Shown here piece by piece: positions 1 through 64,000 of a stretch of DNA of 64,000 nucleotides; position 1 is the first letter of the stretch, and the number at the start of each line of letters is the position of its first letter. Below the pieces are notes generated by a model, which made no database searches, had not been told where the DNA came from, and was given only the letters and a program-made list of their open reading frames with translations. Source of the stretch: a virus. The position numbers and the translations under genes were made by a program. The stretch is taken from the IMG/VR virus record IMGVR_UViG_3300045988_184219. One strand, 5' to 3'.

Positions 1-211
1 AATAGGCATTTTCAATCCTCCTAACGACAAACAACAACGACTCATCTGATGTATCTATTATATAACTTTTACAAGACAAAATCTTAAATATTTGATCGAT
101 GGAAGAAATAACATTATCCATTTTTAACAACAAACCGTTTCTTTGGTCTATAAATAAAAAAGCGGATAGCAGTTTTTCTTTCTGCCGTCACGCTTCAAAA
201 CAGACATGGTT

Positions 212-490
212 TCAGAATGACATCACAACAGTTTGATTGACACCATTTCCTACCATATCAGAGGTGTATTGGTCAACAACGCGCCCAACAGGAGCCATCT
301 CAACGATAGCATCACGAACACGCTCTTCTTCTGGATATTGAAAGAATAGCTCAACGCGACCTTTTTCGGCGTTTCGAAACGCGTACTTAGGATGGCGGTC
401 AAGAATGTCCTTGAGCCACTTCGGAACAACTCGCGAAATTCCACAACAATCTTTAACATTGAATGTTTCCAGTGCGCTACCATTCATCAT
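212..490 (-). CDS. hypothetical protein (92 aa)
   Basis: ORF with SD GAAAGGAAAA 7 nt upstream of ATG at 490; cassette promoter box at 533-555. Confidence 0.6.
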   Translation of the reverse strand: MMNGSALETFNVKDCCGISRVVPKWLKDILDRHPKYAFRNAEKGRVELFFQYPEEERVRDAIVEMAPVGRVVDQYTSDMVGNGVNQTVVMSF

Positions 491-634
491 TTTGCTATTT
501 TCCTTTCTCTTTCCAACAACTCAACGATTCCGATAGATTCATTATATAACTTTTCAGCCATGCAATCTGAAAGAAATAGCAGGAACAGTAACTTTTTTGA
601 GTCACCATCTCCAGCCATCCTTTTTTCTTTTGGT

Positions 635-1195
635 CTACCTACTTCCATGTCCAATCGGGTTCATCTCATCGACAACAGCCCCAAGCAACTGAACGGGCGA
701 CGGAACAAATTCCACATACCCATCATCGTCCTCAGAGAGTAACGGAATTGGATTGTACTCCCACCCGTAATGCCACGACCAACGGTAGGCGTGCTCATAT
801 CCACCGAGCGCAATCCACCCACCCCAGTCTTTCTCAAAGGGAGCCTTAAACGGTTCGCCGAGAGAGGTGTATGGGGCAATAATTCCAAACACAGAACTAC
901 AATCCCCAGCGGCGATAAGGTTCGCAATCAGTTCTTCGCGAGAGAAGAAATTGAGAAGTGTTGAGCCAACACCATCCAAATCGCCATTATTGTGGCAGTA
1001 GATAGAATATGTCTTTCCCTTCTTGAGAGTCATAGGACGGCTGTTCTCATACGCCACTTTCAGAGCGTCATCCACCTTCCGACGATCCGAACGCCGACGA
1101 ATCCAGTCATGGATGCGTGCAGGGAGGAGATTTGGATCGAATTGGACTTCAATGTCAAGTGTTGGGATGTACGAAATAAGTGCGCGAGTGCCCAT
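635..1195 (-). CDS. hypothetical protein (186 aa)
   Basis: SD GAAAGGA upstream of ATG at 1195; cassette promoter 1216-1240; no recognisable motifs. Confidence 0.6.
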   Translation of the reverse strand: MGTRALISYIPTLDIEVQFDPNLLPARIHDWIRRRSDRRKVDDALKVAYENSRPMTLKKGKTYSIYCHNNGDLDGVGSTLLNFFSREELIANLIAAGDCSSVFGIIAPYTSLGEPFKAPFEKDWGGWIALGGYEHAYRWSWHYGWEYNPIPLLSEDDDGYVEFVPSPVQLLGAVVDEMNPIGHGSR

Positions 1196-1288
1196 TTACA
1201 GAATCCTTTCTACGAACAAAGCCAATTTTGTTGTATAACTTTTTAGATAAAGAATGGCGGTTTTTATTTCCACCGCCATCCACACATA

Positions 1289-1567
1289 TCAGCACATCTG
1301 CCAGATCCCAGCATCATAACGCTCAATCAGTCCAAACTCCATGTAAGCGTTGAGCGCAAGAAACCCATCACGCGCAACAAGACGACGCAGATAATCCTCA
1401 TCGATCGTCAAACCAAGCTCTTCCGAATGACCGAGAATTGTGTCAATCGCAGCCTCATAGATGTCTTCAGACTCAACGTCACTCGCATAGTCGTGGAAAA
1501 TATACGCGATAGCTTCCTCGCCGAAAACCTTGTGTTCAGAAGGGAAAATCTTAAGCAAGTAAACCAT
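1289..1567 (-). CDS. small acidic protein, paralog family A (92 aa)
   Basis: N-terminus VYLLKIFPSEHKVFGEEAIAYIF matches 19087..19464 and 49239..49514; SD GGAAACGGAGAG before ATG. Confidence 0.65.
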   Translation of the reverse strand: MVYLLKIFPSEHKVFGEEAIAYIFHDYASDVESEDIYEAAIDTILGHSEELGLTIDEDYLRRLVARDGFLALNAYMEFGLIERYDAGIWQMC

Positions 1568-1830
1568 TTTTCACTCTCCGTTTCCTTGTTTAACAACTCT
1601 TTCGATGTATTTATTATATAGCTTTTTACGTAGCGAGACTGAGAAAACCTGCGAGATGGCGGGTTTTCTTTCGTTTTTTGTGGATCGCGACGGGAGAACG
1701 TTTTCCTTTGGTCTATCAACTCCACTCAGTGAGAAAACATAAACTTCATCAAAATTTTTCCTTTGGCGCATAAAAAAGAACCACCTTCCAAGGAAGATGA
1801 TTCTTTTGAGAGAAGACGCTCGCTCAGAAA

Positions 1831-2385
1831 TCAGACCGTAATCTGAACCTCACGCGGGTCAAGGACACGAACACCATAAGAACTCATATCCATCTGAGCC
1901 CCAATTTTGTTCATATGGTCGATTACCTCCTCGGGAACGTAGCGGTACGTCCCACGCCGCATTTCGTTGCGACGCTTCACCTCCTCGATAGGGAGAAAGG
2001 TAAAATCGAGAATAACGACAATAGCACGTCCTTGCGTCTCCTCAAGGACGATACGCTTGATGTCCTTGATTGCGCGACCGTTCATAAACGTCGCGTCAAT
2101 AAAGGTTGCACCTACCGCATTACCGACCTTGCAGGAGAGGCGGGAACGCAAGCACTCATGTGTGAGTTCCCATGCACGCCGTGAGACATTCTGATTAATC
2201 TCGTAAGTAAACTCACCGTCTCTTGTCGTCTCGATAGGAGGTGACAACATAAGGCGAAATGCATCAGGAGAAATCACATAATCATCGCAATTATTGTTGC
2301 GAAGCCATGTGCTCTTTCCAGAACCCGGCAAGCCACGCATGAGGACAACCGTGGCAGAACGGAGAGAAATTGCATGCTTTTTCAT
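1831..2385 (-). CDS. P-loop NTPase, kinase-like (polynucleotide kinase / zeta-toxin-like fold)
   Basis: Walker A GLPGSGKST near N-terminus, ~180 aa single domain; SD GAAAGGATGA before ATG at 2385. Confidence 0.65.
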   Translation of the reverse strand: MKKHAISLRSATVVLMRGLPGSGKSTWLRNNNCDDYVISPDAFRLMLSPPIETTRDGEFTYEINQNVSRRAWELTHECLRSRLSCKVGNAVGATFIDATFMNGRAIKDIKRIVLEETQGRAIVVILDFTFLPIEEVKRRNEMRRGTYRYVPEEVIDHMNKIGAQMDMSSYGVRVLDPREVQITV

Positions 2386-2536
2386 AATAAATCATCCTTT
2401 CTTCGGGCAATACACCTCTTGTATTACCCACCTAAAAACCTACTAAGCCAAAGAGAAAAATTTGGCTTCCAACAATTAAATCATACACCTATTTAACGCG
2501 AAATGGAAATTCTATACACAAAACAAGCAAAAACAA

Positions 2537-2568
2537 AAGGACTACGTTTAACAGTAGTCCTTTTAATA
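2537..2568 (-). terminator. intrinsic terminator hairpin (aaaaggactacg tttaa cagtagtcctttt)
   Basis: perfect 11-bp stem flanked by A/T tracts directly 3' of CDS 2582..2935. Confidence 0.6.
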
Positions 2569-2581
2569 TCAGCCAGTTTTG

Positions 2582-2935
2582 TCACGCCATCCTCACGTTG
2601 TAAACAGGCTTTCCTTCCAGTTCGCGAATCCGCATAATGAGGATGTCCACCAGATCGTCTCTCACATGGACAACGCCGGGCGAGTAGACACCCATACCAG
2701 CGACATCTCCAGTGTAACGCGCATAGCTCCCCTCACTCTCAAGAAGATCGTCATCCATGCGGCGACTGCGACACTCCGCCTGAAAGAGTTTGATGATATG
2801 GTTTGACCTATCTTCAAGGGACGGTTCAACAAACTCAGCATAGTATTTCTGATGTGCAAGGTCACGCTCATACTCAAGGCATTCCTGCTTTGAGTCGAAC
2901 ACAGTTCCGTCAAACGCGGTGTATGTTACCTTCAT
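2582..2935 (-). CDS. paralog family B protein (117 aa)
   Basis: FDGTVFDSKQECLEYERD and VDILIMRIRELEGK motifs shared with 2948..3385 and 3582..3926. Confidence 0.65.
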   Translation of the reverse strand: MKVTYTAFDGTVFDSKQECLEYERDLAHQKYYAEFVEPSLEDRSNHIIKLFQAECRSRRMDDDLLESEGSYARYTGDVAGMGVYSPGVVHVRDDLVDILIMRIRELEGKPVYNVRMA

Positions 2936-2947
2936 GTTACTTCCTCC

Positions 2948-3385
2948 TCAACCTCTCGAACGAGTTCCACAGCGAGTCGAACCTGCACGACCTCGAACGC
3001 TCTTAGGTGTGGTGTCCTCACCGTGCATAATCTTCTGAACCTCGTCCCGATGGCGGGCATTCTCCTCCTCAAGCTCACGGATGCGCTCAATCAGGATGTC
3101 AACCACGTCATCACGGAGGTACATGATTCCTCTGGAGAAATCTCCACAGAAGATTGCCCCACCGTATCGGGTTTCACTTCCTTCGCACTCAAGAGAGTCA
3201 TCACTCATGCGGCGAGCATCACAAGCGTTCTCGAACCATTCAATCATGCGGTTTGCACGATCTTTGAGTTCGCCGCACTGGAAGTCTTTCACATATTTGT
3301 CCAGAGCAATGTCCCTCTCGTAGGTGAGACACTCCTCCTCGGTCGAGAACTCTTTTCCGTCATCTGAAAAGTAGCGTGCTTTCAT
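2948..3385 (-). CDS. paralog family B protein (145 aa)
   Basis: DDGKEFSTEEECLTYERD ... VDILIERIRELEEEN; SD AGAAAGGAAG before ATG 3385. Confidence 0.65.
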   Translation of the reverse strand: MKARYFSDDGKEFSTEEECLTYERDIALDKYVKDFQCGELKDRANRMIEWFENACDARRMSDDSLECEGSETRYGGAIFCGDFSRGIMYLRDDVVDILIERIRELEEENARHRDEVQKIMHGEDTTPKSVRGRAGSTRCGTRSRG

Positions 3386-3581
3386 TTTTTTGTTTCTTCC
3401 TTTCTGTTTAGGTGTCTTTCAAACAACTCATCTGATGTTTATATTATAGTATATTCGATAGGCCAAAGAGAAGAAATTCGTTGAAAACGTTGGTTTTTCT
3501 CTCGATGGTAGGTCACTTGGGAGGAGGAGAGGGTAGACCAAAGGGAATGAGTCATTAAGATTTTCTCTTTGGTCTATAAAC

Positions 3582-3926
3582 TTAGGCGCGAGAGTCTTTC
3601 AGCCGTTCCACCTCAGCCTCTAGGTTGCGAATCCTCTGTACAAGAACATCAACCATATCGTCGCGAAGGTAGATAATCCCGTAGGAAAAATCACCCATAA
3701 TCGGCACACCGCCATCATAACGCATAGGTTTCCCAATCTCTGCCAATGAAAGGTCGTCCATCTGCTTGCGCGAACACTTCTCATCGAACCAGTGGATAAC
3801 CTCGTTTGCACGCGCACGCATCGGTCGGTCAGACTGGGTGTTCTGATAGGTTTCGATTTCGTGCTTGAGACATTCTGCCTCGGAGGAGAATTCTTTGCCA
3901 TCGTTGGCGATAAATTTCGCAATCAT
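3582..3926 (-). CDS. paralog family B protein (114 aa; start moved to internal ATG with SD)
   Basis: NDGKEFSSEAECLKHE ... VDVLVQRIRNLEAE; SD AGAAAGAAGG 7 nt before ATG at 3926. Confidence 0.6.
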   Translation of the reverse strand: MIAKFIANDGKEFSSEAECLKHEIETYQNTQSDRPMRARANEVIHWFDEKCSRKQMDDLSLAEIGKPMRYDGGVPIMGDFSYGIIYLRDDMVDVLVQRIRNLEAEVERLKDSRA

Positions 3927-4166
3927 GTTTTGTCCTTCTTTCTGTTTGAGACAATAACTCAAGCGGCTGTTCTGATGTTTTTATTATATAACAAAATTGA
4001 GGTATGGGCGGGTGTTTTTGGTAGACGACAGGGAGAAATTAAACGGATTAACATAATTAACAGAGAAGAGTTAATTGAGTTAATTGAGTTAATTCCGTTT
4101 CCTTTGGTCTATAAAAAGAAAAGACTGTAAGCCATCGCCCACAATCTTTTCCTTTGGCACATCAGA

Positions 4167-4748
4167 TCAAACGATAAGTGCTCCATTGGCGTCAAACGAA
4201 AGATTCAGCTTCTCAATGTACTTCACAACAGAATCATCATTGTTCATATTGTCTAAGAAAACACGCTTCGTCTTCTCGGCAACCTCCGCACAAGCCGCAT
4301 CAAACCACTGAACGAGTAGCGCCTCAATTTCCTCTTTGGCATACTCCTTACCATCCGCGACAACAATCACACCTTGGTCGAGAACGACAGAAGCACTCGT
4401 TTTATGACTCTTACTCCCGCCCTTAACTTCGATAGAGAGGATAGAATCGAGTCCTTCCTCTACTTCAAAGAAAATGAGATCGAGAAGGTTGTCAATATCG
4501 TCACCATCTTCTGCAAACACATAAAAGCGAGCAATATCTATTCCGCCATCAGGAAGGAAAGTCTTCTCTAACACAGAAGAACAAATATCCTCAACGGGAG
4601 CAAAGTTATCATCATAGGGAACATTCCAATAGTAACGCTCAACAATGTCATTCACATGAGAACGGTAGAACGGTGTCTTACGGACGTTCTCGATAGCGAG
4701 TTTCTGAGCGGATTCGCTCAAATCAGAAAAAGAAAAAGTTGTAGGCAT
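4167..4748 (-). CDS. paralog family C protein (193 aa)
   Basis: N-term FSFSDLSESAQKLAIENV and C-term YIEKLNLSFDANGALIV match the ~14-member family. Confidence 0.65.
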   Translation of the reverse strand: MPTTFSFSDLSESAQKLAIENVRKTPFYRSHVNDIVERYYWNVPYDDNFAPVEDICSSVLEKTFLPDGGIDIARFYVFAEDGDDIDNLLDLIFFEVEEGLDSILSIEVKGGSKSHKTSASVVLDQGVIVVADGKEYAKEEIEALLVQWFDAACAEVAEKTKRVFLDNMNNDDSVVKYIEKLNLSFDANGALIV

Positions 4749-4863
4749 TCATATCATCCCTTCTAAAAAACCGATCTTTGATTACATTTATTATATAACA
4801 CGCGACAAAAAGCCGTTGAGAAAAAAGAAAATTTCTCAAATAAACGTTGAGAAGTTCAACATA

Positions 4864-6141
4864 TTAATCAGCACAATCCACAATCCGTTGAAGCACAAAA
4901 TCTGCACATGCTTGGCACATCCCATTCCCGAGTGCTTTATACCGCGCAGAATCGCTTCCACCTTCTGTCCATCCATCAGGGAGAGCTTGTAAACGTTCAC
5001 ACTCTAAAGGAGTAAGCCGCCTCACGATATTTCCAACCGCCTCAGAAGATAGAGAATCTACCACTAAACTCTCGCTTCCTCCACCATGATTTCCACCTGT
5101 CGCTCGAAGTGCTGCGCATTTATTCTCTGCATACTCACTGAATGACTGTGCGGCAAAAATCTTCGCTACAGCATGGCGGTCTATTGTGTTGAGTGTATAT
5201 GACTTTTCGGACATCACACCTGTACCATTCCCACCATTTTGTATCTGACGCTCTATAGTATTTCCTGCAATACAATAACTCTGAACAAGCGGTACTTGAT
5301 GACCACCTGTACCCATTCTTGCTGCCAAGGTAGGTGTAACCTTATTGCCTGAAACACGAACAACATCATTAGAATGTGCTATATCGTATATGACATCGAC
5401 TGTATCTCTAACTGACGTTTCAGAACCTCCGGAAGCACTCTCCCGCGCTCCTTTGCCCTGCGCAAGATTCCCGCACACGCTTTCGGACTCAAATAATGCT
5501 TTTGCGGCACATCTTCTGTCTTTTCCAAAATCTGCGATAAGGAAGATTCTCTTGCGTCGCTGGGGCACTCCCCAATATTGAGCATCGAGGATTCGCCACG
5601 CAATGTCACAGATTGGCAATTCCACCAATCCCGCGTCTGCCCATCGTGCATTGGGAGGTACTGGAAGCGAGGTTTCTCCGATTTCTTCGAGCACGGTGTG
5701 AAAGTCCATTCCCTTGTTGCTTGAGAAGGCGCCGGGGACGTTTTCCCACACGAAGAAACGAGGGTTTTTCCCGTTTGTCCTTCTTCTAAGTTCTCGAACA
5801 AGCTTAATTGCTTCGAGGAATAACCCACTTCGTACATCCTTTAATCCTCTCCTCTTTCCTGCGGTGGATAGTCCCTGACAAGGCGATCCTGAACACACTA
5901 TATCTACAGGTGGAAGTGTGTCTGGATCTATTTTTGTTATGTCTCCAAGTTGTGTAACATGGGGGAAGTGTTTTCGCGTAATAGACTCAGGAAATGGTTC
6001 TATTTCGCTAGACCAAAGGGGTTCTATACCCGCACGCGTTGAGGCGAGTAACCATCCACCTATTCCATCAAAAAAACTTCCTAGTGTTAAATGTTTTTTC
6101 AATTCTCTACCACCAATCTTTTCTTTTTTTGATTGTACCAT
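4864..6141 (-). CDS. DNA (cytosine-5)-methyltransferase
   Basis: Motif I FFDGIGGW, PCQ motif GSPCQG, ENV motif FVWENVPG, QRRKR, C-terminal LTPLECERLQALPDGWT. Start set at ATG 6141 (MVQSKKEK); longer ORF to 6210 runs into a terminator hairpin. Confidence 0.85.
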   Translation of the reverse strand: MVQSKKEKIGGRELKKHLTLGSFFDGIGGWLLASTRAGIEPLWSSEIEPFPESITRKHFPHVTQLGDITKIDPDTLPPVDIVCSGSPCQGLSTAGKRRGLKDVRSGLFLEAIKLVRELRRRTNGKNPRFFVWENVPGAFSSNKGMDFHTVLEEIGETSLPVPPNARWADAGLVELPICDIAWRILDAQYWGVPQRRKRIFLIADFGKDRRCAAKALFESESVCGNLAQGKGARESASGGSETSVRDTVDVIYDIAHSNDVVRVSGNKVTPTLAARMGTGGHQVPLVQSYCIAGNTIERQIQNGGNGTGVMSEKSYTLNTIDRHAVAKIFAAQSFSEYAENKCAALRATGGNHGGGSESLVVDSLSSEAVGNIVRRLTPLECERLQALPDGWTEGGSDSARYKALGNGMCQACADFVLQRIVDCAD

Positions 6142-6187
6142 TTTAGATAGACCAAAGGAAAAGACGGTAAGGAACTTTTTACCACAT

Positions 6188-6358
6188 ACGAAAAGAGCGC
6201 CCCTAGTCATCAGGACGCTCTCTCCGCGAGTTGTTAGTTGGTTTTAGAAAGGAGGATTCGCAACGGTGTTCCCCCGCCGCCCATTCTGCCACCATATCTA
6301 GCCGCTTGGCGACGGGGCACCGTTTGAGCCGTTCTGGGGTTCCGAACTCCCCTCGGCT
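6188..6358 (-). ncRNA. candidate small ncRNA cassette with 16S-3'-end-like tail (GGGGGAACACCGUUGCGAAUCCUCCUUUCUAAAACC) before terminator
   Basis: ORF-free GC-rich segment bounded by promoter-box variant TTTACTATTATAC (6361-6373) and hairpin+U-tract at 6196-6235; paralog at 32810..33005. Confidence 0.45.
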
Positions 6359-6435
6359 CATTTACTATTATACCTGTTTTGAAAATGTGTGCTGGGAGTT
6401 TTGCGCAACGGACGAGATTTTTTTGATAAACCAAA

Positions 6436-7155
6436 GGAAAAAAGAAAACGCCCCGCGACAAGCACGGGACGCTTTTTTGTCCTACTCCTCGGATGCAACT
6501 CACGCAGCACCCTTCCTGTTTCACCGACTACTTACGCGGGTTGTCCGCGACCTTCATCTCCACAGGCGCAACTTCCCCCACAGCAGGACGTACGGGGTAC
6601 AAACGGCACTCGCTCCACCTCTAGCCACAGGATGCGAGTTATTATCGGCTTCTCGGGGCTCACGCGGCGGGGTCACAGGACACCCTCACCCACCAGTTTC
6701 GCTCGCCACACCATCCGCTAATTTATTCCACCGTGGTTAGCCGTCATGAGGTCTTTGCGACGTAATATTTTCTATGTATCATCGTAGTTTATGGAGATTG
6801 CGCTCCAAATTAGTCCGTCACATCGGACGTTTGCCCGCCATCATAATTGCTTCTCCTCTCTAGGTCTTTGAAAACTTTGTTCAAAGTAGGGCTGTTTCCC
6901 GCATATCCGAATTATCGCGGAGCCATTATATCACCCGCCGCACCCCTCCATCGGAGTGCGTCTAGCACGCGGGGATTTTAACATTGTTTAGGCGGCACAG
7001 GGGATGCAGGGGTCGATTCCTGCGTCCTTGTGAGGGATTTGCTATCAGGAGGCTTATCGTTCCTCGCGTGTGCGCCGCAACATCCGCAGCGCGGGGCGAG
7101 TGTCGTGTCCTCTCTGTTCGATCCGCCCACCAACTTCTCGTCGGTGTCCCTCTCG
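6436..7155 (-). ncRNA. candidate large (~720 nt) structured ncRNA, copy 1
   Basis: No credible ORF, high GC, own promoter box TTTATTATAGCAGG at 7161-7174, intrinsic terminator (cguccc gugcuugucgc ggggcg + U-tract) at 6440-6480; ~85% identical paralog at 36500..37232. Confidence 0.5.
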
Positions 7156-7374
7156 ATGGTTTTATTATAGCAGGTTCGAACGAGGATGTGGAGAGTTTTT
7201 GTTAAACCAAAGATTTTCTTTTTGAAAAACTTTGCGGGCGGGGCGTTTGATGCGTGGGAGATGTGGAACGCGACGAAAGATTTTTACTTTTGGTTTATCG
7301 AATCCAACTGAACTGACAAAATCAACTCAGATTTCCGACTCTCCCGATTCGAATTTCTGACAAAAACGACTACT

Positions 7375-7402
7375 TGACAAGCAACTATTCCGACTACATA
7401 AT
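7375..7402 (+). promoter_or_regulatory. consensus sigma-70 promoter on + strand (TTGACA-16-CATAAT)
   Basis: TTGACA 7375-7380, CATAAT 7397-7402; related copies at 58868 and 37366. Confidence 0.55.
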
Positions 7403-7674
7403 CCACGCTATTTAAGATGCACCATTCCTTTGGTCTACCAATACAGACGCAACCAAAAACAAACATAAGTTCTAATAAACAAAAACAAAAAAACAACACA
7501 CCTGCAAAAGCAAGTGTGCCGTTTTTCTTCTCACCCAACAAGCCGCCCATCGCTCAGACACTCTGGGTTACGTCCCGCAAGGTATGTTACTACCATGCCG
7601 TCTGCAAAACACCCATTGTAAAAATCTTCTGCGCTTTGATGGATTTTCGCAAACAAGTCGAACATTTTGGTCTG

Positions 7675-7706
7675 GTTTCAATCCGCGCACCCGCGTAAGG
7701 TGCGAT
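7675..7706 (-). repeat. solitary CRISPR-like repeat unit (type I-C-like): minus strand ATCGCACCTTACGCGGGTGCGCGGATTGAAAC
   Basis: Close to the I-C repeat consensus GTCGCGCCCCGCACGGGCGCGTGGATTGAAAC, with hairpin plus GGATTGAAAC handle; no adjacent spacer or cas. Confidence 0.55.
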
Positions 7707-8044
7707 GGCAACACATAGCCAGATTCGCCAGTCCCAAGCACTCACCCATCCACTCAGTGTACAAAATCGACATTATTTTGAGAATCCGTTTCCACTTACG
7801 CATCCTTGCGTCCGTCCTCTCCGAGAGAAATGGTGCCGATTTTATGATCACTTGAGGTTCGCACTCGGACCGTTTACTTTGGCATATCTCACCGTCATTT
7901 GTGTTGCGGTTGTAAATTTTCGGTCGCCCCGCCCAACGACCTTCTTTTAGTCTATCGCGTCACCCAACCAAGCGACGGATTCGACCTTGCTAGACAATCA
8001 ATCGCCTCACCGCACCTTTCCTTTGGTCTATCAACAAAACATCA
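7707..8044 (-). other. conserved ~330-nt leader-like element abutting the CRISPR-like repeat (copy 1 of 3)
   Basis: Begins GGCAACACATAG; long near-identical blocks shared with 22093..22433 and 62271..62602. Confidence 0.5.
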
Positions 8045-8097
8045 ATTAAAAAAAAGTGTAGCACATTTTAAAAATATTTTTCTCCAAAAAACGAAAA

Positions 8098-8312
8098 CGC
8101 CTCGCCATATCTGACAGGGCATTTTCAAGGTGAAGGTGATCCAAAGATGGCTTCAGATGGTTACAGAAAAAGCGAGAAAGGTTCGCAAATGCCGAAGCAT
8201 GTCTGGAAGGGACGCTCTGGATGTTTGTCCGTTCTACTCATATTATACAACAAATCAAACATCTTCGAGACCACCTACGACGAACACACTAAAACGCCGC
8301 TGTCCCTTTAAC
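8098..8312 (-). ncRNA. candidate ncRNA cassette E1 (GGATGGTTACAGA...TTCGAGACCACCTACGAC family)
   Basis: ORF-free; promoter-box variant CAATTAAATTTTATCAC at 8313-8335; hairpin CGCCATATCTGACAGGGC at the 3' end; paralogs E3-E5. Confidence 0.4.
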
Positions 8313-8361
8313 AATTAAATTTTATCACAAAAAACAAATTTTGCAACAGCCATCATCTAAA

Positions 8362-8915
8362 ACGAAAACACCCCGCCATTGCTGACGGGGAGTCTTCGCT
8401 ATATGGAGATAGTCCTTCGGATGGTTACGGTGGGTTAAGTAGAGTCATGCACCCCACGACTAAAGCCGGGGTTTGTCCCAGCCGACACGCTTCCGAGCGA
8501 TGCGAGGTTCAGACGGTTGAGAGGGAAAGACCCTCCCGACCTCCCTTCGGTGGGCGGAACATAAGTGGCATGACAGCGCCCCGTGCAACGCAGGTCATGC
8601 CTACGTTGCCACATTTTTCAACGAGTGCCTTTGCGCTAAATTCTGCGCCTACAACGGTTCTCTCGTTGCTTAAATTGTACCGTTTTTCAAGGAGATTTTC
8701 AACAACTTTTAAGAAAACATCCTCGAAAAGTAAAGTTTGACCGCGCCGATTCCTCCACATGCCTGAAGGAAGGGGCTTCCTCGGCGATTGAGGTGAGTTT
8801 GGTAAGTCATCTTCTTCAAGGAGTGTGCCACTATGACGAAATGGGCAAAACCGACCGAGAAGGACGCTCTGTGTACAAGACACAAGAGACCACCCGCGAC
8901 TCAATGGAAAGCCAC
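8362..8915 (-). ncRNA. candidate ncRNA cassette E2 (contains the 77-nt block shared with 46456..46532)
   Basis: GC-rich; terminator CCCCGCCATTGCTGACGGGG + T-tract at 8365-8395; the overlapping ORF 8509..8943 has no SD. Confidence 0.35.
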
Positions 8916-8997
8916 TGTCCCTCTTATACTTTGAGTATAACATAAACGATTATATTTTTCAACATATTTTTCCTCTTGAACAATTAACAAAAGAAAA

Positions 8998-9192
8998 AGA
9001 AACCACCCTAGCCAAATAGACTAAGGTGGTTTTCGAAGGAGAAAACATTTTTTGGATGGTTGCAGAGCGGAAAGTAACGGTCTGGAAGAGATGCTCTTGA
9101 TGTTTTTTTGATGCAATCATGATCTTTGTTTTTTAACATCTTCGAGACCACCAACGACGTATATGGTTAGCAAAACGCCGTTATCTCTTTAA
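8998..9192 (-). ncRNA. candidate ncRNA cassette E3
   Basis: GGATGGTTGCAGAGCGG ... CTTCGAGACCACCAACGAC; promoter-box variant at 9193-9215; hairpin AAACCACC..GGTGGTTTT at 9000-9035. Confidence 0.4.
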
Positions 9193-9237
9193 CAATTAAA
9201 TTTTATCACAAAAAAGGTTGTTTTACAATACATCAAT

Positions 9238-9470
9238 TAACCAAAACAAAAGCGCCCCACCATTTCTGGCAGGACGCGGACGGAGTAGTCCTTTCGGGAT
9301 GGTTGCAGAGAGGGTTATCAATCCGACAAAAGAAGACCTGTCTGGAGGGAACGCTCTGAGCACCTGCTAGGCACAACACGCAGTCACGCCATGATGCTTT
9401 CGAGACCACCCACGACGAATTATGTCAGTCGCCGCTGTTCCCATGACATATAAAGTATATCAAAAACCAC
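9238..9470 (-). ncRNA. candidate ncRNA cassette E4
   Basis: CGCCCCACCATTTCTGGCAGG ... GGATGGTTGCAGAGAGG ... TTTCGAGACCACCCACGAC; ORF-free. Confidence 0.4.
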
Positions 9471-9598
9471 TTTTGTTTTCAACAATTTCTTGTTCTCGCA
9501 AAAAAACAAAATTATCTCTCACAAAAATCTAAAATCACCTTTCCATCCTTGTCAAGATGCCAAATTTTTCCATAGATAAAATTCAAATAGTTCTCCTC

Positions 9599-10189
9599 TT
9601 AATGCGCTTTTTCCCACGTATGTGTCATACGAACGACACACCTGTGGAAAATATCTGCCAGAAGCTTAAGTAACATCTGTTCAAACTCTTTGTAAAATAA
9701 AAGGTCTACAACAGGAACACATTCCTTTGGTATATCCCAATCAATAGCATCCTTAACATCAGAAAAACCTGTGCTCACAGAAGCAGAAAATTCTATACAA
9801 TGACAAGATGGAGCGTATTTGGAAACAAGCTCTACATCGTCATAAACCATATTAAACAATTTTTTAACTTGTCGATCATTTTTTGATTTAAAAGAAGCCT
9901 TAATAAACATTTGTTCATCATCATCATAACGATATTCTACAGAAATTTTACGGCAAAGAGACTCCCCGAACATATCCGCAAGATACCTTTGTGCCGCTCC
10001 AAATGTTTCTCCCCAACAGTGTCTCTTCCACTCTTTTGTACACCTAAAATCACGCAAAATACGTTCTTTATCGATGTCTGGGAGTTGCTTGAATCTACGA
10101 ATCGGTTCCTCTAGTGGAAACTCTTCGGGGAGTTGAAATTGAGGTGTGTATGGGTGTTTGTGTGTTTGGGATGTGTTTTGTGTTGACAT
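9599..10189 (-). CDS. hypothetical protein (196 aa)
   Basis: Long ORF; promoter with TATAAT at 10275-10295; SD GAAAGGA. Confidence 0.55.
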   Translation of the reverse strand: MSTQNTSQTHKHPYTPQFQLPEEFPLEEPIRRFKQLPDIDKERILRDFRCTKEWKRHCWGETFGAAQRYLADMFGESLCRKISVEYRYDDDEQMFIKASFKSKNDRQVKKLFNMVYDDVELVSKYAPSCHCIEFSASVSTGFSDVKDAIDWDIPKECVPVVDLLFYKEFEQMLLKLLADIFHRCVVRMTHTWEKAH

Positions 10190-10329
10190 GGCGGGAGAAG
10201 TCCTTTCAGAGTTGTTGTTTGTGGTATGGGTAGGGGAGGATGAGCCAAAGGGAAAGGTTGACGAAATTTTATTGTTTCGATTATACTAAAATGGTTCTTA
10301 ATTTGTAACGAACTTTTGGAAATTAAAAA

Positions 10330-10698
10330 AACACCCGCCATTTCTGGTAGGTGTTTTTACATCGCCTAGGGGATTACCCCTTTGATTTCACCGCATAGTC
10401 AGCGATTCGTTTTAACGACTTTTTTTTGTCGGCGGGAGATGTAGCGCAATATTCTCGACCCACCCACCTATTAGGAGGAGGGGAGACAGCAGGATTAGGC
10501 GGTTACGGAGGGTGTGGTAAGTTACTTGCATGCCATAAAGGAGTTCCTGCGCTATGGACGGACGCAGGATTTTGTTCGCCGTCCGAGAGAAATGCTCAAT
10601 CGGGCTATGCCGCTGTGCGCCGCCTAGTTAGCCGCGCTGATGCCACTTGTCCGATGTTTGAGACCGCCTACGACCGTCTGGATGGTCGGTGTTTCTCT
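10330..10698 (-). ncRNA. candidate ncRNA cassette E5
   Basis: Hairpin AAAACACCCGCCATTTCTGGTAGGTGTTTTT at 10330-10365; TTTGAGACCGCCTACGAC core; promoter-box variant TATTTATAACTATAAC at 10700-10720; ORF 10426..10728 judged spurious. Confidence 0.35.
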
Positions 10699-10818
10699 TA
10701 TATTTATAACTATAACAAAAATAAATGATTTTGCAAGAGATTTTTACTTTTTAGATAATATTTTTAAAACAAAAGAAAGAAGGTAAGACCACAAACAGTC
10801 AAACCTTCTTCCTTTTGA

Positions 10819-11166
10819 TCAAGCAGCGCCAACCTCATCTGGGTAAACACCCGTCAGAGATTCAACGAACCGACAGAGGAGATCATTCACAATCTCCGCA
10901 TCGCACGCAAGGTAATTGCGCGAGATGCGGTTGAATGACTCGACAAGCTCACGTCTCGGAACGACCGTTCCAAATGGTTCTCCCATTACAACGATGGCGG
11001 TATCAGGTGTAATCTGATACACGTCACCGAGGATGGAGTCCTCATCAACAACAGAACCGAAAGGAATCAAATTACGGAAAAGAGAATCCGCAACATGATT
11101 TTCGACCCCAATGACATTAGCGTACCTATTAAGTACGCCTTCTTTGGAAAGCCACCAAGTTGACAT
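10819..11166 (-). CDS. paralog family D protein (115 aa; start at MSTWW)
   Basis: Strong SD AAAGGAGGAG 5 nt before ATG at 11166; EPFGTVVP motif shared with 11421..11762. Confidence 0.6.
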   Translation of the reverse strand: MSTWWLSKEGVLNRYANVIGVENHVADSLFRNLIPFGSVVDEDSILGDVYQITPDTAIVVMGEPFGTVVPRRELVESFNRISRNYLACDAEIVNDLLCRFVESLTGVYPDEVGAA

Positions 11167-11420
11167 ATTTACTCCTCCTTTTCGCGTCCATAGAGAACGC
11201 CTACATATCAACTAATTAAATTATATAACAGTTTATAGAGGAATAGAAGGAATTAACGACTGGTTTTCTATTGGATTTTAGAGAGATATGCCAAAGGAAA
11301 AGGTAGCAAGGTAGGTGTTCGACAAGACGAAAGTCTTTGTTAAATAGCTAGAATTAAAAGAAAACAAAAGAAAAAAGAAGGAGAGAACAGATGAGTTCAA
11401 ACCTTCTTTTTTTTTGAAAC

Positions 11421-11762
11421 CTAGGCGACGGAATGCGCGTTGATGAGCGGCTCACCCGTCACCAACTCCACAAAGCGACGGAAGTACGCCTTGTGCGCAT
11501 CGCGGGTCTCATATGTGCAGAGATCCCGCGCAATACGCTCTGCATTGGCGACCACACCAGACTTTGGGACGATCGTGCCGAAAGGGTGTTCCGCAATAAC
11601 GATCGCGACAGACGGAGACGCCTCATAGAGCGCCCCGAACTCGCGACCATTACGGGTCGTGCCGACCGCATCCGCCGCCCAGACCAAATGATCAGCGCGA
11701 CGAATTCCGATGACATGCTTGTAGCCAGCCATCACTTCGGACTTATCCTTCATGTTCCACAT
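11421..11762 (-). CDS. paralog family D protein (113 aa)
   Basis: EHPFGTIVPKSGVV similar to the previous gene; SD GGAGG before ATG. Confidence 0.6.
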   Translation of the reverse strand: MWNMKDKSEVMAGYKHVIGIRRADHLVWAADAVGTTRNGREFGALYEASPSVAIVIAEHPFGTIVPKSGVVANAERIARDLCTYETRDAHKAYFRRFVELVTGEPLINAHSVA

Positions 11763-11956
11763 AATAAACCTCCATTTCTGCGGGCTTCCTATAACCCGCC
11801 TACAAAATTAACTAATAATAGTATACATTTCCTACAATCTAAACGCAAAATAAAGCCCCCGACATAAAGCGAGGACTTTATCGTTAGAACAAAAAATTAA
11901 GTTCCAATCATTTTCCTTTGGTCTATCAACAAACATTCAAATCACGCCACTCAAGT

Positions 11957-12664
11957 CTACTTAACGGAATCACACCTACTCTCCACATCCACTTCATATA
12001 AATCCATCTCCTCGCCATCATCGTCATAGTCCACATAACGGTCAGCACCGATGTAAACCACACCATCAGGATTGACATAGAACTCCTGCGCCGCCATGTA
12101 GTCCTCAATCACGGTGTCGGGGTAAGCCTTCACTCGCGACCACTCGTTCTCAAGCCACTCAACAGCGTTTTCAAAGAACGGGCGGAATTGACGGGTGATG
12201 TACTCTTTTACCTCATCCTCGGGAAAACCGTCCACAAAGATGGTTTCTCCTTTTTCTTTTGCTTCCCATACAACAATGATGTCCTCTCCTTCAGGCATAC
12301 CACTTGTAGCGAGGATGGAGATGTAGCCAACTTTTTCATAGTTGATGGGAGAGGTGGAGCGTCGGTCTCCGTAAGTGTAGTCGAGGAGGCGCTTGATTTC
12401 TTCAGGTGCTTCAAATGCGAGATTGAAACCTAGTGTAACCTCGTTGTGTCGGATGAGGTCTACTTCATAGACCAAATAAAAAGGTGTGTTGGGGAACTCC
12501 TCGGGGACGATAGTGTCACCGAAGAACCAACTTAGATATTCCTGCTGCCCGAGAGGGTAGGCGAGGCGTTTCTCAAAATAGGAGCGCACCTTATGTTTCT
12601 GCGTATAGGAGAGCGCGTCAAAAGTCTTTTTTGTGAGAGGTTTTGTCTTAGTCAAGATAATCAT
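11957..12664 (-). CDS. hypothetical protein (235 aa), second gene of a two-gene operon
   Basis: Overlaps the upstream gene by 17 nt with no cassette between them; acidic C-terminus. Confidence 0.6.
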   Translation of the reverse strand: MIILTKTKPLTKKTFDALSYTQKHKVRSYFEKRLAYPLGQQEYLSWFFGDTIVPEEFPNTPFYLVYEVDLIRHNEVTLGFNLAFEAPEEIKRLLDYTYGDRRSTSPINYEKVGYISILATSGMPEGEDIIVVWEAKEKGETIFVDGFPEDEVKEYITRQFRPFFENAVEWLENEWSRVKAYPDTVIEDYMAAQEFYVNPDGVVYIGADRYVDYDDDGEEMDLYEVDVESRCDSVK

Positions 12665-13268
12665 TCCTTTCTGTTTCTTTTTCCTTTGGGATGGCAGGAA
12701 GGAGAACGAGGTCTCCTGTCACAACGAAACTATCCTCCTTAATACGGTCAACAATGACAGATTCGATGTCTGCGTTGATACGTTCGAGGGCGAGCGTGAG
12801 CTCATCGAGGATGTTCCTATAAAACTGCCCAAAGACGCGTGCAATATCCTCTGTCACCTCTGCGCTGAGGAATCGGTCGGCAAAGATGGTTACGCCATCT
12901 TTCGGACAAGGTGTGACGAAAGGATCATCTTCCAAAAGGCTTATCCAAAGACTCTTAAGATTTTTAACGGGGAGGTTTCCTCTTTGATTCGGTGAAATGT
13001 CGGGGTAGACCAAACGGAAAAGCTCTTTAAGTGCCTTCTTGTTGTTCGCCGAGACCGTAACGTAGAGATTGATTTTTCCGTTCTTATCATAAACCTCATA
13101 GGTCATATTAAGGGAAGATTCCTTGCCGAAGAAGTTTCCAACAAGCTCGTCAAAAAGCCAATGGAAGTATCGCCGTCGCCCATCAAAAGAGGTGAGTTCT
13201 TTTCGATAGAAGTCAAGGACTTCATTTTGCTGAAACGGAGTGAGGTCGGCGTAGGATGCGGTGGGCAT
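12648..13268 (-). CDS. hypothetical protein (206 aa)
   Basis: SD AGAAAGGAA 8 nt before ATG 13268; cassette promoter 13305-13325. Confidence 0.6.
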   Translation of the reverse strand: MPTASYADLTPFQQNEVLDFYRKELTSFDGRRRYFHWLFDELVGNFFGKESSLNMTYEVYDKNGKINLYVTVSANNKKALKELFRLVYPDISPNQRGNLPVKNLKSLWISLLEDDPFVTPCPKDGVTIFADRFLSAEVTEDIARVFGQFYRNILDELTLALERINADIESVIVDRIKEDSFVVTGDLVLLPAIPKEKETERNDYLD

Positions 13269-13404
13269 ATGGAAGATTCCTTTCTATGTGATGATTTGGT
13301 GTTTTGATATTTTAATTATATAACTTTTTATTAGACAATGTAGGCATTTTTGAAAGCCAAGTACGGAAATAGACCAAAGGAAGAAGCCACGAGAGATACC
13401 ACAA

Positions 13405-14016
13405 TCAGTGTTCAAGACATAGCTTCAATTCTCCACGCTCATCCAACTCCCATACCTGCGACTCCGCATATTCCGCTAGAGATTCGGAGCCACGAGCTTT
13501 TGTATGTGCGAGGAGAAGCCTGTACACCACATATTTTATGAACCTTTTGTAACCCGCCAGCATCATCTTTTTGAACACATCTGGATCATCTGGGCGACCA
13601 CGTAAAATATGTCCCCAGCAGAGACTAGGACGAATCTCGTAGTCGATAGACACGTTTTTTGGACTCGCAATCACCTTAATAGAGTCAAATGCCCAAACAT
13701 CCCCGCCATAATCATCACCTTTACCAAGAAAGCCAAGGTCAATGAGCATATTCATGGATTCGACATTATCCGCATATAGGGTTAAAGAAAAGTCCATTTT
13801 GTACCCATTATGACGGTTTCCTAGAACATCAAACTTATAATTTAACCCAAACCCGAGCTTGTCACCAAAAGTCTCTTTCAGGATATTCTCAAGCTCGGTT
13901 TCAACACAACGATCACAAAACGAACGCCACGACTTAGAAAGCTCAATTTCGTAGTAAAGAGCGCTTTTTTCTCTTTTAGTCAAATCACTTGTCCCCGTAC
14001 CACACCTTGTCTGCAT
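13405..14016 (-). CDS. hypothetical protein (203 aa)
   Basis: Long ORF; only a short hairpin (no promoter box) separates it from the upstream gene, so likely co-transcribed. Confidence 0.6.
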   Translation of the reverse strand: MQTRCGTGTSDLTKREKSALYYEIELSKSWRSFCDRCVETELENILKETFGDKLGFGLNYKFDVLGNRHNGYKMDFSLTLYADNVESMNMLIDLGFLGKGDDYGGDVWAFDSIKVIASPKNVSIDYEIRPSLCWGHILRGRPDDPDVFKKMMLAGYKRFIKYVVYRLLLAHTKARGSESLAEYAESQVWELDERGELKLCLEH

Positions 14017-14076
14017 AACAACAATCCCTTCTTAGAGAAAATGACGGGAATATCCCGCCATCCACATATTCAACCG

Positions 14077-14568
14077 TTAGTCCATTACGGGACCAAACGC
14101 CTCGCGCTCAAAGGCATCCTCCATTTCATCAAGAACAGCTCGGGCGTAGAGGTCGCTCACTTTATCCCAAAACATCTTGCGACTTCCACTAACATCTTTT
14201 GTGTCAAACACAACATCCTGTGCACCAAACGCATAATCAAGTGCATAATCGAGCGCATAATCGTTTTCAACAACACCGTCCTGCTCAAAGAGGAAGCCAA
14301 TGCGGTTCTCCTCAACGAAATAGAACATCATGATGAGGAGGTCGGGCGAGAAACCGTGAATCAGTTTTGCCTCACCAATCAAACCACCTGTACGCGTCCA
14401 CGCACCAACACCTGTACCATGCGTAATATGTCGAACGATGTCATCCACAGTCGCGTCTGTGATGTAGTTCGCGCCATTCTCATTGCTGTTCTGGAGGGAG
14501 ACGCGCTCCTTGCGAAGAAAGCTCGCCTTGATGTCATCGAATGTGTCGCCAACCTTGAAGTTACCCAT
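14077..14568 (-). CDS. hypothetical protein (163 aa)
   Basis: SD AGAAAGGAAAG before ATG; conserved cassette block 14590-14620. Confidence 0.6.
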   Translation of the reverse strand: MGNFKVGDTFDDIKASFLRKERVSLQNSNENGANYITDATVDDIVRHITHGTGVGAWTRTGGLIGEAKLIHGFSPDLLIMMFYFVEENRIGFLFEQDGVVENDYALDYALDYAFGAQDVVFDTKDVSGSRKMFWDKVSDLYARAVLDEMEDAFEREAFGPVMD

Positions 14569-14589
14569 TTTTTTCTTTCCTTTCTGTTC

Positions 14590-14620
14590 AACAACTCTTG
14601 ATGGATTTATTATATAATAA
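14590..14620 (-). promoter_or_regulatory. representative cassette promoter / 5'-UTR block (CAACAACTCTTGATGGATTTATTATATAATAA on +)
   Basis: Block recurs with minor variation upstream of >40 minus-strand genes; contains TATAAT on the minus strand. Confidence 0.6.
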
Positions 14621-14628
14621 ATCGAATA

Positions 14629-15108
14629 TCAGTGCAGGAAAAACTCGAAAACCTTGTTGCTTGTTTTCGGGAAAGCTCCGTCAACCGATGTACGAATGAA
14701 CGCCTCAACTTTCTCACACACCACGCCAACCGTAGCAGTTGCCGAAAAGATACTGTCTCCCTTGTAGAAACACGCAACGTCCACAACATCTTGGCTTAGA
14801 AGGCGAAACGTCATAAGAGCGTCGCCACACCCGACCGAGTAGACAGGAGAGGGGGCGAAGACCTGCCCACGGAAGACAACATCATGTCCTTTGACAGTCT
14901 CTCGAATTGTCCAGTCCATGTAGTTCGCCGACATCACCTCTGTAATCTTAAGTCCAATCCAGTCGATGATTGCGACGGGGATAGAGTTCTCAAAATCGAG
15001 GTCGAGAATCTTTTTGTTTGGTTTATTCATCTCACCGACCTCAACCTCAAGGTGGGAGGTGTGGAGGAGGGAGACTTTCGAGTGGAGGGCCTGAAGAAGA
15101 GTGTGCAT
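14629..15108 (-). CDS. paralog family E protein (159 aa)
   Basis: Tandem family member; shares (N/H)GxxhxhRxFxFxxxxxxYxVxxxG pattern with 15178-18850 genes. Confidence 0.6.
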   Translation of the reverse strand: MHTLLQALHSKVSLLHTSHLEVEVGEMNKPNKKILDLDFENSIPVAIIDWIGLKITEVMSANYMDWTIRETVKGHDVVFRGQVFAPSPVYSVGCGDALMTFRLLSQDVVDVACFYKGDSIFSATATVGVVCEKVEAFIRTSVDGAFPKTSNKVFEFFLH

Positions 15109-15177
15109 TTTGTGTTCCTTTCTTTTGTTAAACCAGTTAACTCGTTCCGATAGATTTATTATATAACAAATTTTGTT

Positions 15178-15663
15178 CTACGATGCGAAAAACTCCTCGA
15201 TGGAGCCATATTTCACATAAAGTGAACCATCCACAAGAGCGTCAATAAACCGTTCCGCCCACTCACAAGCCGTCTCAACAGAAACCGTTCTCTCAAAAAC
15301 AGGCGAATCCATGCCTTTGAATGCGGAAAAGCGTAACATTCCATCATCTACAACACCTAATCCAACCGCTACGTCATAATCATCAGCGACAAGAAAAGAA
15401 ACAGCACCATCGGGAAACACAAACCCACGAACGATGAGATTCTGCCCGGTAATAACCTCCTTAACAACCCAGTCTTCCGAAACAGAGTGTGTTGCCTTGA
15501 GGAGGAAGTCTTTTTCCTTTGGCATATCAGAGACAGGAGTCTTCTCGATGTTTGTATTAATGAGTTCATCATATAGTTGTTGGTTGCCTCCATATGCGAT
15601 TTCGATGTGGTCTGTAGGGAGGTTGAGGAGTTTCTTTTGGAGGAGAGAGAGAATTTGAGACAT
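15178..15663 (-). CDS. paralog family E protein (161 aa)
   Basis: NLIVRGFVFPDGAVSFLV ... similar to neighbours. Confidence 0.6.
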   Translation of the reverse strand: MSQILSLLQKKLLNLPTDHIEIAYGGNQQLYDELINTNIEKTPVSDMPKEKDFLLKATHSVSEDWVVKEVITGQNLIVRGFVFPDGAVSFLVADDYDVAVGLGVVDDGMLRFSAFKGMDSPVFERTVSVETACEWAERFIDALVDGSLYVKYGSIEEFFAS

Positions 15664-15770
15664 TTTGTTTATGTCCTTTCTTCAATGTCGATTGCTAATA
15701 CTTAATGGTTTAATTATAAGCCAAAAGAAGCGGTCAGAGAGGATGTTTCCACTCCAACCGCCCATTTTTT

Positions 15771-16286
15771 TCACATAAAGTCAAGTCGGCGCAACAGACC
15801 TTCTTTTCGGTTGTTTTCGTCACCCGCAATCGGCGAATTTCCCATCGCGAGGACGGCGCGAGCGAACCGATTGATGTACATAGGAGCACTCTCCTCCGTC
15901 ACGGTGTCTGAGAACTTCGTCTCTGAGCCGCACATCATCTTAACCTGCGCAGTACCGTCTCCAAATACCTTTGCGCTCATCATCGAGCCACCTAGGAAGA
16001 CCGCATAGGTGACAGGATTGTCGAACTGGAATACACGGAGCGTGAGTGAGATACCATTGACCTCAAGATGGACGAGAACATCCGAAATCGCATTTTTGAG
16101 TGTTTGAACAGCAAGCGTCCGCACATCGTCGAGATTGTCACCATTCTCCGTGTTACCCAACTGTGTATAACAGAAGTTTCGCGCCGCAGCACTCAACTCC
16201 ATACTCTCAGCAGGGAGAGTTTCGAGGAGCTTAATAAAAGCGTTGCGTACCGCATCGAGGGTGTTTGTGGAGGTGTTTTCTGTCAT
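15771..16286 (-). CDS. paralog family E protein (171 aa; start at MTENTST with SD)
   Basis: SD AGAAAGGACAC 9 nt before ATG 16286; VNGISLTLRVFQFDNPVTYAVFLGG. Confidence 0.6.
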   Translation of the reverse strand: MTENTSTNTLDAVRNAFIKLLETLPAESMELSAAARNFCYTQLGNTENGDNLDDVRTLAVQTLKNAISDVLVHLEVNGISLTLRVFQFDNPVTYAVFLGGSMMSAKVFGDGTAQVKMMCGSETKFSDTVTEESAPMYINRFARAVLAMGNSPIAGDENNRKEGLLRRLDFM

Positions 16287-16465
16287 TGTGGGTGTGTCCT
16301 TTCTGTTTCTACGCCTACATTTTTTGAACAATTAAATTATATAACTTTTTATCTAACAATGTAGGTGTTTTTATGTTGAAATGGTTTTTATCGACCAAAA
16401 GAAAACGGATGGGAGCGACTTTTTCTCCTTCGTCACAACACATATTAACAGATGCGCCCATTGGT

Positions 16466-16891
16466 CTATTTAAACACATTTATAGACAAAAAACGAGAAA
16501 TGCAAACAGAAGCATCACACAACGGAATAACTCGCAACCAAACAGATTTCAACCCCTTCGACACCTCAACTGCAACATCATCACTATCGAAAACACGAAG
16601 CGAAAGAAGGCTATCGTCAACCTCAACACTGTAAGTCAAAACGTCTCCAACAACAGGAAAGGTGCGAAAACGAATATTTTTTCCACCAACCAAAACGTTA
16701 ACTACACACTCAGTAAGCTCATCAGAGATAGCGACAATAGTTTTTTGAACCGCAGAGGAAACGGATTCTTTATCACATTCTGCTCTTGCAATTTCAACAT
16801 AATTCCCTCCTGTTCGGCAACCGCAAGAAACGATTTTTTCAATAGAAAGTCCTTTGAGTTGATTGATGATTTCATTTTTGATTATATCCAT
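16466..16891 (-). CDS. paralog family E protein (141 aa; start at MDIIKNE with SD)
   Basis: SD AGAAAGAAGG before ATG 16891; GGKNIRFRTFPVVGDVLTYSVEV. Confidence 0.6.
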   Translation of the reverse strand: MDIIKNEIINQLKGLSIEKIVSCGCRTGGNYVEIARAECDKESVSSAVQKTIVAISDELTECVVNVLVGGKNIRFRTFPVVGDVLTYSVEVDDSLLSLRVFDSDDVAVEVSKGLKSVWLRVIPLCDASVCISRFLSINVFK

Positions 16892-17129
16892 TATTTTCAA
16901 CCTTCTTTCTAAGCAACAATACATTTAATCAATCCTCACAACAAAATGCCGAGGAATCCCCGTCCTTTAGACGTGGGGTATGTGACCAAAGCCATCTTTT
17001 CTTAGCTCAACCAACTGACAATTAAATTATATAACTTTTAGCAACAACACGAGCCATTTTCCACCACAAAACAAAACAATCGGTTTCAAATATCACTGTT
17101 TTGAAACCGATTGTTTTCATTTGGCTTAT

Positions 17130-17639
17130 TCAGCACTTCACAGCACCGACCACACGATTTCGTACAACACCATCGCTCTCGCCACCGTCAAGAGAAATAA
17201 TCGAATTAACGAAACGGTCAATCATTGCAATCGCATCTCGCACAGGAATCTTCTTCGAGAAGGATCGTCGCCCAAGACAATCCATCTCCACAAGTACATT
17301 CCCGTCCTTCACGATTCGAGCACTTACACCAACACCACCTGCAACGAAACGGTAGGACTGAAGATTGTCTTCAAGAGAGGTACGAAACGTAATCACGCGC
17401 CCATTGACAACAAAAGCGGCGATTGCCTCGTAAGAAGCGTCCTCAAAAACACCTAACACGGTCTGGATTGCAGATTGAACGTCGCCATCATGATCGTCGT
17501 CAACAAGGCAGATGTTTTTCTCGCCCTTGCGCCCAGCATAAGCCGTCAAATCACTACAAGGGATATTCTCGATTTGAGAACAGATTGCTTCACGAATTGC
17601 GTCCATTGTTTTCCTCCATTCTTCCATTGAACAACTCAA
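17130..17639 (-). CDS. paralog family E protein (169 aa)
   Basis: VNGRVITFRTSLEDNLQSYRFVAGG. Confidence 0.6.
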   Translation of the reverse strand: MSCSMEEWRKTMDAIREAICSQIENIPCSDLTAYAGRKGEKNICLVDDDHDGDVQSAIQTVLGVFEDASYEAIAAFVVNGRVITFRTSLEDNLQSYRFVAGGVGVSARIVKDGNVLVEMDCLGRRSFSKKIPVRDAIAMIDRFVNSIISLDGGESDGVVRNRVVGAVKC

Positions 17640-17782
17640 CCGATGTGTTTATTATACAGCTTTTTATGGGATGATGAACATATTTTCACTACAAACGCAA
17701 AAGAAAATAAGCGGTACAACCATGTGTATTGAGTGCACCTCTGCTCGCTATTCTTTCCATTTGGTCTATCAAAACACTTAAA

Positions 17783-18256
17783 TCATTTAAAAACCCCTTT
17801 GATGCTATCAATATCCATATAAAACACACGAACAACCATGTCCTCCACAAAAGCCTTTATCCACCTAGCAACTTTTTCTGCTGGCACATTGGAACCAGCA
17901 AAAAATACATCTGTGTCTTTTGCGACATCAACATTTGCGACATCATTACCCTGTGGTTGAATGGACATGTGGATTCCTTTACAGGAAACCGTATACGTTT
18001 CAGACACATTAAAAACAAACCGTCGAAGCGTTACAGATCGCCCATTGACATCAAGAGTTACCATCCACTCAAAACCATCGTCAGAGAGGATTTCTGTCGC
18101 CTTTTCAAGATAGTCAGAAAGAGAGACATTTTCGTTTCGTGTGTTGATGATAGGAGTCATCATCTTATCCCTCCGCGCCGCAAAGATAGACGCAGAATTA
18201 AATGGGAGATGTGTGGCTTGAGCAAGGATCATGTTATGGATAGCGTTTTTGTACAT
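17783..18256 (-). CDS. paralog family E protein (157 aa)
   Basis: VNGRSVTLRRFVFNVSETYTVSCKG. Confidence 0.6.
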   Translation of the reverse strand: MYKNAIHNMILAQATHLPFNSASIFAARRDKMMTPIINTRNENVSLSDYLEKATEILSDDGFEWMVTLDVNGRSVTLRRFVFNVSETYTVSCKGIHMSIQPQGNDVANVDVAKDTDVFFAGSNVPAEKVARWIKAFVEDMVVRVFYMDIDSIKGVFK

Positions 18257-18349
18257 AGGAGAATCATCCTTTCTATAACTCCTCTTTAATTATAACGAAA
18301 AGCACAAGAAAAGGTGGTACATTTCTGCACCACCCAAAATAAAATATAT

Positions 18350-18850
18350 TTAATCGAAAAGTTTAGCAATCGCTTCAATGTCTTTGAAATCGCCACTTTG
18401 ACGTATTTCTTGAAGAAAACTACTCAGCAGTACACTTGCGTATTGCTCTGGCATGATGGCGGTACGAAGAGGGTCAATATTGTCGATAATATCCTTAATT
18501 TCGATAACACCCTCTTTGTTAAACAAAGAAACAAGTGCTTTACCATCGTCGTGAGGTTGAATAAGGAGATAAATAGACTTGCACGAGATCAAGAAAGATT
18601 CAGGTACGCGGAAGTGAAGATGTTGGAAAGAAACAGTGTTTTTATTATCTGTGATTGCAACAAGCCACTCAAGATCTTTGTTTGAGACTGTTTTTAAAAC
18701 TTTCTCGATAAATTCTGTCGCTTTAAGAGATTCAGGATAACCAGTAACAACGGGCTCAATCATTCCATCAATAGGACAAGAAAAGACGGCGAGGAGGTCA
18801 AAGGGAGACTGAGAGATGATGTTGTAGGTGGTCTGGTAGATAGGAGACAT
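18350..18850 (-). CDS. paralog family E protein (166 aa)
   Basis: DNKNTVSFQHLHFRVPESFLISCKS. Confidence 0.6.
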   Translation of the reverse strand: MSPIYQTTYNIISQSPFDLLAVFSCPIDGMIEPVVTGYPESLKATEFIEKVLKTVSNKDLEWLVAITDNKNTVSFQHLHFRVPESFLISCKSIYLLIQPHDDGKALVSLFNKEGVIEIKDIIDNIDPLRTAIMPEQYASVLLSSFLQEIRQSGDFKDIEAIAKLFD

Positions 18851-18968
18851 GGTTGTAATTCCTTTCTTTTATAGTTTTTTTTAATTATAACACAGTGTTG
18901 GAAACGAGTCGATAATTTGACCAAAAGAAAAACGACTCAGGTTTGTGTGTCGCCTTTTAATTGAACTA

Positions 18969-19004
18969 CCCACGACTGAAGTCACGGGAGTGCGCGGGGA
19001 TTTT
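18969..19004. repeat. GC-rich 35-nt element CCACGACTGAAGTCACGGGAGTGCGCGGGGATTTT (copy 1)
   Basis: Near-identical copy at 24726..24760 in the TnpB 5' leader; GCGCGGGGATTTT core also in the large ncRNAs (6965, 37065, 46430). Confidence 0.5.
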
Positions 19005-19086
19005 ATTCAACGCAAGGTGAGCAAGGCGTTTTCCATTACAACATAAAACGAAGTTCAAGTTAAGAACTTCGTTCCTAAAAATAATG

Positions 19087-19464
19087 TTATTCTTTATTTT
19101 TCAACTTTCGCATCGCATTTACATATTTTTCCCATGAAGCCCCACTAAACACACGATCAGGGTGTTCAATCCACCCACCATTAGTGGAGTAACATTCGAT
19201 CACAGCCTTATCCATGTGATAATTAAGCTCGTAAAACCCTTCGTTCTTCCGAATTTCAAGAGCCTCCTCCTTCGAACAAGTAAACCCGACCTCATCATTA
19301 TGAGCAAAGAGATCACTAATTGCGTCGTTCTCAAACCACTCTTGATCATCATCCTCCGCCCACTCAGGATCTTCACGTTGGGGAGAAAATACATAAGCAA
19401 TTCGCTCAGTACCAAGAATCTTCTCACTTGTAGGAAAAACCTTTATAACATAAATCTTCGCCAT
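19087..19464 (-). CDS. paralog family A protein (125 aa)
   Basis: IYVIKVFPTSEKILGTERIAYVF matches 1289..1567 and 49239..49514. Confidence 0.6.
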   Translation of the reverse strand: MAKIYVIKVFPTSEKILGTERIAYVFSPQREDPEWAEDDDQEWFENDAISDLFAHNDEVGFTCSKEEALEIRKNEGFYELNYHMDKAVIECYSTNGGWIEHPDRVFSGASWEKYVNAMRKLKNKE

Positions 19465-19759
19465 TGTGAACCGACCTTTCTAACCACGTAAAACAACCAA
19501 CCACCAATTACGGGAAATCAACCTTTTGTAGTTTTATTATATAACTTTATTTAGACATAGGGGGAGTTTTCTCTGGAAAAGCAAAATTATTTTTTCGAAA
19601 AGAAGAAACGCTTTAACATTTTCCTTTTGGCACATCAACATCTTAAACGCCACACGCATGAAATCTATTGTCTCAAAGAAGGGGTTGTTAATAAATTGTT
19701 TCTACAACACAAACAAAAAAGACCTGTCACAAAGCAACAGGTCTTGAAAACGAATCAAC

Positions 19760-20656
19760 TTAGCTCTGAGAATAAGGAATCGTCTCATCACTGACAACAA
19801 ACGTCAGTTCATCTCCATCCGCATAAGTGCGGTTGATAACATAGCCGTTCAAAATTCTTCCTGAACTACCATCTGTGTGGTTCACAAAAGAGATCTCGTT
19901 GGGAGCTTTGTCATCATACGAGAACGAAAGGTTTGTAAAATCGGTTGGTGACTTAGCCCCACACATACGCGCTACCCACGCATTGTTAACCGCATCAGGG
20001 ACAAGTTCACCATAGTAGTCCTCACGAAGATCAGGGTACGGCTCAAGCTCAGGGCGAACCTTTCCGCCGACATAACTCATCTCATCGCGCATAGCATACG
20101 GGGACGGGTACTTGAATACCTTAGAGCCGTCCGCAGACACATAACTCTCAATCCCAGTCACACACTTAGCGACCGTGCCACCGTTCTCATCCTCACTCAC
20201 GTCGAGATCAAAGTTGCAAATCTCTCGCGGATCAGTCACAACAAGGTTGTCATGAGAGGCAAGATCGAGATGAAGGTCAAACTTGCAGAACGACTCCTTA
20301 TTGCCAGCGGCGAGACACTTGGAGGTAGTTTCCGCAACATTGGAGCACTTTCCATTCTCGCATACTTTCACATCGCCGAATGCAACGACTTCCATGTCTG
20401 CATCAGCCTTCTTCATCTTGTCCTTGTAACTCTGGCTAATGCGGTCAGCGGAATACTCACACGTTCCATCACAAACGTAAGGCTTTGCGTTCTTCGCGGG
20501 GCGCTTGTACTTTCCGTTGATATGATGTTCAACCTCAAGTTCAGCCGCCTTTTCAAAAGCGGTATCTGTGGATGTGCCAGAGGAGGCAAAGCTCACACTT
20601 GTTCCACCAATAACGATAAGACTTGCTACGGCGAAAGACTTCATAATGTTTTTCAT
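19760..20656 (-). CDS. secreted cysteine-rich protein (299 aa, signal peptide)
   Basis: N-term MKNIMKSFAVASLIVIGGTSVSFASSG after SD AAAGAAAGGAAG; multiple Cys pairs; hairpin terminator 19720-19755. Confidence 0.6.
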   Translation of the reverse strand: MKNIMKSFAVASLIVIGGTSVSFASSGTSTDTAFEKAAELEVEHHINGKYKRPAKNAKPYVCDGTCEYSADRISQSYKDKMKKADADMEVVAFGDVKVCENGKCSNVAETTSKCLAAGNKESFCKFDLHLDLASHDNLVVTDPREICNFDLDVSEDENGGTVAKCVTGIESYVSADGSKVFKYPSPYAMRDEMSYVGGKVRPELEPYPDLREDYYGELVPDAVNNAWVARMCGAKSPTDFTNLSFSYDDKAPNEISFVNHTDGSSGRILNGYVINRTYADGDELTFVVSDETIPYSQS

Positions 20657-20731
20657 CTTGAGCATCTTCCTTTCTTTTAACAGCTCGTTCAACATGATAA
20701 GTATAGCACTTTTTAGAGAAACGTGTTTGAT

Positions 20732-21187
20732 TTAAGCATCTGTCAGCATATTTTTAAGAGCGTTACGAAACAAAATGACGTTTTCAGGCTTCATAATGTT
20801 AATACGTGTTGATGATGTTCCACAAAACACATGCATCTCACAAAATGAATCAGAATAAACCAAGACAATCCTTTGGCTTATTCCTAGGGATACGATCATC
20901 TCTCGTTTTTCAGTAGAACCGTCAACAGAAAGATCTTGAACGGCCAAACGATTTTTTCCAAACAGACCTTTAGGAAGATATGGAATCGTAAGTGTTAATT
21001 TGAAATCACAATCATACCGCTGGACAAGCTCTTTCAACAGAGCTATGTGTTTTTCGAGAATGTCATCACAACGATTATTTTTCTCGACAAAACTAGACTT
21101 TATACCACCACCACAAAAAGAATATCCAGAGAAAGCAATCCCCAAAACAACATCCAAAAGGAATGTTCGCATGATCTGTTTTTCCAT
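20732..21187 (-). CDS. hypothetical protein with N-terminal hydrophobic segment (151 aa)
   Basis: LLDVVLGIAFSGYSFCGGG possible signal/lipobox-like region. Confidence 0.5.
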   Translation of the reverse strand: MEKQIMRTFLLDVVLGIAFSGYSFCGGGIKSSFVEKNNRCDDILEKHIALLKELVQRYDCDFKLTLTIPYLPKGLFGKNRLAVQDLSVDGSTEKREMIVSLGISQRIVLVYSDSFCEMHVFCGTSSTRINIMKPENVILFRNALKNMLTDA

Positions 21188-21190
21188 AGA

Positions 21191-21670
21191 TTAAACTCCT
21201 CCCTTCAAATCTTGAATCATAATCGTAATCGCATTTCGGAACGGAACAAGATGTTCCACGCCATTCATTTCAAGTGCTTTATATTCATCATTCGTATAAC
21301 GCACAATCATATCGGCGTCGGTGTCTGTATAACGCAACGTGATTTTACGGTTAATACTTGCCGCATAGATGGTTAGTTTTCTTGCATTTATGCCAAGAAT
21401 CGCCTCATCATGCAGATGTACTTCATTGGTATAAAGTGCATCATTATGTCTTCCAGCAATAGTCCACAGCATTTGAAAAGAAGATGTATTATGTCTTATC
21501 GCATATTCAAGACGCTCAAAACGCTTTGCTCGCTCCACACCACGTAGAGCCTCATCATTTCGAAAATGTGACTCTCTGCCACCACCTGAGTATTCCCACG
21601 TTGCAAAATCGGCTGAGAGCAAAATATCATTGATGTGATCGCGGATGGTTTTGTTAGTTTTATTATCCAT
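21191..21670 (-). CDS. hypothetical protein (159 aa)
   Basis: 4 nt from the downstream gene, so an operon; promoter-box variant at 21675-21700. Confidence 0.55.
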   Translation of the reverse strand: MDNKTNKTIRDHINDILLSADFATWEYSGGGRESHFRNDEALRGVERAKRFERLEYAIRHNTSSFQMLWTIAGRHNDALYTNEVHLHDEAILGINARKLTIYAASINRKITLRYTDTDADMIVRYTNDEYKALEMNGVEHLVPFRNAITIMIQDLKGGV

Positions 21671-21719
21671 AATCTAGTCTTTCTTTCTAAACCAAGATTT
21701 TATATAAGCTAAAGGAAAA

Positions 21720-22076
21720 TTACTTGCGATGGGAATGAGAGATTACCTCATCCAACATAATTACAAGCCAGTCAGGTTTGTTCGTCAGCCTATTGGTCAA
21801 GTGTTCAAGAGAGGCCACTTGTTGCGGGGAGGAAAGTGTGTGATGTTTAACAATCAGAGTTAGCCCACGAACGAGAGCTGTGAGACGTTCGTGGGGAGGC
21901 TTATGCGATTGGACGTTATTGATAAGTGTATCAATTTGCTCGTTGACAAGTTTTTGTTGTTCAACCTGCCAAGTCGCAACCTCTCGTTGAGCGTCAGCAA
22001 GATGACGGCTTTTGGATATGTTTGGGGTTTTCAAAGAGAACACCTTCTTTTTGGCGATGGGTTTCAATCCGCGCAC
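21720..22076 (-). CDS. doubtful ORF (118 aa, no ATG start, no SD), runs into the CRISPR-like repeat
   Basis: Only a GTG start inside the repeat; no cassette. Confidence 0.2.
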   Translation of the reverse strand: MRGLKPIAKKKVFSLKTPNISKSRHLADAQREVATWQVEQQKLVNEQIDTLINNVQSHKPPHERLTALVRGLTLIVKHHTLSSPQQVASLEHLTNRLTNKPDWLVIMLDEVISHSHRK

Positions 22077-22092
22077 CTACAATAGGTACGAT
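22061..22092 (-). repeat. solitary CRISPR-like repeat unit (type I-C-like): minus strand ATCGTACCTATTGTAGGTGCGCGGATTGAAAC
   Basis: Same GCGGATTGAAAC handle and a compensated hairpin as at 7675 and 62075-62270. Confidence 0.5.
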
Positions 22093-22433
22093 GGCAACAC
22101 ATAGAAAGATTCGCCCGTTCCGAGTGCCTTCCACTCCACACAGATCACAAAATCGACGTATTTTAGGGAATCTATTCCCACTATCGCATCCTTGCGACCC
22201 TTCTCGATGAGAGGAAACGAGTCGATTTTATGTTCACTTGAGGTTCACACTCAGACGTTTTCTTTGGCATATCCAACGATTATTTGTGTCGCGGTTGTAA
22301 ATTTTCGGTCGTCCGCGCAAAACGACCTTCTTTTGACCAAATTCACGTCACCCAACCAAACGCCGGGTTCGACCTTACCACACAATCAATCCTCTCACCA
22401 CACCTTTCCTTTAGGCTATCAACAAGACTTCAT
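22093..22433 (-). other. conserved ~330-nt leader-like element (copy 2 of 3)
   Basis: GGCAACACATAG ... CGCATCCTTGCGACC ... GCGGTTGTAAATTTTCGGTCG ... shared with 7707..8044 and 62271..62602. Confidence 0.5.
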
Positions 22434-22529
22434 TTACAGAAAGTGTAACACATATTAAAAATTATTGTTCTGCAAAAAGAAAAACACCTGTCAAGCAAGT
22501 GTTTTTCAAGGAAGAGATTTGAGAAAGAA

Positions 22530-22994
22530 TTAAGCCTTTGCAATCAAGCTGAAAAATTCCCCCCAAACCTCATCCTGTGTCAATGCTGCAACCCAACCAA
22601 AGTCGAGCGCACCACCTCCATAGAGGAGATGCCCCTTAAGATCGTAACCGAAACGGTACGACCGCCGTCCCCTTACGTTACGACCAAGGAGAGAGAAAAT
22701 GAACTCTCCGATGTTATCATCATCGACATCACGACGATACGAAACACTAAGAGACGAGTCTTCACCACTGGAAAGAACAAGCGTCCAGTGATGTTCTGTG
22801 TCACTCATCGCCACAAGCAACACACGACTCAAAAGTTCACGCGGCAGGAGAGGATTCCCCTCATCATCAGCAGCGAGCTCGAAATCAATGCTCGCATCCC
22901 ACTTCTTGAAGTGAGCCGACGAAAATTCAACAGCATCAAGCAACATTTCCACAATGTGCTTGTGTGTCTCCTCAAAAAGATTAGCCGTTTTCAT
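22530..22994 (-). CDS. hypothetical protein (154 aa; start at MKTANLF with SD)
   Basis: SD AAGAAAGGGTGG before ATG 22994; terminator hairpin 22460-22490. Confidence 0.55.
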   Translation of the reverse strand: MKTANLFEETHKHIVEMLLDAVEFSSAHFKKWDASIDFELAADDEGNPLLPRELLSRVLLVAMSDTEHHWTLVLSSGEDSSLSVSYRRDVDDDNIGEFIFSLLGRNVRGRRSYRFGYDLKGHLLYGGGALDFGWVAALTQDEVWGEFFSLIAKA

Positions 22995-23099
22995 AAAACC
23001 ACCCTTTCTTAAAAACACGTTGAATACGTGTTTTATAAAAAACCAACAATACCTTAACAACTTAATTATAATTTCTTTCTATTAAAAAGACAAAAGAAA

Positions 23100-23520
23100 A
23101 CCCACTCATTATTATAAAGGTGAGCTATCTTTCCGTTTCATTAATCAAGCTGTTTTATATCAACCAACCATCCTTTTCGTCTTTCCAAGTTCATCATACT
23201 GCTCCACCCAATTCTTCAAATGAGCATCCGCAACAGAGAGAGACACGGACGGATAGCGACGAATACAGTTGCCATTCTTATAATATCGCACTTGAACTCC
23301 CCACGACTCTCATCGCGGGATTCTCGGGTCGTTCGCAACTTAGACACCTTCTCACCGCAAATGAGACGTTGATCCAGTGCCCAGAGGTCGCGAAAAATTA
23401 CCGAGCTATCCCCGTCGTCCCAACGGTTCGGTAAGGCGAAAAGTTCGTTGATAAGCCAAAGGATTAGGCGGATTTGTCGCGAAACTTTTCATCGAGTTCT
23501 ACGAGGAGCCGAAGCCCTTC
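23100..23520 (-). ncRNA. candidate TnpB guide RNA (omega/reRNA) region: 3' end of tnpB plus downstream right end
   Basis: ~400 nt ORF-poor segment downstream of tnpB where IS605-family elements encode their guide RNA; not verified structurally. Confidence 0.3.
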
Positions 23521-24621
23521 GCAGAGAATATTCTGTGCCGCGTTGAGGTCGCGGTCGTGATGATGCCCACACTTCGGGCAGATCCACTCACGCACGCTGA
23601 GTTCCTTGACGGCGGGGTTTTTGAAGCCGCAATTTCCGCAGGTCTGCGAGGAGGCGTAGAACCTGTCCACAGTGAGGAGAACGCGTCCGCGCCAGAGAGA
23701 CTTGTATTCGAGCTGTCGTCTAAGTTCACCCCACGAGGAATCCGCGATGTGACGGGCGAGACAGTGATTCTTTATCATCCCGCTCACGTTGAGGTCTTCA
23801 ATGAAGATAACCCCGTACTTTTTTGTGACAAAGTTCGTTAATTTATGAAGGTAGTCCTCTCGTTGTGCCGCAATTTTTGCGTTCAGCCGTGCCACCTTGA
23901 CCCGAGCCTTCTCGCGACGCGCACTCGACTTTGATTTTCGGTCGAACGAGCGTTGCAGAAATTTCAGGCGATTTAAGGAGGTATTGAGCGGCTTGAGCGC
24001 GTCAAACTGCGTGCCATCGGAGAGGATTGCGAGGTCTTTGATGCCAAGGTCGATGCCGACAGGATCTTCATTGTGCTCCAACACAGGCGCAGGAACGTCG
24101 GTTGCGCAGATCGAAATGTAGTACCGCCCGTCTGGTTCGATACGCACGGTCGCACTGAGGATTCTGCCCTCTGGAATGAGGTTCTTCCCTCCGCGAATCC
24201 GCACCCTGCCGAGCTTCGGAAGCTTGATATGCGTCCCCTCAAACGCGATGTTGTTATTCGTGAAATTCGTCCGATAACTCTGATAGTTGTCGCGTTTGGA
24301 CTTGAAGCGTGGATAACCAAACTTCCTCTTGCGCGACGAGTTGACCGTTCCAAAGAAATTATCATAGGCTTTATCGAGATCGCGAAGGGCGTTCTGTAAC
24401 GCACATTTATCGGGTTCGAGGAGGAACGGGAGTTCACGTTTGAGGTCGGTCAGCCGTTTGCTACACGCGTTGTAACCGAGCGTTTTCTTCGTTTCCGCGT
24501 ATGTGTCGATTCGGAGTCGAAGAAAATAATTGTAAATAAATCGTTTACACCCGAACGTCTTTTTAATCAAGTCACGTTGCTTTGCGTTCGGGTAGGCACG
24601 GTACACGTACCCCTTTTCCAT
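23464..24621 (-). CDS. tnpB: IS200/IS605-family TnpB (RNA-guided RuvC nuclease, OrfB)
   Basis: RuvC-I GIDLGIKD, RuvC-II IFIEDLN, zinc finger CGNCG...CPKCG, RuvC-III RDLNAAQNI; 385 aa; no tnpA. Confidence 0.85.
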   Translation of the reverse strand: MEKGYVYRAYPNAKQRDLIKKTFGCKRFIYNYFLRLRIDTYAETKKTLGYNACSKRLTDLKRELPFLLEPDKCALQNALRDLDKAYDNFFGTVNSSRKRKFGYPRFKSKRDNYQSYRTNFTNNNIAFEGTHIKLPKLGRVRIRGGKNLIPEGRILSATVRIEPDGRYYISICATDVPAPVLEHNEDPVGIDLGIKDLAILSDGTQFDALKPLNTSLNRLKFLQRSFDRKSKSSARREKARVKVARLNAKIAAQREDYLHKLTNFVTKKYGVIFIEDLNVSGMIKNHCLARHIADSSWGELRRQLEYKSLWRGRVLLTVDRFYASSQTCGNCGFKNPAVKELSVREWICPKCGHHHDRDLNAAQNILCEGLRLLVELDEKFRDKSA

Positions 24622-24725
24622 TTGGTCAATCCACCTCCTTTTATCTCAAAACTTCATTGTTATTATAACATTTTCTCTATCGAAAATCTACCGATTTTCG
24701 AAGACTTTCCTTTTTACCCGCTATC

Positions 24726-24760
24726 CAACGACTGAGGTCACGGGTGTGCGCGGGGGATTT
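24726..24760. repeat. GC-rich 35-nt element (copy 2) in the tnpB 5' leader
   Basis: CAACGACTGAGGTCACGGGTGTGCGCGGGGGATTT, near-identical to 18969..19004. Confidence 0.5.
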
Positions 24761-24810
24761 AATCAAAGGTATACAGCTTACTTGTGTGTTTATTATATAG
24801 CTTTTTAAGT

Positions 24811-24896
24811 GAGCCAAAGAGAAAATCGGAGGTAACGGTAGTTTTCCTTTCTGTCGTCACACTCCGACTACTCGACACCTTTTCTTTGGTCTACTC
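24811..24896 (-). terminator. cassette terminator with both inverted arms (GAGCCAAAGAGAAAA ... hairpin ... TTTTCTTTGGTCTAC)
   Basis: Representative of the inverted CCAAAGG/CCTTTGG arms flanking a GC hairpin. Confidence 0.5.
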
Positions 24897-25328
24897 AACC
24901 ACACCAAAACAAGCAAGGAAGTCGTATTTTAATTTATTGCAAACTGTTTTGATAGGGAGGAGAATTCTTTTTGTTTTCTTCCCATTCTCATAACCTTCAA
25001 CCTCACACCACTTACTCGTAGTTGGACGAATAAGAATAGAGTTAGTGCGGTTATTCGTCACTTTACGAAGTGAAACAAAAACGGAATCATCGCTTGCAAA
25101 ACGCTCAATCATTAGTTTGTCACCAGAACAAAAGAGTTCGATGGTGCTCTCTAAGTCCCATTTAGAAATGGAACTTAAAAGAATCTCTCGCGACTCCTCA
25201 TCCACATAGCCGCCACAAAACGATTTTTCGAGAACCAACTCACAATTCAAGTAAATTGTTGCTTGGTTAAACGAAACGTTTTTGCACCAGTCATAGATAA
25301 TTTGTTGAATCTTATCCAACAGAATCAC
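24891..25328 (-). CDS. paralog family F protein (145 aa)
   Basis: ILLDKIQQIIYDW ... WDLESTIELFCSGDKLMIERF shared with next two genes. Confidence 0.55.
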   Translation of the reverse strand: MILLDKIQQIIYDWCKNVSFNQATIYLNCELVLEKSFCGGYVDEESREILLSSISKWDLESTIELFCSGDKLMIERFASDDSVFVSLRKVTNNRTNSILIRPTTSKWCEVEGYENGKKTKRILLPIKTVCNKLKYDFLACFGVVE

Positions 25329-25385
25329 ACCTTCCTCAAATCACAAAAACTACAAAAAATCACAAAAACTACAAACTTGCATCCA

Positions 25386-25826
25386 TTACGTTCCAAAATT
25401 CGACAAGACACAATTTTCAAGTTCTGCACAAGCAACTCGTATATTTGACAATAAGAGGTCAATAGTCGCACCGTTGGAAAGGTGTCTAACGATACAATCA
25501 TGAGATCTTCTACGAACCATAATACCAGTGCTATGTTCACACATAGACTTTTCAAGGATAAGAATGAAAGAATTATCATAAACCAATCTTTCTATCATGA
25601 TTTTGTCGCCAGCTCGAAAAAGCTCAACAATCCAATCAACATCTTCGCGAGCAACAACACTTAAAATATAATTTCTCGACACATCATCAATATCATTATT
25701 TAAGAATTCCTGTTCAAAAACAGTTTTATAATTAAGCTGAACTATTGCGCGATCAACGGGGGAATCCGCAACAAAATCATAGATTGCTTTTTGAATTTTG
25801 TTCAAAATAAAACCTCCAAATCTCAA
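25386..25826 (-). CDS. paralog family F protein (~140 aa; true start probably the TTG after SD GGAGG)
   Basis: ILNKIQKAIYDF ... VDWIVELFRAGDKIMIERL. Confidence 0.55.
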   Translation of the reverse strand: MRFGGFILNKIQKAIYDFVADSPVDRAIVQLNYKTVFEQEFLNNDIDDVSRNYILSVVAREDVDWIVELFRAGDKIMIERLVYDNSFILILEKSMCEHSTGIMVRRRSHDCIVRHLSNGATIDLLLSNIRVACAELENCVLSNFGT

Positions 25827-26257
25827 AACTCAGCATATAAAAGACGTTTGATAGTTGCCATTGCCGACCGAATCGCACAAAACCGCTCCTCTATCAAGTC
25901 CGCGCCCTCATAACGCTCCAACCTGCACCCATTCTTTAGGTACTCAACAAAATAGGAATCGTTACGCTTGTTTTGCTCATCCCGCACAACCGAAACAAGA
26001 TAACCCTTTCCATCGCTATCGGTTTCTGCATAGTATTTGGCAACGAGCATCTTTCCACTGCCAATAGCTTCAACCCACCAATCCTTATCACAGCTTGCAA
26101 TCATGTCAAGCACTTTGTTTTGAGCCACAATATTGGGACGAAGGTCAAGACAGCGCATATCTTCGGCAACAACAAGTTTTCCGTTTTTGCGAGCCGTGAT
26201 AAACCCAAAGTCGATGTTGCGGAGAGCGTAGTAGATTGTCGATTGAATTATATCCAT
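25823..26257 (-). CDS. paralog family F protein (144 aa; start at MDIIQSTIYY)
   Basis: SD AAGAAAGAGAG before ATG 26257; DWWVEAIGSGKMLVAKY. Confidence 0.55.
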   Translation of the reverse strand: MDIIQSTIYYALRNIDFGFITARKNGKLVVAEDMRCLDLRPNIVAQNKVLDMIASCDKDWWVEAIGSGKMLVAKYYAETDSDGKGYLVSVVRDEQNKRNDSYFVEYLKNGCRLERYEGADLIEERFCAIRSAMATIKRLLYAEF

Positions 26258-26424
26258 AGTTACTCTCTTTCTTGTTTGTTTTGATGGTTTTATTATATAA
26301 CAAAATGTAAGTTGAAAAAGCATTTTTTCGTTGTAAGAGATGGTTAATAGACCAAAGAAAAGACAGGGTTGGAAAACAGTTTTTTGCATCCACTCTGCCT
26401 ATTTTTTGGCCTATAAAATTGATC

Positions 26425-26934
26425 TCAAAACCGCTTGATTACCTTATGGGTGCAACCAATCGCGGCAATCATAGATCTCAAGTGTTTACGAACAAGAGTG
26501 TTTGTCATCTCTGCTCCGCACACCTTGTGGTGTTCATCAACAAAAGGTGCATTGACATCCCACCTATCGCCGTAGAACCCACCATTATTATTTTTTACCG
26601 CGCTAACTCGCAGAACAAGTGGTTTAGGATTGGATGCTAAGGAGAAAACAATGCAGAAAGACTGAGTTCCTTTGCGCCAATCGACTCGAACATTCTCATT
26701 CTTTCTTCCGACGAGCTCAAAAGACCAATCTCGATCAAGCGAACCTGCGGGAGAATGTTTGAGGAATGCTCCAAAATCCTTAATTGGATTGTCTTTTGGG
26801 GAGAATGCGAGCGCTCCAACATGTTCCGCATAAGCATCAGCGTCAGCCCCGATAAACGAGCCACTGAACTTATCTGGCATGAGGGATGGAACAGCAAGGA
26901 GATTGTAGATCGTTTTCTGGAATTTTCTCATCAA
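26425..26934 (-). CDS. hypothetical protein (169 aa)
   Basis: ORF overlapping the upstream gene by 4 nt (operon). Confidence 0.55.
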   Translation of the reverse strand: MMRKFQKTIYNLLAVPSLMPDKFSGSFIGADADAYAEHVGALAFSPKDNPIKDFGAFLKHSPAGSLDRDWSFELVGRKNENVRVDWRKGTQSFCIVFSLASNPKPLVLRVSAVKNNNGGFYGDRWDVNAPFVDEHHKVCGAEMTNTLVRKHLRSMIAAIGCTHKVIKRF

Positions 26935-27422
26935 ATACCAACCTTTCTATCTTCCATAAGCTGAACATTTTCCGAAACAAAGTTCCGAAAATATTCGATG
27001 GCGTTATCTCCATCCCGGAAAGAGAATGTACGCTTATCGCCAAAACTCTTCGTGACATCAACCCAATCTTTATGGACGACAAGACGAATTTTCCGCTCCG
27101 TACTCGGACATTCAACAGCAACGTCGTAGTAACCCAAAAAGTTGGGATGGATTGCGATCTGGACAGCCTTTGCGTACTTTGCATGACCTTCATTTGAAAA
27201 GAAAATTGTCACACCAAAGTGTTTGTTATTAAATGCAGCCATAAGCTGTCCGCGCAATTTGTGGAACTTCTCGCTCACATCCTCGCCACGCTCGATCTCA
27301 GCAAAACTAACATTAAGTGCTGTATCACTACCGTGGACGCGGAACGCAGGGAAGTCGAGCTCCATAATCGCGTCAATGATGTAAGGTGCGATGCGAGAAG
27401 GATGGATGTGTTCTTTGTTCAT
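26931..27422 (-). CDS. hypothetical protein (163 aa)
   Basis: SD AGAAAGGAAAACAT before ATG; cassette block 27455-27495. Confidence 0.55.
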   Translation of the reverse strand: MNKEHIHPSRIAPYIIDAIMELDFPAFRVHGSDTALNVSFAEIERGEDVSEKFHKLRGQLMAAFNNKHFGVTIFFSNEGHAKYAKAVQIAIHPNFLGYYDVAVECPSTERKIRLVVHKDWVDVTKSFGDKRTFSFRDGDNAIEYFRNFVSENVQLMEDRKVGI

Positions 27423-27680
27423 GATATGTTTTCCTTTCTGTTTTTGTCTTGATGTTGACGATCAACAACTTTTGATGGATTTATTATATAATAAAATGTA
27501 GAGCAGGGATAGAGTTTTTTGGTTGGTCGAGTTTGTTTGTTGAGTTGTTGTTGGTGTTGGACGGCGGTTTTCTTGATAGATCAAAGGAAAAATGTCGTTG
27601 GATTGAGGGGTTCTAATTCCAAACGGCACATATTTTTTCCTTTTGGCTAATTGTCAGAAAACGAATCTACGCATCGTAGG

Positions 27681-27709
27681 TTGATATTTTCTAGTAAAAT
27701 CAATATGAT
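27681..27709 (+). promoter_or_regulatory. sigma-70 promoter for the + strand module (TTGATA-17-TATGAT)
   Basis: Ideal spacing, 27 nt upstream of SD AAAGGAGGA / ATG 27736. Confidence 0.6.
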
Positions 27710-27735
27710 TTTTGTAAAGGAGGATAAATATTAAA

Positions 27736-28359
27736 ATGGAAGATGGCACAAACAAAACAACAGTTTTAACAAAAGAAGAATGTATAAAACTTAGAAAAGA
27801 ATTGCTAGGGGAAGAAGAAATAAATTTTCAAACATTTATTAAAAGCCGTTTAACCGAATTAAACCTACAACAAAAACACCTAGCAGATATGTGCAACGTA
27901 AGCGATAAGACAATTTCTAAGTGGTGTTCTGGAAGGGGGCTTCCCGACATAATGATGATTCCTGTTTTGGCAGAGACATTAGATGTTTCAATACATGCGA
28001 TTACAAACTCCATTTTTGGAATTCGAGATTATTATACGGTTGATGATTTAACTTCGAGAGCTATTTTAGATGGAGTGATAAAAGAAAAGAACGAATTTCC
28101 TGATGCAGATTGTATAGCGGGAGCTTTTATTGGAAAAAGTGAATATAACCTATATTTACTCTTAAAACACATATATAAAACAAATGGTGTAGAATATACG
28201 ATTAACGATTTTCTCAAAAGTGATGAGTTTCGTCGGATTTGTTCAATTAAGCGTATAGCAGTATTGCAAAAGGTGTTCATGTGGTTCCAGAACGTCAAGA
28301 TCTATAATTGGGATAAAGAAAGAGATTTTGAGTTTAGAAAAGAGGTTAAAGTAAAATGA
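27736..28359 (+). CDS. XRE-family helix-turn-helix transcriptional regulator (207 aa)
   Basis: HTH LTELNLQQKHLADMCNVSDKTISKWCSG; low-GC codon usage unlike its neighbours; opposite strand. Confidence 0.7.
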   Translation: MEDGTNKTTVLTKEECIKLRKELLGEEEINFQTFIKSRLTELNLQQKHLADMCNVSDKTISKWCSGRGLPDIMMIPVLAETLDVSIHAITNSIFGIRDYYTVDDLTSRAILDGVIKEKNEFPDADCIAGAFIGKSEYNLYLLLKHIYKTNGVEYTINDFLKSDEFRRICSIKRIAVLQKVFMWFQNVKIYNWDKERDFEFRKEVKVK

Positions 28360-28667
28360 AGTTAGTAGGAAATGAACAAGACGTTCTTTTTTTACAAGAC
28401 GTACATCAGTTATTGTTATCAAAACATAAAGACGATATAGAAAAATTATTATTTATAAGTGGCTGGAAAGAAACACAGATAAAAGTATTTCTTTATTTGT
28501 TAAAGTCTATTTGTTTCGAGATAAATGAAAAAGAGTTGTCTTTACTATTTGGTGTATATGATAGAAGATCAGGGGGAGCACTATCCTTTCGAGGTGACAA
28601 CGGGGGGTATCATTGGGATGTCATGTCTCAAGAAAATGTAAAAAGTTGTTTAACTAAATTGATGTGA
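28356..28667 (+). CDS. hypothetical protein (103 aa), co-transcribed with the XRE regulator
   Basis: 4-nt overlap with upstream stop; same low-GC composition. Confidence 0.55.
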   Translation: MKLVGNEQDVLFLQDVHQLLLSKHKDDIEKLLFISGWKETQIKVFLYLLKSICFEINEKELSLLFGVYDRRSGGALSFRGDNGGYHWDVMSQENVKSCLTKLM

Positions 28668-28668
28668 T

Positions 28669-28698
28669 AAAAACCACCTAATATATTAGGTGGTTTTT
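28669..28698. terminator. bidirectional intrinsic terminator AAAAACCACCTAATATATTAGGTGGTTTTT
   Basis: Perfect 9-bp stem with A/T tracts on both sides, between convergent genes. Confidence 0.7.
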
Positions 28699-28716
28699 AC
28701 TGACACTACAAAATTT

Positions 28717-29136
28717 TTAACTAAGCATATCAAACACCTCTCTCATCTCCTTAGTCATCGGAGGAAACGGTGGCAACTCATATCCACTATTCCGCTCCTT
28801 CACATCGTTGTAAATCATTCGATAGCACAAATCCGCCCACACATAAATCTTCGCATAGTATTCCTTCTCCTCCGTAGAAATCTCACAACATCTAGAAATC
28901 TCATTCGACAACTTCCTCAATAAGTACCAGTGTTCAAAAGCTCCACGAGACACATCGTTTGGGTCAGGAAGATTGACCAAAAGACGGTGTATAATCATCT
29001 CGTTTTCTACAAGTACATAGCACTTATCTGAAGGAATCATTTCCTTCTTTTTGTAATAATAGTTTCGGTTTATATTGTACTCGCTACTACGATGAGCAGA
29101 CTTCTTGTTTCTGTTTTTGTTGCGATTGTTAGCCAT
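28717..29136 (-). CDS. hypothetical basic protein (139 aa; start at MANNRNKNRNKK)
   Basis: SD AAGAAAGGAAAATC before ATG 29136. Confidence 0.55.
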   Translation of the reverse strand: MANNRNKNRNKKSAHRSSEYNINRNYYYKKKEMIPSDKCYVLVENEMIIHRLLVNLPDPNDVSRGAFEHWYLLRKLSNEISRCCEISTEEKEYYAKIYVWADLCYRMIYNDVKERNSGYELPPFPPMTKEMREVFDMLS

Positions 29137-29302
29137 GATGATTTTCCTTTCTTGAAAAACATTATAAAAATTTTTCAACTCCTTCCATACACGGGAAGCA
29201 GTTTTCAAAGCACCACTTCCCGCATCAGGAAGGTTGAGAGAGGAGAGAATTAGAAAAATGGAATTAAACTAATTGGTTGTCTTATGTTTTGGGAAAGTAA
29301 GA

Positions 29303-29644
29303 TTATAGATATGGGAACATATCCAAATCTTCCTCGGAATACCCACAAGTTTTAAGAGACGTGTAGATGTCATAATAGAGCCAAGACTCCTCAGCATAAA
29401 TCTTCAAAAGTTGAAGCCGTTTCAGTTCAGAAAACCCTTCATACCGATAAAGGGAACCAGCCTCGTTTCGCATTTGCAGGTGATGGAGAAGAGAGTCGAT
29501 TGAGTAAAGCTCTTGCGGAGCTTCTTTTAATTTCTTATCCAATTCTGCGGCGCGATTGTAATGTTCAAGATTATTTTCACGCTCAGACTTGTGAATAATT
29601 TTAACTTCTTGACCGTTCTCATAGATTGTTGTTTCGTTTGTCAT
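29303..29644 (-). CDS. hypothetical protein (113 aa)
   Basis: SD AAAAGAAAGGCAAAGG before ATG 29644. Confidence 0.55.
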   Translation of the reverse strand: MTNETTIYENGQEVKIIHKSERENNLEHYNRAAELDKKLKEAPQELYSIDSLLHHLQMRNEAGSLYRYEGFSELKRLQLLKIYAEESWLYYDIYTSLKTCGYSEEDLDMFPYL

Positions 29645-29689
29645 AGTTGTACCTTTGCCTTTCTTTTGCAGAAAAATTTTCTCGGAGAT

Positions 29690-30160
29690 AATCTCTCCCT
29701 CTCAATAGAGAGCGGACACAAAACCGCGTTTTGGTCACTCTTTTTAAATTAGAAGTTAATTAAGATTTTTCTCGTCATTAACACCTTCTTTTTGATACCA
29801 AACTTTAACTGATTAGTTTCTATCCCCCTTTCAATAGAGTGCAGATAGATAAGTCGGTTTTGGTCACTCTTTTTTGATGAAAGTTCGATTAGGTTTTTGA
29901 ATGACCACGTTTTTAATAACTTTTTCCTCCTTTCAATAGATGTAGACATTAACAAGCGTTTTGGTCACTCCATTTCAAAAAAATTTTTTAAAAGTTCTTT
30001 TGATAGACCAAAGGGAAATCTGTAAGTGGATTCTCCTTCCTATAATAAAGAGGACATTGATAGGTGGTTTGGACACCTGTTTTTGAAAATTTTTCTATAA
30101 AAATTTCCCCTCTACTATTGAAAGGACAGAAATCATCAATCTTAGCGGATTTTTTGCAAT
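29690..30160. repeat. tandem array of 4-5 imperfect ~110-bp direct repeats (CTTTCAATAGAG...GTTTTGGTCACTC + T-tract)
   Basis: Units starting ~29697, 29825, 29928, 30036, plus an inverted-looking unit ~30105; each contains 2-3 small hairpins; no ORF. Confidence 0.55.
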
Positions 30161-30222
30161 TTATTTTTGGAAACAAAAAAAGAAGCCCTAAACAGGACTT
30201 CTTTTTCTTTTGTATCATCCGA

Positions 30223-30699
30223 TTAGTAGAGACACATCTGTTCCGCAGACTCCACCTTCTCAGACTCAACCGCCACCTTGTCAGGGTTCTCCCCACGTAG
30301 CTCGGCACGAACACGCATGAGGATCTTCCCCAACATATTCTTTCCGTAACCTTTGTAGACCCCCCAGTAGATGTCACCCCAATCGTTTCCCTCAACGAGC
30401 TCCTCATCGCCTGTAGCGAGAAGTTTCTGAGCGAGGTCGGGGTGTTGATCAAATTTTGCTCGCACAACATCAAGCATCACTTGATCTTTAACCTGCTCCC
30501 AGTCAGAACGCAACCGCACTCGCCGACCGAGCCTCTTTGCCTCAGATGGGTTCAATTTCGTGAACTCACCTGAGCGGACGGGGCACTTCTCGGAGTGGAA
30601 GGCCGCCTCTGTGTTTGTGAATGTGAGAAACCCGTGCTTGACAGGTACGGAATAGAAGTTGGAAAGGAAATAATACTTTCCTCGAAATTCGTTGATCAT
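30223..30699 (-). CDS. NADAR (YbiA/DUF1768) family protein
   Basis: Hallmarks YYFLSNFY, EAAFHSEKC, DWGDIYWGV, GKNMLGKILMRVRAEL; 158 aa. Confidence 0.75.
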   Translation of the reverse strand: MINEFRGKYYFLSNFYSVPVKHGFLTFTNTEAAFHSEKCPVRSGEFTKLNPSEAKRLGRRVRLRSDWEQVKDQVMLDVVRAKFDQHPDLAQKLLATGDEELVEGNDWGDIYWGVYKGYGKNMLGKILMRVRAELRGENPDKVAVESEKVESAEQMCLY

Positions 30700-31384
30700 A
30701 AAACCATCCTTTCTGAATCAAGAAAACGAACTCGATATATTTATTATATAACAAGGATGGATAGAAAGAAAGATAAACGCCTAGAGGAAGCGAGAAGAAA
30801 AGGGAGGAAGAGAGGAAAAACAGATGTTAAAGAAAACAAAAACTGCGCACCGTTATTTATCGGTACGCAGTTTTCGCGAGTTGGTTTATGTTCCTCGTCA
30901 TTTGACAAGGTAGAAAGGAGGCTTATTTATGCGGAGGGGTCGCTAACAGAAAGGATACGAAACCGTAACAACCAGTTCTCCGCCTGTACCATCGTGCCAT
31001 TACGACCACATGCGCAACTGCTCGGTACAGTTTCTATTATAATCATTGAAAGAGAAGGTATTTGGAGTTTTAATTTTAGATGTGTTTTTTGTTTTCAAAA
31101 CGAAAAAACGCCCCGTGACCATTCGGGACGTTTTTTCTGAGTTGTGTCAACCTATTGCCCACTATGAGCAAGCAGAAAGGAGGATCGAGAAGAGCGGCCA
31201 TTGCCCATCTCGATACACATATATTCTACCACAAACAAAAAAGTTTGTGGAGATATTTTCACAAGACAAGCAAAATTTTCTTTTATATCCGACAAAAACG
31301 ACACCAAACGAGAAAGCCTCAACCTCACGCTAGATGCCGCCGTTTCCTTTGGTTTATCAAATAAGATTAATTCATAAAAGAAAC

Positions 31385-32338
31385 TTACTTAATCAAATCA
31401 GCTCCAACGATAATCCCATTACCACCAACAATCTTAGGAAGCTCACCATTCCACTTTTCAATTCGTCTCTGCTCAATAACGCTCTGTGTCAAAGACTGTT
31501 GTAGCTTATAGTTCGCGGCCGACTGACCGTCAGCCTGAATGATAAGCGCATCCGACTCACCTTTTGCCTTAATCCGCGCAGTCTCAGCTTCAACTTCTGC
31601 CCGCTCCTTCTCGATCTTCGAGCGTTCAAGTTCATTTTGTGCGTTGACAACATTTTGAATTGCCTGAGCCGTCGCCTCGTCAGGGACAACATCCGAGAGG
31701 TTGAACGTCTCAATCACGATTCCGTAAGGCAATAAACTATCACGAAATTTTTCAAAGATTTTTGTATTAACATCAGGACGCTTATCTCCAACAAGTTCCA
31801 TAAGAGAATATTGAGATGTCACGTTGTTGACAGCCTCATACATTGAGTTTTTCATATACCCCGATTCAATCAACTCTATTTTCTGTCCTCGGAACTTCTC
31901 AAACACACGCGGGAGTGTTTCTACATCCATGTGATACGAGTAAGTGATAGAGACGTTGACCTGCTTACCATCTTTGGTGTTGACGTTAATCGAGCGATCT
32001 GTTTTCTCTGTCTCATTCCCCTTGGTATAGTAGACGGTCTCTGTCGAAATCGGATAGGAGGTTACGTGCTTCCAAGGCGCAACAAGGTGAAATCCCTGCG
32101 CCAAAGTTTCTCCCTCAATCCCTCCATCCATGTTGTACACAACTCCTGCGTAACCGGGGTTGATACGACACGTACAAGTGAACAAGACTATTACACCTAG
32201 GAGTAGGGCGACAGTCACACCTATGATTCCTGCCGCACGAGACTTCAACGCTACGATTTCAGTAGAGAGATGTTCTTTAGAGTTTGATGGAGTGAAATTA
32301 GAGTTATTTTTGTTACCGAATATCATCTTGAATATCAT
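31385..32338 (-). CDS. SPFH/band-7 (prohibitin/HflK-like) membrane protein (318 aa; start at MIFKMIFG)
   Basis: N-terminal TM IIGVTVALLLGVIVLF, SPFH core, Ala/Glu-rich coiled coil ERAEVEAETARIKAKGESDALIIQADGQSAANYK. Confidence 0.7.
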   Translation of the reverse strand: MIFKMIFGNKNNSNFTPSNSKEHLSTEIVALKSRAAGIIGVTVALLLGVIVLFTCTCRINPGYAGVVYNMDGGIEGETLAQGFHLVAPWKHVTSYPISTETVYYTKGNETEKTDRSINVNTKDGKQVNVSITYSYHMDVETLPRVFEKFRGQKIELIESGYMKNSMYEAVNNVTSQYSLMELVGDKRPDVNTKIFEKFRDSLLPYGIVIETFNLSDVVPDEATAQAIQNVVNAQNELERSKIEKERAEVEAETARIKAKGESDALIIQADGQSAANYKLQQSLTQSVIEQRRIEKWNGELPKIVGGNGIIVGADLIK

Positions 32339-32461
32339 TCCTTCCAATGAATTTGTTAAACGTTTTTTGAATGAAAAGTGTTGCGGATTTTCCATAGCGA
32401 ATACATAAGTAGACCCATAAGACAAACAATGTAACAACGAGGATGATAGCAAAGCCTCGCA
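32312..32461 (-). CDS. possible small membrane peptide (49 aa, MRGFAIILVVTLFVLWVYLCIRYGK...) upstream of the SPFH gene
   Basis: ATG 32461 preceded by strong SD AGAAAGGAAG; one TM helix; below the ORF-track size cutoff. Confidence 0.35.
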
Positions 32462-32809
32462 TAGTGCAATCTTCCTTTCTTTGAGAGATTTTTTATTTTG
32501 AAAGATATTTCTATGATAGCACTTTTTAGTGTGATTTTGGAGGTAAAAATTGTAGGCATTTGTTAGATGCAAAAAGAACGCCCAATTAAGGACGCTCCGT
32601 TTGCAGATTGTTTTTTAGAAAGGAGGCGATGCTTTCAATCACCCTAAACCAACAAGAATTTTACGTGTCAGCTTGGTCAAGCATCGTAGGGTGTTTCCTG
32701 ACTTCTTTGACAGTATAACTGATAGTTAAGTTCCACGATGAAGTTTTTGTTTTTACGTGGATTTTTTTTGATAAGCCAAAGAAAAGGTTGCAAGGAACGT
32801 TTCGGTGCA

Positions 32810-33005
32810 TACGAAAAGAGCGCCCTTAGCCATCAGGACGCTCTCTCCGCGAGTTGTTAGTTGGTTAGTTGCTATCTTTCGATAGCCAGTCAGAAAGGAG
32901 GATTCGTAACGGTGTCCCCCGCGGCCCATTCTGCCGCATATCTAGCCGCTTGGCGACGGGGCACCGTTTGAGCCGTTCTGGGGGCTACGCTCGCTCCCTC
33001 GGCTC
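32810..33005 (-). ncRNA. candidate small ncRNA cassette with 16S-3'-end-like tail (paralog of 6188..6358)
   Basis: Near-identical promoter-proximal 150 nt to 6210-6365, with an extra GCTATCTTTCGATAGC hairpin inserted; ORF 32869..33342 shares only the nt-identical part. Confidence 0.45.
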
Positions 33006-33214
33006 ATTTACTATTATACCTATTTTGAAAATGTGTGCTGGGAGTTTTGCGCAATGGACGATTTTTCTTTTTCTATTTTCTTTTTTCCACCCTCACACAC
33101 AAAAAACCGACAACAATAAAACAAACACTTATTCCCGCAAAGAAACACAAAAGAAAAGACCATTGGAAGATGAAAGAGTTTCTTCCTTTGATCTATGTCC
33201 TTTCGACAAAACGG

Positions 33215-33559
33215 TTATGTGGTCTGAGCTAACTTCGCCATTTCAAGATACGATAACACAGTCGTCATCACCTGTTTTGAGGAATCCTCGGCGACCGAGA
33301 ACGGCGACCCTGCCCAATAATCCTCGTTTAAGGCTTGATTAAGGGCGAAATGCGCAAGCTTCTTTCCATGACGGAGCTTTCGGAAGTCCGAGATTCTCCA
33401 TACATAGACGATCAACCCAGCCCGGATGCGCTCTAACTTCTTTTTGTAGAGTCCGCGCATTTGCTCGTTGTCGTAATTGTTGATGTACTTACGCTTTTCT
33501 GAGTGGTAGCGCGTCAACCACATATCGAACTCCTCAAAACTATCAATCAAAACATCCAT
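33215..33559 (-). CDS. paralog family G protein (114 aa)
   Basis: KKKLERIRAGLIVYVWRISDF matches KKLARIRAEIVIYVWRVLGF in 45210..45567. Confidence 0.6.
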   Translation of the reverse strand: MDVLIDSFEEFDMWLTRYHSEKRKYINNYDNEQMRGLYKKKLERIRAGLIVYVWRISDFRKLRHGKKLAHFALNQALNEDYWAGSPFSVAEDSSKQVMTTVLSYLEMAKLAQTT

Positions 33560-33683
33560 CTCAAAACCTCCATTTCGAAAACAAAAATTATAAACTCGAT
33601 AGCTTTATTATATAGCTTTCCTCCAACACAAACCACAAAAAGCGACACACCTACCAAATAAGTGTGTCGCCACATTGTTTTTG

Positions 33684-34013
33684 TTAAACCTTACCTTTTT
33701 TAGATACCATCGCATTCTTGATACACAACGCCACAAAATCCTCCCACGCATCCTTGTCTTCGACCTCACCAATACGACCCATAATCACGATCTCGCACAG
33801 AGCGTCGGTAACGCCATCACGAAGAACATCAACCTCACCGCCGTGAAATTTGAAGTCAGGGTGTTCATCTAAATAGGCAACAACAGTGTCAAGAGTATGC
33901 TTATAAGAAATAAGTTCCTCCACATCTCCAGAACCACACAGCATTGCTTCGTTCCAAAACTCCTCAAAAGCATCACGAGCAGGGAACTCATCGTTTTTCC
34001 ACATAGCCGTCAT
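33684..34013 (-). CDS. paralog family H protein (109 aa)
   Basis: Similar size and acidic/aromatic pattern to 34070..34429 and 34446..34757. Confidence 0.5.
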   Translation of the reverse strand: MTAMWKNDEFPARDAFEEFWNEAMLCGSGDVEELISYKHTLDTVVAYLDEHPDFKFHGGEVDVLRDGVTDALCEIVIMGRIGEVEDKDAWEDFVALCIKNAMVSKKGKV

Positions 34014-34069
34014 CTTCTCACCGCACCGTTCTTTTGGTCAACTTACCACACAATAAATAACCCAAACAA

Positions 34070-34429
34070 CTACTCCTCGCCATAGAACTCCGCCTCCGTC
34101 CTCCAAAATAACGGGAGATTGCGAAGGTTGTTTGCCTGAACAAGAACAATTCTAGAAAACGCATCAAACGAACCATCTCCTGAAAAACGAGGAACAGCCA
34201 TAATCGCAAGGGCAGTCTTAACGATCACGCAAATTAACTCTCTATCGCCGTTAAGGAACGCGAAGTCAGAATCCTGTTCGATGTAATCTGCAAGAATACC
34301 ACGATAGCGACCAATATCATAGATTCGCGACATTGCATTGTCATGATCCCAATCACCTGAGTTATGGATTTTCTTCCAACGCTCAAATGCGTCGCGAGCA
34401 TCTTTTTCGACCTTAGTTATTTTAGCCAA
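34070..34429 (-). CDS. paralog family H protein (119 aa)
   Basis: ORF with SD; tandem position. Confidence 0.5.
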   Translation of the reverse strand: MAKITKVEKDARDAFERWKKIHNSGDWDHDNAMSRIYDIGRYRGILADYIEQDSDFAFLNGDRELICVIVKTALAIMAVPRFSGDGSFDAFSRIVLVQANNLRNLPLFWRTEAEFYGEE

Positions 34430-34445
34430 AATGTAGACCTTCTTC

Positions 34446-34757
34446 CTATTTATACGTCAACACATCCTCTGGAACAATCAGCGACATATACTTAGCCGTT
34501 TCAACCATAAACCGCTCAGGTGTAGTCTTATTAGAATCTCCGACCTTCACAAAGGTATCGAGAGCGTTCTTGGTTGCAATCTGGAGGATTTCATCCTTAC
34601 CACTGAAATGGAAGTGTCGATAGTTCCACTGAACATAGCGCAGAATCCCGTCAAACAGAAAGTTCCCGTCAAACTCCATTTCACCCGTCTTTCGAGCAAG
34701 CGCGAGGAAACCACTTAGATCAATCTTGAAATCATCGAATCGAACCATAGTTTTCAA
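34446..34757 (-). CDS. paralog family H protein (103 aa)
   Basis: ORF, 4-nt overlap with the upstream gene. Confidence 0.5.
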   Translation of the reverse strand: MKTMVRFDDFKIDLSGFLALARKTGEMEFDGNFLFDGILRYVQWNYRHFHFSGKDEILQIATKNALDTFVKVGDSNKTTPERFMVETAKYMSLIVPEDVLTYK

Positions 34758-35194
34758 TACCCCCTCCGCGTATTTCGATCAAGCTCCGTCATTCCATCGT
34801 TTTTGTAAAGGTCAACGAGAAAACGGCTCAAAGCAACAAACAGTCCATTAGACTCTTTCCCGCTATTGTGTTGATAGAGGAGAACAAACTCTCGCGACGA
34901 GAATGGAACCACCATCTTAACCGTCTCTCCGTCAAAGAAAGTCGCCTCAATTACATCATCCCGCTCACCGAGGATTGCAGAGCGAGGGGAAAACACAAGG
35001 TTGACACGAGAAATTCCTTCAGGACTATCAGGGAACGGAATTATGCCAAGGGAAAACCGTCCACTCCCAATCGGCTCAAATCCATGTTCCTCTTTGAGGG
35101 GAGTCTCCCAGTAAAGGAATCCACAAAGCTTCTTGAACATAAAAGGAGAGAGTCTTTTCGAATTGGAGATGATTTCTGCGATTGTGCGTGCCAT
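34754..35194 (-). CDS. hypothetical protein (146 aa; start at MARTIAEII)
   Basis: SD GGAGGAAAATCAAT before ATG 35194. Confidence 0.55.
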   Translation of the reverse strand: MARTIAEIISNSKRLSPFMFKKLCGFLYWETPLKEEHGFEPIGSGRFSLGIIPFPDSPEGISRVNLVFSPRSAILGERDDVIEATFFDGETVKMVVPFSSREFVLLYQHNSGKESNGLFVALSRFLVDLYKNDGMTELDRNTRRGY

Positions 35195-35207
35195 ATTGAT
35201 TTTCCTC

Positions 35208-35438
35208 CTACCCGACGACCTTAAACGAGTCCACACTGGGAATCAGGCTTAATGTTGAACCTGTCTCCCAACGCATCATTAACTGACCTGAATCATCCAC
35301 AGCAATAACCGTTCCGATTGTACCCGGAGGAGGGTTCTTTTCCTCATCCATTTCAATTAACTCGATTTTTGTTCCTTCAGGGTATCGCTCTCTGAGGGCT
35401 GCGACCTGTTCTCTGCTTGGAAATCTCATGTTAGGCAT
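35208..35438 (-). CDS. hypothetical small protein (76 aa)
   Basis: SD AAGAAAGGATC before ATG; cassette block 35455-35480. Confidence 0.5.
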   Translation of the reverse strand: MPNMRFPSREQVAALRERYPEGTKIELIEMDEEKNPPPGTIGTVIAVDDSGQLMMRWETGSTLSLIPSVDSFKVVG

Positions 35439-35580
35439 TTTAGATCCTTTCTTTTTTCTTCCAACAACTTTTGTATCTTTATTATATAACTTTTCGCTAG
35501 ACCAAAAGAGAAAAACGGCACAACCGTGAGTTTTCTTTCTCGACGGGATGTGTCGTTTTTGAGTTAAGTGTCCCTTTAGG

Positions 35581-35910
35581 TTATTTCAATTTGGCAAACG
35601 AGAGGTAGAAATCCTCATAGTCATCAACGAGGTCAATCATCGCCACAGAATCCAAATCACCATCATGTGCATGAAGGCAACAATGTTCATAAGCAAGCTT
35701 GAATGCTCGTTCAAGAACCTCAACGTTCTGCGTTTTGGAGTCCAAAAGGAGAAGGTCGATGATTCTATTTAGTCTTTCACGGCGAGCATGTTCGTACCGA
35801 CTAACTTCATCAGGATAGTTCGGACGCACCCCCCAACGGAGCACATCACTATAGCAACGAAGGCAGTGGTCGAATTTGCGGGCATTTTCTTCTTGCTCAA
35901 TCTTTCTCAC
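35581..35910 (-). CDS. hypothetical protein (109 aa)
   Basis: ORF with SD AAGAAGGTTTC. Confidence 0.5.
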   Translation of the reverse strand: MRKIEQEENARKFDHCLRCYSDVLRWGVRPNYPDEVSRYEHARRERLNRIIDLLLLDSKTQNVEVLERAFKLAYEHCCLHAHDGDLDSVAMIDLVDDYEDFYLSFAKLK

Positions 35911-35942
35911 AATGAAACCTTCTTTCTTTGTCCGCGCACAAA

Positions 35943-36293
35943 TTAGTCAAGTCCCGCCGCCATCCGAGCGACATCGAGGTAGGACTCAGCCTCAGAGCAA
36001 AAACGACGATAGATTTCAAGCATAGAATCATCCACGTCATCATCAAGAGAAACCTCACGGTTCTCATTACACTCAACAGCTTCCCAAACGCGGTCAAAGA
36101 TGCGACGACCATTCGGGAGTTCAGCAAACGCAGAATTTCCGAACACATTGTCACGCGCACAAGCCATTTCGTAGCACTGACGATCAGTCATCTCGCGCAG
36201 AGAGATTCCACTACGACGGATTTCCTCAACCTTCTCATCGACGAAAATCATAATATCTTCCACATCGCGAACCATAACATTCTTCTTGCTCAT
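35943..36293 (-). CDS. hypothetical protein (116 aa)
   Basis: SD AAGAAAGCGGAGGAA before ATG 36293. Confidence 0.55.
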   Translation of the reverse strand: MSKKNVMVRDVEDIMIFVDEKVEEIRRSGISLREMTDRQCYEMACARDNVFGNSAFAELPNGRRIFDRVWEAVECNENREVSLDDDVDDSMLEIYRRFCSEAESYLDVARMAAGLD

Positions 36294-36399
36294 TTTTAAT
36301 TCCTCCGCTTTCTTTCGTAGATCAACAAATCATTTCGATAGTTTTATTATATAACAAAATTGATGGATGAGCTGAGGTTTTTCGTTGGGAAAGAGGATT

Positions 36400-36480
36400 T
36401 AATTGGATTAACTCAATTAACAGAGTCTTGTTAATTGAGTTAATCGAGTCAACAAGGTCAACAAGGTCAACAAGGTCAAC
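36400..36480. repeat. AT-rich 17-bp-arm palindrome (GATTAACTCAATTAACA..TGTTAATTGAGTTAATC) followed by GTCAACAAG x4
   Basis: Occupies the position normally taken by the GC hairpin terminator; related TTAATTGAG tandem at 4040-4095. Confidence 0.5.
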
Positions 36481-36499
36481 AATCTTCCCCTTTGGGCTA

Positions 36500-37232
36500 T
36501 AAAAAATGAAAACGCCCTGCGACAAGCACAGGACGTTCTCTCGAACACTTTCCACACAATAAGTCACGGGATCATCCCCCTCGGGATTCAACGGCAACTC
36601 ATTGTACTGCAACCACCGATGTTCACACGGCTGGTATCATCATCCTCGCGCCCCACAACGAGGAAACCACAAGATTTTGGGGCAATATTTGACGGCACTC
36701 GCACCACCTCTAGCCACGCGTGATTTGCAGTTACGAGCGACTTGTCGGGACGTATCTTCGCGGCGGGGTCAACGGGTGTTATGCCCTCTCCCACCATCCA
36801 GTCCACCATCCACTCCTCTTGTGCGTGGTTAGCCGTCATGAGGTCTTTGCGACGTAATGTATGTTATCAGCCGTAGTTTAGGGAGATTGCACTCCGAATC
36901 AGTCTATCACATCGGACGTTTACCCGCCATCATGGTTGCTTCTCCTCTCTAGGTCTTTCAAGCTCTTTTTTCAAAGTAGGGCTGTTTCCCGCTTATCCGA
37001 ATTCTCGCGAAGCCCTTATATCACCCGCCGCACCCCACCATCGGAGTACGTCTAGCACGCGGGGATTTTAACATTGTTTAGGCGGTCGAGGTTGCTCGCG
37101 GAGGTCGATTTCCACGTCCTCGGGAGAGACTCTCAACAGGTGTCTAGCGTTCCTCATGTGCGCCGCTTTAGCTGCGCGGAGTTGCGTCAACCTGCCTGAG
37201 CCGCCTACCAACTTTTCGTCGGTGTCCCTCTC
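36500..37232 (-). ncRNA. candidate large (~730 nt) structured ncRNA, copy 2
   Basis: Paralog of 6436..7155: shared blocks GGTTAGCCGTCATGAGGTCTTTGCGACGTAAT and GTCTAGCACGCGGGGATTTTAACATTGTTTAGGCGG; promoter box 37238-37250; terminator 36510-36545. Confidence 0.5.
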
Positions 37233-37365
37233 GATGGTTTTATTATAGCAGGTTCAAACGAGAATGTGGAGAATTTTTGTTGAGTCGAAGGTTTTTCTTT
37301 TTCGAGAGAGGTGGGAGGTGTCGGGAACCAGTTTCTTTGGCTTATCCTATCCGACTTAACCGACT

Positions 37366-37394
37366 ATGACGGGCGACTTTCCAGACTACATAAT
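37366..37394 (+). promoter_or_regulatory. sigma-70-like promoter on + strand (TATGAC-18-CATAAT)
   Basis: Related to 7375 and 58868; downstream ~85 nt conserved with the 58897 region. Confidence 0.45.
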
Positions 37395-37825
37395 CCACAC
37401 CATCTCAGACAAACCTTTCCCTTGGTCTATCCACAAAAAAACGGCGCACCTGCCACATAACGAGCACGCCGAAATAGTTTCAAAACCCATACACAAATGT
37501 GACAAGGTTAAGTTTGCAGAGCACCGAACGCTTGACTGAGGAGCGCCCGAAGGTTCTCCACGCGTTCACGAACGGGTCATACTGGCGCAACTACGACGCC
37601 CCTACACGCGCACTTTCTTACGTTTCTGCACGCTTACTTTTGCGAGTTTTTATACTCCGACTTTTCTCGTTTGTCGCGCATACCGTCCCATCCTTCTTTT
37701 CGACAAGGCGAACTCGCTTGCGTTTAGTATAACAAAACTTTGCTCGTTTGTCAATAAAAATTTACGTTTGTTTAATGGTTAAGTGAAGTTTTACAATACG
37801 CCTAACAACAAACAATCCCCTTGGT

Positions 37826-38419
37826 TTATCCATTCCGCTCATCCACTTCGTAAATCATTCGTCCATCTTCCGTATAGTCCATGTCCAACTCCTCAAGGTG
37901 CGCCCGAATAGATTCGTCCGAGAAATATTCTTTTGCCTTCTCCTTTACATATCCTTCTGCAAAGTGACCAATAAGGCTCATAATACCCGACACAACATCT
38001 TCCAGTGCGACCAAATCAATCTCTTTCATAGTAAGAGAACATTCGATTCGTCCAGAAGAAAAACCATCCATGTAGATAGCGTCTAAACCAAGAACGTCTC
38101 TCTCATCAAAACTGAACTGCACACGATCCTTGAGTTGCGAGCGAACAAAGTCCTTGAGATCATCTTCGTCTGTACTCTGCAACCGAACCATGACGGAAGG
38201 AATCGGATAATCGTCTTCAATCGACCAGCGGAACGCACTGAACATAGGTTCGATACGAAGAACACTGTATAAGAGTCGGAATCGCTCACATATCGCATCC
38301 TTCACATCAAGACTGATCTTATCAAGTACAGTATCAAGATACCAAACGGAGCGAAACGCTTCCATAATCGCCGTTTTCTGGGCGTCAGGAGAAAGATTTG
38401 TAAAGCTGATTTTCTGCAT
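37826..38419 (-). CDS. paralog family C protein (197 aa; start at MQKISFTNLS)
   Basis: SD GAAAGGAAGGAAAATC; N-term FTNLSPDAQKTAIMEAF; C-term HLEELDMDYTEDGRMIYEV. Confidence 0.65.
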   Translation of the reverse strand: MQKISFTNLSPDAQKTAIMEAFRSVWYLDTVLDKISLDVKDAICERFRLLYSVLRIEPMFSAFRWSIEDDYPIPSVMVRLQSTDEDDLKDFVRSQLKDRVQFSFDERDVLGLDAIYMDGFSSGRIECSLTMKEIDLVALEDVVSGIMSLIGHFAEGYVKEKAKEYFSDESIRAHLEELDMDYTEDGRMIYEVDERNG

Positions 38420-38481
38420 GATTTTCCTTCCTTTCAAAGAGAAAACGGCATATTTTCTTCTATATGCCGTTTCTCATAACC

Positions 38482-39054
38482 TCAAATTTCTTCTTCCGCA
38501 ATCATCCCATCTTCGTAGCACTCAAGATCATTGTTCGCAAGCCAACGTCCGACCTCATAATCAGAGAAATAGTGGTTGATTGCCCCCTGCGCCGCCCTCT
38601 GTGCGTGCTCGCCGATGCGTTTTATAATATGCACAAGTTCTGTTTCCATACGCTCAATAGTTGTGTCCGAGAGACCAGCATAAGCCGTAACCTCAACACC
38701 AACAACCCCGTCGATGTAGCGTATTTTGAGGCGTTGAACGAGCTTGAGTTCGGTCTCCGTAGGAACACCAAAGGAGTCCTTACGAAGTGAAACACCGAGC
38801 CACTGTGCGACGTTCGAGGAGTCGATAGTGACGTTTGCAATAACAAGCGGGTTGCCTTCTGCATCATAACCATCGAACATAGGGCGAACCGAGCTTGAAC
38901 CTTCAGGGAGGCAGAAGGTTTCGTCGATGTCGAGCTCTGCGTCTTGCCGTGCGCTGTCGAGACTCATATTAAGATACTCTGTGCGGTTGCGGAGAGAGTT
39001 CCATGCGATGATGCGCTCATTTGCGCCGAGTTCGCTGTAATTTACTACTTCCAT
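38482..39054 (-). CDS. paralog family C protein (190 aa)
   Basis: C-term WLANNDLECYEDGMIAEEEI. Confidence 0.65.
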   Translation of the reverse strand: MEVVNYSELGANERIIAWNSLRNRTEYLNMSLDSARQDAELDIDETFCLPEGSSSVRPMFDGYDAEGNPLVIANVTIDSSNVAQWLGVSLRKDSFGVPTETELKLVQRLKIRYIDGVVGVEVTAYAGLSDTTIERMETELVHIIKRIGEHAQRAAQGAINHYFSDYEVGRWLANNDLECYEDGMIAEEEI

Positions 39055-39259
39055 TTTTTGTGTCCTTTCTGTTTGTCATTTGCTTAACCAACTCTTGATG
39101 GGTTTATTATATAACTTTTGAAACGATAGTGTATGTGTTTTTGTGTGGAGTGCGTAGAATATGCCAAAGGAAAAAATGGCGGTTGTCGATAGGTTTTGTT
39201 CCTGCCGAAGTGTACCGCCATCCGTTTTGTTCCTTTGGTTTATCTATTCGCTCAACAAA

Positions 39260-39838
39260 TTAAAGGACAATATTGCCATTCTTATCAAACTTTACACCAA
39301 CATGTAAGATGTAGTTCACAACCTCTTTATATGACATCAACTTTGCGTTCAGTTGAGCACTCTCGACATAGATTCGCGACACAACGGCAAGCATCCAATG
39401 CTTAATCATTCCCGCCAGTACCCCAAACGACACATCTCCAGCATCCTCGATTGCCAATTCTGCATAAAGATCACAATATACACCTTTTTTGTTGTAACCA
39501 AACGAGATTTTGTCGATAGCACCCGCATCAATAACGCAAGTGACACCTGTCAGAGCTGTAAGGCACTCAAGAAACTTTTCGATGTCATCATAATCCTCCA
39601 AAATGCCGTCAATAGATTGTGCGAAATATCCCCCCGTCATCTCCTCGCGGTCAAAAAACGCCTCAACAAGAGCAACATCTAAACCACGGAGAGATTTCTC
39701 ATATAGAACCTCGTCCACATAATCGCGAACCTTGTCACGCACAATCGCCTGATAGAAAGGTGTCTCTCTGACGTTCTTGACAGCGACTCCTTGAATGTCT
39801 GCTCGAAGGTCATTAAAATTAAAGACTTCTTTTTCCAT
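39260..39838 (-). CDS. paralog family C protein (192 aa)
   Basis: N-term FNFNDLRADIQGVAVKNV, C-term YILHVGVKFDKNGNIVL. Confidence 0.65.
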   Translation of the reverse strand: MEKEVFNFNDLRADIQGVAVKNVRETPFYQAIVRDKVRDYVDEVLYEKSLRGLDVALVEAFFDREEMTGGYFAQSIDGILEDYDDIEKFLECLTALTGVTCVIDAGAIDKISFGYNKKGVYCDLYAELAIEDAGDVSFGVLAGMIKHWMLAVVSRIYVESAQLNAKLMSYKEVVNYILHVGVKFDKNGNIVL

Positions 39839-39847
39839 TCTTATACC

Positions 39848-40393
39848 TCACTCAAATTCTTTCTTATCGAAAATTCGCCCTCGTCGCGTAAACACAATAT
39901 CGTGTTTTTTACAAAATCCAGAAACGCCTTCTTCACTACGCTCAAACTGAACAACTTTCAAAAGTCGAGCGCGAATACGGTCAATAACCTTGCTCAACCA
40001 AGTGCTAACATGTTCATGGAAACGCTCATTTTCATTCGTCGCGCCAAAAATTCCTTGTTCGCTATAACGCAACTCAATGGGAACAGAGGAAAACGAATCT
40101 TCTTCTCCATACTCAGAAATCTGTCTTAGAGCTGCAAGTTTCGACGGGTTTTTTGTACGGAAGATGCAAACGATAACAGGAATGTTCCATTCGTCTATAT
40201 CAGCACACAAACTCGCACAATTTGCAAGATCTTCTCCAACTTCTTCAGCGAACAGCCTCTCAAACAACTCGCCAAGATTTTCACTGACTTCTCGCTTCCA
40301 AAGATCATATCTCGCCACACTTTCTACCGCACAAGCACGCGGCAACTCGTCTAATTCCTCAAACAAGAAAACTCTAACGACAACTTCTCGCAT
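39848..40393 (-). CDS. paralog family C protein (181 aa)
   Basis: C-term FCKKHDIVFTRRGRIFD; 9-nt gap to the upstream gene. Confidence 0.6.
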   Translation of the reverse strand: MREVVVRVFLFEELDELPRACAVESVARYDLWKREVSENLGELFERLFAEEVGEDLANCASLCADIDEWNIPVIVCIFRTKNPSKLAALRQISEYGEEDSFSSVPIELRYSEQGIFGATNENERFHEHVSTWLSKVIDRIRARLLKVVQFERSEEGVSGFCKKHDIVFTRRGRIFDKKEFE

Positions 40394-40546
40394 TTCTTAA
40401 CCTTCTTTCCGAACAAAGATATATTTATATTATATAACTTTTTCACAAACACAAAACACAAAAAAACGAAGCGCGACAGCACTTTCTTCTATGCCACAAC
40501 GCTCCGTCTTAAACGACCTTTCCATTGGTCTATCTATTATTCCGAC

Positions 40547-41086
40547 TTATCCACATAAGCCAGAAATCATTTTTCCATTATTATTAAATCCAATATCATT
40601 CAAATAACAATATGATTCGATTTGTGAATCCTCCAACCTCCAAACAAAATCTCTCATAACTCGTGCTCGAATCAAATTCGCGGCATCGAGCAACCAATCA
40701 CCGACATATTCCCCGAACCTACTATTAGACAAAAGTTGCTCTGCGACAGGATCGGTACTTACAGAGATGGAAAGGTGGGTATTGGGTTCGACATATCCGC
40801 CATATCCAGTTATGCGACGAAGTTCTTTAATGTCGTTTTCTGTCTTTGCGTCCAAGATGAACGAAACGGCGATGTTGTTCAAATGAATTCGTTGAATATG
40901 TAGAGAAAGGAACGTTAGAGAATGACATCCTGTAACCTGTTCAAAAGCAATTTTCTCCAAAGAAGAAAGAGACTTGTCGAGAGAATCGAGGAAACTATGT
41001 GTTCCGAGAATTGTCTGACGTGCCTTTGCGCGTGCATATTCTGAGAGTTCGGAGAATGTGTAGAGCGTGGTTAAAACGGTTTGCAT
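40547..41086 (-). CDS. paralog family C protein (179 aa)
   Basis: N-term YTFSELSEYARAKARQTI, C-term YCYLNDIGFNNNGKMI. Confidence 0.65.
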   Translation of the reverse strand: MQTVLTTLYTFSELSEYARAKARQTILGTHSFLDSLDKSLSSLEKIAFEQVTGCHSLTFLSLHIQRIHLNNIAVSFILDAKTENDIKELRRITGYGGYVEPNTHLSISVSTDPVAEQLLSNSRFGEYVGDWLLDAANLIRARVMRDFVWRLEDSQIESYCYLNDIGFNNNGKMISGLCG

Positions 41087-41279
41087 GATTGTACTTCCTT
41101 TCTTTTTAATTAAGAACGAACAAGATTAAACGAGTTAATTATACGATAAAAAGAAATTATTTGCATTAGAAAAATAAAAAATAATTCAAAAGGAAGATTA
41201 TTTTACTCTGGAAAAACTTTGAACAAAAAAGACAACACACATTAAGTGTATTGTCTTTTTCTTGGAGCGTCAGGAAATA

Positions 41280-41813
41280 TCACAGATTCTTCCGCATCAT
41301 CCCGTCAGTTTCAAACTCAATGTCGTGAGTTAAGCAATAATCTGCCAACCCATCATCCGACAGATAACGTTCGAGATCCTCAACAACCCTATCTTTCACA
41401 GACCACGCAACATTGTCGAGATAGCGAGCGATCTGGGTCGAGCACTCGTCATCTGGAAACAAATGTGGGAGCATCGAGTCTGTAGCGACACGGATGTCAA
41501 TATCGCCAAAAAGCTCAACATTTTTGCCCCATCCAGAGACTTCTGCAAAACGCTGAAGCAGTGTCTTTGTGCCGATATGAGCGCGAAGATCAACCGATAC
41601 GCAGTCTCCTCCATAATAGAGACTCTGTACAGTCATCGCCTCCACGATCTCAGTAGGAACGACCCTACGGAGATGTGACTCCACTCTAACGTCAACAAAA
41701 CTGTTGGTGTTGATGACAAAATCTCTGTCATCAAGGATAGCCCTACGCGCTCGCGAACGATGCTTGTCGTCGAGCTCGTTGAACCGAAATAGAGAAATCG
41801 AAATAACACGCAT
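41280..41813 (-). CDS. paralog family C protein (177 aa; start at MRVISISLF)
   Basis: SD GGAAAGGAGAAAATACT; C-term YCLTHDIEFETDGMM. Confidence 0.65.
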   Translation of the reverse strand: MRVISISLFRFNELDDKHRSRARRAILDDRDFVINTNSFVDVRVESHLRRVVPTEIVEAMTVQSLYYGGDCVSVDLRAHIGTKTLLQRFAEVSGWGKNVELFGDIDIRVATDSMLPHLFPDDECSTQIARYLDNVAWSVKDRVVEDLERYLSDDGLADYCLTHDIEFETDGMMRKNL

Positions 41814-41947
41814 AGTATTTTCTCCTTTCCAATGAGAAAACCAATTAAAAAACTCTAGTAAAAGAATAACACATTTCACAAACCAACAAAAGAAAAAGAC
41901 GGTCAATCAACCGCCTTTTCTTAAACACTAACCTCTATTTCAATATG

Positions 41948-42622
41948 TCACATAGAGCACGACAACCAATCCTTAATCATCATCCGACAATTCTTGTCAT
42001 CTACTTGCGGGAGAATATTAGAGCGAAGGCGCATAACACCCGCGAGCATCTCATAGACAACATCATCGTCATCAGAGGTCAAAACTCCCTTTGAAAGTCG
42101 CTGTTCGATTTCCTCACTCAGCGAACGAATATGCCCGAGTATGTCCACATTTTCCTCGCGGTGTGTCTCAAAATCAAACGAACACTCCTCCTTACCAGTA
42201 AGGAACTCGTTTTCAGTGATCTCACCGTCAAGAATCATACGAACAATCGTGTGCTCAAACTCATTAAGAATGTCATACACAATCTTGTCACGAAGCTCCT
42301 CTGTAGTCAGACCAGACGTTGTAAGAAGCGCCTCAACACCATTATCCAAAATTGACTTGGCGATTTTATTCGTGTAAGTGAAGAATCCAAGTTCAAGCGT
42401 CTTGTTATGGAGGAGGAAAACTTCGACACGACGACGCTGAACACCATTTCGGAGCTTTGTGTAGTCCTCAAGTGTAATATCGCCGATGTAGACCTTTGCC
42501 GCTGCGTCTACTTTGTCGATAGGTGGCGGGGCGGTGAGAGCGTCACGGAGTCCAGAAATTGTAAATGTGGATTCCGCCGAAATGTCTGCATTCCAAAGGG
42601 CTGTGTGGATGGATTGGATCAT
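41948..42622 (-). CDS. hypothetical protein related to family I (224 aa)
   Basis: RMILDGEITENEFLTGKE resembles EAMLDGYLTEDEFF in 58987/59744 genes. Confidence 0.55.
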   Translation of the reverse strand: MIQSIHTALWNADISAESTFTISGLRDALTAPPPIDKVDAAAKVYIGDITLEDYTKLRNGVQRRRVEVFLLHNKTLELGFFTYTNKIAKSILDNGVEALLTTSGLTTEELRDKIVYDILNEFEHTIVRMILDGEITENEFLTGKEECSFDFETHREENVDILGHIRSLSEEIEQRLSKGVLTSDDDDVVYEMLAGVMRLRSNILPQVDDKNCRMMIKDWLSCSM

Positions 42623-42764
42623 GTTGACTGTCCTTTCTTTGATAGGTGTTTAACATTTTTAATAGAATAACATAGTTTTTAATGTTTTGCAGAGTGTTTT
42701 GATAAACCAAAGAAAAAGATGTGTCGATAGGACTTCTTACCTATCGACACACTCACTTACCCCA

Positions 42765-43409
42765 TCATCTCGTAGCCTTTCCCCACGAGTGACGCAAAGC
42801 CGTAATGACCATGTTCTCGTAATAACTGTACCATGACGAAAACTCCTCAAAGTCCCAGTGGTTGCACATCACATTGTCAACACTCTCAACCACATGATCG
42901 TGCAACTTCTTTCCATAGGAGATTTCCGTGAAACGTGAGTTGTTGTAAAGCATCGAAAGAAACTTCTTGGCGTTCTCAACCTTACTCCATCCTTCTTCGC
43001 ACTCACTGAACTCAGCGATAACGTGGTAGGGGATGTTCATAGTGTAAGTGCCAATGTCATCTGGAAAGCCCTTCCCAGCAGAAATTCCAAGCGCGACCGA
43101 AACAAGATCTTCAAACTCGCAGAACCACTCATACACATCGATCCAACTGCACATATCGCCAGCTTCGTCGATAGCGCACGAGAATACATTTTCGAAAATC
43201 TCGCGCCCATGCTCCTCATAACGGAAGTCAGAGTTCTCAAAGATAAGATCCTTCACCTCGTCTTGAATCGCATCCAGCTTATTGAGGTATTCCTTCAATG
43301 CCGACTCACGCTCAGGCGAGCCAAATGGGAAATCTTCGGAGATGAACTGAACTTCGTCTTCGCGGGCATCAAATGTGCGGAGAATGTCATTTGAAATAGG
43401 ATTATGCAT
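42765..43409 (-). CDS. hypothetical acidic protein (214 aa)
   Basis: SD AGAAAGGAAAATGTAGC before ATG 43409. Confidence 0.55.
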   Translation of the reverse strand: MHNPISNDILRTFDAREDEVQFISEDFPFGSPERESALKEYLNKLDAIQDEVKDLIFENSDFRYEEHGREIFENVFSCAIDEAGDMCSWIDVYEWFCEFEDLVSVALGISAGKGFPDDIGTYTMNIPYHVIAEFSECEEGWSKVENAKKFLSMLYNNSRFTEISYGKKLHDHVVESVDNVMCNHWDFEEFSSWYSYYENMVITALRHSWGKATR

Positions 43410-43476
43410 GCTACATTTTCCTTTCTAATTCATAAAATCATTAAAGATTTTAATAAAAAACGGTAAATTTCATTAT

Positions 43477-44823
43477 TCACGCGGACTCCCGACGAGGCGA
43501 GTCTGTTGGACGAGCAGCCAAACCAGCACAGGCGATCCTTGTCGGCGCTACCATAATCGGGCGTAGCACAACGCCCTCTATCCCGTCGGCAAACGCGTTC
43601 GGGACTACTTTTTTCACGATCTGCAACGCTCCGTTTACGTCCGCATTCACGCGTGTTCCGTCGTTTGAACGGAATAATCCTCGATGAATACGACGCTTTT
43701 TGTTGTAAAATTCGCGTGTCGGGGGCTCTCCGTCCAGAAATGATGTACCGCTCGTATAGCTTTCTTCTGTTACGACAACAGCTATACCATGTTCATACGC
43801 TTTGTACTCGATCATTTCTATCAATCGGGCGAACGGGAGTCCTACAAAATGCTGGTTCTCCTTCGCCGTGAACGGGGTGCGCTCCTTCCAGTCGCGGTTT
43901 AGACCAATGATAAGTGTCGGAATATTCTGTGCGACGAGGCGATCTACGATGAGGCGCGAGGTCTTGTGCAGGTAATCCTTGAGTTTTGCGTTCCTTTTGT
44001 CAATCAGGCGTTGGATTCTCCGCGTCACTTTCCTCCCATTGAGGTGCTCCGACATCTCACGGAGAGACGCCAAACGCTTGTTGTAGAACTGGTTGATCGA
44101 CTTCGGGATGCGACCGTTTACGATGATCGGAGCGTCCCCCGTGGAGAACGCCATCGTAACGAAGTTGTTTACGCCGAGGTCAATTCCTGCGTATCTCCCG
44201 TTGGGCTTTCTCTGAGGAACTTCCTTGATTCTGTAAACGATTTCAAGGGTGATGAACCCTCCGTGCGGGACAAATCGAACCTGTTGAAACGACTTTATTT
44301 CACGAGGGCTGTTAGTGTCCTCGCGGATGAACTGCGGCTCAACCGTGAACCCCTTGAAAACTTTTGGAAACACGATTTTTCCATCCCGAATTTTACACTC
44401 TTGACTCGTTAAAGTTAGAACGTGCTTTCCATCCTTCTTTAGAAAATGAGGCGGTTTCGGACGACCCTTATACTTTTCAGGGTGCTTTTTCCAATCTTTA
44501 AGTTCTTCCCAAAAACTTTTCCAGTCTGTCACGAGCAAGCGTAAATTCTGCTGTGCGCTCTGTGCCGTCGGCATGTTCCGATAGTCGGGAAAGTCCGTTT
44601 TCGACTTCAGGATTTTGTCAAGTTGTTCATAACTCGACTGTTTCTCGTGCGCGAAAAACTGTTGCCGAAGTAGATAATTCCCTTGATTATAAAGGTTTTT
44701 TGACATGTGACAAAACTCCGCGAGCATTTCATACGCGGGGTGAGTCTCCTTGATGATGTGTTGCTCCACGCGAACAAAGGGATCTTTCTTTTTCTTCGTT
44801 TTTGGCTTTTCTTCCGTTTTCAC
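43477..44823 (-). CDS. TnpB-derived protein lacking zinc finger and RuvC-II Glu (possible nuclease-dead, TldR-like)
   Basis: RuvC-I GIDLGVNN present, DYLHK block aligns with the intact TnpB, RuvC-II position reads IIGLN (no Glu), YTSGTSFLDG replaces the CxxC zinc finger, NADVNGALQI retained; ~200 aa N-terminal extension; standard cassette promoter at 44878-44900; only 67 nt to the next gene. Confidence 0.6.
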   Translation of the reverse strand: MKTEEKPKTKKKKDPFVRVEQHIIKETHPAYEMLAEFCHMSKNLYNQGNYLLRQQFFAHEKQSSYEQLDKILKSKTDFPDYRNMPTAQSAQQNLRLLVTDWKSFWEELKDWKKHPEKYKGRPKPPHFLKKDGKHVLTLTSQECKIRDGKIVFPKVFKGFTVEPQFIREDTNSPREIKSFQQVRFVPHGGFITLEIVYRIKEVPQRKPNGRYAGIDLGVNNFVTMAFSTGDAPIIVNGRIPKSINQFYNKRLASLREMSEHLNGRKVTRRIQRLIDKRNAKLKDYLHKTSRLIVDRLVAQNIPTLIIGLNRDWKERTPFTAKENQHFVGLPFARLIEMIEYKAYEHGIAVVVTEESYTSGTSFLDGEPPTREFYNKKRRIHRGLFRSNDGTRVNADVNGALQIVKKVVPNAFADGIEGVVLRPIMVAPTRIACAGLAARPTDSPRRESA

Positions 44824-45209
44824 TGGGACGTTCCTCCTTTCCAGTGTTCTCTTTGGTCTATTTAAGACGCAATCTCGATGTATTTATTATATAACTTTTC
44901 GACAGACCAAAAGGAGAAATCGGCACGTATCGCAAGTTTTCTTTTTTAACAATACATGCCAACTTCGACCGATTCCTCCACACGCCTAAAGACGGGGGCT
45001 TTCTCGGCGTTTGTGGTGATGTTTTCGGTAGGGTAGCGCATAATCGGCATTATTCTTCCTCCTTGTAGAAGACAATGTTTTCGACAGGATGTCGTTTGAT
45101 GTGTTTATTATATAGCTTTATAGATGAAGATGTGCGGGTTTTATGTTTTTTGGAATAAGAAAAATAGACCAAGAGGATTAGTTACAACATTTCCTTTGGT
45201 CTATTTTTA

Positions 45210-45567
45210 TCAGGCAGCCTTCTCAGCGAACGCCGCATCCTGCGCCATCACCATAAGTCGCTCTATGGTAATGACACGCTTCAAAAACTCTTCCGCACCA
45301 ATCTCATCGCCATCATAATTCACCCCGAATAAGAAATACTTGCTAAGAACGGAGCCAACCGCCTTATAAGCCAAAAACTTCCCTCTCGCGAGAGAGTGAA
45401 ATCCAAGAACTCGCCAGACATAAATGACTATCTCTGCACGAATACGGGCGAGCTTCTTCTCATAGATAGCCACAACCGAATTATCGGTGATATGGTTAAT
45501 CAACTCTCTCTGGTTTATCCAGTAGGAGGAAAGAGCCGACTGAAGATCCTCATAGTTACCAATCATA
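45210..45567 (-). CDS. paralog family G protein (119 aa; start at MIGNYEDLQ)
   Basis: SD AAGGAAAGGATGG before ATG 45567. Confidence 0.6.
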
Positions 45568-45697
45568 GAAAACCATCCTTTCCTTAGAAACAAACAACTC
45601 AATTTATGTATTTATTATATAACATTTTCGATAACTAGAAAGAGAAAACGAGTGTTGCAACAGTTTTTCTTTTTGCTCCCAAACTTATTCAAAACGC

Positions 45698-46189
45698 TTA
45701 AACTTTTCCGTAGTTGTTGACGATCTTCTCCACCTTATTTTGAATCTGCACCATCATCTTGAGCAATCCACAGTAGATGTAGTCATGCGCCTTCACCAAG
45801 TCTGTATCATCAACATCCGCCTCAACCTCTACCATCACGCTCCCGTTCGAGTAGATGGCAAAAACATCCTTTACGTTCTCTAACACATAAACAGGAAGAG
45901 GAATGTTCGTGTACTTGCGGACACCATAAAGAACCGAACGAGCACATTCCTCCTCAAACTCCGTGTTGATATGAATTGCGAGGCTGATGTTATCCATCGA
46001 ATTCCAAAGACCATCCAAACTCTGCCACTTAAGGCTGTTCTTCCACCCGAGGTGAACCTCTATCTCGTCTTCGGTGAGAGAAGGGAAAACTCCCGCAAGA
46101 ACCTTCTCGATGTACTTGTGCCCCTCACAAAGCGCCGCCTCAAGCTGCGTGCAATCACGGAATTCACCATAATTTTCCATTTTGTACAA
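45698..46189 (-). CDS. hypothetical protein (163 aa)
   Basis: SD AAAAGAAAGG before ATG; cassette block 46215-46240. Confidence 0.55.
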   Translation of the reverse strand: MYKMENYGEFRDCTQLEAALCEGHKYIEKVLAGVFPSLTEDEIEVHLGWKNSLKWQSLDGLWNSMDNISLAIHINTEFEEECARSVLYGVRKYTNIPLPVYVLENVKDVFAIYSNGSVMVEVEADVDDTDLVKAHDYIYCGLLKMMVQIQNKVEKIVNNYGKV

Positions 46190-46274
46190 ACCTTTCTTTT
46201 AAAACCGACTAAACTCCATTGATATATTTATTATATAACTTTTGCATACGAAGATAAGAAAAACGAGCAGACTC

Positions 46275-46690
46275 AGCGCTTTCTTTACGCTGTTTTTGCT
46301 CGTTTTCCTTTGGCTTACAACGCCGATTTTGTAACTCCCAAGTCCATTATGGCAAGGGAGATAGCACCTCGCGCTTCCGAATTGTCGCGAGAGCCGATTA
46401 TTTCCACCCGCCCGCACCTTTCGGCACGATCTAGCGCGCGGGGGATTTACTTAGTCATGCACCCCACGACTAAAGCTAGGGGCTTGTCCCAGCCGACACG
46501 CTTCCGAGCGATGCGAGGTTCAGACGGTTGAGAAGGAGAACGGGGCTCAATTTGCGAGTTGGTTTAGAAAGGAGGCTTTTCCCCGCACACAGTAAAAGCG
46601 GGAATTCATGGAAACCGAGGCTGTGCCCCGCCGAGCCGACATGCCGACGGAAGCCACCCCTAGCTGACAGCCGCATTCTTCGCAGCTACT
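46275..46690 (-). ncRNA. candidate mosaic ncRNA cassette (shares 77-nt block with 8447-8523, GCGCGGGGGATTT module and CCUCCUUUCUAAACC tail)
   Basis: ORF-free GC-rich; promoter-box variant CACATTATAGCGCAAC ~46715; hairpin + T-tract terminator 46270-46305. Confidence 0.4.
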
Positions 46691-46849
46691 TGAGCACCAT
46701 CGTCCGTGCCATCAGCTATGTTCACATTATAGCGCAACAGGAAGGTGCGTGGGGAGAAAAAGAGAAAACGGTAGAAAAGTTTTTTGATTTTCAACAAAAG
46801 CCCCTTCCCAATAACGGAAGTCTTTTCCTTTGGCATATTTTACAAAAGA

Positions 46850-48121
46850 TTAAACAGGTAGCAATCTTCTTCCTCCATACGCTTTTAACTGTGGATAGAC
46901 AGGCTTAGACAAGAAACAATTTTTCAAACGCCACTCAGACTCGCCGTCTTTGAGTACCAAACGGGTTCGACCAGATAAAAACGTCTCAGAATTATATCCC
47001 TCTACAGAAGGGAGCCCCTCAATAAATAACTCAAAATCGGAACCTTTAAACTTCTTATCCCGAACCAAGGAACAAAACAAAAGTTCAGCCTCCACATAAT
47101 AGTGCGTAGAAAGAAGATCCTTATTACGTTCAAAAAACTCAGCAGAGAATGCACGCCACCCATCACAATTCCGCAAACGGTGAACCGTTGCTTGACTGCA
47201 TAAAGTTCCGTAACTCAACCCAAAATCTTTTGCAAAGACAGGGAGCTCCATTACGGGAATTTTACGACCATCCTCATGTATCAACACCCAACGGCAAGAA
47301 CGCTCTTTTTTCTTCTTTGTAATGCGTTTAACAAAGTGACAAGATTCAAGCCCCCACTCAGAGCCTTTTTCTTTCAAGGAAAGTTTAATCTTTTTACGGA
47401 AGAAGGAGTCATCATATCCTTCGATTTTACGAAAATCACGAATAAAAGCACCAACCTGCGACCATTCGGGAGAACGATTTTTCATCCTGCGCCATAAAGC
47501 GTAAACAGTAGAATAAAGGTATCGGCGCAAACGACCATTTTTCCAAGCCTTAAAGTCTTCTGGATATTCTTTATTTTGATAGATAGAATCATCAAGACCA
47601 ATTTCCCCAAAATCTTCGTAAAGCTCATAAAGCCTGTAAACGAAATCCATACCGACATTCAGTGGATTTTTCATTCGCGTATATATCAAGTTACTGTCAA
47701 TATAATCCATAACGATTGCAAGACGTTCTTCTTTTGTCGTTTCTATCGCATCTCTCGCCTGTTTGCGTGGAAAATCTTGAAAACTACTTCGCTTCATATA
47801 ACGAACCCATGCACGAAGGGTTTCTACACGAGAAATATGATGTTTTTTGCACACATCACTCAAACTCATGCCAGAAAGGACATCCTCTACCGCACACTTT
47901 TTCTCATCAAAAGAAAATCGGGCGCGTGAAGGATAGAGAAATTCCTCATCGCTCTCACACAACTCATAAATCTTAATCCAAGACTGAATTTGTTGATAAC
48001 GAATTCCATGTTCTTGAGCAAAAGAAGATAAAGATTGTTTTCTTTTCTTTGCTTCGAGGATAATTTTTAACTTGTACTCATTAGAAACGCGCATCCTCTT
48101 TTTTTGAACTTTATCAGACAT
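46850..48121 (-). CDS. HTH-domain protein with transposase-OrfA-like N-terminus and large unknown C-terminal region (423 aa)
   Basis: Two HTH-like segments (LSSFAQEHGIRYQQIQSWIK; LSDVCKKHHISRVETLRAWVR); SD AGAGGTG before ATG 48121. Confidence 0.5.
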   Translation of the reverse strand: MSDKVQKKRMRVSNEYKLKIILEAKKRKQSLSSFAQEHGIRYQQIQSWIKIYELCESDEEFLYPSRARFSFDEKKCAVEDVLSGMSLSDVCKKHHISRVETLRAWVRYMKRSSFQDFPRKQARDAIETTKEERLAIVMDYIDSNLIYTRMKNPLNVGMDFVYRLYELYEDFGEIGLDDSIYQNKEYPEDFKAWKNGRLRRYLYSTVYALWRRMKNRSPEWSQVGAFIRDFRKIEGYDDSFFRKKIKLSLKEKGSEWGLESCHFVKRITKKKKERSCRWVLIHEDGRKIPVMELPVFAKDFGLSYGTLCSQATVHRLRNCDGWRAFSAEFFERNKDLLSTHYYVEAELLFCSLVRDKKFKGSDFELFIEGLPSVEGYNSETFLSGRTRLVLKDGESEWRLKNCFLSKPVYPQLKAYGGRRLLPV

Positions 48122-48141
48122 AATCAATACACCTCTGAACC

Positions 48142-48402
48142 CTACCGCCGCCACCCACTGACGACAATAGCACCATCCTCCACATCCACAATATACCCAT
48201 GCGCCAAGAGCGTCTTTCGGATAGTCGGAATGTTTTTTGACGCAACACCGACTCGCACAGAGTCTTTGGGTGTACTTAGAATCAGACCCGCTATCTGGTT
48301 GAGGATTTTCTGCCGTTTGTCTTGTGTCTGCACCTGCTTAATATGCGGAAAATAGGGTTTCTGCGAGGTGTTGCTTTTGTTTGCTTTTCCAGATTCAGTC
48401 AT
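48142..48402 (-). CDS. hypothetical small protein (86 aa), upstream partner of 46850..48121
   Basis: SD AGGAAGGAAAAC before ATG; 20-nt gap to the downstream gene. Confidence 0.5.
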   Translation of the reverse strand: MTESGKANKSNTSQKPYFPHIKQVQTQDKRQKILNQIAGLILSTPKDSVRVGVASKNIPTIRKTLLAHGYIVDVEDGAIVVSGWRR

Positions 48403-48424
48403 GACATGTTTTCCTTCCTATTTC

Positions 48425-49045
48425 TCAATCATCAACAATCTCTCCATCCTCGCAACACATAACGTTGCGCTCAACAAGGTACGCGTGTATGGTAGCACGG
48501 TAGTACGAATCGAGCACAAAATCCTCAGAAACCTTCTGTGCGATGACATCAATCTTTCTAGCATATCCCGTCAGGATATTCTGTATCTCTGCGATTGTTT
48601 CGTCCTCCAACCCAGCACATGCTTCAACCTTAGCGATACACACACCACCGATTGCGCGGATTGTAACAGACCGAATGAGTTTGAGTTCGAATTCGTTGCG
48701 AACTCCCAAAAAGCGAAACTGCGAAAGAAAGTTCACAATCGCATCCTCTTGGTCTATTGAGATTGCGAGGGAAGAAATGACATGCGGGATATTATATCGG
48801 TCAAACTCCTCAAAAAGCACCTTAGATCGCACGAAAGACTCATTGATGGAACAACGAGAAACGATTGCGTTTGCGACGCATTCAGCCGCATTTTTGAGTT
48901 GTTCTTGTAGGTAGTCCAGACTCTCGCGCAAATTGTACTGCGCCATAATTTGTGCATCCTCCGATAGTTGTGTGTAGGGCACGATAACATCGTCCTCGGG
49001 CATCCAGTTTTCGTCGTCTGTGTATTTGTCTGTCATACCTATCAT
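48425..49045 (-). CDS. paralog family C protein (206 aa)
   Basis: N-term YTQLSEDAQIMAQYNL, C-term YLVERNVMCCEDGEIVDD. Confidence 0.65.
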   Translation of the reverse strand: MIGMTDKYTDDENWMPEDDVIVPYTQLSEDAQIMAQYNLRESLDYLQEQLKNAAECVANAIVSRCSINESFVRSKVLFEEFDRYNIPHVISSLAISIDQEDAIVNFLSQFRFLGVRNEFELKLIRSVTIRAIGGVCIAKVEACAGLEDETIAEIQNILTGYARKIDVIAQKVSEDFVLDSYYRATIHAYLVERNVMCCEDGEIVDD

Positions 49046-49116
49046 CCTTTCTTGTTATAGCAAAGAGATTGTTTGCTTTATTGTATAACATTTTGGCAGT
49101 AGAAACTTGCTTTTTA

Positions 49117-49180
49117 GATAGACCAAAGGAAAAACGGCACAAATCGTGAGGTTTTCTCCTCAACGATATGTGCCGTTCTT
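49117..49180 (-). terminator. representative cassette terminator: GATAGACCAAAGGAAAA + hairpin AACGGCAC(A)...GTGCCGTT + T-tract
   Basis: 8-bp outer stem with an inner CGTGAGG/CCTCA(A)CG stem; on the minus transcript the hairpin is followed by UUUUUCCUUUGGUCUAUC. Confidence 0.55.
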
Positions 49181-49238
49181 GTGTTGTGTGGTTGGATTGG
49201 ACGGGATGTTGGGGCAGGTGGTTTGTTTTTCGTGATCT

Positions 49239-49514
49239 TCAGTCTTTGTACCAAACATCGTCATATAGCATCTCGATGTTTGCATAGTCCATATATCTAT
49301 TGAGGGCGCAAATACCGCGACTCCGCACAACCTCACGAGCGTAATCATCGTCCACAAGCAGACCGACCCGATCTCTGTGATCGAGAATCTGACAAAGAGC
49401 ATCGTCAAAAACATCGCCAGAATCGTCTGCGCGTACGTCCGAGAAAGCGTATGCGATGCGCTCCTCACCGTGGATTTTGTGTTCCAATGGGAAGATTTTT
49501 ACAAGATAAATCAT
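49239..49514 (-). CDS. paralog family A protein (91 aa; start at MIYLVKIFPLEH)
   Basis: SD AAAAGGAAAGG before ATG 49514. Confidence 0.6.
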   Translation of the reverse strand: MIYLVKIFPLEHKIHGEERIAYAFSDVRADDSGDVFDDALCQILDHRDRVGLLVDDDYAREVVRSRGICALNRYMDYANIEMLYDDVWYKD

Positions 49515-49659
49515 TTTTCTCAACCTTTCCTTTTCTGCGTTAATCAACTCACTTGATATGTTTATTATATAACACTTTCGCCCATAATAAAGAGAAAATC
49601 GGCACATATCGTAAGTTTTTTCCTTTAACAATACGTGCCAACCTAGACCGTTTCCTTGG

Positions 49660-50028
49660 TCAACGCTCCATAATCTTTATTGATGTTGTCAGAATTTCTT
49701 CGAGAAATGCAAACTCGTTGTATGCGTCCACAAATGTTCCTACGACACCAATATCGACCTCATCCTCTGCTCGCGACCAAAGGAAGTTGAATAAATCTCG
49801 ACCATTCGGCACATCCGTCAAAGAGGAAGCCAAAAAGACGGCGTTCTGAACCTCCTCGTTCAACGCGTCTGCCGCCTCTTGAAATCGCGCCTCAGCAACA
49901 TCGAACTTATGCCCATTCAAATCATAATAATCGCGACCTTCATTGAGAGCGGTCATTCGCTTTTCGCAAGACTCAAGAAAATCCACATCAACAACTCCAC
50001 GCATTTGTAATCCAACCTTTCTTAACAA
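49660..50028 (-). CDS. hypothetical acidic protein (122 aa)
   Basis: SD AAGAAAGGTTGG before ATG. Confidence 0.55.
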   Translation of the reverse strand: MLRKVGLQMRGVVDVDFLESCEKRMTALNEGRDYYDLNGHKFDVAEARFQEAADALNEEVQNAVFLASSLTDVPNGRDLFNFLWSRAEDEVDIGVVGTFVDAYNEFAFLEEILTTSIKIMER

Positions 50029-50183
50029 CCATTAACAATAAATCTTACCAGATTTATTATATAACTTTTTATCAACGCAAGAGAGAAAAACGGCACGCAC
50101 AGCAAGTTTTCTTTTTCGACAATGTGTGCCTCCACCCGTGCTTTTTCTTTGGTCTATTCAACAGACATGCCAACGAAACCAGC

Positions 50184-50276
50184 CCTTCAGAACGCCTTGT
50201 CGCAAACATCGACATCATATTTGTCGAGGATGTCGCAGTAGCGGCGCTCATAATTGCAAAGGATGTCATATTTCAT
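50184..50276 (-). CDS. possible small Cys-rich peptide (30 aa, MKYDILCNYERRYCDILDKYDVDVCDKAF)
   Basis: Strong SD GGAGGAAAGACT before ATG 50276; 4 Cys; below ORF-track cutoff. Confidence 0.3.
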
Positions 50277-50299
50277 AGTCTTTCCTCCCTCTACGAGCC

Positions 50300-50680
50300 T
50301 TAATAGTTCTCCACCACCAACCTTAACACGGATGACGGGATGTCCTTCGTGTAGATGAACGAGTAAATATCTTCGCTACCATCAAAAACAATATTTGGAT
50401 CAGCTTGAAGAATACTTTTGTCAATAGCATCCACATCCACCTCAAACACACAGATTCCACTCTCAAGCACACACTCGTCCACAAGATCAGCACACTCCGC
50501 AAACGAACCCGCTACGTCAACATCATCAGCGAGATAGATAACGCCACAACAATCCATCCCATTCCAATTCGGATTTCTACCAGTTTTCAGACCTTCCGAA
50601 AGGATGGAGTTTTTGTATACATCGTAGGAGGCGTGATAGAGCTTTTTGATGTGGGAAGGGAGGAAGGACTTTATAGACAT
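50300..50680 (-). CDS. hypothetical protein (126 aa), N-terminus weakly reminiscent of DarT/ART-like LYH[AF][ST]..N..SIL..GL
   Basis: KLYHASYDVYKNSILSEGLKTG; SD AAGAAGGGAATAATCC. Confidence 0.5.
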   Translation of the reverse strand: MSIKSFLPSHIKKLYHASYDVYKNSILSEGLKTGRNPNWNGMDCCGVIYLADDVDVAGSFAECADLVDECVLESGICVFEVDVDAIDKSILQADPNIVFDGSEDIYSFIYTKDIPSSVLRLVVENY

Positions 50681-50974
50681 TGGATTATTCCCTTCTTATG
50701 GGTGGTGGAGTATTTCGATAGATTTATTATATAACTTTTTAGAATCGCAGGTGGGTAATTCAGATTTAATTGGCGCAGATTTCCTCTGAAAGTCATTGTT
50801 TTCCTTTGGGCTATAAAAAGCAAAAGCGACACGCCGTCGTCCAAAAGCGTGTCGCCCGAAAGGAGTGTGCAAAACTAGAGTTAGTTCAGCGCAAATCAAT
50901 TATAACAAATTTTAAGAGCAGAAAACTCAAAAAGAGAAGATGGAAAATCCACCTTCTCCTTTTTTTAGACGAGA

Positions 50975-51352
50975 TTAACTCAAATGGAATCCGTTCTTCT
51001 CGTCATCCTTATAGAGCGAAAGAAGAATCGCCGCATCACGCGACTGGCGCTTAATAAGGCTCTTAATGTACGACGCGTCTTTGTACTCGTAGTCAAAGAA
51101 CTCATCGAAACACGCCCAACACGCACCCCTAAGACCAACAGACTCAATCCAAGCGTTGATTCCAAGCTCAACCATCTCGGGGATAGAATCCATTCCCTCA
51201 TCCAGACGGTCGGCTTCAATCGCCTCAGCCGCCATCCCGCGCACCACATCCAAAAGGGAGTAGCCGTGGGACATCAACCAGTCGAGCTGATAGAGCTCAT
51301 AGATTCGCTGACGAACCTGTTCGATTGTTTTGTAATGCGCTTTACTGTTCAT
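50975..51352 (-). CDS. hypothetical protein (125 aa; start at MNSKAHYK)
   Basis: SD AGGAGAAAAATAAAA before ATG 51352. Confidence 0.55.
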   Translation of the reverse strand: MNSKAHYKTIEQVRQRIYELYQLDWLMSHGYSLLDVVRGMAAEAIEADRLDEGMDSIPEMVELGINAWIESVGLRGACWACFDEFFDYEYKDASYIKSLIKRQSRDAAILLSLYKDDEKNGFHLS

Positions 51353-51369
51353 TTTTATTTTTCTCCTAA

Positions 51370-51792
51370 TCAAATATCATAGAATGCAAACTCACGCCGC
51401 ACATACGGAGCGGCTTCGTAGGGGAGCATATTGTCAAGCTCGCCGATTCCTCCATAGTCTACACGATTCTCGAAAGTTTCCTGATCTTCTATGTCATCCA
51501 ATCCAAGAACTGTAATTTTGTAGGGGCGCAGACCATCGTCGTATTCGTTCTCTTTGTCGCCGTTCAGGAAGCGCATCAGAATGCCAGCCCACGCATCTTC
51601 GGATTCAGGACGCCAATAACATTCGTCGCGAAATAGAGTAACAGTCTTAACCCCTCGAACATCCGATGGCGACTCAGAATCGAAATTGAACTCCCCCTGC
51701 GTGTATTCGTCCTTGATGGTTTTCACGAATTCGCGAAGCTCATCCAAGTCTTTCTGTAACATAGTGATAGCGACATTACAACGATAACCCAT
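51370..51792 (-). CDS. hypothetical protein (140 aa; start at MGYRCNVAI)
   Basis: SD AAAGAAAGGTTGG before ATG 51792; operon with 50975..51352. Confidence 0.55.
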   Translation of the reverse strand: MGYRCNVAITMLQKDLDELREFVKTIKDEYTQGEFNFDSESPSDVRGVKTVTLFRDECYWRPESEDAWAGILMRFLNGDKENEYDDGLRPYKITVLGLDDIEDQETFENRVDYGGIGELDNMLPYEAAPYVRREFAFYDI

Positions 51793-51970
51793 TTTACAAC
51801 CAACCTTTCTTTTTAACAAATTTTTATTGGTCAACCCTGACCGTATTTTTATTATATAACTTTTTATTGTAACGGCAGGGAATTTTCGGGATAGACCAAA
51901 GAAAAAATAAACGGCATATCTGATAGTTTTTATACTATCAGACACGCCGTTGTTTTCCTATTGGAGAATC

Positions 51971-52297
51971 TTAAGCCAGACAAGCCTCGTTAATAAATCT
52001 TGAGAGAATATTCCATCGAGTAAAGCTATCACGAGGATAACCATTATCGACAGCATCTTTCGCCTCACGCTCATATTTATCTACGAGTTCTCGTGGCACA
52101 CTCTTCCCAAAAGGACGAACGCCACAAACGATAGCCACACCATCCATAGAATAAACGTGAGCATTTACACCATAGACTCCTTCTGTGTGAGCCCACTCAT
52201 CCAAACAGGAAAGCAAATTTGCTCCCTGCCCAGAAAGCAACCGAAGGGTTGCTCCATGTGTAGACATAACCGCTTTCTTTGTCATTTTAACCGACAT
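51971..52297 (-). CDS. hypothetical protein (108 aa; start at MSVKMTKK)
   Basis: SD AGGAGGATTTCAA before ATG 52297. Confidence 0.55.
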   Translation of the reverse strand: MSVKMTKKAVMSTHGATLRLLSGQGANLLSCLDEWAHTEGVYGVNAHVYSMDGVAIVCGVRPFGKSVPRELVDKYEREAKDAVDNGYPRDSFTRWNILSRFINEACLA

Positions 52298-52459
52298 TTG
52301 AAATCCTCCTGTTCTCAAAAACAACAAAACTCTTTTTCTATTATAAGTATTTTCTCTTTCTCCATCAACACAAACCAACAACCATCCACACACTTTCTCA
52401 AAAAAAAAGAAAAGACCATTAAAAGCAATAACTTCCTTTGGTCTATCAACAATTTCAAC

Positions 52460-54193
52460 TCAAAACAACACATTGTTGTCAGAAACGAAATCTTCTTTCT
52501 TCTTCCCACCATTCCCTTTCTTCTTCGTTCTCACAGCCCCCAACGCAGGAGAAAGGAACTCTACCATCTTATCCAGAATCTTATCGCCTTGCTCCACATC
52601 AACACCTTCAATCGCCTCTTTGGTCGCTCCCGATTTAATATCAATCAACGCGGCAATCTCAACATCAATCGTATCTTTTGCGAGTAAGTACCACACATTA
52701 ACCGCATTACGTTGTCCAATACGGTATACACGATCTTCTGCCTGTTGCATATCAGCGGGGGTCCAGCCAAGCTCCAAAAACGCCACATTAGATGCCGCCG
52801 TAAGCGTAATTCCAGTAGAAGCAGCCTTTAGACCAAGAACCGCAAGCCTTACGTTCTCATCGTTTTGGAACTTCTCAACCACTCGTTGACGCTCCTCAGC
52901 GGAGGTTTCACCGGTGATGGACACAGCATCAGGGAACGCTTCGCAAAGCGATTCAATGACCTCAAGATGTGTCGCAAAGACAACGAGTTTTTCTCCACTT
53001 TCGAGAAACGTCGAAACCCACTCTTTCGCATCATCGAGCTTCTGCTTCGCGACGAGATTTTTTAAGACCTCAATCCGTACAAGCATCTCAGCCTTCATCG
53101 ACTTCTTAATCTCACGCTCGTCCTTTTGGAGATTCTCGCGGAGATAATCTTCAAGCTGTTTCTTTGCCTTCTCGTATTCTTTCATTTGAGGTTTTGTGAG
53201 TTCAAAGAACACCTGCGAGCGTGTTTTGTCAGGAAGGTCTTGAAGGACGGCTTTCTTGTCATGACGGATGTAACATAGCTCACGAAGCCGCGTGTTGAGT
53301 TCTTTGAGGTTCGCACTTCCAGAGATGTCCCATCCCCACGGCTTACGCTTTTTCGCACAATAACGATCGGTAAACCGATTCCACCCACCAAACTCATCGA
53401 ATCGAGAGATAACACGAAGCTGTTCAATGAGTTCTGCGGGACGGGAAAGGAGGGGTGTGCCTGAGAGGAGGAGAACGTAGTCGATTTCTTTGGCAAACGC
53501 CTTAACAATTTTAGTGCGTTTAGCGGTTCCGTTTTTGACATAGTGCGATTCGTCCAAAATCATAAAGCGGAACTTGATTTCGACAAGGTTCTTCGAGAGC
53601 TTCGTAAAAAGATCGTATGTAAGGACGACAACATCTGCGTTCACCGCATCGTTGACACTCTTTGCGTCCTTAATCACAACCACACGCACATCGTTCGGAA
53701 GCCACCTTTCCGCCTCTACCGCCCAATTATACTTAACAACCGCAGGGCAGATAATAATGGCAGGATAGTGCTGTGTCGCGTGGAGTGTTGCAAGAGCCTG
53801 TACCGTTTTACCGAGTCCCATCTCGTCGGCGAAAAAGAGGTGCTTCTTTTCGAGCGCATACGCAACAGACTCTCTCTGGAAGGGCATAAGTGTGCCATTG
53901 AGTGTGTCAAGGCGTTCCATCATTTTATTGATAGACGCGTTAGAGATTTTTGCTCGTTTTTCGGGTTTATCGAGCGTACGGGATTTGTTTATGTATTTCG
54001 AGAGTCCGAACTGTTTGTATGCGGTAGGAAAGACTTTTTTAATATTTTCTAGGACGGTGAGGGAGAACTCGTACTGCCAGCACTTGAGGTCGGGATTCCA
54101 ACGGCGTGTCGGGATGGACTTACAAGCGTCTTTATCAACATACTCCCCGTAGATACGGATTCCGAGTTTTGTAACTTCGATGTTTTTTATCAT
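52460..54193 (-). CDS. SNF2-family DNA/RNA helicase (577 aa)
   Basis: Motif I DEMGLGKT, motif II DESHYVKN, LLSGTP, helicase-C block GITLTAASNVAFLELGWTPADMQQAEDRVYRIGQ. Confidence 0.85.
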   Translation of the reverse strand: MIKNIEVTKLGIRIYGEYVDKDACKSIPTRRWNPDLKCWQYEFSLTVLENIKKVFPTAYKQFGLSKYINKSRTLDKPEKRAKISNASINKMMERLDTLNGTLMPFQRESVAYALEKKHLFFADEMGLGKTVQALATLHATQHYPAIIICPAVVKYNWAVEAERWLPNDVRVVVIKDAKSVNDAVNADVVVLTYDLFTKLSKNLVEIKFRFMILDESHYVKNGTAKRTKIVKAFAKEIDYVLLLSGTPLLSRPAELIEQLRVISRFDEFGGWNRFTDRYCAKKRKPWGWDISGSANLKELNTRLRELCYIRHDKKAVLQDLPDKTRSQVFFELTKPQMKEYEKAKKQLEDYLRENLQKDEREIKKSMKAEMLVRIEVLKNLVAKQKLDDAKEWVSTFLESGEKLVVFATHLEVIESLCEAFPDAVSITGETSAEERQRVVEKFQNDENVRLAVLGLKAASTGITLTAASNVAFLELGWTPADMQQAEDRVYRIGQRNAVNVWYLLAKDTIDVEIAALIDIKSGATKEAIEGVDVEQGDKILDKMVEFLSPALGAVRTKKKGNGGKKKEDFVSDNNVLF

Positions 54194-54452
54194 GTGGAGA
54201 ACGGGTCCCCTTTCTATTTTAATTGATGTATTTATTATATAACTTTTTTCGTCGTTTCGTTAAAATTTCTTGATATGCCAAAGAAAAAGGTTGGCGAGGA
54301 GGCGTTCTGTTTCAAGAGTGATTGGATGGCGGTGAGGAAGATTTTCCTTTGGTCTATCAAAAAACAAAAAAGAAAATGCGCCAAGTTGTCCCAAGCGCAC
54401 AATTTTGTCCAATACTCTGTCCTATTTATCCTAGGAAAGAACTATATATGTC

Positions 54453-55064
54453 CTACACACCCATCCCTACGTTTCGTTTCAGTTCGTCCACATTCGACAA
54501 CAGTTTTCCAAACCGCTTTTCAGCACTCTCATCATCATTCATAGCGAGATCGAGAGATAAGTCGCAAGCGTAGACTTTAACACCTTGCAGAAGTTCAAAA
54601 TTCTCATCATACTTTTGTCCGAATGACAACGGTTTCGATCTCCACAAAAACTCATCTTCTTTGAGTTCCCCATAATGGATAGCAAGGGCGACAACTTTGC
54701 AAAAACGGTCAACAACCCGTGAGAGAAACACATTATATTGAGCTTCGAGAGTCTTTCGTTTTAGCCCCATCAGATCAAAGCGAGAAAAATGATTGATGCA
54801 ATTCCCTCGAAGCTTTTTGGAATCGTGCACAAAAGAAAGCTCTACATGATTATCCCTTTTACAATGGAAAACCTCAACAGAGCGGTCTTTAGAACAATTT
54901 CCGACAAGAATGATTTTTCCATAAGATTTAAGTTGATTTCCGACGTAACCGTCATATGTAATAACGCTATTTTCAATAAGCTCATTGAGTTTATTAGGCG
55001 TAAACGTACTTTCAAGAGAGACTTTTTGTCCCATAAGTGAGCCAGCAATTTCTTTTGTTCGCAT
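54453..55064 (-). CDS. hypothetical protein (203 aa)
   Basis: SD GGAGGAACTTGTAA before ATG 55064. Confidence 0.55.
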   Translation of the reverse strand: MRTKEIAGSLMGQKVSLESTFTPNKLNELIENSVITYDGYVGNQLKSYGKIILVGNCSKDRSVEVFHCKRDNHVELSFVHDSKKLRGNCINHFSRFDLMGLKRKTLEAQYNVFLSRVVDRFCKVVALAIHYGELKEDEFLWRSKPLSFGQKYDENFELLQGVKVYACDLSLDLAMNDDESAEKRFGKLLSNVDELKRNVGMGV

Positions 55065-55215
55065 TTACAAGTTCCTCCATTTTCGCGCTGACAGAATATT
55101 TGAAAAGGCGTGTGTTTTTAACACAAAGATATTGTAAAAGAAGGAGGAGCGAAAGGTCAAACTTAACCAAAAAGAAAAAGCCAACGAAAATCGTTGACTT
55201 TGTTAATGTGTCGAT

Positions 55216-55638
55216 TTAATATGTCGCTCCAAACTCCTCAGCCAATATCTCAACCAAAGAAGTATCCTTTCGTGGCTTTCCGCTAAGTTGTCCTACAACC
55301 AAAACAGATTCATACCGCGCACCACGCTTACCACGAAACTCCTGCTCAACCTTACCGTGAGAACGCGAATCAGACCACACCTTGTCACCGTACCAGCACC
55401 CACGTAGAGCTCGATAACAGGCGGGATAAGCCTGAGAGTCCCAAAGGACAGTGGCGAGCCAGATTGTGCCAGACGAGTAAACAATGACAACCGAGCCAGA
55501 TAAGATCGGATTACCACGCATATCTGTGTAGCCCGTGTCTACGCCGAGCTCACTCTCACGACGATCACGAGCCACATACTTTTCCTTCCGTACGCGTAGG
55601 TTACGGTACTTTTTGTTATCTGTACGACGCATCAACAA
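55216..55638 (-). CDS. hypothetical protein (140 aa)
   Basis: SD GAAAGGAAG before ATG; terminator AAGCCAACGAAAATCGTTGACTTT at 55185-55208. Confidence 0.55.
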   Translation of the reverse strand: MLMRRTDNKKYRNLRVRKEKYVARDRRESELGVDTGYTDMRGNPILSGSVVIVYSSGTIWLATVLWDSQAYPACYRALRGCWYGDKVWSDSRSHGKVEQEFRGKRGARYESVLVVGQLSGKPRKDTSLVEILAEEFGATY

Positions 55639-55896
55639 AACTTCCTTTCACATCAAGATGTTGGATGTATTTATTATATAATTTTTTCGAGAACTGGTTT
55701 TAAAAAAAAGAAAAAAACAATGAAAACCGTTGATCTTTTTGCAAATTTTTGTTCTAACCAACACTCATTTCGCTTTCAAGGTTTCAATCCGCACCCTCCA
55801 AATAAAGAGCGATAACAACATTCAGACTTGTCAAACATAAAACTAACAGAACTTAAAACAAAAGCGACAACCTAGAAAGGTCGCCGCCAATGTAAC

Positions 55897-56433
55897 TTAA
55901 CCGACAATAGATCCGTTTTCAGTGAAAACCGTATCGAACTCTTGGAAGTAGTCGATCACACATTCATCAGAGTACAACTCCTCAAACCACTTAGGCAAGA
56001 GCTCTGTGTTAAGTTTGTTGATGAAACTCTCAAAAACCGCAAAAACCCGTCTTTCGATTTCCTTTGTGTCGCCATTGTCACAACGCACAGAAATCTCTAC
56101 GCGCCCGTTCTCACGAAACTCGAACTCAATATCCCGAACATTAAGGCTCTTTCGCCAGTCACCGCCAACGAGATCATAAATCTCGCGGTAGTCACTTATA
56201 GACGTTGCACTCCCCTTGAGATGTCGAACGTGAACACGAGGAACACCACCAACAAACTCTGGTTCAGAGAGAGCGAAATCGAATAGACGACGTGAGATTG
56301 GAGACTCCTCAAACACTCGTTCACGTACCATATCGCGAGAGCGTCGGTAGTAGAAGCCACCAGCCTTCATATTGTCAAGAACACGACGTTGAATATCGGG
56401 TGAGAGTCCCGAAAACGAAACAAGATTTTCCAT
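55897..56433 (-). CDS. paralog family C protein (178 aa; start at MENLVSFSGLS)
   Basis: SD GGAGGATGTTTT before ATG 56433; C-term FQEFDTVFTENGSIVG. Confidence 0.65.
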   Translation of the reverse strand: MENLVSFSGLSPDIQRRVLDNMKAGGFYYRRSRDMVRERVFEESPISRRLFDFALSEPEFVGGVPRVHVRHLKGSATSISDYREIYDLVGGDWRKSLNVRDIEFEFRENGRVEISVRCDNGDTKEIERRVFAVFESFINKLNTELLPKWFEELYSDECVIDYFQEFDTVFTENGSIVG

Positions 56434-56548
56434 AAAACATCCTCCATTCAAAACCAAGAAAACAAATCTCTACAACGATTATACAACAAACCAACACATA
56501 GAAAAACAAAAACGGCGACTTTCCAATGCCGCCGTAATCGTTCACAAC

Positions 56549-57148
56549 TCAGATTTTGCAAACCCCACAAAATCCGTCCAACTCGGGCAAAACGAAGCAC
56601 ATCGGATTCCGCTCTGAAAGATAGGAGTCAACCTCACTATCATAGAACATCTTTCCTAAATACTCACGTCCTCGAAACGCCACATCCGAAAACATCTTCT
56701 GCGCAGGATCGGTCATCCAGTGGATAACGTCCTCAATATCCTCGTCGTCCAATCTCCACTCCCCACCACACTTAAACAGAATCTCCGTCATGGCATAGGA
56801 GAGATCAAAATCACCCATCAGGTCACGAGTGTCATCAGGAATCTTGTCCTCATCAGGCACAAGGGCATCCACAACCTGACGTGCCGCCACTTTGTTACCA
56901 ATCGTCACAACACGAAAATCAATAGAGATGTCGTGCGACACCCGACCATCTGCGAGAGTTGTCATATTGCGCCATGTGACATAGGCGTTCGTGCCGTTGC
57001 GTGGCATTCCCATCTTGCAGAGTTGTCGCTCGCAGTATTCGCGAGTCTTTTCAAGAGCGTAAGCGAGATAATTGGCGTTTCGCTTTGTGGCAGAGATGAC
57101 TTTCTGGCGAGAGATCATGCCAAGTTCGTTGTAGTTGTAGGTTTCCAT
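56549..57148 (-). CDS. paralog family C protein (199 aa)
   Basis: N-term YNYNELGMISRQKVISATK, C-term YLSERNPMCFVLPELDG. Confidence 0.6.
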   Translation of the reverse strand: METYNYNELGMISRQKVISATKRNANYLAYALEKTREYCERQLCKMGMPRNGTNAYVTWRNMTTLADGRVSHDISIDFRVVTIGNKVAARQVVDALVPDEDKIPDDTRDLMGDFDLSYAMTEILFKCGGEWRLDDEDIEDVIHWMTDPAQKMFSDVAFRGREYLGKMFYDSEVDSYLSERNPMCFVLPELDGFCGVCKI

Positions 57149-57324
57149 TTGAGTCCTTCCTTTCTGTGCGGGGAGAGTGCTTCGTTCAACTCATCTTGCA
57201 TATTTATTATATAACTTTTTAGATGAGCCCAAATGGAAAACGGAGCGGACGGGAGATTTTCTTTTTGCCGTCACGCCCCCGATCTCTCAGGACATCTCCT
57301 TTGGTTTATTCTCTTAACAACTCA

Positions 57325-57945
57325 CTAATTCCGCGCAGGAAGATCGTAGACAAGAGAACCATCCGCATCAAACAGATACCCCAATCCATCCTCGATCCAA
57401 GACATAATCGCACCATCCGTGTAGTATTCATCAATCATCTCAGATAGAGCCACATTTTCAGAGCGAACATACTTCTGCAACTCAACGAGAATATCCGTCT
57501 CAATTCGCCCGACCTCAATCTCGTCACCACCAAGAGCAACGACAGCGACCATTTCGCGGTTGTAATCCTGACCAACAACACCGACAATACTCGTCACATT
57601 GAGGTAATCATAGACAACATCCAAACCGAGCTCCTTTAGGAGATCCCACACAGAGTCGGGAGTATGTGCGGAAACAACCATTCTCTCAATGCGATAATTC
57701 GGAGTTCCATCGGGAGCATAACGATCAACCGATTCATCCATCGTACCGAGGCAGAGTGAGAAATCAACACCACAATCGGCAACAAGAAAGCCTTCTTTGA
57801 GGCGACGAACGAGATCGGGGTAGACGTAACCGTGGTAGAGGTACTTGTTCTTTCCACTGCGGAACGATTCAATGACCTCCCGCCGCACAGCGGGAGAGAG
57901 TACGCCGAACTTGATAGGGTTGGAGATGCGTTTGATTTCTGTCAT
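57325..57945 (-). CDS. paralog family C-like protein (206 aa; start at MTEIKRISN)
   Basis: SD AGAAAGGAAAATCAAC before ATG 57945; C-term WIEDGLGYLFDADGSLVYDL. Confidence 0.6.
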   Translation of the reverse strand: MTEIKRISNPIKFGVLSPAVRREVIESFRSGKNKYLYHGYVYPDLVRRLKEGFLVADCGVDFSLCLGTMDESVDRYAPDGTPNYRIERMVVSAHTPDSVWDLLKELGLDVVYDYLNVTSIVGVVGQDYNREMVAVVALGGDEIEVGRIETDILVELQKYVRSENVALSEMIDEYYTDGAIMSWIEDGLGYLFDADGSLVYDLPARN

Positions 57946-58073
57946 GTTGATTTTCCTTTCTGATGTCATTAACTAACTTTGTGTATTTATTATATAACTT
58001 TATTATGTTTTGTGTGGAGTGTTTTCGATAGACCAAAGGAAAAGCGCACCCAATTTGAGTGCGCCATTTTTCC

Positions 58074-58652
58074 TTAGTCGATGTCCTGCCCGTCCGACCA
58101 ATATAGGTCGTTCTTCCCAACCAGATAAGCGTCCACGGTGATGTCCCAGTACGCTTCCGAAAGAAGTTGGAGGACGTTGAGTCGAACCTTGGAACAGAGA
58201 ACATAGAGCGCGTCCCTTGCCCACATACCAGCTTTAAAGAAATCATCGTTTCCGATCTTTGCGTCCGTGTCAACATCACTGAAAACTCTGTCGTTGACGC
58301 AAACCGCGTTGATTTCCGCGAGTGTTTCGATAACACCGTCACAAATCGGATAGGTGGAGAGATTGCGAATTTTCCCGACGAACTTCTGAGTCGCCTCTTT
58401 ATTGTAGATTCCAAAATCCACACTCACAACCGCGCCGTACGGACGACCCTCCTTGTCCAGATCACCCTCCCAACCGACGTGGATCTCAACGTCGTTCTTA
58501 GTGAGTCCGAACTCATTGTAGAGCGTACTCTCTGCGTTCAGTCGCGCCGCTTCGATTGCGTGGGCGAGATAGGCGAGGCTTGCCTTTGTACGCGCCATAA
58601 CACGATCTTTTGCGACTGGGTGGAGGTCAACGTAGCACTCTTTTGTTTCCAT
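58074..58652 (-). CDS. paralog family C protein (192 aa)
   Basis: C-term YLVGKNDLYWSDGQDID; cassette block 58671-58707. Confidence 0.6.
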   Translation of the reverse strand: METKECYVDLHPVAKDRVMARTKASLAYLAHAIEAARLNAESTLYNEFGLTKNDVEIHVGWEGDLDKEGRPYGAVVSVDFGIYNKEATQKFVGKIRNLSTYPICDGVIETLAEINAVCVNDRVFSDVDTDAKIGNDDFFKAGMWARDALYVLCSKVRLNVLQLLSEAYWDITVDAYLVGKNDLYWSDGQDID

Positions 58653-58867
58653 AATTTTTCTTCCTTTCTTTTCAACAACTCTTGATGTATTTATTATATA
58701 ACTTTTCTTAGAAGGATGAGCGTATTTTCAGTAGGGAAAGTTTTTTTTGAAAAGAAATGTTGTCTGAGATGTGTCCTTTAGTCTATTCGCTCAAACCTTT
58801 CCGACAAAAGCGACTAATCCGACTCAGATTTCCGACTCATCCGACTTTCTCGACAAAACCGACTACT

Positions 58868-58896
58868 TGACGGGCAACCTTCCAGACTACATAATC
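58868..58896 (+). promoter_or_regulatory. sigma-70 promoter on + strand (TTGACG-17-CATAAT), antisense to gene 58987..59592
   Basis: Third copy of the CGACTACTTGAC...GACTACATAATCCAC module; conserved ~85-nt downstream region shared with 37395-37480. Confidence 0.5.
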
Positions 58897-58986
58897 CACA
58901 CACTCTCAGTCACACTTTTCCCTTGGTCTATCCACACAAAAACAGCGCACCCGCCACATAACGAGTACGCCGAATATCGCTCTAAA

Positions 58987-59592
58987 TCACTTTTCAGACG
59001 AAACAAGGATGTTTTTCTTGATTCCACTAATCGCTTCAAACAAGCGATCAAACGCTGCCTCTGTATCACCATCTAACCGATCTGTATGTCGAACCGAATA
59101 ATCGTCCAAAAGCACATTAGCGGCATCCAGAGCGACACAAAGAAAGTGTTCCGTCTCTCCACGATTGTTGTGCAACTGGTAGCGCGGAGCATAACTGTGG
59201 AACTCTGCCTCGGTCAGAATACCATCCAGAATCGCCTCGATAATTGCACGCTCAACGATGTCCTTGACATATTCGACCAAAGCACATCTCAGTTCCTCCT
59301 GACGGCATTTTCGTAGAGAGTCGAGTTGTGCCGAGAAAAGGTGGTACGGATCGTTTTCGCTCGTCAGAAGCTTTCCGTTGTGGGCAACATGAACTTCAAC
59401 AACATTGTCTTTGTCGTCTTTTACGAGGCGTGCGACGGTGGGGTTGTGGTTGTCCCCATAAAAAGTAATTGTGCCACATTCAAAACTGTGTTCCGAGACA
59501 GGCGAGCCAACGAGCATATTGATGATGTCGCCCTCAGAAATTCCTTTAGTATTTTGTGCGTCAAGAACGGTACGGATACTTTCAATAATCAT
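58987..59592 (-). CDS. paralog family I protein (201 aa)
   Basis: IIESIRTVLDAQ ... IEAILDGILTEAEF matches 59744..60361. Confidence 0.6.
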   Translation of the reverse strand: MIIESIRTVLDAQNTKGISEGDIINMLVGSPVSEHSFECGTITFYGDNHNPTVARLVKDDKDNVVEVHVAHNGKLLTSENDPYHLFSAQLDSLRKCRQEELRCALVEYVKDIVERAIIEAILDGILTEAEFHSYAPRYQLHNNRGETEHFLCVALDAANVLLDDYSVRHTDRLDGDTEAAFDRLFEAISGIKKNILVSSEK

Positions 59593-59743
59593 GTTGTTTT
59601 TCCTTTCTGATTGTTCAACAACTCAACCGATGGTTTTATTATATAACTTTTTTAGATAAGCCAAAGGGAGAAAATGACGGGAGAGTGGTTTTTCTTTCCA
59701 CCGACACATCCCGCCATCCGTTTGTTTCCTTTGGGCTATCAGC

Positions 59744-60361
59744 TTAATATCCTCTATCCGTGTGCTCCTTCAGAGCCTCCACAGACGCAACAACCTCGTC
59801 CATCCAGATCTCCATGTTCCGTTTATTCGCTCCGCCGTTCTCCATCGCCTCTTTCAGACTGGTTGAAACAGCGCAGAGGGTGCGGAGCGTACCGATGATG
59901 CTTTCGTTTTTAGACGCAAAGTCATACTTGACGGGAGGGGCAAAAAACTCATCCTCTGTCAGATAACCGTCAAGCATCGCCTCAACGACAGCTCGCTCCA
60001 TCAGTTCGACAACCTTGCCGATAAATGCGCCCCAACGGTCTGCGTCATTCAACTTCTGAAAGAAACGGAAGTCACCCTCATTGATAATGTGATGGCGGTC
60101 TCCTCTCTGAATGAGTGCGCCATTGACAACGAAGATGAGGTCGAGGTGGCGGGCGTGGCGGTCATAAATAAACTTAACCATGCGGTCAGAATGTCCATTT
60201 CCGTGAAACAGCAGATTCCCTATGTTATCACGAGCGTATTCAGCCGACTCATAGAGAATATTGCCCATCACCTGATTCAGTTTCTCGCGGTCGAACTTGA
60301 CCTCGCCAAAGCCGTCAACGCGCTGTGCGGAGATTGATTCGTTGATTTCCTTGATAATCAT
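59744..60361 (-). CDS. paralog family I protein (205 aa)
   Basis: IIKEINESISAQ ... VEAMLDGYLTEDEF. Confidence 0.6.
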   Translation of the reverse strand: MIIKEINESISAQRVDGFGEVKFDREKLNQVMGNILYESAEYARDNIGNLLFHGNGHSDRMVKFIYDRHARHLDLIFVVNGALIQRGDRHHIINEGDFRFFQKLNDADRWGAFIGKVVELMERAVVEAMLDGYLTEDEFFAPPVKYDFASKNESIIGTLRTLCAVSTSLKEAMENGGANKRNMEIWMDEVVASVEALKEHTDRGY

Positions 60362-60513
60362 TTGTTTTCTTCCTTTCTTCTAACAACCATTTCTTATTTT
60401 CATTATATAACTTTTTGCACACACAAAAACAAAAAATGACACTAACGGCAGTTTTCTTTCTACCGCCTGAGCCGCAATATTTCGCTTAATAGTTCCTTTG
60501 GTTCACTACTTTT

Positions 60514-60984
60514 CTACTTATACCCCTCCATTGTTTGTACAGCCTCCATAATAGCCAACTCGTCGCGCTCAAAACGACTTAAAACTTCAAAAAGCGTCCC
60601 CGCAATCCCATGCACGCTTTCAGACTTAATCCAACCACTAATCGACCGTTCATAGACACCATCAAACACCTTATTCCCATTCGCCAAACTAGGAAGTTCA
60701 GAATTGAAATAGAAAGCGTCCCGCAGGTCAGACTCCTCAACGATTTTTACGCGCTTACTAAAATAACGCTCTTTCAGGTAATCAGCATAATCTTCATCTG
60801 CCTTTTCCTTTACAGCCGCGACCTCAGCACACAATTCAGTATAAGTACCAACCACACCCTTTCCCACCCACTCTGCGACACACCATTCAGCATAGGTATT
60901 GCGGTCAAGAACAGGAACGGCGGCAAGTTTCTTATTGATGAGATTGATCTCTGCCTCGATTGCTTCGCGATTTTCTTTTGTCAT
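60514..60984 (-). CDS. hypothetical protein (156 aa; start at MTKENREAIE)
   Basis: SD AGAAAGGAAAACAAA before ATG 60984; first gene of a three-gene operon. Confidence 0.55.
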   Translation of the reverse strand: MTKENREAIEAEINLINKKLAAVPVLDRNTYAEWCVAEWVGKGVVGTYTELCAEVAAVKEKADEDYADYLKERYFSKRVKIVEESDLRDAFYFNSELPSLANGNKVFDGVYERSISGWIKSESVHGIAGTLFEVLSRFERDELAIMEAVQTMEGYK

Positions 60985-61013
60985 TTTGTTTTCCTTTCTG
61001 TTTAATCCACAAA

Positions 61014-61481
61014 TTAAGCCACTAATGCGACACTCGCGCACTGTACGCAAGCGCGAAGAAAACGGTCAGCCTCAACGAGTCCCATACTCTCCTGAGAGAT
61101 GATAAATCCATTGAGAGCAAAGACAACTTCAACTCGTTTCCCCGTAACGTGCAACAGCACATCACTCACATCAACCATCTCTGTGGTAGAACGGTCGATT
61201 CGGACGGAGTAAGAGGGATAGGGCTTAGTTTGAGCAGAAGGATAGTGTTCGACGATCTGAATAAAATTCTGGTAGACCGACGTGACACTCCACTCATTCT
61301 TCTCATCCGCAACGACCTCAGAGATGGTTTTGTAGACAGTATGATTTTGAAGAGTTCCGCCGATGTCGCCATTATAGAAAGGCTTATGTGTCTTATTGTC
61401 AGGCGTTCCGTGCCAACCGTAGATGTGGGTTGCGCCGTTGGTCTTAGCGAGTGTGCCGAGGGTTTTCTGGATGATGTTCAT
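61014..61481 (-). CDS. hypothetical protein (155 aa; start at MNIIQKTLG)
   Basis: SD GAAAGGAGAAAAACA before ATG 61481. Confidence 0.55.
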   Translation of the reverse strand: MNIIQKTLGTLAKTNGATHIYGWHGTPDNKTHKPFYNGDIGGTLQNHTVYKTISEVVADEKNEWSVTSVYQNFIQIVEHYPSAQTKPYPSYSVRIDRSTTEMVDVSDVLLHVTGKRVEVVFALNGFIISQESMGLVEADRFLRACVQCASVALVA

Positions 61482-61494
61482 TGTTTTTCTCCTT

Positions 61495-61947
61495 TCAAGC
61501 AAGCGCGATAATACAGAATCGCTGGAACAACTCAATAGCTTTATCTTCTTTGACAACATTTAAATCGTCAGAGATAAGAAAACCTTCTGTCCGAACCTCG
61601 ATTTCTTCCGAACCTGCGATGGGGGTGAGTTCTATAACCTCAAGACTAGGGCGGTTAATATCAGGAGAGATCTCAACACGGAATCCGTGCTCGAAAACAC
61701 TGTATTGGACACGAACAATTCCTTTGAGTGTTTTAATGCCGATACGCCAAGAGTAGCGTTCCTCCTTGATCGCACGAAGGAATGAAGCGAGAGAAGGTGT
61801 GCCGTTGAGTATTTCTCCGCGAGGAGCCTCATCTTCGAGTACGCCACGCTCATAATCGGGCTGGTGAGGTAGGCGGTGGTCGTAGATGTACTTAATGATG
61901 TCCAAAGAGGAGATGAATGAGTGGATGGCGGAGTGAAGTTTTGTCAT
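61495..61947 (-). CDS. hypothetical protein (150 aa)
   Basis: SD AGAAAGGATAG before ATG 61947; cassette block 61975-62005. Confidence 0.55.
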   Translation of the reverse strand: MTKLHSAIHSFISSLDIIKYIYDHRLPHQPDYERGVLEDEAPRGEILNGTPSLASFLRAIKEERYSWRIGIKTLKGIVRVQYSVFEHGFRVEISPDINRPSLEVIELTPIAGSEEIEVRTEGFLISDDLNVVKEDKAIELFQRFCIIALA

Positions 61948-62074
61948 TTTTTTCTATCCTTTCTGTGAGAGATCTTTTAACAACTCTTGATAGATTTATT
62001 ATATAGCTTTTTACTAGACCAAAAGAGAAAAACGACACGCGAACAAGATTTTGTTTCTTGTAGGTGTGTCGTTT

Positions 62075-62270
62075 GTTTCAATCCGCGCACTCCATACAGA
62101 GTGCGATTTTGCGCTCAATGGCTTTATTGTCTCTCAGGTTTCAATCCGCGCACCCACGAAGGGTGCGATGGGCATAATTTCAACCCACACTACCTATACG
62201 GGTAGTGTTCTCTTTACACTGAGCACAATAGAATCGGGTTTCAATCCGCACGCCCTATACGGGGCGTGAT
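62075..62270 (-). CRISPR. mini CRISPR-like array, type I-C-like repeats: R1 62075-62107, spacer 62108-62137 (30 nt), R2 62138-62169, degenerate repeat ~62178-62207, spacer ~62208-62237, R3 62238-62270 (leader-proximal)
   Basis: Minus-strand repeats ATCGCACTCTGTATGGAGTGCGCGGATTGAAAC / ATCGCACCCTTCGTGGGTGCGCGGATTGAAAC / ATCACGCCCCGTATAGGGCGTGCGGATTGAAAC; constant GCGGATTGAAAC handle, hairpin stems kept by compensatory changes; no cas genes in the window. Confidence 0.55.
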
Positions 62271-62602
62271 GGCAACACATAGCAAAATTAACCAAATCCG
62301 CGCACTCACTACTCCACTCACCCATCAAAATCGACGTAATTTAGGAAATCCATTCCCGATCACGCATCCTTGCGTCGATCCTCTCCGAGAGAAACGTGTC
62401 GATTTTATGTTCGTTTAGGATTCGCACTAAAACTGTCCTTTGGCTAATCCAACCGTCATTTTTGTGTTGCGGTTGCAAGATTTCGGTCGCCACCGCCAAA
62501 CGACCTTCTTTTGGTCAAATTCACGTCGCCCAACCAAGCGACGGGTTCGACCTTGCTAGACAATCAACGGTCTCACCGAACCTTTCCCATTGGTCTATTA
62601 AC
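62271..62602 (-). other. conserved ~330-nt leader-like element (copy 3 of 3) adjacent to the mini-array
   Basis: GGCAACACATAG ... CGCATCCTTGCGTCGATCCTCTCCGAGAGAAA ... GCGGTTGCAAGATTTCGGTCGCC ... shared with copies at 7707 and 22093. Confidence 0.5.
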
Positions 62603-62702
62603 AAAACATCATTTACAGAGAGTGTAGCACAGATTCAAAAGAGTTTCCTGCAAAAAAGAAAAACCAACACATGATTTTTAAAATATGTGTTGGTTCTCGA
62701 CA

Positions 62703-63032
62703 TCAATCCGAAAGAGCAATCTTGAGGACGGAAACTGTCAGGGTCTCAAGGCTGATGAAGTGGTTGTATACCTCGTGGTATCCAGCATCATGCCCAGACT
62801 CCCACGCTTCGGCGAAAACTTCGTCGAAGATGGCGCGACCTCTCTCCATGCCAGCGAACTCGGAGTTCTTAAACACCAATGTCTTAAACTCCTCGTAGAC
62901 CTCACCAAGCCTACGGTTGTAGTCCCGATGAACGCCCGTAATCCCTTCGGTTGGAATGAGGCTTTTGTCCATATGGATAGTCCCAGCCTTAACCTCAAGC
63001 ACTCTCACCTCATCATAGATGTCTTTCTTCAT
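62703..63032 (-). CDS. hypothetical protein (109 aa)
   Basis: SD GAAAGGAGCG before ATG 63032. Confidence 0.55.
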   Translation of the reverse strand: MKKDIYDEVRVLEVKAGTIHMDKSLIPTEGITGVHRDYNRRLGEVYEEFKTLVFKNSEFAGMERGRAIFDEVFAEAWESGHDAGYHEVYNHFISLETLTVSVLKIALSD

Positions 63033-63106
63033 TTGTGAACGCTCCTTTCAAAATCAAAAACCAAACATCTTCTTAAATTATAACACTACAGCACACTCCA
63101 AACAAA

Positions 63107-63481
63107 TCAAACAAACGAATAATCCTTCGCTAGAGAAACATATCGCTCCAATTCCCCGCCAATCTCACGGAGAGCGGCGACAACATCATCACGCACCAGA
63201 AAATCGATCCCATTTTCCTCGATCCACTCACGGACATCGCTCGTGTTATCCTCATAATCCACGCGAACATCAATGGGATTCGCGACCTCGAACGAGACAC
63301 AAAAGTTGGCGTACTTCTTGTTCCCCAACTTATTATAACCAGTGTAGAGCGTATACGCCCGAACACGATGATGGTCCACAAGAACCGTCCAATCATCATA
63401 ACTATCTCCCGTCGGGAGCGCCTTTTCAACAAGATATTCCACTTTGTCTTGCTCTTTAAGATCCAGCGCAACTCGCATCAT
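63107..63481 (-). CDS. hypothetical protein (124 aa)
   Basis: Long ORF; cassette block 63525-63550. Confidence 0.55.
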   Translation of the reverse strand: MMRVALDLKEQDKVEYLVEKALPTGDSYDDWTVLVDHHRVRAYTLYTGYNKLGNKKYANFCVSFEVANPIDVRVDYEDNTSDVREWIEENGIDFLVRDDVVAALREIGGELERYVSLAKDYSFV

Positions 63482-63663
63482 ATTTTATCAAACTCGCTTT
63501 CCAAATCAACATTCAACAATTTAACTTACATTTTTATTATATAACTTTATTAAGCGACAAACACGCAAAAACACGGTAGGGCGCAAACTTTCTTTTTGTC
63601 AGCGCACCACCGCTAACCGTTCCGTTCCTTTGGTCTATCTAAAATAACAATCCAACCAAAGCC

Positions 63664-63981
63664 TTACTTGATTTCGATAATCATGCCCTTACTGTCTAGA
63701 ACAACACTTTCCCCTCTCAAAAACTCCAACAAAAACGCCTCATCATAATATCCATTAAACGCAACAAGAGATACCCGATGCACATTTTTCCCAACATCGG
63801 AAAGCCACTCCCGCACAGCCTTCTCTACCTGTAAAATTAACGACTCTGATTCCCTCAAATCCCCACTAACCTTAACACCACACCCGTTGAGGGAGTATAC
63901 GCCTGTAATCCTCAGTTTCTCGGGATAAGACAGCGGAAGATCCTCCACATTCGAGAACGAGAGAATCTGCTCAATTTCCAA
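63664..63981 (-). CDS. hypothetical protein (105 aa), close to the window edge
   Basis: ORF to 63981; upstream region truncated by the window. Confidence 0.45.
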   Translation of the reverse strand: MEIEQILSFSNVEDLPLSYPEKLRITGVYSLNGCGVKVSGDLRESESLILQVEKAVREWLSDVGKNVHRVSLVAFNGYYDEAFLLEFLRGESVVLDSKGMIIEIK

Positions 63982-64000
63982 GAGCGTGTTGGTTTTTAAT

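Follow-up and report, generated by a model that had tools for sequence, protein, structure and literature searches.

The repeats analyzed here have described counterparts in the PeSLs of T4-like phages, whose terminator-promoter architecture is identical and which we read as functionally alike. Such a design, as known from T4-like phages, allows each gene to be expressed separately and genes to be swapped between related elements. Two other known systems differ: the integron attC core GTTRRRY is not matched by the arms found here, and the modules are not Frpo-type single-strand promoters, because their promoter box sits outside the hairpin. The known content of leading regions was reportedly covered by Samuel and Burstein in 2024.

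The stretch of DNA under analysis (64,000 nucleotides, hereafter the window) looks like 64 kb of a giant, so far undescribed extrachromosomal element of plasmid-like character, belonging to the human oral microbiome. Its approximately 85 genes are small, most are of unknown kind, and they lie on a single strand, with the same terminator-plus-promoter module heading about 40 transcription units. We consider it likely that these repeats are composite regulatory modules separating small genes in an orphan-gene region that is unidirectional and hyperplastic and sits on a large plasmid-like oral element. An earlier, sequence-only reading of the window was partly confirmed in its observations, as the repeats are real but their completeness and uniformity had been overstated, and its interpretation was likewise supported in part.

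Putative promoter box and its conservation

The minus-strand box has the consensus AAAAA-GTTATATAATAA-AtacATC and 44 minus-strand copies at up to 2 mismatches, while its plus-strand form, TTATTATATAAC, gave 54 matches at up to 2 mismatches versus 4.8 expected from shuffles. Box matches on the plus strand are few and are palindromic echoes (36 minus-strand matches versus 2 palindromic ones on the plus strand). Only one plus-strand operon is present in the window, and it is faced by the minus-strand box at 27481..27492. The claim of more than 40 copies does not hold for the complete unit of about 110 nt, which has approximately 12–16 copies (alignment A2), since a 5' arm is recognizable in 15 of 39 units and a 3' arm in 12 of 39; all blocks occur together in only a minority of units. 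Two further strings had also been overstated, with TTCAACAACTCTTGATG present in 2 exact copies (5 at up to 3 mismatches) and GACCAAAGGAGAAAA in only 7 copies at up to 2 mismatches.

In 37 of the 40 intergenic copies, the end of the box lies 32–69 nt (median 46) upstream of a start codon preceded by the ribosome-binding site AGAAAGGA, and GAAAGG was found in 26 of these 37 5'UTRs. Boxes are thus positionally conserved relative to start codons; blocks lacking such conservation would have refuted the sequence-only reading. No −35 hexamer accompanies the box, and plain TATAAT alone occurs in at least 10 more long spacers. As to the monocistronic organization previously suggested, it applies to 17 of the 40 box-defined units, whereas 11 hold two genes and 12 hold three to six.

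Across 506 kb of related loci, 313 boxes were counted (308 on the major strand); their consensus is unchanged and is identical across 274 distinct contexts. Boxes are restricted to the orphan-gene region, being absent from the core genes of a relative (about 37 kb) except for one copy ahead of Rep_3, in agreement with the shared regulatory class proposed before. Moreover, conservation between relatives reaches 94.9% in the −10 box, 92.3% in the A-run and 89–90% in the arms, versus 84.7% in other spacer DNA, with 93.7% at codon position 2 and 72.2% at codon position 3. The −10 box is under purifying selection as strong as that acting on second codon positions; the 9 nt directly 3' of it are conserved below average spacer DNA.

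The repeats flank genes that are either orphans or paralogues of old date: Pfam matches were obtained for about 11 of 83 genes, and a typical cassette protein has 5 matches among 1.84 billion representatives. As many as 37 of 86 genes fall into 12 paralogue families, several arranged in tandem (e.g., seven genes at 14629-18850), which could suggest that the repeats are a residue of recent tandem gene duplication, the promoter having been copied with its gene. That is scarcely credible, as it is contradicted by boxes identical at 10–12 of 12 positions even though the paralogous proteins share only 20–50%, by the same box standing ahead of unrelated helicase, TnpB and DUF4314 genes, and by the constant consensus in relatives. 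Because the repeats flank orphans or paralogues of such low identity, they are not leftovers of recent duplication.

Predicted terminator hairpins, arms and 5'UTR element

Upstream of the box there is usually a strong hairpin with a U-tract, often between the inverted arms ATAGACCAAAGG / CCTTTGGTCTAT (Table 1). Spacers follow the grammar gene > (<) P gene. At up to 1 mismatch, TTTGGTCTAT has 59 matches versus 4.9 expected, on both strands, which fits an inverted-repeat arm; at up to 2 mismatches, the arm 12-mers yield 41 5' arms and 25 3' arms versus about 2.5 expected. Folding z-scores of the hairpins range from −2 to −7. Twelve of 18 hairpins are 39–45 nt long, with A-rich loops of 6–9 nt, and 11 of 18 end 23–27 nt from the box. 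Several pair types are seen at each stem position, and the comparison of orthologues (double changes, 18 compensated versus 11 broken; single changes, 171 kept versus 176 broken) suggests, with modest support, that the stem is conserved. RNAalifold found no consensus structure on the paralogue alignment. In the 5'UTR, the motif GAGTTGTTGAA (up to 2 mismatches) occurs in 13 of the 39 units of the window and, across the family, in 99 of 296 contexts; the conserved 5'UTR element reported earlier thus exists in about one third of units, but is not universal.

Table 1. Putative promoter boxes, predicted terminators and 5'UTR elements in the window (exact, GTTATATAATAA).
Feature	Position	Strand	Distance to start (nt)	Downstream gene	Other features
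box GTTATATAATAA	63534..63545	-	52 (ATG)	63107-63481	5' arm 63638
box GCTATATAATAA	61996..62007	-	48	61495-61947	3' arm 62025; UTR motif
box GTTATATAATGA	60400..60411	-	38	59744-60361	
box exact	59636..59647	-	43	58987-59592	arms 59739, 59667; UTR motif
box exact	58691..58702	-	38	58074-58652	
box exact	57987..57998	-	41	57325-57945	3' arm 58039
box exact	57204..57215	-	55	56549-57148	5' arm 57309
box ATTATATAATAA	55671..55682	-	38	55216-55632	
box exact	54232..54243	-	38	SNF2 helicase, 52460-54193	
box exact	51849..51860	-	56	51370-51792	3' arm 51902
box exact	50724..50735	-	43	50300-50680	
box exact	50054..50065	-	49	49660-50004	5' arm 50157
box exact	49562..49573	-	47	49239-49514	
box GTTATACAATAA	49078..49089	-	41	48425-49036	3' arm 49129
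box exact	46228..46239	-	47	45698-46180	
box exact	45612..45623	-	45	45210-45566	
box GCTATATAATAA	45105..45116	-		none directly downstream	ahead of second module 44884-44895
box exact	44884..44895	-	60	TnpB, 43477-44823	3' arm 44913
box GTTATATAATAT	40427..40438	-	33	39848-40393	5' arm 40533
box exact	39104..39115	-	49	38482-39054	arms 39243, 39170
box exact	36344..36355	-	50	35943-36293	
box exact	35479..35490	-	40	DUF4314, 35208-35438 (first of five-gene unit)	3' arm 35508
box GCTATATAATAA	33605..33616	-	45	33215-33559	
box exact	30741..30752	-	41	30223-30699	no strong hairpin upstream
box ATTATATAATAA	27481..27492	-	58	26931-27422	
box exact	26290..26301	-	32	25823-26257	3' arm 26358
box GCTATATAATAA	24790..24801	-	168	TnpB, 23464-24621	5' arm 24894
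box exact	19534..19545	-	69	19087-19464	
box GCTGTATAATAA	17649..17660	-	42	17130-17606	5' arm 17769
box GTTATATAATTT	17024..17035	-	132	16466-16891	
box GTTATATAATTT	16334..16345	-	47	15771-16286	arms 16469, 16401
box exact	15156..15167	-	47	14629-15108	
box ATTATATAATAA	14607..14618	-	38	14077-14568	
box GTTATATAATTA	13313..13324	-	44	12648-13268	3' arm 13380
box GTTATATAATTT	11218..11229	-	51	10819-11166	
box exact	4788..4799	-	39	4167-4748	
box exact	3981..3992	-	54	3582-3926	5' arm 4112
box GCTATATAATAA	1611..1622	-	43	1289-1567	5' arm 1716
box GTTATACAACAA	1228..1239	-	32	635-1195	
box GTTATATAATGA	539..550	-	48	212-490	5' arm 638 overlaps TAG stop of 635-1195
box GTTATATAATAG	55..66	-		continues past window start	
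terminator module	59660..59745	-			outer arms pair, inner GC stem, loop GGAAAGAAAA, U-tract; -27.9 kcal/mol, z -2.45
terminator module, paired arms	24812..24900	-			-26.5 kcal/mol, z -2.1
terminator hairpin, A-tract/U-tract extension	46250..46320	-			-27.6 kcal/mol, z -5.7
terminator hairpin + 3' arm	35500..35575	-			loop AAAGAAAA; -19.5 kcal/mol
18-bp terminator hairpin + 3' arm	51870..51960	-			-34.2 kcal/mol, z -7.2
terminator hairpin + 3' arm	62018..62075	-			z -4.2; conserved in relative L194
terminator module, 5' arm + degenerate 3' arm	57228..57315	-			-28 kcal/mol
17-bp terminator hairpin	44905..44965	-			15-nt A-rich loop; z -5.0
terminator hairpin	49585..49660	-			loop GAAAAAA; z -3.4
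5' arm + terminator hairpin	40450..40540	-			loop AGAAGAAA; z -3.3
5' arm + terminator hairpin, 3' arm degenerate	63558..63645	-			
5'UTR element CATCAAGAGTTGTTGAA, exact	14587..14603	-			TCAA-N6-TTGA palindrome; starts ~+1; downstream of box 14607..14618
5'UTR element, second exact copy	58671..58687	-			downstream of box 58691..58702

Proposed function of the modules

We read the modules as predicted composite units of intrinsic terminator, −35-less promoter and ribosome-binding site, and the earlier reading of promoter, 5'UTR, Shine-Dalgarno and terminator agrees with where the elements lie, their strand and how they fold. In minus-strand order, the 5' arm ATAGACCAAAGGAAA immediately after the upstream stop codon, the GC-rich hairpin of 39–45 nt with its A-rich loop (AAAGAAAA), and the U-tract running on into the 3' arm TTTTCTCTTTGGTCTAT would together constitute an intrinsic terminator, probably bidirectional. 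Then, 23–27 nt on, the A-run and extended −10 promoter AAAAA-GTTATATAATAA, lacking a −35 hexamer, would direct a start site near ATC, and the leader of 32–69 nt, with a positioned palindromic element in about one third of cases, would lead to the ribosome-binding site AGAAAGGA and ATG. Each module would end transcription of the preceding gene and restart it from one uniform strong promoter, so that every gene or short operon would form an insulated unit and all of them one co-regulated class. Either the host primary sigma or an RpoD-like sigma carried by relatives may read the promoter. The latter is a specific candidate for the shared sigma factor envisaged earlier; its gene was found only in the relatives and not in the window. 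Promoter and terminator activity, the sigma used and the mechanism of recombination discussed below are what we infer from these data.

Terminal inverted repeats of 12–16 nt, many copies each spanning about 85 nt, and surroundings rich in IS elements (two TnpB genes, one IS3-type transposase) also recall selfish palindromic repeats (MITE- or REP-like) colonizing spacers, the promoter-like box then being incidental. This seems highly improbable, considering that orientation is fixed (the A-rich loop is always on the coding strand), as are the distances to box and stop codons, that only 9 of 66 arms lie inside coding sequence, that selection on the box matches that on second codon positions, and that the window yielded no gene for RAYT or TnpA(Y1).

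Mosaic relatives and cassette shuffling

Related oral metagenome contigs are mosaics, with pieces 77–94% identical in a different order, and 67% of alignment ends fall within the non-coding 32% of the window. At some junctions, one module of a relative aligned to two window modules with an overlap of 42–66 nt. Moreover, relative L194 carries a chimeric module in which the terminator at 62018..62075 is fused with the 5'UTR from the 59.6-kb module, the four genes between them missing (alignment A3). Nevertheless, alignment ends are not nearer to boxes or arms than positions drawn at random from spacers, and several junctions are located in other repeats or at gene ends; the modules are therefore one recombination substrate among several. 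The suggested shuffling of cassettes is supported by the mosaic relatives and the chimeric module, but is weakened by the placement of the breakpoints. Since the same 40–110 nt recur between unrelated genes, the modules would act as portable homology, and recombination between them may delete, insert and reorder cassettes among related elements.

Another explanation is an integron-like, site-specific cassette system, in which the arms would be hairpin-folding recombination sites bounding an insertion slot. In fact, the inverted-repeat arms enclose variable content, which may be just a hairpin, a gene together with a hairpin (52446...51902, with a different 110-nt filling in a relative) or a 570-nt non-coding module (62598...62025); the deletion junction 3547|6147 falls exactly within two 3' arms, and conservation of the arms exceeds that of the remaining spacer DNA. 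However, the window yielded neither a tyrosine nor a serine recombinase domain, junction positions are heterogeneous, the arms lack the attC core, and hairpins followed by U-tracts in fixed register with the promoter are what is expected of terminators. We regard such a system as very unlikely, and the integron resemblance noted earlier as superficial, there being no integrase and each cassette having its own promoter.

Nature of the element

The replicon looks plasmid-like rather than phage, as a relative encodes a Rep_3 iteron-type initiator, DnaG, RpoD-like sigma, Tad pilus and Omp85, and a TubZ-like protein is also present in the replicon. TubZ/PhuZ-type tubulins occur in phages too, which counts for the idea that the window is an early or host-takeover region of a jumbo phage, with strict PeSLs and early promoters read by the host RNA polymerase upon infection. 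The shared PeSL architecture points the same way, IMG/VR lists one relative (145 kb) as viral, at odds with the plasmid reading, and the SNF2 helicase has its best annotated match (40% identity) in a 484-kb uncultured phage. Even so, that phage lacks the motif and has no further gene in common, and capsid, portal, terminase and tail genes were found neither in the window nor in about 110 kb of the relative (all but about 45 kb of that contig); of the 240-484-kb contigs, a minor part was covered. A phage origin is thus unlikely, and the host-takeover setting earlier compared with this locus finds no support in the plasmid-like replicon context.

A possible setting, if a doubtful one, and compatible with the composite-module explanation, is the leading region or anti-defense island of a giant conjugative plasmid, whose early genes would be switched on at cell entry, each from its own strong promoter. 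Uniform gene orientation, the plasmid-type replicon, CRISPR-repeat mimics in the same region and the named products (orphan C5 and other methyltransferases, SSB, NADAR, DUF4314, SNF2 helicase and a polynucleotide-kinase-like protein) are consistent with it. On the other hand, no relaxase, coupling protein, VirB4 or oriT was found in the DNA examined, the box is not placed as in Frpo-type promoters, and the orphan-gene region, at least 64 kb in the window and at least 82 kb in one relative, is much longer than described leading regions.

CRISPR repeat units, type I-C-like, occur both solitary and as a mini-array, and these mimics are located in the orphan-gene region itself.

Recurrence and position of the putative promoter box

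The string TTATTATATAAC on the plus strand, which reads GTTATATAATAA on the minus strand, was found 54 times in the window at ≤2 mismatches, against 4.8 matches expected from dinucleotide shuffles, confirming that the promoter-like repeat proposed in an earlier, sequence-only reading is real. Forty-four of these 54 matches lie on the minus strand, and those on the plus strand are palindromic echoes of the same sites. Moreover, TTTGGTCTAT has 59 matches at ≤1 mismatch on both strands (4.9 expected), and the 12-mer arms ATAGACCAAAGG and CCTTTGGTCTAT, the inverted repeats flanking the hairpins, occur 41 and 25 times on the coding strand, against approximately 2.5 expected. Self-trained gene calling, which matches public calls on identical short contigs, placed 84 of 86 genes on the minus strand. 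In 37 of the 40 box-bearing spacers, the start codon lies 32-69 nt (median 46) past the end of the box, and the positional conservation on which the sequence-only reading depended is thus borne out. GAAAGG is present in 26 of these 37 leaders, and a Shine-Dalgarno sequence (SD) was found in 34 of 39 units.

The uniformity attributed to the unit stands for the box, but not for the remaining parts: the 5' arm is present in only 15 of 39 units, the 3' arm in 12 and the leader motif in 13. The conservation of the 5' UTR string had likewise been overstated: the 17-nt leader string has only two exact copies and five at ≤3 mismatches; GACCAAAGGAGAAAA occurs in seven copies. Similarly, the monocistronic arrangement describes 17 single-gene units but not the 11 box-defined units with two genes or the 12 with three to six. 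Plain TATAAT with diverged flanks is found in at least 10 further long spacers.

To quantify selection, identities were calculated by site class from 149 alignments to related loci. They amount to 92.3% in the A-run, 88.7-90.4% in the arms, 84.7% in other spacer DNA and 79.4% in the 9 nt after the box, and to 90.4% and 72.2% at codon positions 1 and 3. At 94.9%, compared to 93.7% at codon position 2, the -10 box is constrained as strongly as second codon positions. Overall, it is a strand-specific, positioned -10-type element under selection.

Anatomy of the proposed terminator-promoter module

In the full unit (alignment A2), read on the coding strand, ATAGACCAAAGGAAA is followed by 10-20 nt, a GC-rich stem with the loop (A)AAGAAAA, and, after the stem, CCGTTTTTCTCTTTGGTCTAT, (T)AAAAA, GTTATATAATAA and AtacATCAA, so that, after a gene, the strand runs through 5' arm, (3' arm) and promoter to the next gene. 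The hairpins are stable (z-scores of -2 to -7 versus shuffles), measure 39-45 nt with A-rich loops of 6-9 nt in 12 of 18 cases, have a U-tract directly 3' of them, and lie 23-27 nt from the box in 11 of 18 units. Several Watson-Crick pair types were seen at each stem position, while loop and flanks are constant, and in some units arm-arm pairing lengthens the stem. After many stop codons, an arm or hairpin starts 0-30 nt downstream. A GC-rich hairpin with an immediate U-tract, placed after the stop codon on the coding strand, is the signature of an intrinsic terminator. RNAalifold returned no consensus structure on the paralogue alignment, because the stems are out of register, and covariation among orthologues is weak. 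A search against Rfam gave no match at gathering thresholds.

The conserved block around the -10 box spans about 26 nt, and in the predicted folds the box is unpaired and 3' of the hairpin. No -35 hexamer is visible in the consensus, whether built from 36 window copies or from 274 family copies, and in a hexamer scan a -35-like hexamer was paired with only a few boxes. TTGGTC of the 3' arm was considered as a -35 and rejected, as its distance of 13-15 nt to TATAAT is too short. From the module geometry, we infer positions of about -45 to -17 for the terminator T-tract and the A-run, which could conceivably act there as an UP-like element compensating for the absent -35. Two spacers, at ~36370-36450 and 4040-4100 on the minus strand, contain short tandem repeats (GTTGACCTT x4 and TTAACTCAATTAAC-type) that form long AT-rich hairpins, unlike the usual GC terminator.

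Downstream of the box, 99 of 296 promoter contexts contain a leader element, GAGTTGTTGAA, which forms a TCAA-N6-TTGA palindrome and mostly lies 9-12 nt past the box. Its background of 506 matches in 1.14 Mb of family DNA (both strands) predicts only a handful in those contexts. The element defines a promoter subclass and, more speculatively, could be an operator. The sole convincing plus-strand operon encodes an XRE-type HTH protein followed by a partner of 103 aa; it may regulate the promoter class or else be a toxin-antitoxin-like pair. This operon is divergent from the module at 27481-27492.

Genes between the modules

The modules are set among orphan genes. Pfam matches were obtained for only about 11 of 83 window proteins, leaving ~87% without any: two TnpB, an IS3-type transposase, a C5 methyltransferase, an SNF2 helicase, SPFH, NADAR, DUF4314, an AAA_33 kinase and the XRE-type HTH protein. 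One typical cassette protein had five matches among 1.84 billion representatives, namely one full-length cluster at 99% identity (in effect itself), two fragments, a protein of 199 aa that is 26% identical, and a spurious one. Exact look-ups found no record of the SNF2 helicase protein, and for two other window proteins they gave only short Logan contigs.

It could be argued that the repeats are a product of recent gene duplication, given that 12 families of paralogues cover 37 of the 86 proteins. However, these paralogues share 20-50% identity, while the boxes before them are identical at 10-12 of 12 positions and the same box precedes unrelated genes, so recent duplication does not explain the repeats. 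Seven consecutive paralogues of ~160 aa illustrate this: with mutual identities of 20-31% and an own box before most, they are an old tandem family maintained as separate units. Three IS-derived genes (the two TnpB and the IS3-type transposase) lie within the array.

Coordinates of features in the window and, where stated, in L194, a related metagenome locus
Feature	Coordinates	Strand	Remarks
CRISPR-like mini-array unit	62238-62270	minus	
CRISPR-like mini-array unit	62138-62170	minus	
CRISPR-like mini-array unit	62075-62107	minus	
Degenerate fourth repeat of mini-array	near 62185-62215	minus	
Solitary CRISPR-like unit	55781-55813	minus	
Solitary CRISPR-like unit	22061-22093	minus	
Solitary CRISPR-like unit	7675-7707	minus	
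Conserved non-coding element, ~400 nt	62271-62662	minus	window copy
Conserved non-coding element, ~400 nt	22094-22483	minus	window copy
Conserved non-coding element, ~400 nt	7708-8096	minus	window copy
Conserved non-coding element, ~400 nt	1022-1440		L194
Conserved non-coding element, ~400 nt	4811-5236		L194
Conserved non-coding element, ~400 nt	19727-20146		L194
XRE-type HTH protein	27736-28359	plus	207 aa; first gene of operon
Partner protein of XRE-type gene	28356-28667	plus	103 aa; function unknown
Tandem paralogues	14629-18850		seven genes
TnpB	43477-44823		
TnpB	23464-24621		
IS3-type HTH transposase	46850-48154		

Related loci and exchange of modules

At the megablast level, INPHARED and PLSDB contain nothing similar to the window or its element family, no description of the family was found in the literature, and a literature search for the module motifs gave chance matches in pneumolysin primers only. 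A 14-mer arm probe proved non-specific in IMG/VR. The box pattern by itself, in turn, recovered one IMG/VR contig of 145 kb and many metagenome contigs, including further ones of 244-256 kb (ERZ7730xx) and two saliva long-read contigs of 484 kb (BNJS01002811.1) and 406 kb (BNJU01004582.1), which belong to the accession series of Yahara 2021. In the genome collection, matches to the pattern were mostly chance single hits. Three matches in TM7 genomes raised the possibility of a Saccharibacteria host, which was rejected: they come from genes of ~300 aa that form one tandem family, have promoters with both -35 and -10 and encode proteins without similarity to those of the window, and the match is due to the search pattern. 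In these Saccharibacteria loci (L011, L052 and L059), each of the tandem paralogues of ~300 aa has a terminator – TTGACA – N17 – TATAAT, with the sequence around the -10 almost identical to the window box, which indicates a similar module design in an unrelated oral lineage.

Related loci match the window at 77-94% identity, piecewise and in rearranged order. Across 506 kb of them, 313 boxes were counted, 308 on the major strand, with an unchanged consensus. Two thirds (67%) of 144 distinct alignment ends fall in the non-coding 32% of the window; compared with random spacer positions, these ends are not enriched near boxes or arms. The relatives are mosaics, and at least one crossover lies inside a module: at 5300-5450 of L194 (alignment A3), the terminator of the 62.0-kb module is fused to the leader of the 59.6-kb module, with the switch between 3' arm and -10 box and the four genes at 61947-59744 missing. 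Other single modules of relatives also span two window modules, with overlaps of 42-66 nt; in the related loci L003 and L169, overlaps of 42 to 63 nt link the 59.6- and 58.7-kb modules, and in a further one (L085) those at 50.1 and 57.2 kb are joined. The deletion 3547|6147 joins two 3' arms. L194 has the same two arms as the window downstream of the helicase gene, with a filling of 110 nt versus a 108-aa gene in the window. Moreover, L003 and L194 lack 6.1 kb (49552 to 43409), with the junction inside a promoter module. Other junctions coincide with different repeats or gene ends. A spacer repeat of 125-160 nt, present at 58811-58972, 37352-37473 and 7315-7445 of the window and at 17354-17511 of L194, has one synteny break inside it.

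Replicon and host

The cassette region of the 145-kb relative extends at least from 22.9 to 105 kb. Beyond it come a single-strand binding protein (SSB) and methyltransferases, next a Tad pilus set (TadA, TadB, TadC, CpaB and a TadZ-like ATPase), a tubulin/FtsZ-family protein and NADAR, and further on a Rep_3 initiator, an Omp85 protein and a 467-aa sigma-70-family protein. The C-terminal half of the sigma factor is 35-41% identical to cellular RpoD. In another relative contig, a DnaG-like primase gene lies upstream of the sigma gene, with two genes in between, one for a prepilin peptidase and one without annotation. The element family thus encodes a divergent RpoD-like sigma (related loci L324, 1256-2659, and L328, 6527-11251), with Rep_3, Omp85 and a Tad pilus locus nearby. 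The sigma, DnaG-like, Rep_3 and Omp85 genes together with the Tad set are an unusually chromosome-like content for a plasmid. Approximately 37 kb of core genes of the relative are box-free, except for GTTGTATAATAA 47 nt before Rep_3; the box is restricted to the cassette region.

No virion or T4 core genes were seen in the window or in ~110 kb of the 145-kb relative. From the gene content of the window and of part of its relatives, we conclude that the element is probably a giant plasmid-like replicon of a host with an outer membrane, as the Omp85 gene suggests. Evidence to the contrary is that the 145-kb relative is filed in IMG/VR as viral. Rep_3 and TadA have only distant matches in PLSDB, and so give no clue to the host. 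The GC skew is monotonic, which fits a single replichore with genes co-oriented with replication. An uncultured huge phage (LR756508.1) was discarded as a relative, as all that the two have in common is a helicase at 40% identity and TnpB-like genes, and the motif is absent.

Comparison with known systems and proposed function

The closest counterparts of the modules are the promoter-early stem-loops (PeSLs) of the T4-like myoviruses RB49/phi1, T4/PST and KVP40/nt-1 (Arbiol 2010, PMC2839356; Comeau 2014, PMC4122927). Both have the order stem-loop, AT-rich stretch, promoter, SD and start codon, with the stem-loop just upstream of the promoter in the same spacer and SD and start codon at the module 3' end. 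Both cluster in hyperplastic regions rich in small orphan genes and are rare in core modules. Indels and replacements between close relatives occur at or beside PeSLs; here, there are clear cases at modules, such as the L194 chimera, together with junctions of other types and alignment ends that are not enriched at modules over random spacer positions. PeSL crossovers are located in the AT-rich stretch or from the -10 box to the ATG, and the similar crossover of the L194 chimera is between 3' arm and -10 box. However, PeSL promoters are of the sigma-70 type, with -35 and -10 at ~17 nt spacing, while here a perfect TATAAT stands without a -35. Here, the conserved block around the -10 is also longer, at ~26 nt, inverted arms and the A-rich loop are conserved in the terminators, hairpin size is near-constant, and the modules, at ~40 copies per 64 kb, occupy a region that spans at least 64-82 kb. 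PeSL systems also feature excised mini-circles with a gene and one module. Their bearers are T4-like myoviruses, in contrast to the plasmid-like setting with Rep_3, DnaG, sigma and Tad pilus genes. As no T4 genes and no -35 were seen, we regard the modules as PeSL-like in function, yet not as PeSLs by descent.

Integrons and superintegrons share the one-directional arrays of small, mostly unknown genes, separated by imperfect palindromes that are conserved mostly at their ends, as well as the variable cassette content between relatives. In spite of this likeness, no IntI or recombinase domain was detected among the 83 window proteins or the scanned parts of the relative, and the arms lack cores of the attC type (RYYYAAC ... 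GTTRRRY). In addition, the palindromes end in U-tracts, and integron cassettes are promoterless and depend on a single Pc, unlike the ~40 boxes and at least 10 plain TATAAT spacers counted here.

The anti-defence islands in the leading region of conjugative plasmids, reportedly described by Samuel and Burstein in 2024, resemble the cassette region in their single orientation, SSB, orphan methyltransferases, anti-defence-type genes and many small unknowns. The cassette region is several times longer, though, with no relaxase or oriT seen in the window or at 22.9-132 kb of the 145-kb relative, and single-strand promoters of the Frpo type have -35/-10 inside the stem, whereas those described here are duplex promoters outside the hairpins. 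In Mimivirus, the early promoter AAAATTGA and a 'hairpin rule' for transcript 3' ends, attributed to Suhre in 2005 and Byrne in 2009, are said to combine one short promoter motif before many genes with an intergenic palindrome after nearly each, likewise in a giant mobile genome; this is, on the other hand, a eukaryotic virus with its own polymerase, and we know of no role of its promoter or hairpins in cassette exchange. Inocles, giant extrachromosomal elements of oral Streptococcus (Kiguchi 2025, PMC12340149), are also found in saliva, measure hundreds of kb, are IS-rich, have gene orientation following the replichore and encode mostly unknown proteins. Their gene density differs (~1.1 kb per gene versus 0.75 kb here), the words promoter, terminator and intergenic are absent from the text of that report, and an Inocle origin is ruled out by GC content, 24-32% in Inocles versus ~44% in the window.

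Overall, we favor PeSL-like terminator-promoter modules on a giant plasmid-like oral element. Each module would end transcription of the upstream unit and restart it from a uniform strong promoter, making the units one co-regulated class. TATAAT is the consensus of the primary sigma factor, and the promoters would be read either by that of the host or by the RpoD-like sigma of the element itself. The shared 40-110 nt would serve as substrates of homologous recombination, as proposed for PeSLs. A far-reaching version, which we regard as improbable, is that the element is an autonomous expression and diversification system for >80 kb of orphan, probably anti-defence, genes, with its own RpoD-like sigma reading region-confined, 26-nt, -35-less promoters, and with the arms as sites of a putative recombination activity that moves promoter-bearing cassettes. 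If so, it would represent a plasmid-borne 'integron with promoters', unrelated to IntI/attC.

Four points are new: PeSL-like modules occur outside phages, on a giant oral element not described before; their promoter has no -35 but a conserved block of 26 nt; the terminators are uniform in size, and their loop and inverted arms are conserved; and there is a candidate for a sigma factor dedicated to them. Terminator-promoter modules acting as insulators and portable homology would then not be limited to T4-like phages, but would be a convergent solution, found also in a giant plasmid-like element seen in many human oral metagenome assemblies. They would offer large mobile elements a testable route to gain and exchange orphan genes, and 'dark' regions a reading rule, each module marking one expression unit. 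The box sequence, which alone sufficed to recover the family, may serve as a probe for further relatives.

CRISPR-like repeats and other non-coding elements

Six units resembling type I-C CRISPR repeats were found on the minus (coding) strand, three in a mini-array and three solitary. They are 33 nt long and end in GCGGATTGAAAC, with a hairpin stem that covaries between copies; we take them to be of type I-C by the repeat end ...GGATTGAAAC. Rfam gave only a sub-threshold match to CRISPR-DR9 (19.9 bits), and a literature search for the repeat returned one unrelated genome paper only. There are no cas genes in the window, the two mini-array spacers have no match in the phage collection, and 71 such repeat ends were counted in the 506 kb of related loci. 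The units are possibly RNA anti-CRISPRs (the solitary repeats) or mini-arrays. Solitary-repeat RNA anti-CRISPRs have been described (PMC10651486), and the resemblance agrees with an anti-defence role of the region. As the region also contains anti-defence-type genes and these CRISPR-repeat mimics, its cassettes are a promising source of new anti-defence functions.

A conserved non-coding element of ~400 nt begins near a ATAGACCAAAGG motif and ends in a CRISPR-like repeat in each copy. It is predicted to be highly structured (consensus fold of alignment A4, -90.8 kcal/mol, with compensatory change in 8 pairs), has no match in Rfam, and may be a leader or a structured RNA. Another non-coding repeat, at 8436-8786 and 46454-46537, is 85-93% identical to many related loci, its second copy adjoining the IS3-type transposase region at 46.5 kb. 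Finally, 3.4 kb at 6211-9598, in which a relaxed Rfam search found nothing credible, are without a convincing gene amid a dense region; besides one solitary CRISPR-like repeat, they include copies of three or more distinct non-coding repeats.

Follow-up and report, generated by a model that had tools for sequence, protein, structure and literature searches.

The locus at positions 6188–6358 of our window (i.e., the whole 64,000-nt stretch analysed, IMG/VR virus record IMGVR_UViG_3300045988_184219) raises the question of why a phage-like element should repeat, at the ends of gene-free cassettes on one strand, a sequence that resembles the 3′ terminus of 16S rRNA and thus an anti-Shine–Dalgarno (anti-SD) sequence. 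A first-pass annotation had counted four such copies, all on the minus strand. The motif and its strand hold, but the window contains exactly six copies, those at 30912 and 31174 having been missed. The decamer, CCTCCTTTCT on the minus strand (AGAAAGGAGG on the plus strand), occupies plus coordinates 6246–6255, 30912–30921, 31174–31183, 32617–32626, 32892–32901, and 46566–46575, and all six copies share one orientation, compared with a chance expectation of 0.13 (none of 100 shuffles gave six). The coordinates first assigned were off by up to ~20 nt, the interval 6258–6275 being a GGGGGAACACCGUUGCGA stretch that lies just 5′ of the motif. The base that follows the decamer is A in four copies (CCUCCUUUCUA) and G in two, and the likeness to 16S rRNA was correctly recognized, since the tail CCUCCUUUCU(A) is an exact copy of the Firmicutes-type 16S 3′ end, which may not be that of the host; all six decamers match this terminus exactly.

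The element that carries these copies is large and phage-like, probably viral and derived from metagenomes, and looks like a huge phage, with related contigs of up to 406 kb and others of 252 and 179 kb. The sources of related contigs are the ENA assemblies ERZ28634879, ERZ773035, ERZ773063, and ERZ28634730, as well as BNJU01004582.1. Its genome consists of uniform cassettes with conserved boundary motifs, termed Mend (GATAGACCAAAGGAAA, after stop codons) and Mprom (TTTCCTTTGGTCTATC, before the promoter). The window holds 34 near-identical canonical cassette promoters on the minus strand, where nearly all of its genes lie, and three on the plus strand. CRISPR-like mini-arrays and many further ncRNAs are found on the element, and no tRNA or tmRNA was found in the window. 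A 25-kb megablast query had no match in phage or plasmid collections, and an exact-match query with the SNF2 protein of the window returned no record. A pattern scan of GTDB gave only two matches against ~17 expected by chance, both in MAGs of unrelated phyla (Thermodesulfobacteriota and Bacteroidales) and taken as chance hits, which implies that the element is absent from the species-representative genomes. Pattern scans of IMG/VR returned mostly ordinary SDs in reverse complement, the true relative being one viral contig. Homologues of the Band_7 protein (55–89% identity) are located on other large contigs that lack the units, and these therefore offer no distant lineage for a co-variation test. 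All relatives used herein are close (aligned DNA mostly 75–95% identical), and none has a different leader.

Each decamer lies within an ORF-free unit bounded by a promoter-like site and an intrinsic terminator, whose stem of 9–17 pairs is followed by a U-run. The unit at the original locus, U1 (6189–6398, minus strand), begins with the promoter-like CTCCCAGC-N18-TATAAT (6367–6398), continues through a structured body (6256–6365) and a tail (6226–6255), and ends in a terminator (6189–6225), with orthologues in the related loci L131 (4284–4503, plus) and L132 (2622–2403, minus). In its tail, CCUCCUUUCU-AAAACCAACUAACAACUCGC, the anti-SD decamer precedes two overlapping anti-leader motifs. U2 (32812–33044, minus) is a paralogue of U1 with the same promoter (33013–33044) and body (32902–33011; 94% identity over 84 nt), and together they make up type A. 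As had been noted at the outset, the decamers that end at 6255 and 32901 are both preceded by GGGGGA(A)CACCGUU(G/A)CGAAUC, and they belong to these two paralogues. The U2 tail (32849–32901) is composed of CCUCCUUUCU, an inserted hairpin (GGCUAUCGAAAGAUAGC) and then AACCAACUAACAACUCGC, with the terminator at 32812–32848. Locus L238 starts inside the orthologue of U2, which has another hairpin at the same position and keeps both the decamer and AACCAACUAACAACUC.

The remaining four units are also on the minus strand. U3 (32570–32725) has a −10-like TTATACT, a body (32627–32711) that contains GAUUGAAAG 5 nt 5′ of the decamer, a tail with a degenerate anti-leader (32603–32626; CCUCCUUUCUAAAAAACAAUCUGC) and a terminator (32570–32598). 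In L238, the orthologue of U3 retains the decamer together with AAAACCAACUCUGC, and an inserted CRISPR-repeat-like hairpin separates the two. U4 (type D; 46538–46756) comprises a promoter (46726–46756), a body (46576–46719), a tail (46554–46575; CCUCCUUUCUAAACCAACUCGC) and only the 5′ half of a terminator (46538–46553), the 3′ half having been lost by rearrangement; in the window the hairpin is broken after GTTC, and the transcript would continue to ~46285. The terminator is intact in four orthologues (L001 20480–20694, L018 1744–1958, L035 8136–7922, and L092 8190–7976). U5 (31101–31252; orthologue in L238) has the promoter TCCACA-17-TAGAAT with a TG extension (31223–31252), a short hairpin body (31184–31218), a tail made of the decamer, a hairpin and ACACAACUCAG (31137–31183), and a terminator (31101–31136). 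U6 (30837–31067) is built likewise from a promoter (31036–31067), a body (30922–31034), a tail made of the decamer, a hairpin and AAACCAACUCGC (30876–30921), and a terminator (30837–30875). The earlier statement that the motif stands just before terminators is thus accurate for five of the six units, in which a terminator hairpin and T-run lie just downstream of the decamer, and fails in the window for the copy at 46575. The promoter pattern CTCC(A/C)CA-N16-19-TATAAT, with nine matches on the minus strand and none on the plus strand, precedes five of the six units as well as both copies of a 720-nt ncRNA. Neither strand of the units holds a conserved ORF, and paralogues and orthologues are separated by 1–2-nt indels that break any reading frame. 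With a promoter-like site, a structured body, a terminator and no conserved ORF, the units are plausible minus-strand genes, in agreement with their first description as ORF-free ncRNA cassettes.

What the six units have in common is their 3′ end. Their RNA bodies are of five mutually unrelated types, the one paralogous pair being the sole kinship, and no sequence similarity was otherwise found between one body and another, or between any body and the tnpB regions. The shared 3′ module runs from CCUCCUUUCU(A) through an optional hairpin and (A)ACCAACUC or AACAACUC to the terminator, and it is the antisense image of a leader common to ~30 small genes of the element. This leader consists of GAGUUGUU, a variable spacer, AGAAAGGA, 7–10 nt and AUG, or, with the spacer included, 5′-..GAGUUG(U/G)U..(8–35 nt)..AGAAAGGA-N7-10-AUG, while the anti-leader box of the tails lies no more than ~40 nt past the decamer. 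The cassette start at 58652–58709 on the minus strand (TATATAATAA-atacatcaaGAGTTGTTgaaaAGAAAGGAagaaaaattATG) is a canonical example of the proposed targets. Real leaders, when reverse-complemented, read CTTCCTTTCT-N-AACAACTC and so have a tail-like layout; the variable spacer is common to leaders and tails, and a hairpin occupies it in U2, U5, U6, and the L238 copy of U3. CAACTC is found within 50 nt downstream of the decamer in five of six units, where 1.5% would be expected per window (P = 4 × 10−9; 2 × 10−7 with paralogues counted once). Five of the six tails, when reverse-complemented, match GAGTTGTT or GAGTTGGTT to within one mismatch, and GAGTTGTT at the same tolerance is present in 13 of 34 canonical leaders (background 3.9%). 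A search of related elements, as proposed earlier, located the module in the orthologues and also in two further units, L124 at 357 and L018 at 2164, the latter of which carries UCUCCUUUCU.

Similarity among the units therefore does extend past the 10-nt SD complement, as the first-pass annotation had suspected, but what lies beyond it is the reverse complement of the leader motif GAGTTG(T/G)T and not helix 45 of 16S rRNA. The sequence that had suggested helix 45, GGGGGAAC, is restricted to type A, where it forms the 3′ strand of a long hairpin (17 pairs, 97% of cells paired in four sequences). The h45-like GGAA hairpin that would use the same bases has 82% of cells paired, and one of its pairs (90–108) is broken in three of the four sequences, a comparison of low power since these four sequences contain no compensatory changes. 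No Rfam family, SSU rRNA included, matched the whole window at the gathering score; permissive scans (E up to 5–10) of three sub-regions around the units returned no rRNA or other family, and none was found in three related loci. A resemblance of the type A hairpin to the decoding site (h44) was rejected, since by inspection against the 16S numbering the GAA bulge is misplaced, being on the opposite side of the GUC element.

Comparison with orthologues from other metagenomes shows that no part of these RNAs is better conserved than the tail. In type A, one of 30 ungapped tail columns is variable compared with 24 of 106 in the body (P = 0.0097), and in type D the figures are 0 of 24 and 36 of 151 (P = 0.0025). 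Between U6 and its L238 counterpart there is one difference in 46 tail positions and 15 in the 85 of the body. Folding predictions suggest that the tail is single-stranded in most units: the predicted unpaired probability of the decamer is 0.80–0.96 in five of eight units (U1 0.96, U2 0.80, U6 0.89) and 0.38–0.57 in the other three, the mean over whole RNAs being 0.33–0.47, and the type A consensus fold leaves the entire tail open. In three units the decamer is predicted to be partly paired with an upstream purine run, e.g., GAAAGG in type D. Predicted duplexes between tails and 28 leaders average −14 to −21 kcal/mol compared with about −11 for the decamer alone, and the best leader (19514–19467) reaches −33 to −41 kcal/mol.

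We tentatively favour, at slightly less than an even chance, the explanation that the six units encode trans-acting anti-SD/anti-leader sRNAs that compete with the 30S subunit on the mRNAs of the element. Each RNA would consist of a 5′ structured body, a seed left exposed as a single strand, and an intrinsic terminator, with CCUCCUUUCU(A) as the first box of the seed and (A)ACCAACUC or AACAACUC as the second. By pairing with both boxes of the leader, the sRNA would cover the SD with the very bases that the 30S subunit would use, and the anti-leader box would add an anchor of 6–9 bp that lets it out-compete the ribosome; decay of the target might also be triggered by the duplex. The outcome would be that cassette genes are shut down together, later in infection or in quiescence, and a promoter class of their own would make the timing of the sRNAs independent of that of their targets. 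From the sequence we infer that the units are transcribed, that pairing occurs in vivo and that its direction is repressive. Several observations speak against this explanation. The conserved CC of CCUCC is not accounted for by leader pairing, because the SDs of the element never run into GG (0 of 31), and a U at that place would pair better. A close match to GAGTTGTT is present in only about one-third of canonical leaders, no perfectly complementary leader was found in the window or in the related loci fetched, and pairing with the leader set becomes just modestly weaker when the extension is shuffled (z = −0.2 to −2.4). Partial pairing of the decamer in three units counts against it as well.

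An anti-SD seed left unpaired between stem-loops is an established sRNA design (PMC3091779). The CiaR-dependent csRNAs of streptococci and other Gram-positive sRNAs are stand-alone genes of ~100–200 nt; in the csRNAs at least two stem-loops flank an unpaired SD-complementary stretch, an intrinsic terminator stands at the end, and several paralogues with a common seed have been proposed to prevent the ribosome from gaining access (PMC3091779). The units resemble csRNAs in having a predicted promoter and terminator of their own, no ORF and an anti-SD predicted to be unpaired. This is a likeness of design rather than membership, as the units have no Rfam or sequence relationship to csRNAs, RsaE or other curated families. 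They differ in that their seed is a 10–11-nt copy of the 16S 3′ end plus an anti-leader box instead of an anti-AUG, that their bodies are mutually unrelated, that they reside on a phage-like carrier and use a different promoter class, and that their proposed targets are the uniform leaders of the element itself.

If the sRNA explanation is true, a handful of ribosome-imitating RNAs would control ~100 uniform cassettes post-transcriptionally, as an RNA counterpart to protein-based shut-off of early genes, and a conserved leader could serve as a common address for trans regulation. In phage T4, the protein endonuclease RegB cuts GGAG, so that early mRNAs are shut off via their SD. The parallel is one of function: an antisense RNA would take the place of the endonuclease here, and the SDs of the element are free of GGAG. 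Avoidance of GGAG in the genes, together with the full CCUCC in the sRNAs, hints at a conflict over SD recognition during infection.

An alternative that we consider unlikely, while giving it serious weight, is that cassette shuffling produced the tail incidentally: an inverted leader and SD would have been copied beside a terminator and spread by recombination at cassette boundaries, either without function or as a recombination module only. The genomic setting lends itself to this, with its uniform cassettes, Mend and Mprom motifs and 34 near-identical promoters, and it resembles the PeSL-mediated shuffling of T4-type phages, where arrays of small ORFans are flanked by a strong conserved promoter and a terminator stem-loop, an arrangement that favours shuffling (PMC2839356). 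PeSLs, however, are DNA/regulatory boundary modules that lack an anti-SD element and are not sRNA genes, and the present element differs further in its boundary motifs, which are inverted and conserved, and in a transcribed leader that is conserved as well. A core of ~25 nt, CCUCCUUUCUAAA(A)CCAACUC, is near-identical in U1, U4, L124, and the L238 copy of U3, suggesting that it arose once, and the tails contain rearrangements (hairpin insertions and one deletion between CCTTTCT repeats). On the other hand, the adjoining, functional-looking bodies are significantly less conserved than the tail, which falls in a predicted single-stranded window between stems and carries no promoter remnant, and the next hairpin has the orientation of a minus-strand terminator. 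The tail also differs systematically from real leaders at the GG, and is thus not a recent leader copy. The first-pass annotation had described the form of an inverted cassette 5′ UTR correctly, but conservation of the tail disfavours a dead remnant.

That same GG speaks for genuine mimicry of the 16S 3′ end, a reading to which we assign a rather low probability and for which identity to the ribosomal anti-SD is what counts. The genes of the window had been thought to use AGAAAGGAGG as their SD; the actual SD is AGAAAGGA followed by A, T or C. Of 31 such sites on the mRNA strand, nearly all of them 7–10 nt before ATG, none continues with GG, compared with all six tail complements (Fisher P = 4 × 10−7), and the SDs of the element avoid GGAG completely, a pattern to be expected were some agent in infected cells to act on GGAG(G). 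Four of six tails have the 16S-like flanking A, whereas the corresponding T precedes AGAAAGGA at four of 31 mRNA sites (P = 0.013). With the full CCUCC in every tail and no GG in the 31 SDs, the tails fit the Firmicutes-type 16S terminus better than they fit the leaders of their own element. In U1, U2, U3, and U5, AUC or AUCG stands before the decamer, similar to GAUCA-CCUCC in 16S rRNA, a likeness noticed post hoc. Such a mimic could titrate the strong GGAGG-type SDs of host mRNAs or of other element genes (takeover), or act as a decoy for a factor that recognizes or cleaves the 16S tail, i.e., a nuclease, toxin, or maturation or hibernation factor. The units share with the 16S 3′ minor domain the CCUCCUUUCU(A) sequence, its single-stranded position right after a stem and, in four units, the preceding AUC. 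They lack a supported h45 hairpin, rRNA context and any rRNA model match, and their decamer is internal, with more sequence and a terminator after it, rather than at the 3′ end of the molecule. The CAACUC box would be superfluous for a mimic, yet it is strongly enriched and conserved; the helix-45 likeness is confined to one body type and fails the pair test; UCUCCUUUCU stands in the L018 unit at 2164; and no candidate partner protein was seen among 78 ORFs. We regard as quite improbable the broader version, in which free anti-SD copies on unrelated scaffolds would serve to counter SD-dependent initiation in general, or else factors that target the 16S 3′ end, masking GGAGG host sites while the phage uses the GG-less AGAAAGGA, or decoying an anti-SD-directed nuclease. 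For that version, the selected feature would be exact 16S identity and not leader complementarity.

Action in cis is very unlikely. Here a read-through transcript would pair its anti-SD with the SD of the next gene, as an insulator that leaves only transcripts from that gene's own promoter to be translated, or the tail would take part in an alternative fold of its own RNA. Every unit does lie directly upstream of another transcription unit, the purine-run pairing predicted in three units could serve such a fold, and Mprom (UUUCCUUUGG) is anti-SD-like too. Yet the terminators are strong, the downstream neighbours differ (a methylase gene with a weak, atypical RBS for U1; another ncRNA for U2 and U5), no conserved partner sequence was found in the bodies, and the CAACUC box would go unexplained.

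We see hardly any case for the tail as the guide or spacer of an RNA-guided system (a TnpB omega-RNA, TldR-like or crRNA-like) that steers a protein to leader DNA. Two TnpB-like proteins are encoded in the window (ORFs 43477–44823 and 23464–24621), and omega-RNAs likewise place a guide 3′ of their scaffold. However, five unrelated scaffolds would require five proteins, and the units have their own promoters and are neither adjacent nor similar to tnpB 3′ ends, on which grounds an omega-RNA or TldR guide was rejected. The element also carries CRISPR repeats of type I-C look and solitary repeat handles, one of which (GGAUUGAAAC) stands directly 5′ of the tail-bearing segment of L018 (2137), while a second is embedded in the L238 version of the U3 tail, and GAUUGAAAG precedes the U3 decamer of the window. 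Repeat handles touch tails only in these three places, weakly so in the window's U3; most tails lack one, the box spacing is variable and filled with hairpins, as is incompatible with a continuous guide, and no cas genes were seen among the ORFs examined, so a crRNA or mini-array was likewise rejected. True CRISPR arrays are present elsewhere in the element, as located by pattern search of repeats, which also found the short array of the window that Tandem Repeats Finder had missed.

Least credible of all is a functional plus strand, on which AGAAAGGAGG would be a real SD, a decoy (as had been suggested earlier) or a stabiliser, e.g., of a type I toxin–antitoxin system: no copy has a promoter-like site upstream, the place of a promoter being occupied by the hairpin oriented as a minus-strand terminator, no start codon is consistently placed at a usable distance, ORF length is inconsistent and frame-breaking indels separate the paralogues, and nearly all genes and canonical promoters are on the other strand, even though the sequence is a textbook strong SD behind a leader-like GAGTTG and short ORFs follow some copies, e.g., of 5 codons at 30912 and 11 codons at 6246.

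The 10-nt anti-Shine-Dalgarno (anti-SD) motif CCTCCTTTCT, hereafter the decamer, occurs six times on the minus strand of the window and never on its plus strand, against 0.13 copies expected by chance. The first-pass annotation had reported four copies of this motif, which is real, but two of the six were missed and the positions given were off by up to ~20 nt. Every copy sits within an ORF-free, minus-strand unit that leads from a promoter-like site through a G+C-rich body and the decamer into an intrinsic terminator: U1 (6189-6398), U2 (32812-33044), U3 (about 32570-32725), U4 (46538-46756), U5 (31101-31252) and U6 (30837-31067). U1 and U2 are paralogues (type A body), while the remaining bodies, including that of U4 (type D), resemble neither these two nor one another. 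The promoter-like sequence CTCC(A/C)CA-N16-19-TATAAT precedes five of the six units, U3 having only a -10-like TTATACT box. It has nine matches in the window, all on the minus strand (58019, 46756, 37271, 33044, 31252, 31067, 19566, 7193 and 6398) and none on the plus strand, and since seven of the nine lie upstream of ncRNA units, this second promoter-like class suggests that the ncRNAs are regulated apart from the protein cassettes. The U4 terminator lacks its 3' half in the window copy, whilst the hairpin is intact in four orthologues. An ~80-nt element (TCAACCGTCTGAACCTCGCATCGCTCGGAAGCGTGTCGGCTGGGACAA..GTCGTGGGGTGCATGACT) occurs twice on the minus strand of the window (46440-46530 and 8440-8520), one copy splitting the loop of the U4 terminator directly after GTTC; it might mark one end of an inserted IS200/IS605-type element, or be a scar left by recombination.

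The window has a G+C content of 44% and carries nearly all of its ORFs on the minus strand, where the promoter-like box T(A/T)TA(T/C)AAT(A/G)A, mostly GTTATATAATAAA, is found in 34 copies (three on the plus strand). Each of the 34 is followed by a short leader, often containing GAGTTGTT, then by the SD AGAAAGGA and, 7-10 nt on, by ATG. The architecture of the ~80 ORFan genes, each with its own promoter and terminator, is extremely uniform and recalls the PeSL regions known from T4-type phages. Pfam and PHROGs matched only a handful of the 78 ORFs scanned (RNA ligase, polynucleotide kinase, a Band_7 protein and HTH regulators), and a separate scan of the window added a C5 methylase, an SNF2 helicase and two TnpB-like proteins. 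Nothing similar to the element was found in phage, plasmid and GTDB genome collections; its close relatives are confined to metagenome assemblies (contigs of 145, 179 and 406 kb), one of them listed in IMG/VR, and the protein cluster to which the closest SNF2 homologue belongs adds a recorded contig of 252 kb. Because these relatives are large contigs from metagenomes only, with one in IMG/VR, we regard the element as either a huge phage or a phage-like megaelement, and because of its SD and promoter style we infer a Firmicutes-type expression apparatus and host. Few gene pairs clearly lie on the plus strand; the first gene of one such pair (27736-28667) encodes an HTH_3 repressor-like protein and has a normal AAAGGAGG SD, and the region might be a switch of the lysogeny or maintenance type.

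Aligning the 3' parts of the units revealed one common module, the tail and its terminator. It starts with the decamer CCUCCUUUCU, after which four of six units have an A, and continues with a spacer (with a small hairpin in U2, U5 and U6), an anti-leader box, (A)ACCAACUC or AACAACUC, and the terminator; in U3 the box is degenerate (AACAAUCUGC), its orthologue in the related locus L238 having AAAACCAACUCUGC. CAACTC lies within 50 nt downstream of the decamer in five of six units, against 1.5% expected per window (P = 4e-9; P = 2e-7 with paralogues counted once). Read on the opposite strand, the module becomes GAGTTG(T/G)T, spacer, AGAAAGGAGG, an arrangement shared with the element's mRNA leaders: 13 of 34 canonical leaders contain GAGTTGTT, allowing a single mismatch, versus 3.9% of random 40-nt windows, and 22 of 34 the looser AGTTG(T/G)T, versus 14.6%. 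Genuine leaders, reverse-complemented as CTTCCTTTCT-N-AACAACTC, appeared alongside the tails in the same pattern scan. Since the box is enriched and the module mirrors the leaders, the similarity proposed earlier does extend past the 10-nt SD complement, but what extends it is the anti-leader box and not 16S helix 45. A tail of this leader-like layout might also have arisen as a by-product of recombination during cassette shuffling, by analogy with PeSL regions (PMC2839356), a reading that we consider unlikely. Plain complementarity to the leaders does not describe the tails.

This can be seen in the base composition next to AGAAAGGA, which occurs at 31 mRNA-strand (minus-strand) sites, almost always 7-10 nt before ATG. 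GG follows it at none of these 31 sites and in all six tail complements (Fisher P = 4e-7), the element's SDs continuing with A, T or C and none of them containing GGAG or GGAGG. At the other end, T precedes AGAAAGGA at 4 of 31 mRNA sites, against the 16S-like A after the decamer in four of six tails (P = 0.013). Because GG follows none of the 31 sites, pairing between the element's SDs and a Firmicutes-type 16S rRNA would be limited to the last eight bases of the latter; GGAG is avoided altogether, while the putative sRNAs carry the full CCUCCUUUCU(A). For the commonest SD core in Firmicutes to be wholly avoided is unusual. Pairing with cassette leaders leaves the conserved CC of the tails unaccounted for; it would be accounted for by 16S-terminus identity, or by GGAGG-type sites elsewhere as pairing partners. 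It is of interest that this excess of identity to 16S rRNA beyond the leader match keeps the original idea alive; a genuine 16S-tail mimic, acting on host GGAGG sites or decoying a tail-binding factor, nevertheless strikes us as rather improbable.

A mimic of helix 45 itself found no support. The sequence concerned, GGGGGA(A)C, is confined to the type A body, where the consensus fold places it in the 3' strand of a long hairpin (partner GUGCCCCGUCGCC) with 97% of cells paired over 17 pairs in four sequences, versus 82% over 7 pairs, one of them broken in three of four sequences, for an h45-like hairpin from the same bases. Neither hairpin shows compensatory changes, a weak test with four sequences, and rRNA models gave no match in the window.

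Orthologues from other samples were found for type A (L131, L132), for type D (L001, L018, L035, L092) and, together in L238, for U2, U3, U5 and U6, and L124 and L018 carry extra units whose tail is attached to a new body. No other part of these RNAs is conserved as well as the tail: variable columns number 1/30 in the tail versus 24/106 in the body for type A (ungapped columns, P = 0.0097) and 0/24 versus 36/151 for type D (P = 0.0025), and U6 differs from its L238 orthologue at 1/46 versus 15/85 positions, with the body-internal UCCUUUCU not kept and compensatory changes in the terminator. Folding single sequences gave the decamer a probability of being unpaired of 0.80-0.96 in five of eight units and of 0.38-0.57 in the other three, the whole-RNA mean being 0.33-0.47. 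Indels between copies break every reading frame, so that no ORF is kept.

We tentatively favor, as a plausible reading short of a firm assignment, that the six units are trans-acting anti-SD/anti-leader sRNAs directed against the element's own mRNAs, their transcription, their pairing and the sign of their effect all being predictions. An exposed two-box seed would pair with both conserved elements of the cassette leaders, covering the SD with the ribosome's own sequence and gaining an extra anchor at GAGUUG; the separate promoter class would make timing independent of the cassettes, and the outcome might be that a class of early genes is shut off, or that expression is silenced in a quiescent state. 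Duplexes predicted with 28 leaders have a mean energy of -14 to -21 kcal/mol (about -11 for the decamer by itself), and are only modestly weaker when the extension is shuffled (z = -0.2 to -2.4). The best single predicted target is the leader at 19514-19467 (-33 to -41 kcal/mol), an imperfect match. In design the units match known anti-SD sRNAs of Gram-positive bacteria, among them the streptococcal csRNAs (PMC3091779). Overall, the anti-SD part of the initial interpretation is supported. Searches of curated RNA families found no homology to the units, and they differ from known anti-SD sRNAs in their location on a huge phage-like element and in their match to its own uniform leader; they are best filed as a new variety of such sRNAs.

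An improbable rival to these trans-acting sRNAs is that the tail serves as a cis insulator in read-through transcripts. Pairing in such transcripts could also involve the cassette boundary motifs, GATAGACCAAAGGAAA after stop codons and TTTCCTTTGGTCTATC before promoters, which are inverted copies of each other and both SD- or anti-SD-like. Although the window encodes TnpB-like proteins, a guide RNA for TnpB or Cascade is very improbable; no cas genes were seen in the window. A plus-strand function, including the SD decoy suggested at first, is scarcely credible, the plus-strand 'SD' having neither a promoter upstream nor a consistent start codon downstream.

The TnpB-like genes (OrfB_IS605 / Cas12f1-like TNB) lie at 43477-44823 and 23464-24621, both on the minus strand, and recur in L004, L005, L234 and L235; one has a canonical cassette promoter. 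The element also contains CRISPR-like arrays with the 32-nt repeat ATCGCACCCTTCGCGGGTGCGCGGATTGAAAC, which we take to resemble a type I-C repeat, although Rfam CRISPR-DR gave no match at gathering score. The window holds a short array (about 62050-62280) and three solitary repeats (about 55790, 22070 and 7684), all on the minus strand and each with a conserved leader in front (repeat families D11, D14 and D15), and L001 has two plus-strand five-repeat arrays (1431-1727 and 20137-20430) with 65-67-nt spacing. The units of one ncRNA family (L018 2137 and 4994; L035 835; L092 9367 and 6341; L132 4009; L001 15781; L238 276-372) have at their end a degenerate repeat handle (..GTCGTTGACGCGGATTGAAAC) with variable sequence after it; they might represent solitary repeat units or anti-CRISPR-like RNA elements. 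In L018 the handle is fused to a tail-bearing 3' part, and in L238 a solitary repeat hairpin lies inside the U3 tail, flanked by a direct CCTTTCTA repeat.

Finally, a ~720-nt G+C-rich structured ncRNA, without a match in Rfam, has two minus-strand copies in the window (6445-7170 and 36520-37250), both with a strong terminator and a TCCACA-17-TATAAT promoter of their own, and is kept in relatives (L001 17600-18370, plus strand). The central domain of this ncRNA (AAAUCCCCGCGUGCUAGAC..GGCGGGUG..) is also a separate unit in L018 (2410-2750), and appears again in the window at about 46300-46480 as well as near 24720, where it lies upstream of the TnpB gene.

What the first reader, a model, noticed from the sequence alone, without database searches (positions are those of the whole stretch)
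6436..7155. Two paralogous ~720-nt GC-rich ORF-free elements with their own promoter and terminator: candidate large structured ncRNAs
6436-7155 and 36500-37232 share long blocks, for example GGTTAGCCGTCATGAGGTCTTTGCGACGTAAT, CATCGGACGTTT(G/A)CCCGCCATCAT, GTCTAGCACGCGGGGATTTTAACATTGTTTAGGCGG and TCGTCGGTGTCCCTCTCGATGG. Both have a cassette promoter variant (TTTATTATAGCAGG) at the 5' end. Both have a textbook intrinsic terminator (CGUCC(C/U)GUGCUUGUCGC(G/A)GGGCG + U-tract) at the 3' end. Neither has a plausible ORF (no SD; paralog reading frames not conserved). Divergent positions often look compensatory. Large ornate ncRNAs such as GOLLD, ROOL and HEARO occur in phages and mobile elements, so these are candidates for a known or new class. 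I could not match them to rRNA, RNase P, tmRNA or group I/II intron cores by eye.
Basis: partly seen in the sequence, partly recalled or inferred. Interest (0 to 1): 0.8.

Follow-up and report, generated by a model that had tools for sequence, protein, structure and literature searches.

The report
Large phage RNAs with CRISPR-like hairpins
Two copies of a roughly 710-base gene that makes a folded, non-protein-coding RNA sit in what looks like a very large gut phage; the RNA carries degraded copies of a bacterial CRISPR repeat, so its most likely job is to interfere with or exploit the host's CRISPR immune proteins.

Summary
Window 7172→6438 and 37250→36502 (minus strand) are paralogous, ORF-less units of about 55% GC. 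Each has an extended -10 promoter (TGCTATAAT) and a strong intrinsic terminator. No Rfam family matches. Fifteen relatives from gut metagenomes and one IMG/VR viral contig show a modular RNA. Two domains are supported by compensatory changes: M1 (about 175 nt) and M2a (about 95 nt). (1) The RNA starts with a hairpin plus GGCGGAT(C/T)GAAC that mimics a type I-C CRISPR repeat, and its tail holds further decayed repeats. (2) Relatives join the same core to canonical I-C repeats, and one relative has a solitary-repeat cassette at exactly the locus of copy B. (3) A strong Shine-Dalgarno site precedes a conserved 8-codon mini-ORF (MMAGKRPM). The window also holds three mini-array or solitary-repeat cassettes and two shorter module-sharing units, with no cas genes. 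Best reading: a new, unusually large and structured variant of phage CRISPR-repeat-mimicking RNAs that acts on host type I-C Cas proteins. The function is inferred, not shown. The role of the large body and the mini-ORF is unexplained.

The parts
7164..7192 (-). Copy A promoter: -35-like TCCACA, 17-nt spacer, TG-extended -10 TGCTATAAT. The predicted transcript start is near 7157.
   Evidence: promoter scan; the 14-mer is found only at the two copies; the region is homologous to the promoter region of the protein gene at 58652; the promoter is conserved in the relatives.
7116..7146 (-). Copy A 5' pseudo-repeat. A 7-bp hairpin CACCGAC-GAGAA-GTTGGTG (7128-7146) is followed by the handle-like GGCGGATCGAAC (7116-7127). 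Together they mimic a type I-C CRISPR repeat.
   Evidence: GCGGATYGAA occurs 7 times in the window against 0.35 expected, all on the minus strand; six hits are canonical repeats and the seventh is this one; local alignment to the repeat gives p of about 0.03 for copy A and 0.004 for the L016-type ortholog; the helix shows compensatory changes.
6983..7156 (-). Copy A domain M1, a roughly 175-nt multi-helix domain. It comprises the P1 hairpin, a long-range GGCGG/CCGCC helix, a three-way arm, and a hairpin with the conserved loop AAUCGACC.
   Evidence: all sequence types give the same minimum-free-energy architecture. (model R1, alignment A10): 95.1% of cells paired against 86.9% in shuffles (0/500); 17 pairs changed on both sides against 8.2 expected (0/500); slid controls give 32-47% paired.
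6882..6982 (-). Copy A domain M2a. An outer helix CCCCGC/GCGGG encloses a repeat-like hairpin CGCACUCC-GAUG-GAGGGGUGCG. A second hairpin follows, with the conserved loop AUAAUUCGGA.
   Evidence: (model R2, alignment A13): 96.7% paired against 87.4% in shuffles (0/500); 8 pairs changed on both sides against 4.4 expected (3/500). The resemblance of the inner hairpin to a repeat is only suggestive by sequence (p 0.07-0.1).
6818..6860 (-). Copy A Shine-Dalgarno-like GAGAGGAGAAGCAA (6847-6860) and mini-ORF ATGATGGCGGGCAAACGTCCGATGTGA (6818-6844), which encodes MMAGKRPM*.
   Evidence: the site is invariant, and the variation in the ORF is GCG/GCA, GGC/GGT and AAA/AAG (all synonymous) plus one CCG>TCG; the divergent relative L021 keeps the SD and encodes MEAGKRPLEGD*. 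Translation has not been shown.
6603..6756 (-). Copy A domain M3. The invariant blocks AAAGACCTCATGACGGCTAACCAC, TGACCCCGCCGCG and GTGGCTAGAGGTGGnGCGAGTGCCGT are separated by variable G-rich stretches.
   Evidence: M3 occurs alone behind its own promoter in L014 and is replaced in L006.
6479..6598 (-). Copy A tail. It holds a decayed repeat psiR1 (6565-6598), a second pseudo-repeat ending in TCGGTGAAAC (6518-6551), and a 39-nt spacer-like stretch (6479-6517).
   Evidence: the tail is homologous to the canonical repeat of L011. CGGTGAAAY occurs 4 times against 1.39 expected, and two of the hits lie 32-40 nt upstream of the terminators of copy A and of the 10.3-10.7 kb unit.
6438..6475 (-). Copy A intrinsic terminator: a 13-bp stem followed by a U-run.
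   Evidence: Conserved in the relatives.
36502..37250 (-). Copy B, the whole unit.
- -10 element: 37242-37250.
- 5' hairpin: 37207-37223.
- Diverged handle AGGCGGCTCAGGC: 37194-37206.
- M1: 37073-37234.
- M2a: 36972-37072.
- SD and mini-ORF: 36907-36949.
- M3: 36692-36848.
- Decayed repeat: 36636-36685.
- psiR2 GAGTTGCCGTTGAATC: 36585-36600.
- 48-nt spacer-like stretch: 36537-36584.
- Terminator: 36502-36538.
   Evidence: the canonical repeat of L011 aligns to the copy B tail with score 27, against a shuffle maximum of 26.5 (0/300); in IMG/VR locus L022 a solitary-repeat cassette occupies this exact locus and keeps the last ~25 nt of the copy B tail and the terminator.
10325..10736 (-). Third, shorter relative. 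It has a promoter TTGCAA/TGTTATAGT, an M1-like domain (10491-10701), GACTATGCGGTGAAAT (10385-10400), a 31-nt spacer-like stretch, and a terminator.
   Evidence: model R1 scores 21.9 bits, E 0.0024 (a rough value)..
46270..46750 (-). Another mosaic ORF-less unit. It starts like F1 (GCTATAAT...CATAGCTGATGGCACGG) and carries an M2a copy at 46353-46448.
   Evidence: model R2 scores 39 bits, E 4e-7.

Best explanation
Each element is an independent, ORF-less gene of a large, highly mosaic gut phage-like element. A strong extended -10 promoter drives a structured RNA of about 710 nt that ends at an intrinsic terminator.

The RNA is modular, and CRISPR-repeat-derived hairpins punctuate it:
- A type I-C-like hairpin plus a GGCGGAUYGAAC 'handle' lies about 10 nt after the transcript start and is folded into domain M1.
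- A second repeat-like hairpin opens domain M2.
- One or two decayed repeats with spacer-like stretches precede the terminator.

It belongs to a family of orphan (cas-less) cassettes in the same lineage. That family runs from genuine type I-C mini-arrays and solitary repeat units to these degenerate forms.

Most likely mechanism (inferred): the abundant transcript is recognised by the host's type I-C Cas5 and Cascade proteins. It then acts either as a repeat-mimicking decoy or sponge, or as a source of crRNA-like regulatory guides. Either way the phage would blunt or redirect host CRISPR immunity.

What is shown: the transcription-unit signals, the absence of coding potential, the RNA structure of M1 and M2a, the repeat mimicry, and the family context.

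What is inferred: Cas binding, processing, and any anti-CRISPR effect. The role of the large conserved body and of the SD and mini-ORF is not explained.
For: Unit signals:
- Promoter and terminator.
- The promoter region is shared with a protein-coding gene.

Not coding:
-.
- No Rfam family matches.

Relatives:
- 13 metagenome loci at 85-97% identity.
- One IMG/VR viral contig.

Structure:
- M1: 95.1% paired against 86.9% in shuffles; 17 pairs changed on both sides against 8.2; slid controls 32-47% paired.
- M2a: 96.7% paired against 87.4% in shuffles; 8 pairs against 4.4.
- Many G-U pairs make the fold specific to the minus-strand transcript.

Repeat mimicry:
- GCGGATYGAA occurs 7 times against 0.35 expected, all on the same strand. 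Six hits are canonical repeats and one is at the 5' end of copy A.
- Alignment statistics.
- The copy B tail aligns to L011's canonical repeat, 0/300 shuffles.
- CGGTGAAAY lies at a fixed distance from two terminators.

The repeats are type I-C:
- A near-identical repeat sits next to cas3-cas5c-cas8c-cas7c-cas2 in Monoglobus pectinilyticus.
- The X. citri repeat has the same architecture (PMC9504256).

Family context:
- Three roughly 430-nt leader-plus-repeat cassettes in the window, one with about 4 repeats.
- L006 is F1 M1+M2 fused to such an array, and its spacer matches window gene 61014-61559 at 31/34.
- L011 is the F1 core followed by a canonical repeat.
- L021 is an M2-like unit followed by a canonical repeat.
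- L022 has a solitary-repeat cassette swapped in at the locus of copy B.

No I-C cas genes were found in the window or the fetched loci.

Precedent:
- Viral solitary repeat units lie just downstream of promoters, lack cas genes, and a type I-C Racr has been validated (PMC10651486).
- Viral crRNA-like RNAs with degenerate repeats exist (bioRxiv 10.1101/2024.10.29.618823).
Against: - No expression, processing or Cas-binding data exist.
- The host is unknown.
- In copy B the 5' handle has diverged (GGCGGCUCAGGC), while the helix it forms is kept. Selection there seems to act on the fold rather than on a Cas-recognition sequence.
- The handle nucleotides are base-paired in the predicted structure.
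- Known Racr and crRNA-like RNAs are small; nothing known explains a conserved 550-nt body or the SD and mini-ORF.
- The tail 'spacers' match nothing in the window, the loci, or the Monoglobus cas locus.
- The M2a hairpin's likeness to a repeat is not significant by sequence alone.
- L011's 'spacer' is really the remainder of a deleted gene.
- One ortholog (L009) carries a 300-nt insertion in the tail.
- Orthologs are no better conserved than the flanking genes: 90-92% against 86-93%.
- Folding-energy z-scores are modest: -2.25 and -1.55.
- Covariation rests on a few lineages and on model-fitted alignments.
Confidence: 0.45

Rival explanations
1. This is an autonomous large structured ncRNA whose function has nothing to do with CRISPR, for example a scaffold or an RNA-protein particle of the phage, in the manner of ROOL or GOLLD. 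The repeat-like hairpins would be evolutionary leftovers, or building blocks picked up by cassette recombination.
For: - Covariation-supported domains.
- Invariant blocks between the paralogs.
- Copy B keeps the helix but not the handle sequence.
- Modules recombine freely.
- No targets were found for the tail 'spacers'.
Against: - Repeat mimicry occurs at several positions and in several relatives.
- The same core is repeatedly joined to canonical I-C repeats.
- A solitary-repeat cassette replaces copy B at its exact locus.
- No similarity to any Rfam large RNA.
Confidence: 0.25
2. These are decaying, largely functionless remnants of phage mini-CRISPR arrays that have unusually long transcribed leaders. 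The apparent conservation would reflect recent duplication and gene conversion.
For: - The repeats in copies A and B are degenerate.
- Orthologs are no better conserved than their flanks.
- L009 has an insertion in the tail.
- Recombination is rampant.
Against: - Promoter, terminator and both structured domains are intact in all 12 full-length copies.
- Compensatory changes point to selection for the fold.
- The paralogs show block-wise rather than uniform divergence.
- The SD and mini-ORF are kept in a relative that is only about 80% identical.
Confidence: 0.12
3. The functional product is the translated mini-ORF, either as the peptide MMAGKRPM or as a CreT-like, translation-dependent RNA toxin or ribosome or tRNA trap. 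The rest of the RNA would be a regulatory leader and trailer.
For: - A strong SD lies 8 nt from the ATG.
- Variation in the ORF is mostly synonymous.
- SD and xAGKRP are conserved in L021.
- A UGA stop and downstream hairpins resemble CreT (PMC8501985).
Against: - Three of four variable sites at third codon positions is not significant (about 0.1 by my own count).
- Conservation at the nucleotide level could equally reflect RNA structure.
- There are no conserved tandem minor codons, which are the defining CreT feature.
- An 8-codon ORF does not explain 700 nt of conserved, structured RNA.
Confidence: 0.08
4. The elements function as DNA (a replication origin, a packaging site or a recombination site), or they are a protein gene read in another genetic code.
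For: They are repeated, GC-rich and ORF-free, and they lie at assembly breakpoints: contig L001 ends 540 bp from the methylase gene.
Against: - Directional promoter and terminator.
- Helices with G-U pairs valid only on one strand.
- Neighbouring genes use the standard code.
- Indels are not in threes.
- No protein hits in six frames.
Confidence: 0.04

Closest known systems
Viral solitary repeat units / RNA anti-CRISPRs (Racr; Camara-Wilpert et al. 2023, PMC10651486)
   Same: A CRISPR-repeat mimic (hairpin plus handle) lies just downstream of a promoter on a phage. No cas genes are nearby. The type I-C class has been validated for RacrIC1.
   Different: Racrs are small single-repeat RNAs. Here the mimic is the first 40 nt of a structured RNA of about 710 nt that carries further degenerate repeats, a conserved body and a mini-ORF. 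In copy B the handle has diverged.
Virus-borne mini-CRISPR arrays (Medvedeva et al. 2019, PMC6858448)
   Same: Orphan repeats sit on a virus. Sister cassettes (the window 62.0-62.3 kb array and L006) have canonical repeats, and their spacers match a gene of this same phage lineage.
   Different: Copies A and B have no intact repeat-spacer-repeat unit. Their 'leader' is 570 nt, GC-rich, transcribed and structured, unlike ordinary AT-rich leaders such as the Monoglobus leader seen.
crRNA-like regulatory RNAs with degenerate repeats (CreA/CreR; the viral 'Cracr', bioRxiv 10.1101/2024.10.29.618823)
   Same: Degenerate repeats are followed by a spacer-like stretch and a terminator. The paralogs carry different 'spacers'. 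The context is phage-encoded.
   Different: No target is known. Complementarity to a cas or creT promoter could not be tested because the host is unknown. The RNA is far longer.
CreT RNA toxins (PMC8501985)
   Same: Strong SD, AUG, a mini-ORF of a few codons, a UGA stop, downstream stem-loops, and proximity to degenerate CRISPR repeats.
   Different: No conserved tandem minor codons. The element is phage-borne rather than inside a cas locus. No toxicity data.
Large ornate bacterial and phage ncRNAs (GOLLD, ROOL, HEARO/omega RNA, OLE, raiA)
   Same: Size (about 0.7 kb), phage context, GC-rich relative to the genome, multi-helix domains with covariation.
   Different: No covariance-model match to any of them. 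It is not adjacent to IscB or to the 3' end of a tnpB gene. No tRNA association was seen at these loci.

Membership tests
Racr / viral solitary repeat unit | Sequence and structure mimic a CRISPR repeat of a defined subtype | tested here: met
   The 5' hairpin plus GGCGGATYGAAC resembles GCACCC..GGGTGC+GCGGATTGAAAC. The subtype is I-C, from the Monoglobus cas context. In copy B only the hairpin and GGCGG remain.
Racr / viral solitary repeat unit | Solitary, on a mobile element, with no cas genes nearby, directly downstream of a promoter | tested here: met
   The hairpin starts about 10 nt after the predicted transcript start. tblastn with I-C Cas proteins found nothing in the window or loci. 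The lineage is present in IMG/VR.
Racr / viral solitary repeat unit | Small RNA consisting essentially of the repeat | tested here: not met
   The unit is about 710 nt from promoter to terminator, with conserved structured domains.
Racr / viral solitary repeat unit | Binds Cas proteins and inhibits interference | not testable with these tools
   This needs biochemistry or infection assays.
Viral mini-CRISPR array | Two or more near-identical repeats separated by spacers of about 30-40 nt | tested here: not met
   Copies A and B have only degenerate, irregularly spaced repeat remnants. The feature is met by the sister cassettes at window 62075-62270 and in L006.
Viral mini-CRISPR array | Spacers match other mobile elements | tested here: inconclusive
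The L006 and 62-kb array spacers match gene 61014-61559 imperfectly.
crRNA-like regulatory RNA (CreA/CreR/Cracr) | Degenerate repeat plus a pseudo-spacer with PAM-proximal complementarity to a cas or creT promoter | tested here: inconclusive
   Degenerate repeats and a pseudo-spacer are present. No match was found to the Monoglobus cas3 upstream region or cas locus. The true host is unknown.
CreT RNA toxin | Strong SD, efficient start codon and a downstream stem-loop | tested here: met
   AGGAG, 8 nt, AUG; hairpins GUCCG..CGGAC and GGAG..CUCC lie downstream.
CreT RNA toxin | Two consecutive minor codons right after the start codon | tested here: not met
   F1 reads AUG AUG GCG GGC AAA CGU CCG AUG UGA. 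L021 reads AUG GAG GCU GGC... No conserved tandem rare codons.
Rfam large RNAs (GOLLD, ROOL, HEARO, OLE, raiA, group I/II introns, RNase P, tmRNA) | Match to the family covariance model | tested here: not met
   There were 0 hits at gathering score over the window. Only noise appeared at E up to 10 over 6200-7500. ARAGORN found no tmRNA or tRNA.
TnpB/IscB guide RNA (omega/reRNA) | Overlaps or directly follows the 3' end of the nuclease gene | tested here: not met
   The TnpB-like genes lie at 23464-24621 and 43477-44823, far from both copies. The adjacency seen in L012 is upstream of tnpB and is not conserved.
Type I-C CRISPR repeat (for the family's canonical repeats) | The same repeat architecture sits next to a I-C cas operon | tested here: met
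   GTCGCACCCTACACGGGTGCGTGGATTGAAAT lies beside cas3-cas5c-cas8c-cas7c-cas2 in NZ_OY725739.1. There are weak Rfam CRISPR-DR9 hits.

The most novel reading that the evidence does not exclude
This is a new class of large (~0.7 kb) structured phage RNA in which CRISPR-repeat-derived hairpins flank long, conserved, folded 'giant spacers'. Host Cas5 or Cascade would bind or cut at these hairpins. The RNA would then be either a long, multivalent RNA anti-CRISPR that traps Cas subunits, or a functional ncRNA (with a translated mini-ORF) whose maturation has been handed over to the host's CRISPR processing enzyme.
Probability: 0.3. Interest if true: 0.85.

Novelty: new variant of a known kind. Interest (0 to 1): 0.66.

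Why it matters
Phage RNAs that mimic CRISPR repeats are a recent discovery. All described examples are short. Here, in a gut phage-like element at least 480 kb long, the mimic is embedded in a conserved, covariation-supported 0.7-kb RNA. That RNA is one of several interchangeable ORF-less cassettes in the same lineage: long structured leaders, solitary repeats and mini-arrays.

If these RNAs act on type I-C Cas proteins, RNA-based anti-CRISPR or CRISPR hijacking would extend to large, multi-domain RNAs. It would also give a testable function to a new big phage ncRNA. If they do not, a new large structured RNA family with a conserved mini-ORF still awaits a function.

Either way the loci offer concrete constructs for testing with a type I-C system, including RNAs cut down to single modules.

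Tried and rejected
Searches for relatives that found nothing:
- blastn of copy A against 50,697 phage records and 72,556 plasmids: no match.
- Four exact-block scans of IMG/VR with F1 blocks: none.
- A 20-mer scan of GTDB genomes: two chance hits only.
- A six-frame chimeric 'protein' search, meant to catch miscalled ORFs over homologs: nothing.

Family assignments rejected:
- Rfam, in both gathering and E-value modes: nothing for F1.
- TnpB guide RNA: rejected on position.
- CreT: rejected because the tandem minor codons are missing.
- PHROGs and Pfam on about 30 neighbouring proteins gave almost no annotation: a C5 methylase, an SNF2 helicase, a Band 7 protein, two TnpB-like proteins and a transposase-like HTH protein.

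Ideas tested and dropped:
- L011's 'spacer' after its canonical repeat turned out to be the interior of the downstream gene. L011 is a deletion variant, not evidence of spacer acquisition.
- The tail 'spacers' were searched against the window, all loci and the Monoglobus I-C locus: no targets.
- An anti-repeat (tracrRNA-like) pairing between the F1 core and the repeat was only marginal: duplex energy p 0.02-0.03 for the whole repeat, and not significant for the handle.
- PAM check of the two spacer matches: the flanks are TCT and CTC, not the TTC I recall for type I-C.
- Sensitive pairwise searches between cassette families found nothing shared beyond the repeat handle.
Full report
**1. The observation**

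The two stretches are paralogs read on the minus strand. Overall identity is about 80% and it is patchy. Runs of 25-40 invariant bases alternate with segments full of substitutions and indels of 1, 2, 3, 4, 12 and 13 nt.

CCTGCTATAATAAA occurs only at these two places in 64 kb, against 0.01 expected. It forms a TG-extended -10 promoter. At the other end each copy has a 13-14-bp GC-rich hairpin followed by a U-run. Upstream of the promoter both copies share an AGTCGGA-rich region with the promoter region of a protein-coding gene at 58.65 kb. These are therefore ordinary 'cassettes' of this genome that happen to lack an ORF.

GC is 55% and 54%, against 44% for the window. No reading frame is conserved. 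A chimeric six-frame query found no protein among 5.8 billion. Rfam gives nothing at gathering score for the window, and only noise at E up to 10 for 6200-7500. ARAGORN finds no tRNA or tmRNA.

**2. Relatives**

Nothing was found in the phage or plasmid collections, in IMG/VR with four F1 blocks, or in GTDB genomes, where the only hits were chance matches.

One metagenome scan with a 22-mer returned 13 loci. They are 85-97% identical to copy A or copy B. Two copies lie on a single 483-kb contig. The window's methylase gene is also on an ENA contig that breaks 540 bp from it, that is, at element A.

Related contigs carry a cluster of four tRNA genes. A 145-kb IMG/VR viral contig shares many cassettes with the window. 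Gene order differs greatly between contigs, and flanking genes are 86-93% identical against 90-92% for the element. The genome is a mosaic of shuffled cassettes, most likely a very large phage.

**3. Anatomy**

The alignment of 14 copies shows distinct modules:
- M1: the first ~175 nt.
- M2: about 270 nt, nearly invariant.
- M3: about 150 nt, invariant blocks separated by variable G-rich stretches.
- A variable tail of about 120 nt.
- The terminator.

The modules occur separately in relatives:
- L014 has only M3 and the tail, behind a different promoter.
- L006 has M1+M2 fused to another cassette's 3' part.
- L004 has a different first ~190 nt.
- L005 combines a B-like 5' part with an A-like 3' part.

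**4. RNA structure**

Minimum-free-energy folds of M1 from every sequence type give the same architecture. It has four parts:
- A 5' hairpin.
- A long-range GGCGG/CCGCC helix.
- A three-way arm.
- A hairpin with the conserved loop AAUCGACC, whose stem differs between types (GCAGG/CCUGC, GUGGA/UCCGC, UUGUGGG/CCCGCAA).

I built a covariance model of M1 from eight A-type sequences with that structure. I aligned all matches to it and counted pairs. The results:
- 95.1% of cells paired, against 86.9% in shuffles (0/500).
- 17 of 42 pairs changed on both sides, against 8.2 expected (0/500).
- Sliding the partners by 1-3 columns drops pairing to 32-47% and leaves 2-4 such pairs.
- Many pairs are G-U, so the fold exists only in the minus-strand transcript.

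The same procedure on the first 98 nt of M2 ('M2a'), with three divergent copies included, gave:
- 96.7% paired, against 87.4% in shuffles (0/500).
- 8 of 26 pairs changed on both sides, against 4.4 expected (3/500).

Caveats apply. The alignments are fitted to the models, only a few independent lineages exist, and whole-RNA folding z-scores are modest (-2.25 and -1.55). The rest of M2 and M3 hardly varies, so it says nothing either way.

**5. The CRISPR connection**

Next to copy A, and twice more in the window, lies another ORF-less family with three copies about 430 nt long at 78-80% identity. Each copy ends in (A/G)TCGCACCYnnnnGGGTGCGCGGATTGAAAC. The copy at 62.0-62.3 kb has about four such repeats spaced like a CRISPR array.

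A near-identical repeat sits beside cas3-cas5c-cas8c-cas7c-cas2 in Monoglobus pectinilyticus. The Xanthomonas citri repeat has the same architecture. These are therefore type I-C repeats. No I-C cas gene is present in the window or in any fetched locus.

F1 itself carries degraded versions of this repeat.

(a) Ten bases after the predicted start, the M1 hairpin CACCGAC-GAGAA-GUUGGUG is followed by GGCGGAUCGAAC (GGCGGAUUGAAC in the L016-type orthologs). The canonical form is GCACCC-UUCG-GGGUGC + GCGGAUUGAAAC. The 10-mer GCGGATYGAA occurs seven times in the window against 0.35 expected, always on the minus strand. Six hits are canonical repeats and the seventh is this site. Local alignment to the repeat gives p of about 0.03 for copy A and 0.004 for the L016 type.

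(b) Directly after the core, copy B has TTGCCCC...GGGGCGCGAGGATGATGAT. This aligns to the canonical repeat ATCGCCCCGTTTGGGGCGCGGATTGAAAC, which L011 carries at the same place (score 27; no shuffle out of 300 reached it). Copy A has a more decayed version.

(c) About 40 nt before the terminator, copy A has ...GTAGTCGGTGAAAC. A third, shorter M1-bearing unit at 10.3-10.7 kb has ...GACTATGCGGTGAAAT 31 nt before its terminator. That unit scores 21.9 bits with the M1 model, E about 0.002. CGGTGAAAY occurs four times in the window against 1.39 expected, and two of the hits are at these equivalent positions.

(d) The M2a inner hairpin (CGCACUCC-GAUG-GAGGGGUGCG, then GCGGGUGAUAUAA; in the divergent copies CCGUGCC-GAAA-GGUGCGG, then GCGGGUGGAAAU) also looks like a repeat. 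By sequence alone this is not significant (p 0.07-0.1).

**6. Relatives link the core to genuine repeats**

- L006 joins F1 M1+M2 to the 3' part of the 430-nt family and to two canonical repeats. Its first spacer matches gene 61014-61559 of the window at 31/34.
- L021 (IMG/VR) has the same TGCTATAAT promoter, an M2a copy, the SD and mini-ORF, then a canonical repeat, 18 nt and a terminator.
- L022 (IMG/VR) is collinear with the window on both sides of copy B. In place of copy B it carries a 130-nt scaffold ending in GTCGTTGACGCGGATTGAAAC. That is followed by about 25 nt homologous to the end of copy B's tail and by the same terminator.
- That short scaffold-plus-handle cassette is itself frequent in the lineage.
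- L011's sequence after its repeat is not a spacer. It is the interior of the downstream gene, so L011 is a deletion variant.

**7. The mini-ORF**

GAGAGGAGAAGCAAyyAUGAUGGCGGGCAAACGUCCGAUGUGA is invariant apart from GCG/GCA, GGC/GGT, AAA/AAG and one CCG>UCG. In L021, which is only about 80% identical, the conserved islands are exactly M2a and this SD-ORF region. There it encodes MEAGKRPLEGD*.

Whether the ORF is translated cannot be decided here. Three of four variable sites at third codon positions is not significant. The CreT hallmark of tandem minor codons is absent.

**8. Interpretation**

Shown:
- An ORF-less transcription unit.
- A modular RNA with two structured domains.
- Type I-C repeat mimicry at its 5' end and in its tail.
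- Membership of a family of cas-less repeat cassettes in a phage-like genome.

Established knowledge:
- Viral solitary repeat units sit just downstream of promoters and lack cas genes. As Racr RNAs they inhibit I-F, I-E, I-C and V-A systems by trapping Cas proteins (PMC10651486).
- Phages also encode crRNA-like RNAs with degenerate repeats that reprogram Cas proteins.
- Viruses carry mini-arrays against rival viruses (PMC6858448).

Inference: F1 is a large, structured variant of these RNAs that engages host type I-C Cas5 or Cascade. I put this at about 0.45.

Main doubts:
- Copy B has lost the handle sequence while keeping the helix.
- The handle is paired in the predicted fold.
- The tail 'spacers' have no known target.
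- Nothing known explains the 550-nt body or the mini-ORF.

The main rival is an autonomous structured RNA whose repeat-like parts are only ancestry. I put that at about 0.25.

**9. Novelty**

No Rfam family covers it, and my library searches turned up no described RNA of this kind. The known repeat-mimicking RNAs are short. I file it as a new variant of a known kind, with about a 30% chance that it is a distinct class of large phage ncRNA.

Noticed in passing
window 7487-8346, 21950-22520 and 62020-62700 (minus strand): A second ORF-less cassette family has three copies at 78-80% identity. Each has a TGTGCTACACT promoter and a roughly 400-nt conserved, apparently structured leader. Each ends in a canonical type I-C repeat. 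The 62-kb copy has about 4 repeats, making it a mini-array. One of its spacers matches the adjacent gene 61014-61559 at 26/30 in antisense.
   Followed up: partly
window 55781-55813 (minus strand): A solitary type I-C-like repeat ATCGCTCTTTATTTGGAGGGTGCGGATTGAAAC lies immediately downstream of a TTGACA box. It looks like a classic solitary repeat unit (Racr-like candidate).
   Followed up: no
L004, L008, L010, L012, L016, L019-L022 (e.g. L022:3778-3988): A short cassette family absent from the window. It has a TGTTATACT promoter and a roughly 130-nt conserved scaffold ending in TCTCTATYAAWTGTCGTTGACGCGGATTGAAAC. A variable stretch of 20-40 nt and a terminator follow. The layout resembles a natural single-guide RNA. 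There are four copies on one IMG/VR contig.
   Followed up: partly
window 23464-24621 and 43477-44823 (minus strand): Two TnpB-like (OrfB_IS605 plus Cas12f1-like TNB) genes. Their positions differ between related contigs, so they are probably mobile IS elements and not partners of the RNAs.
   Followed up: partly
window 6246-6424 versus 32892-33071; also 6141-6243 versus 32765-32866: A roughly 280-bp intergenic block just downstream of the copy A terminator and upstream of the methylase gene is repeated at 32.8-33.1 kb, at 84-91% identity. It is probably a shared promoter or 5'-UTR cassette.
   Followed up: no
window 9000-9560 (minus strand): Two more short promoter-to-terminator units without ORFs, at 9482→9252 and 9228→9000. 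They share a GGTGGTCTCGAA motif.
   Followed up: no
window 36440-36480: A tandem repeat (GTCAACAAG)x4 lies just downstream of the copy B terminator. The motif TAGACCAAAGGAA recurs at many cassette borders, for example near 7400, 37440 and 58900, and at the start of the 430-nt family.
   Followed up: no
L009:1757-2057: One ortholog of copy A carries a roughly 300-nt AT-rich insertion inside the spacer-like tail.
   Followed up: no
L007:12913-13226 and L008:6675-6988: A cluster of four tRNA genes (Phe, Lys, Asn, Glu) in related contigs, consistent with a very large phage genome.
   Followed up: no
window 7671-8097 family, start of transcript (e.g. 8290-8250): The 430-nt family also has an SD-like AAAGGAAAGG followed by a tiny GTG ORF: MRRLIV*, MRGLIVW* or MRPLIV*. 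The first copy has tandem Arg codons. I did not test whether this is meaningful.
   Followed up: no
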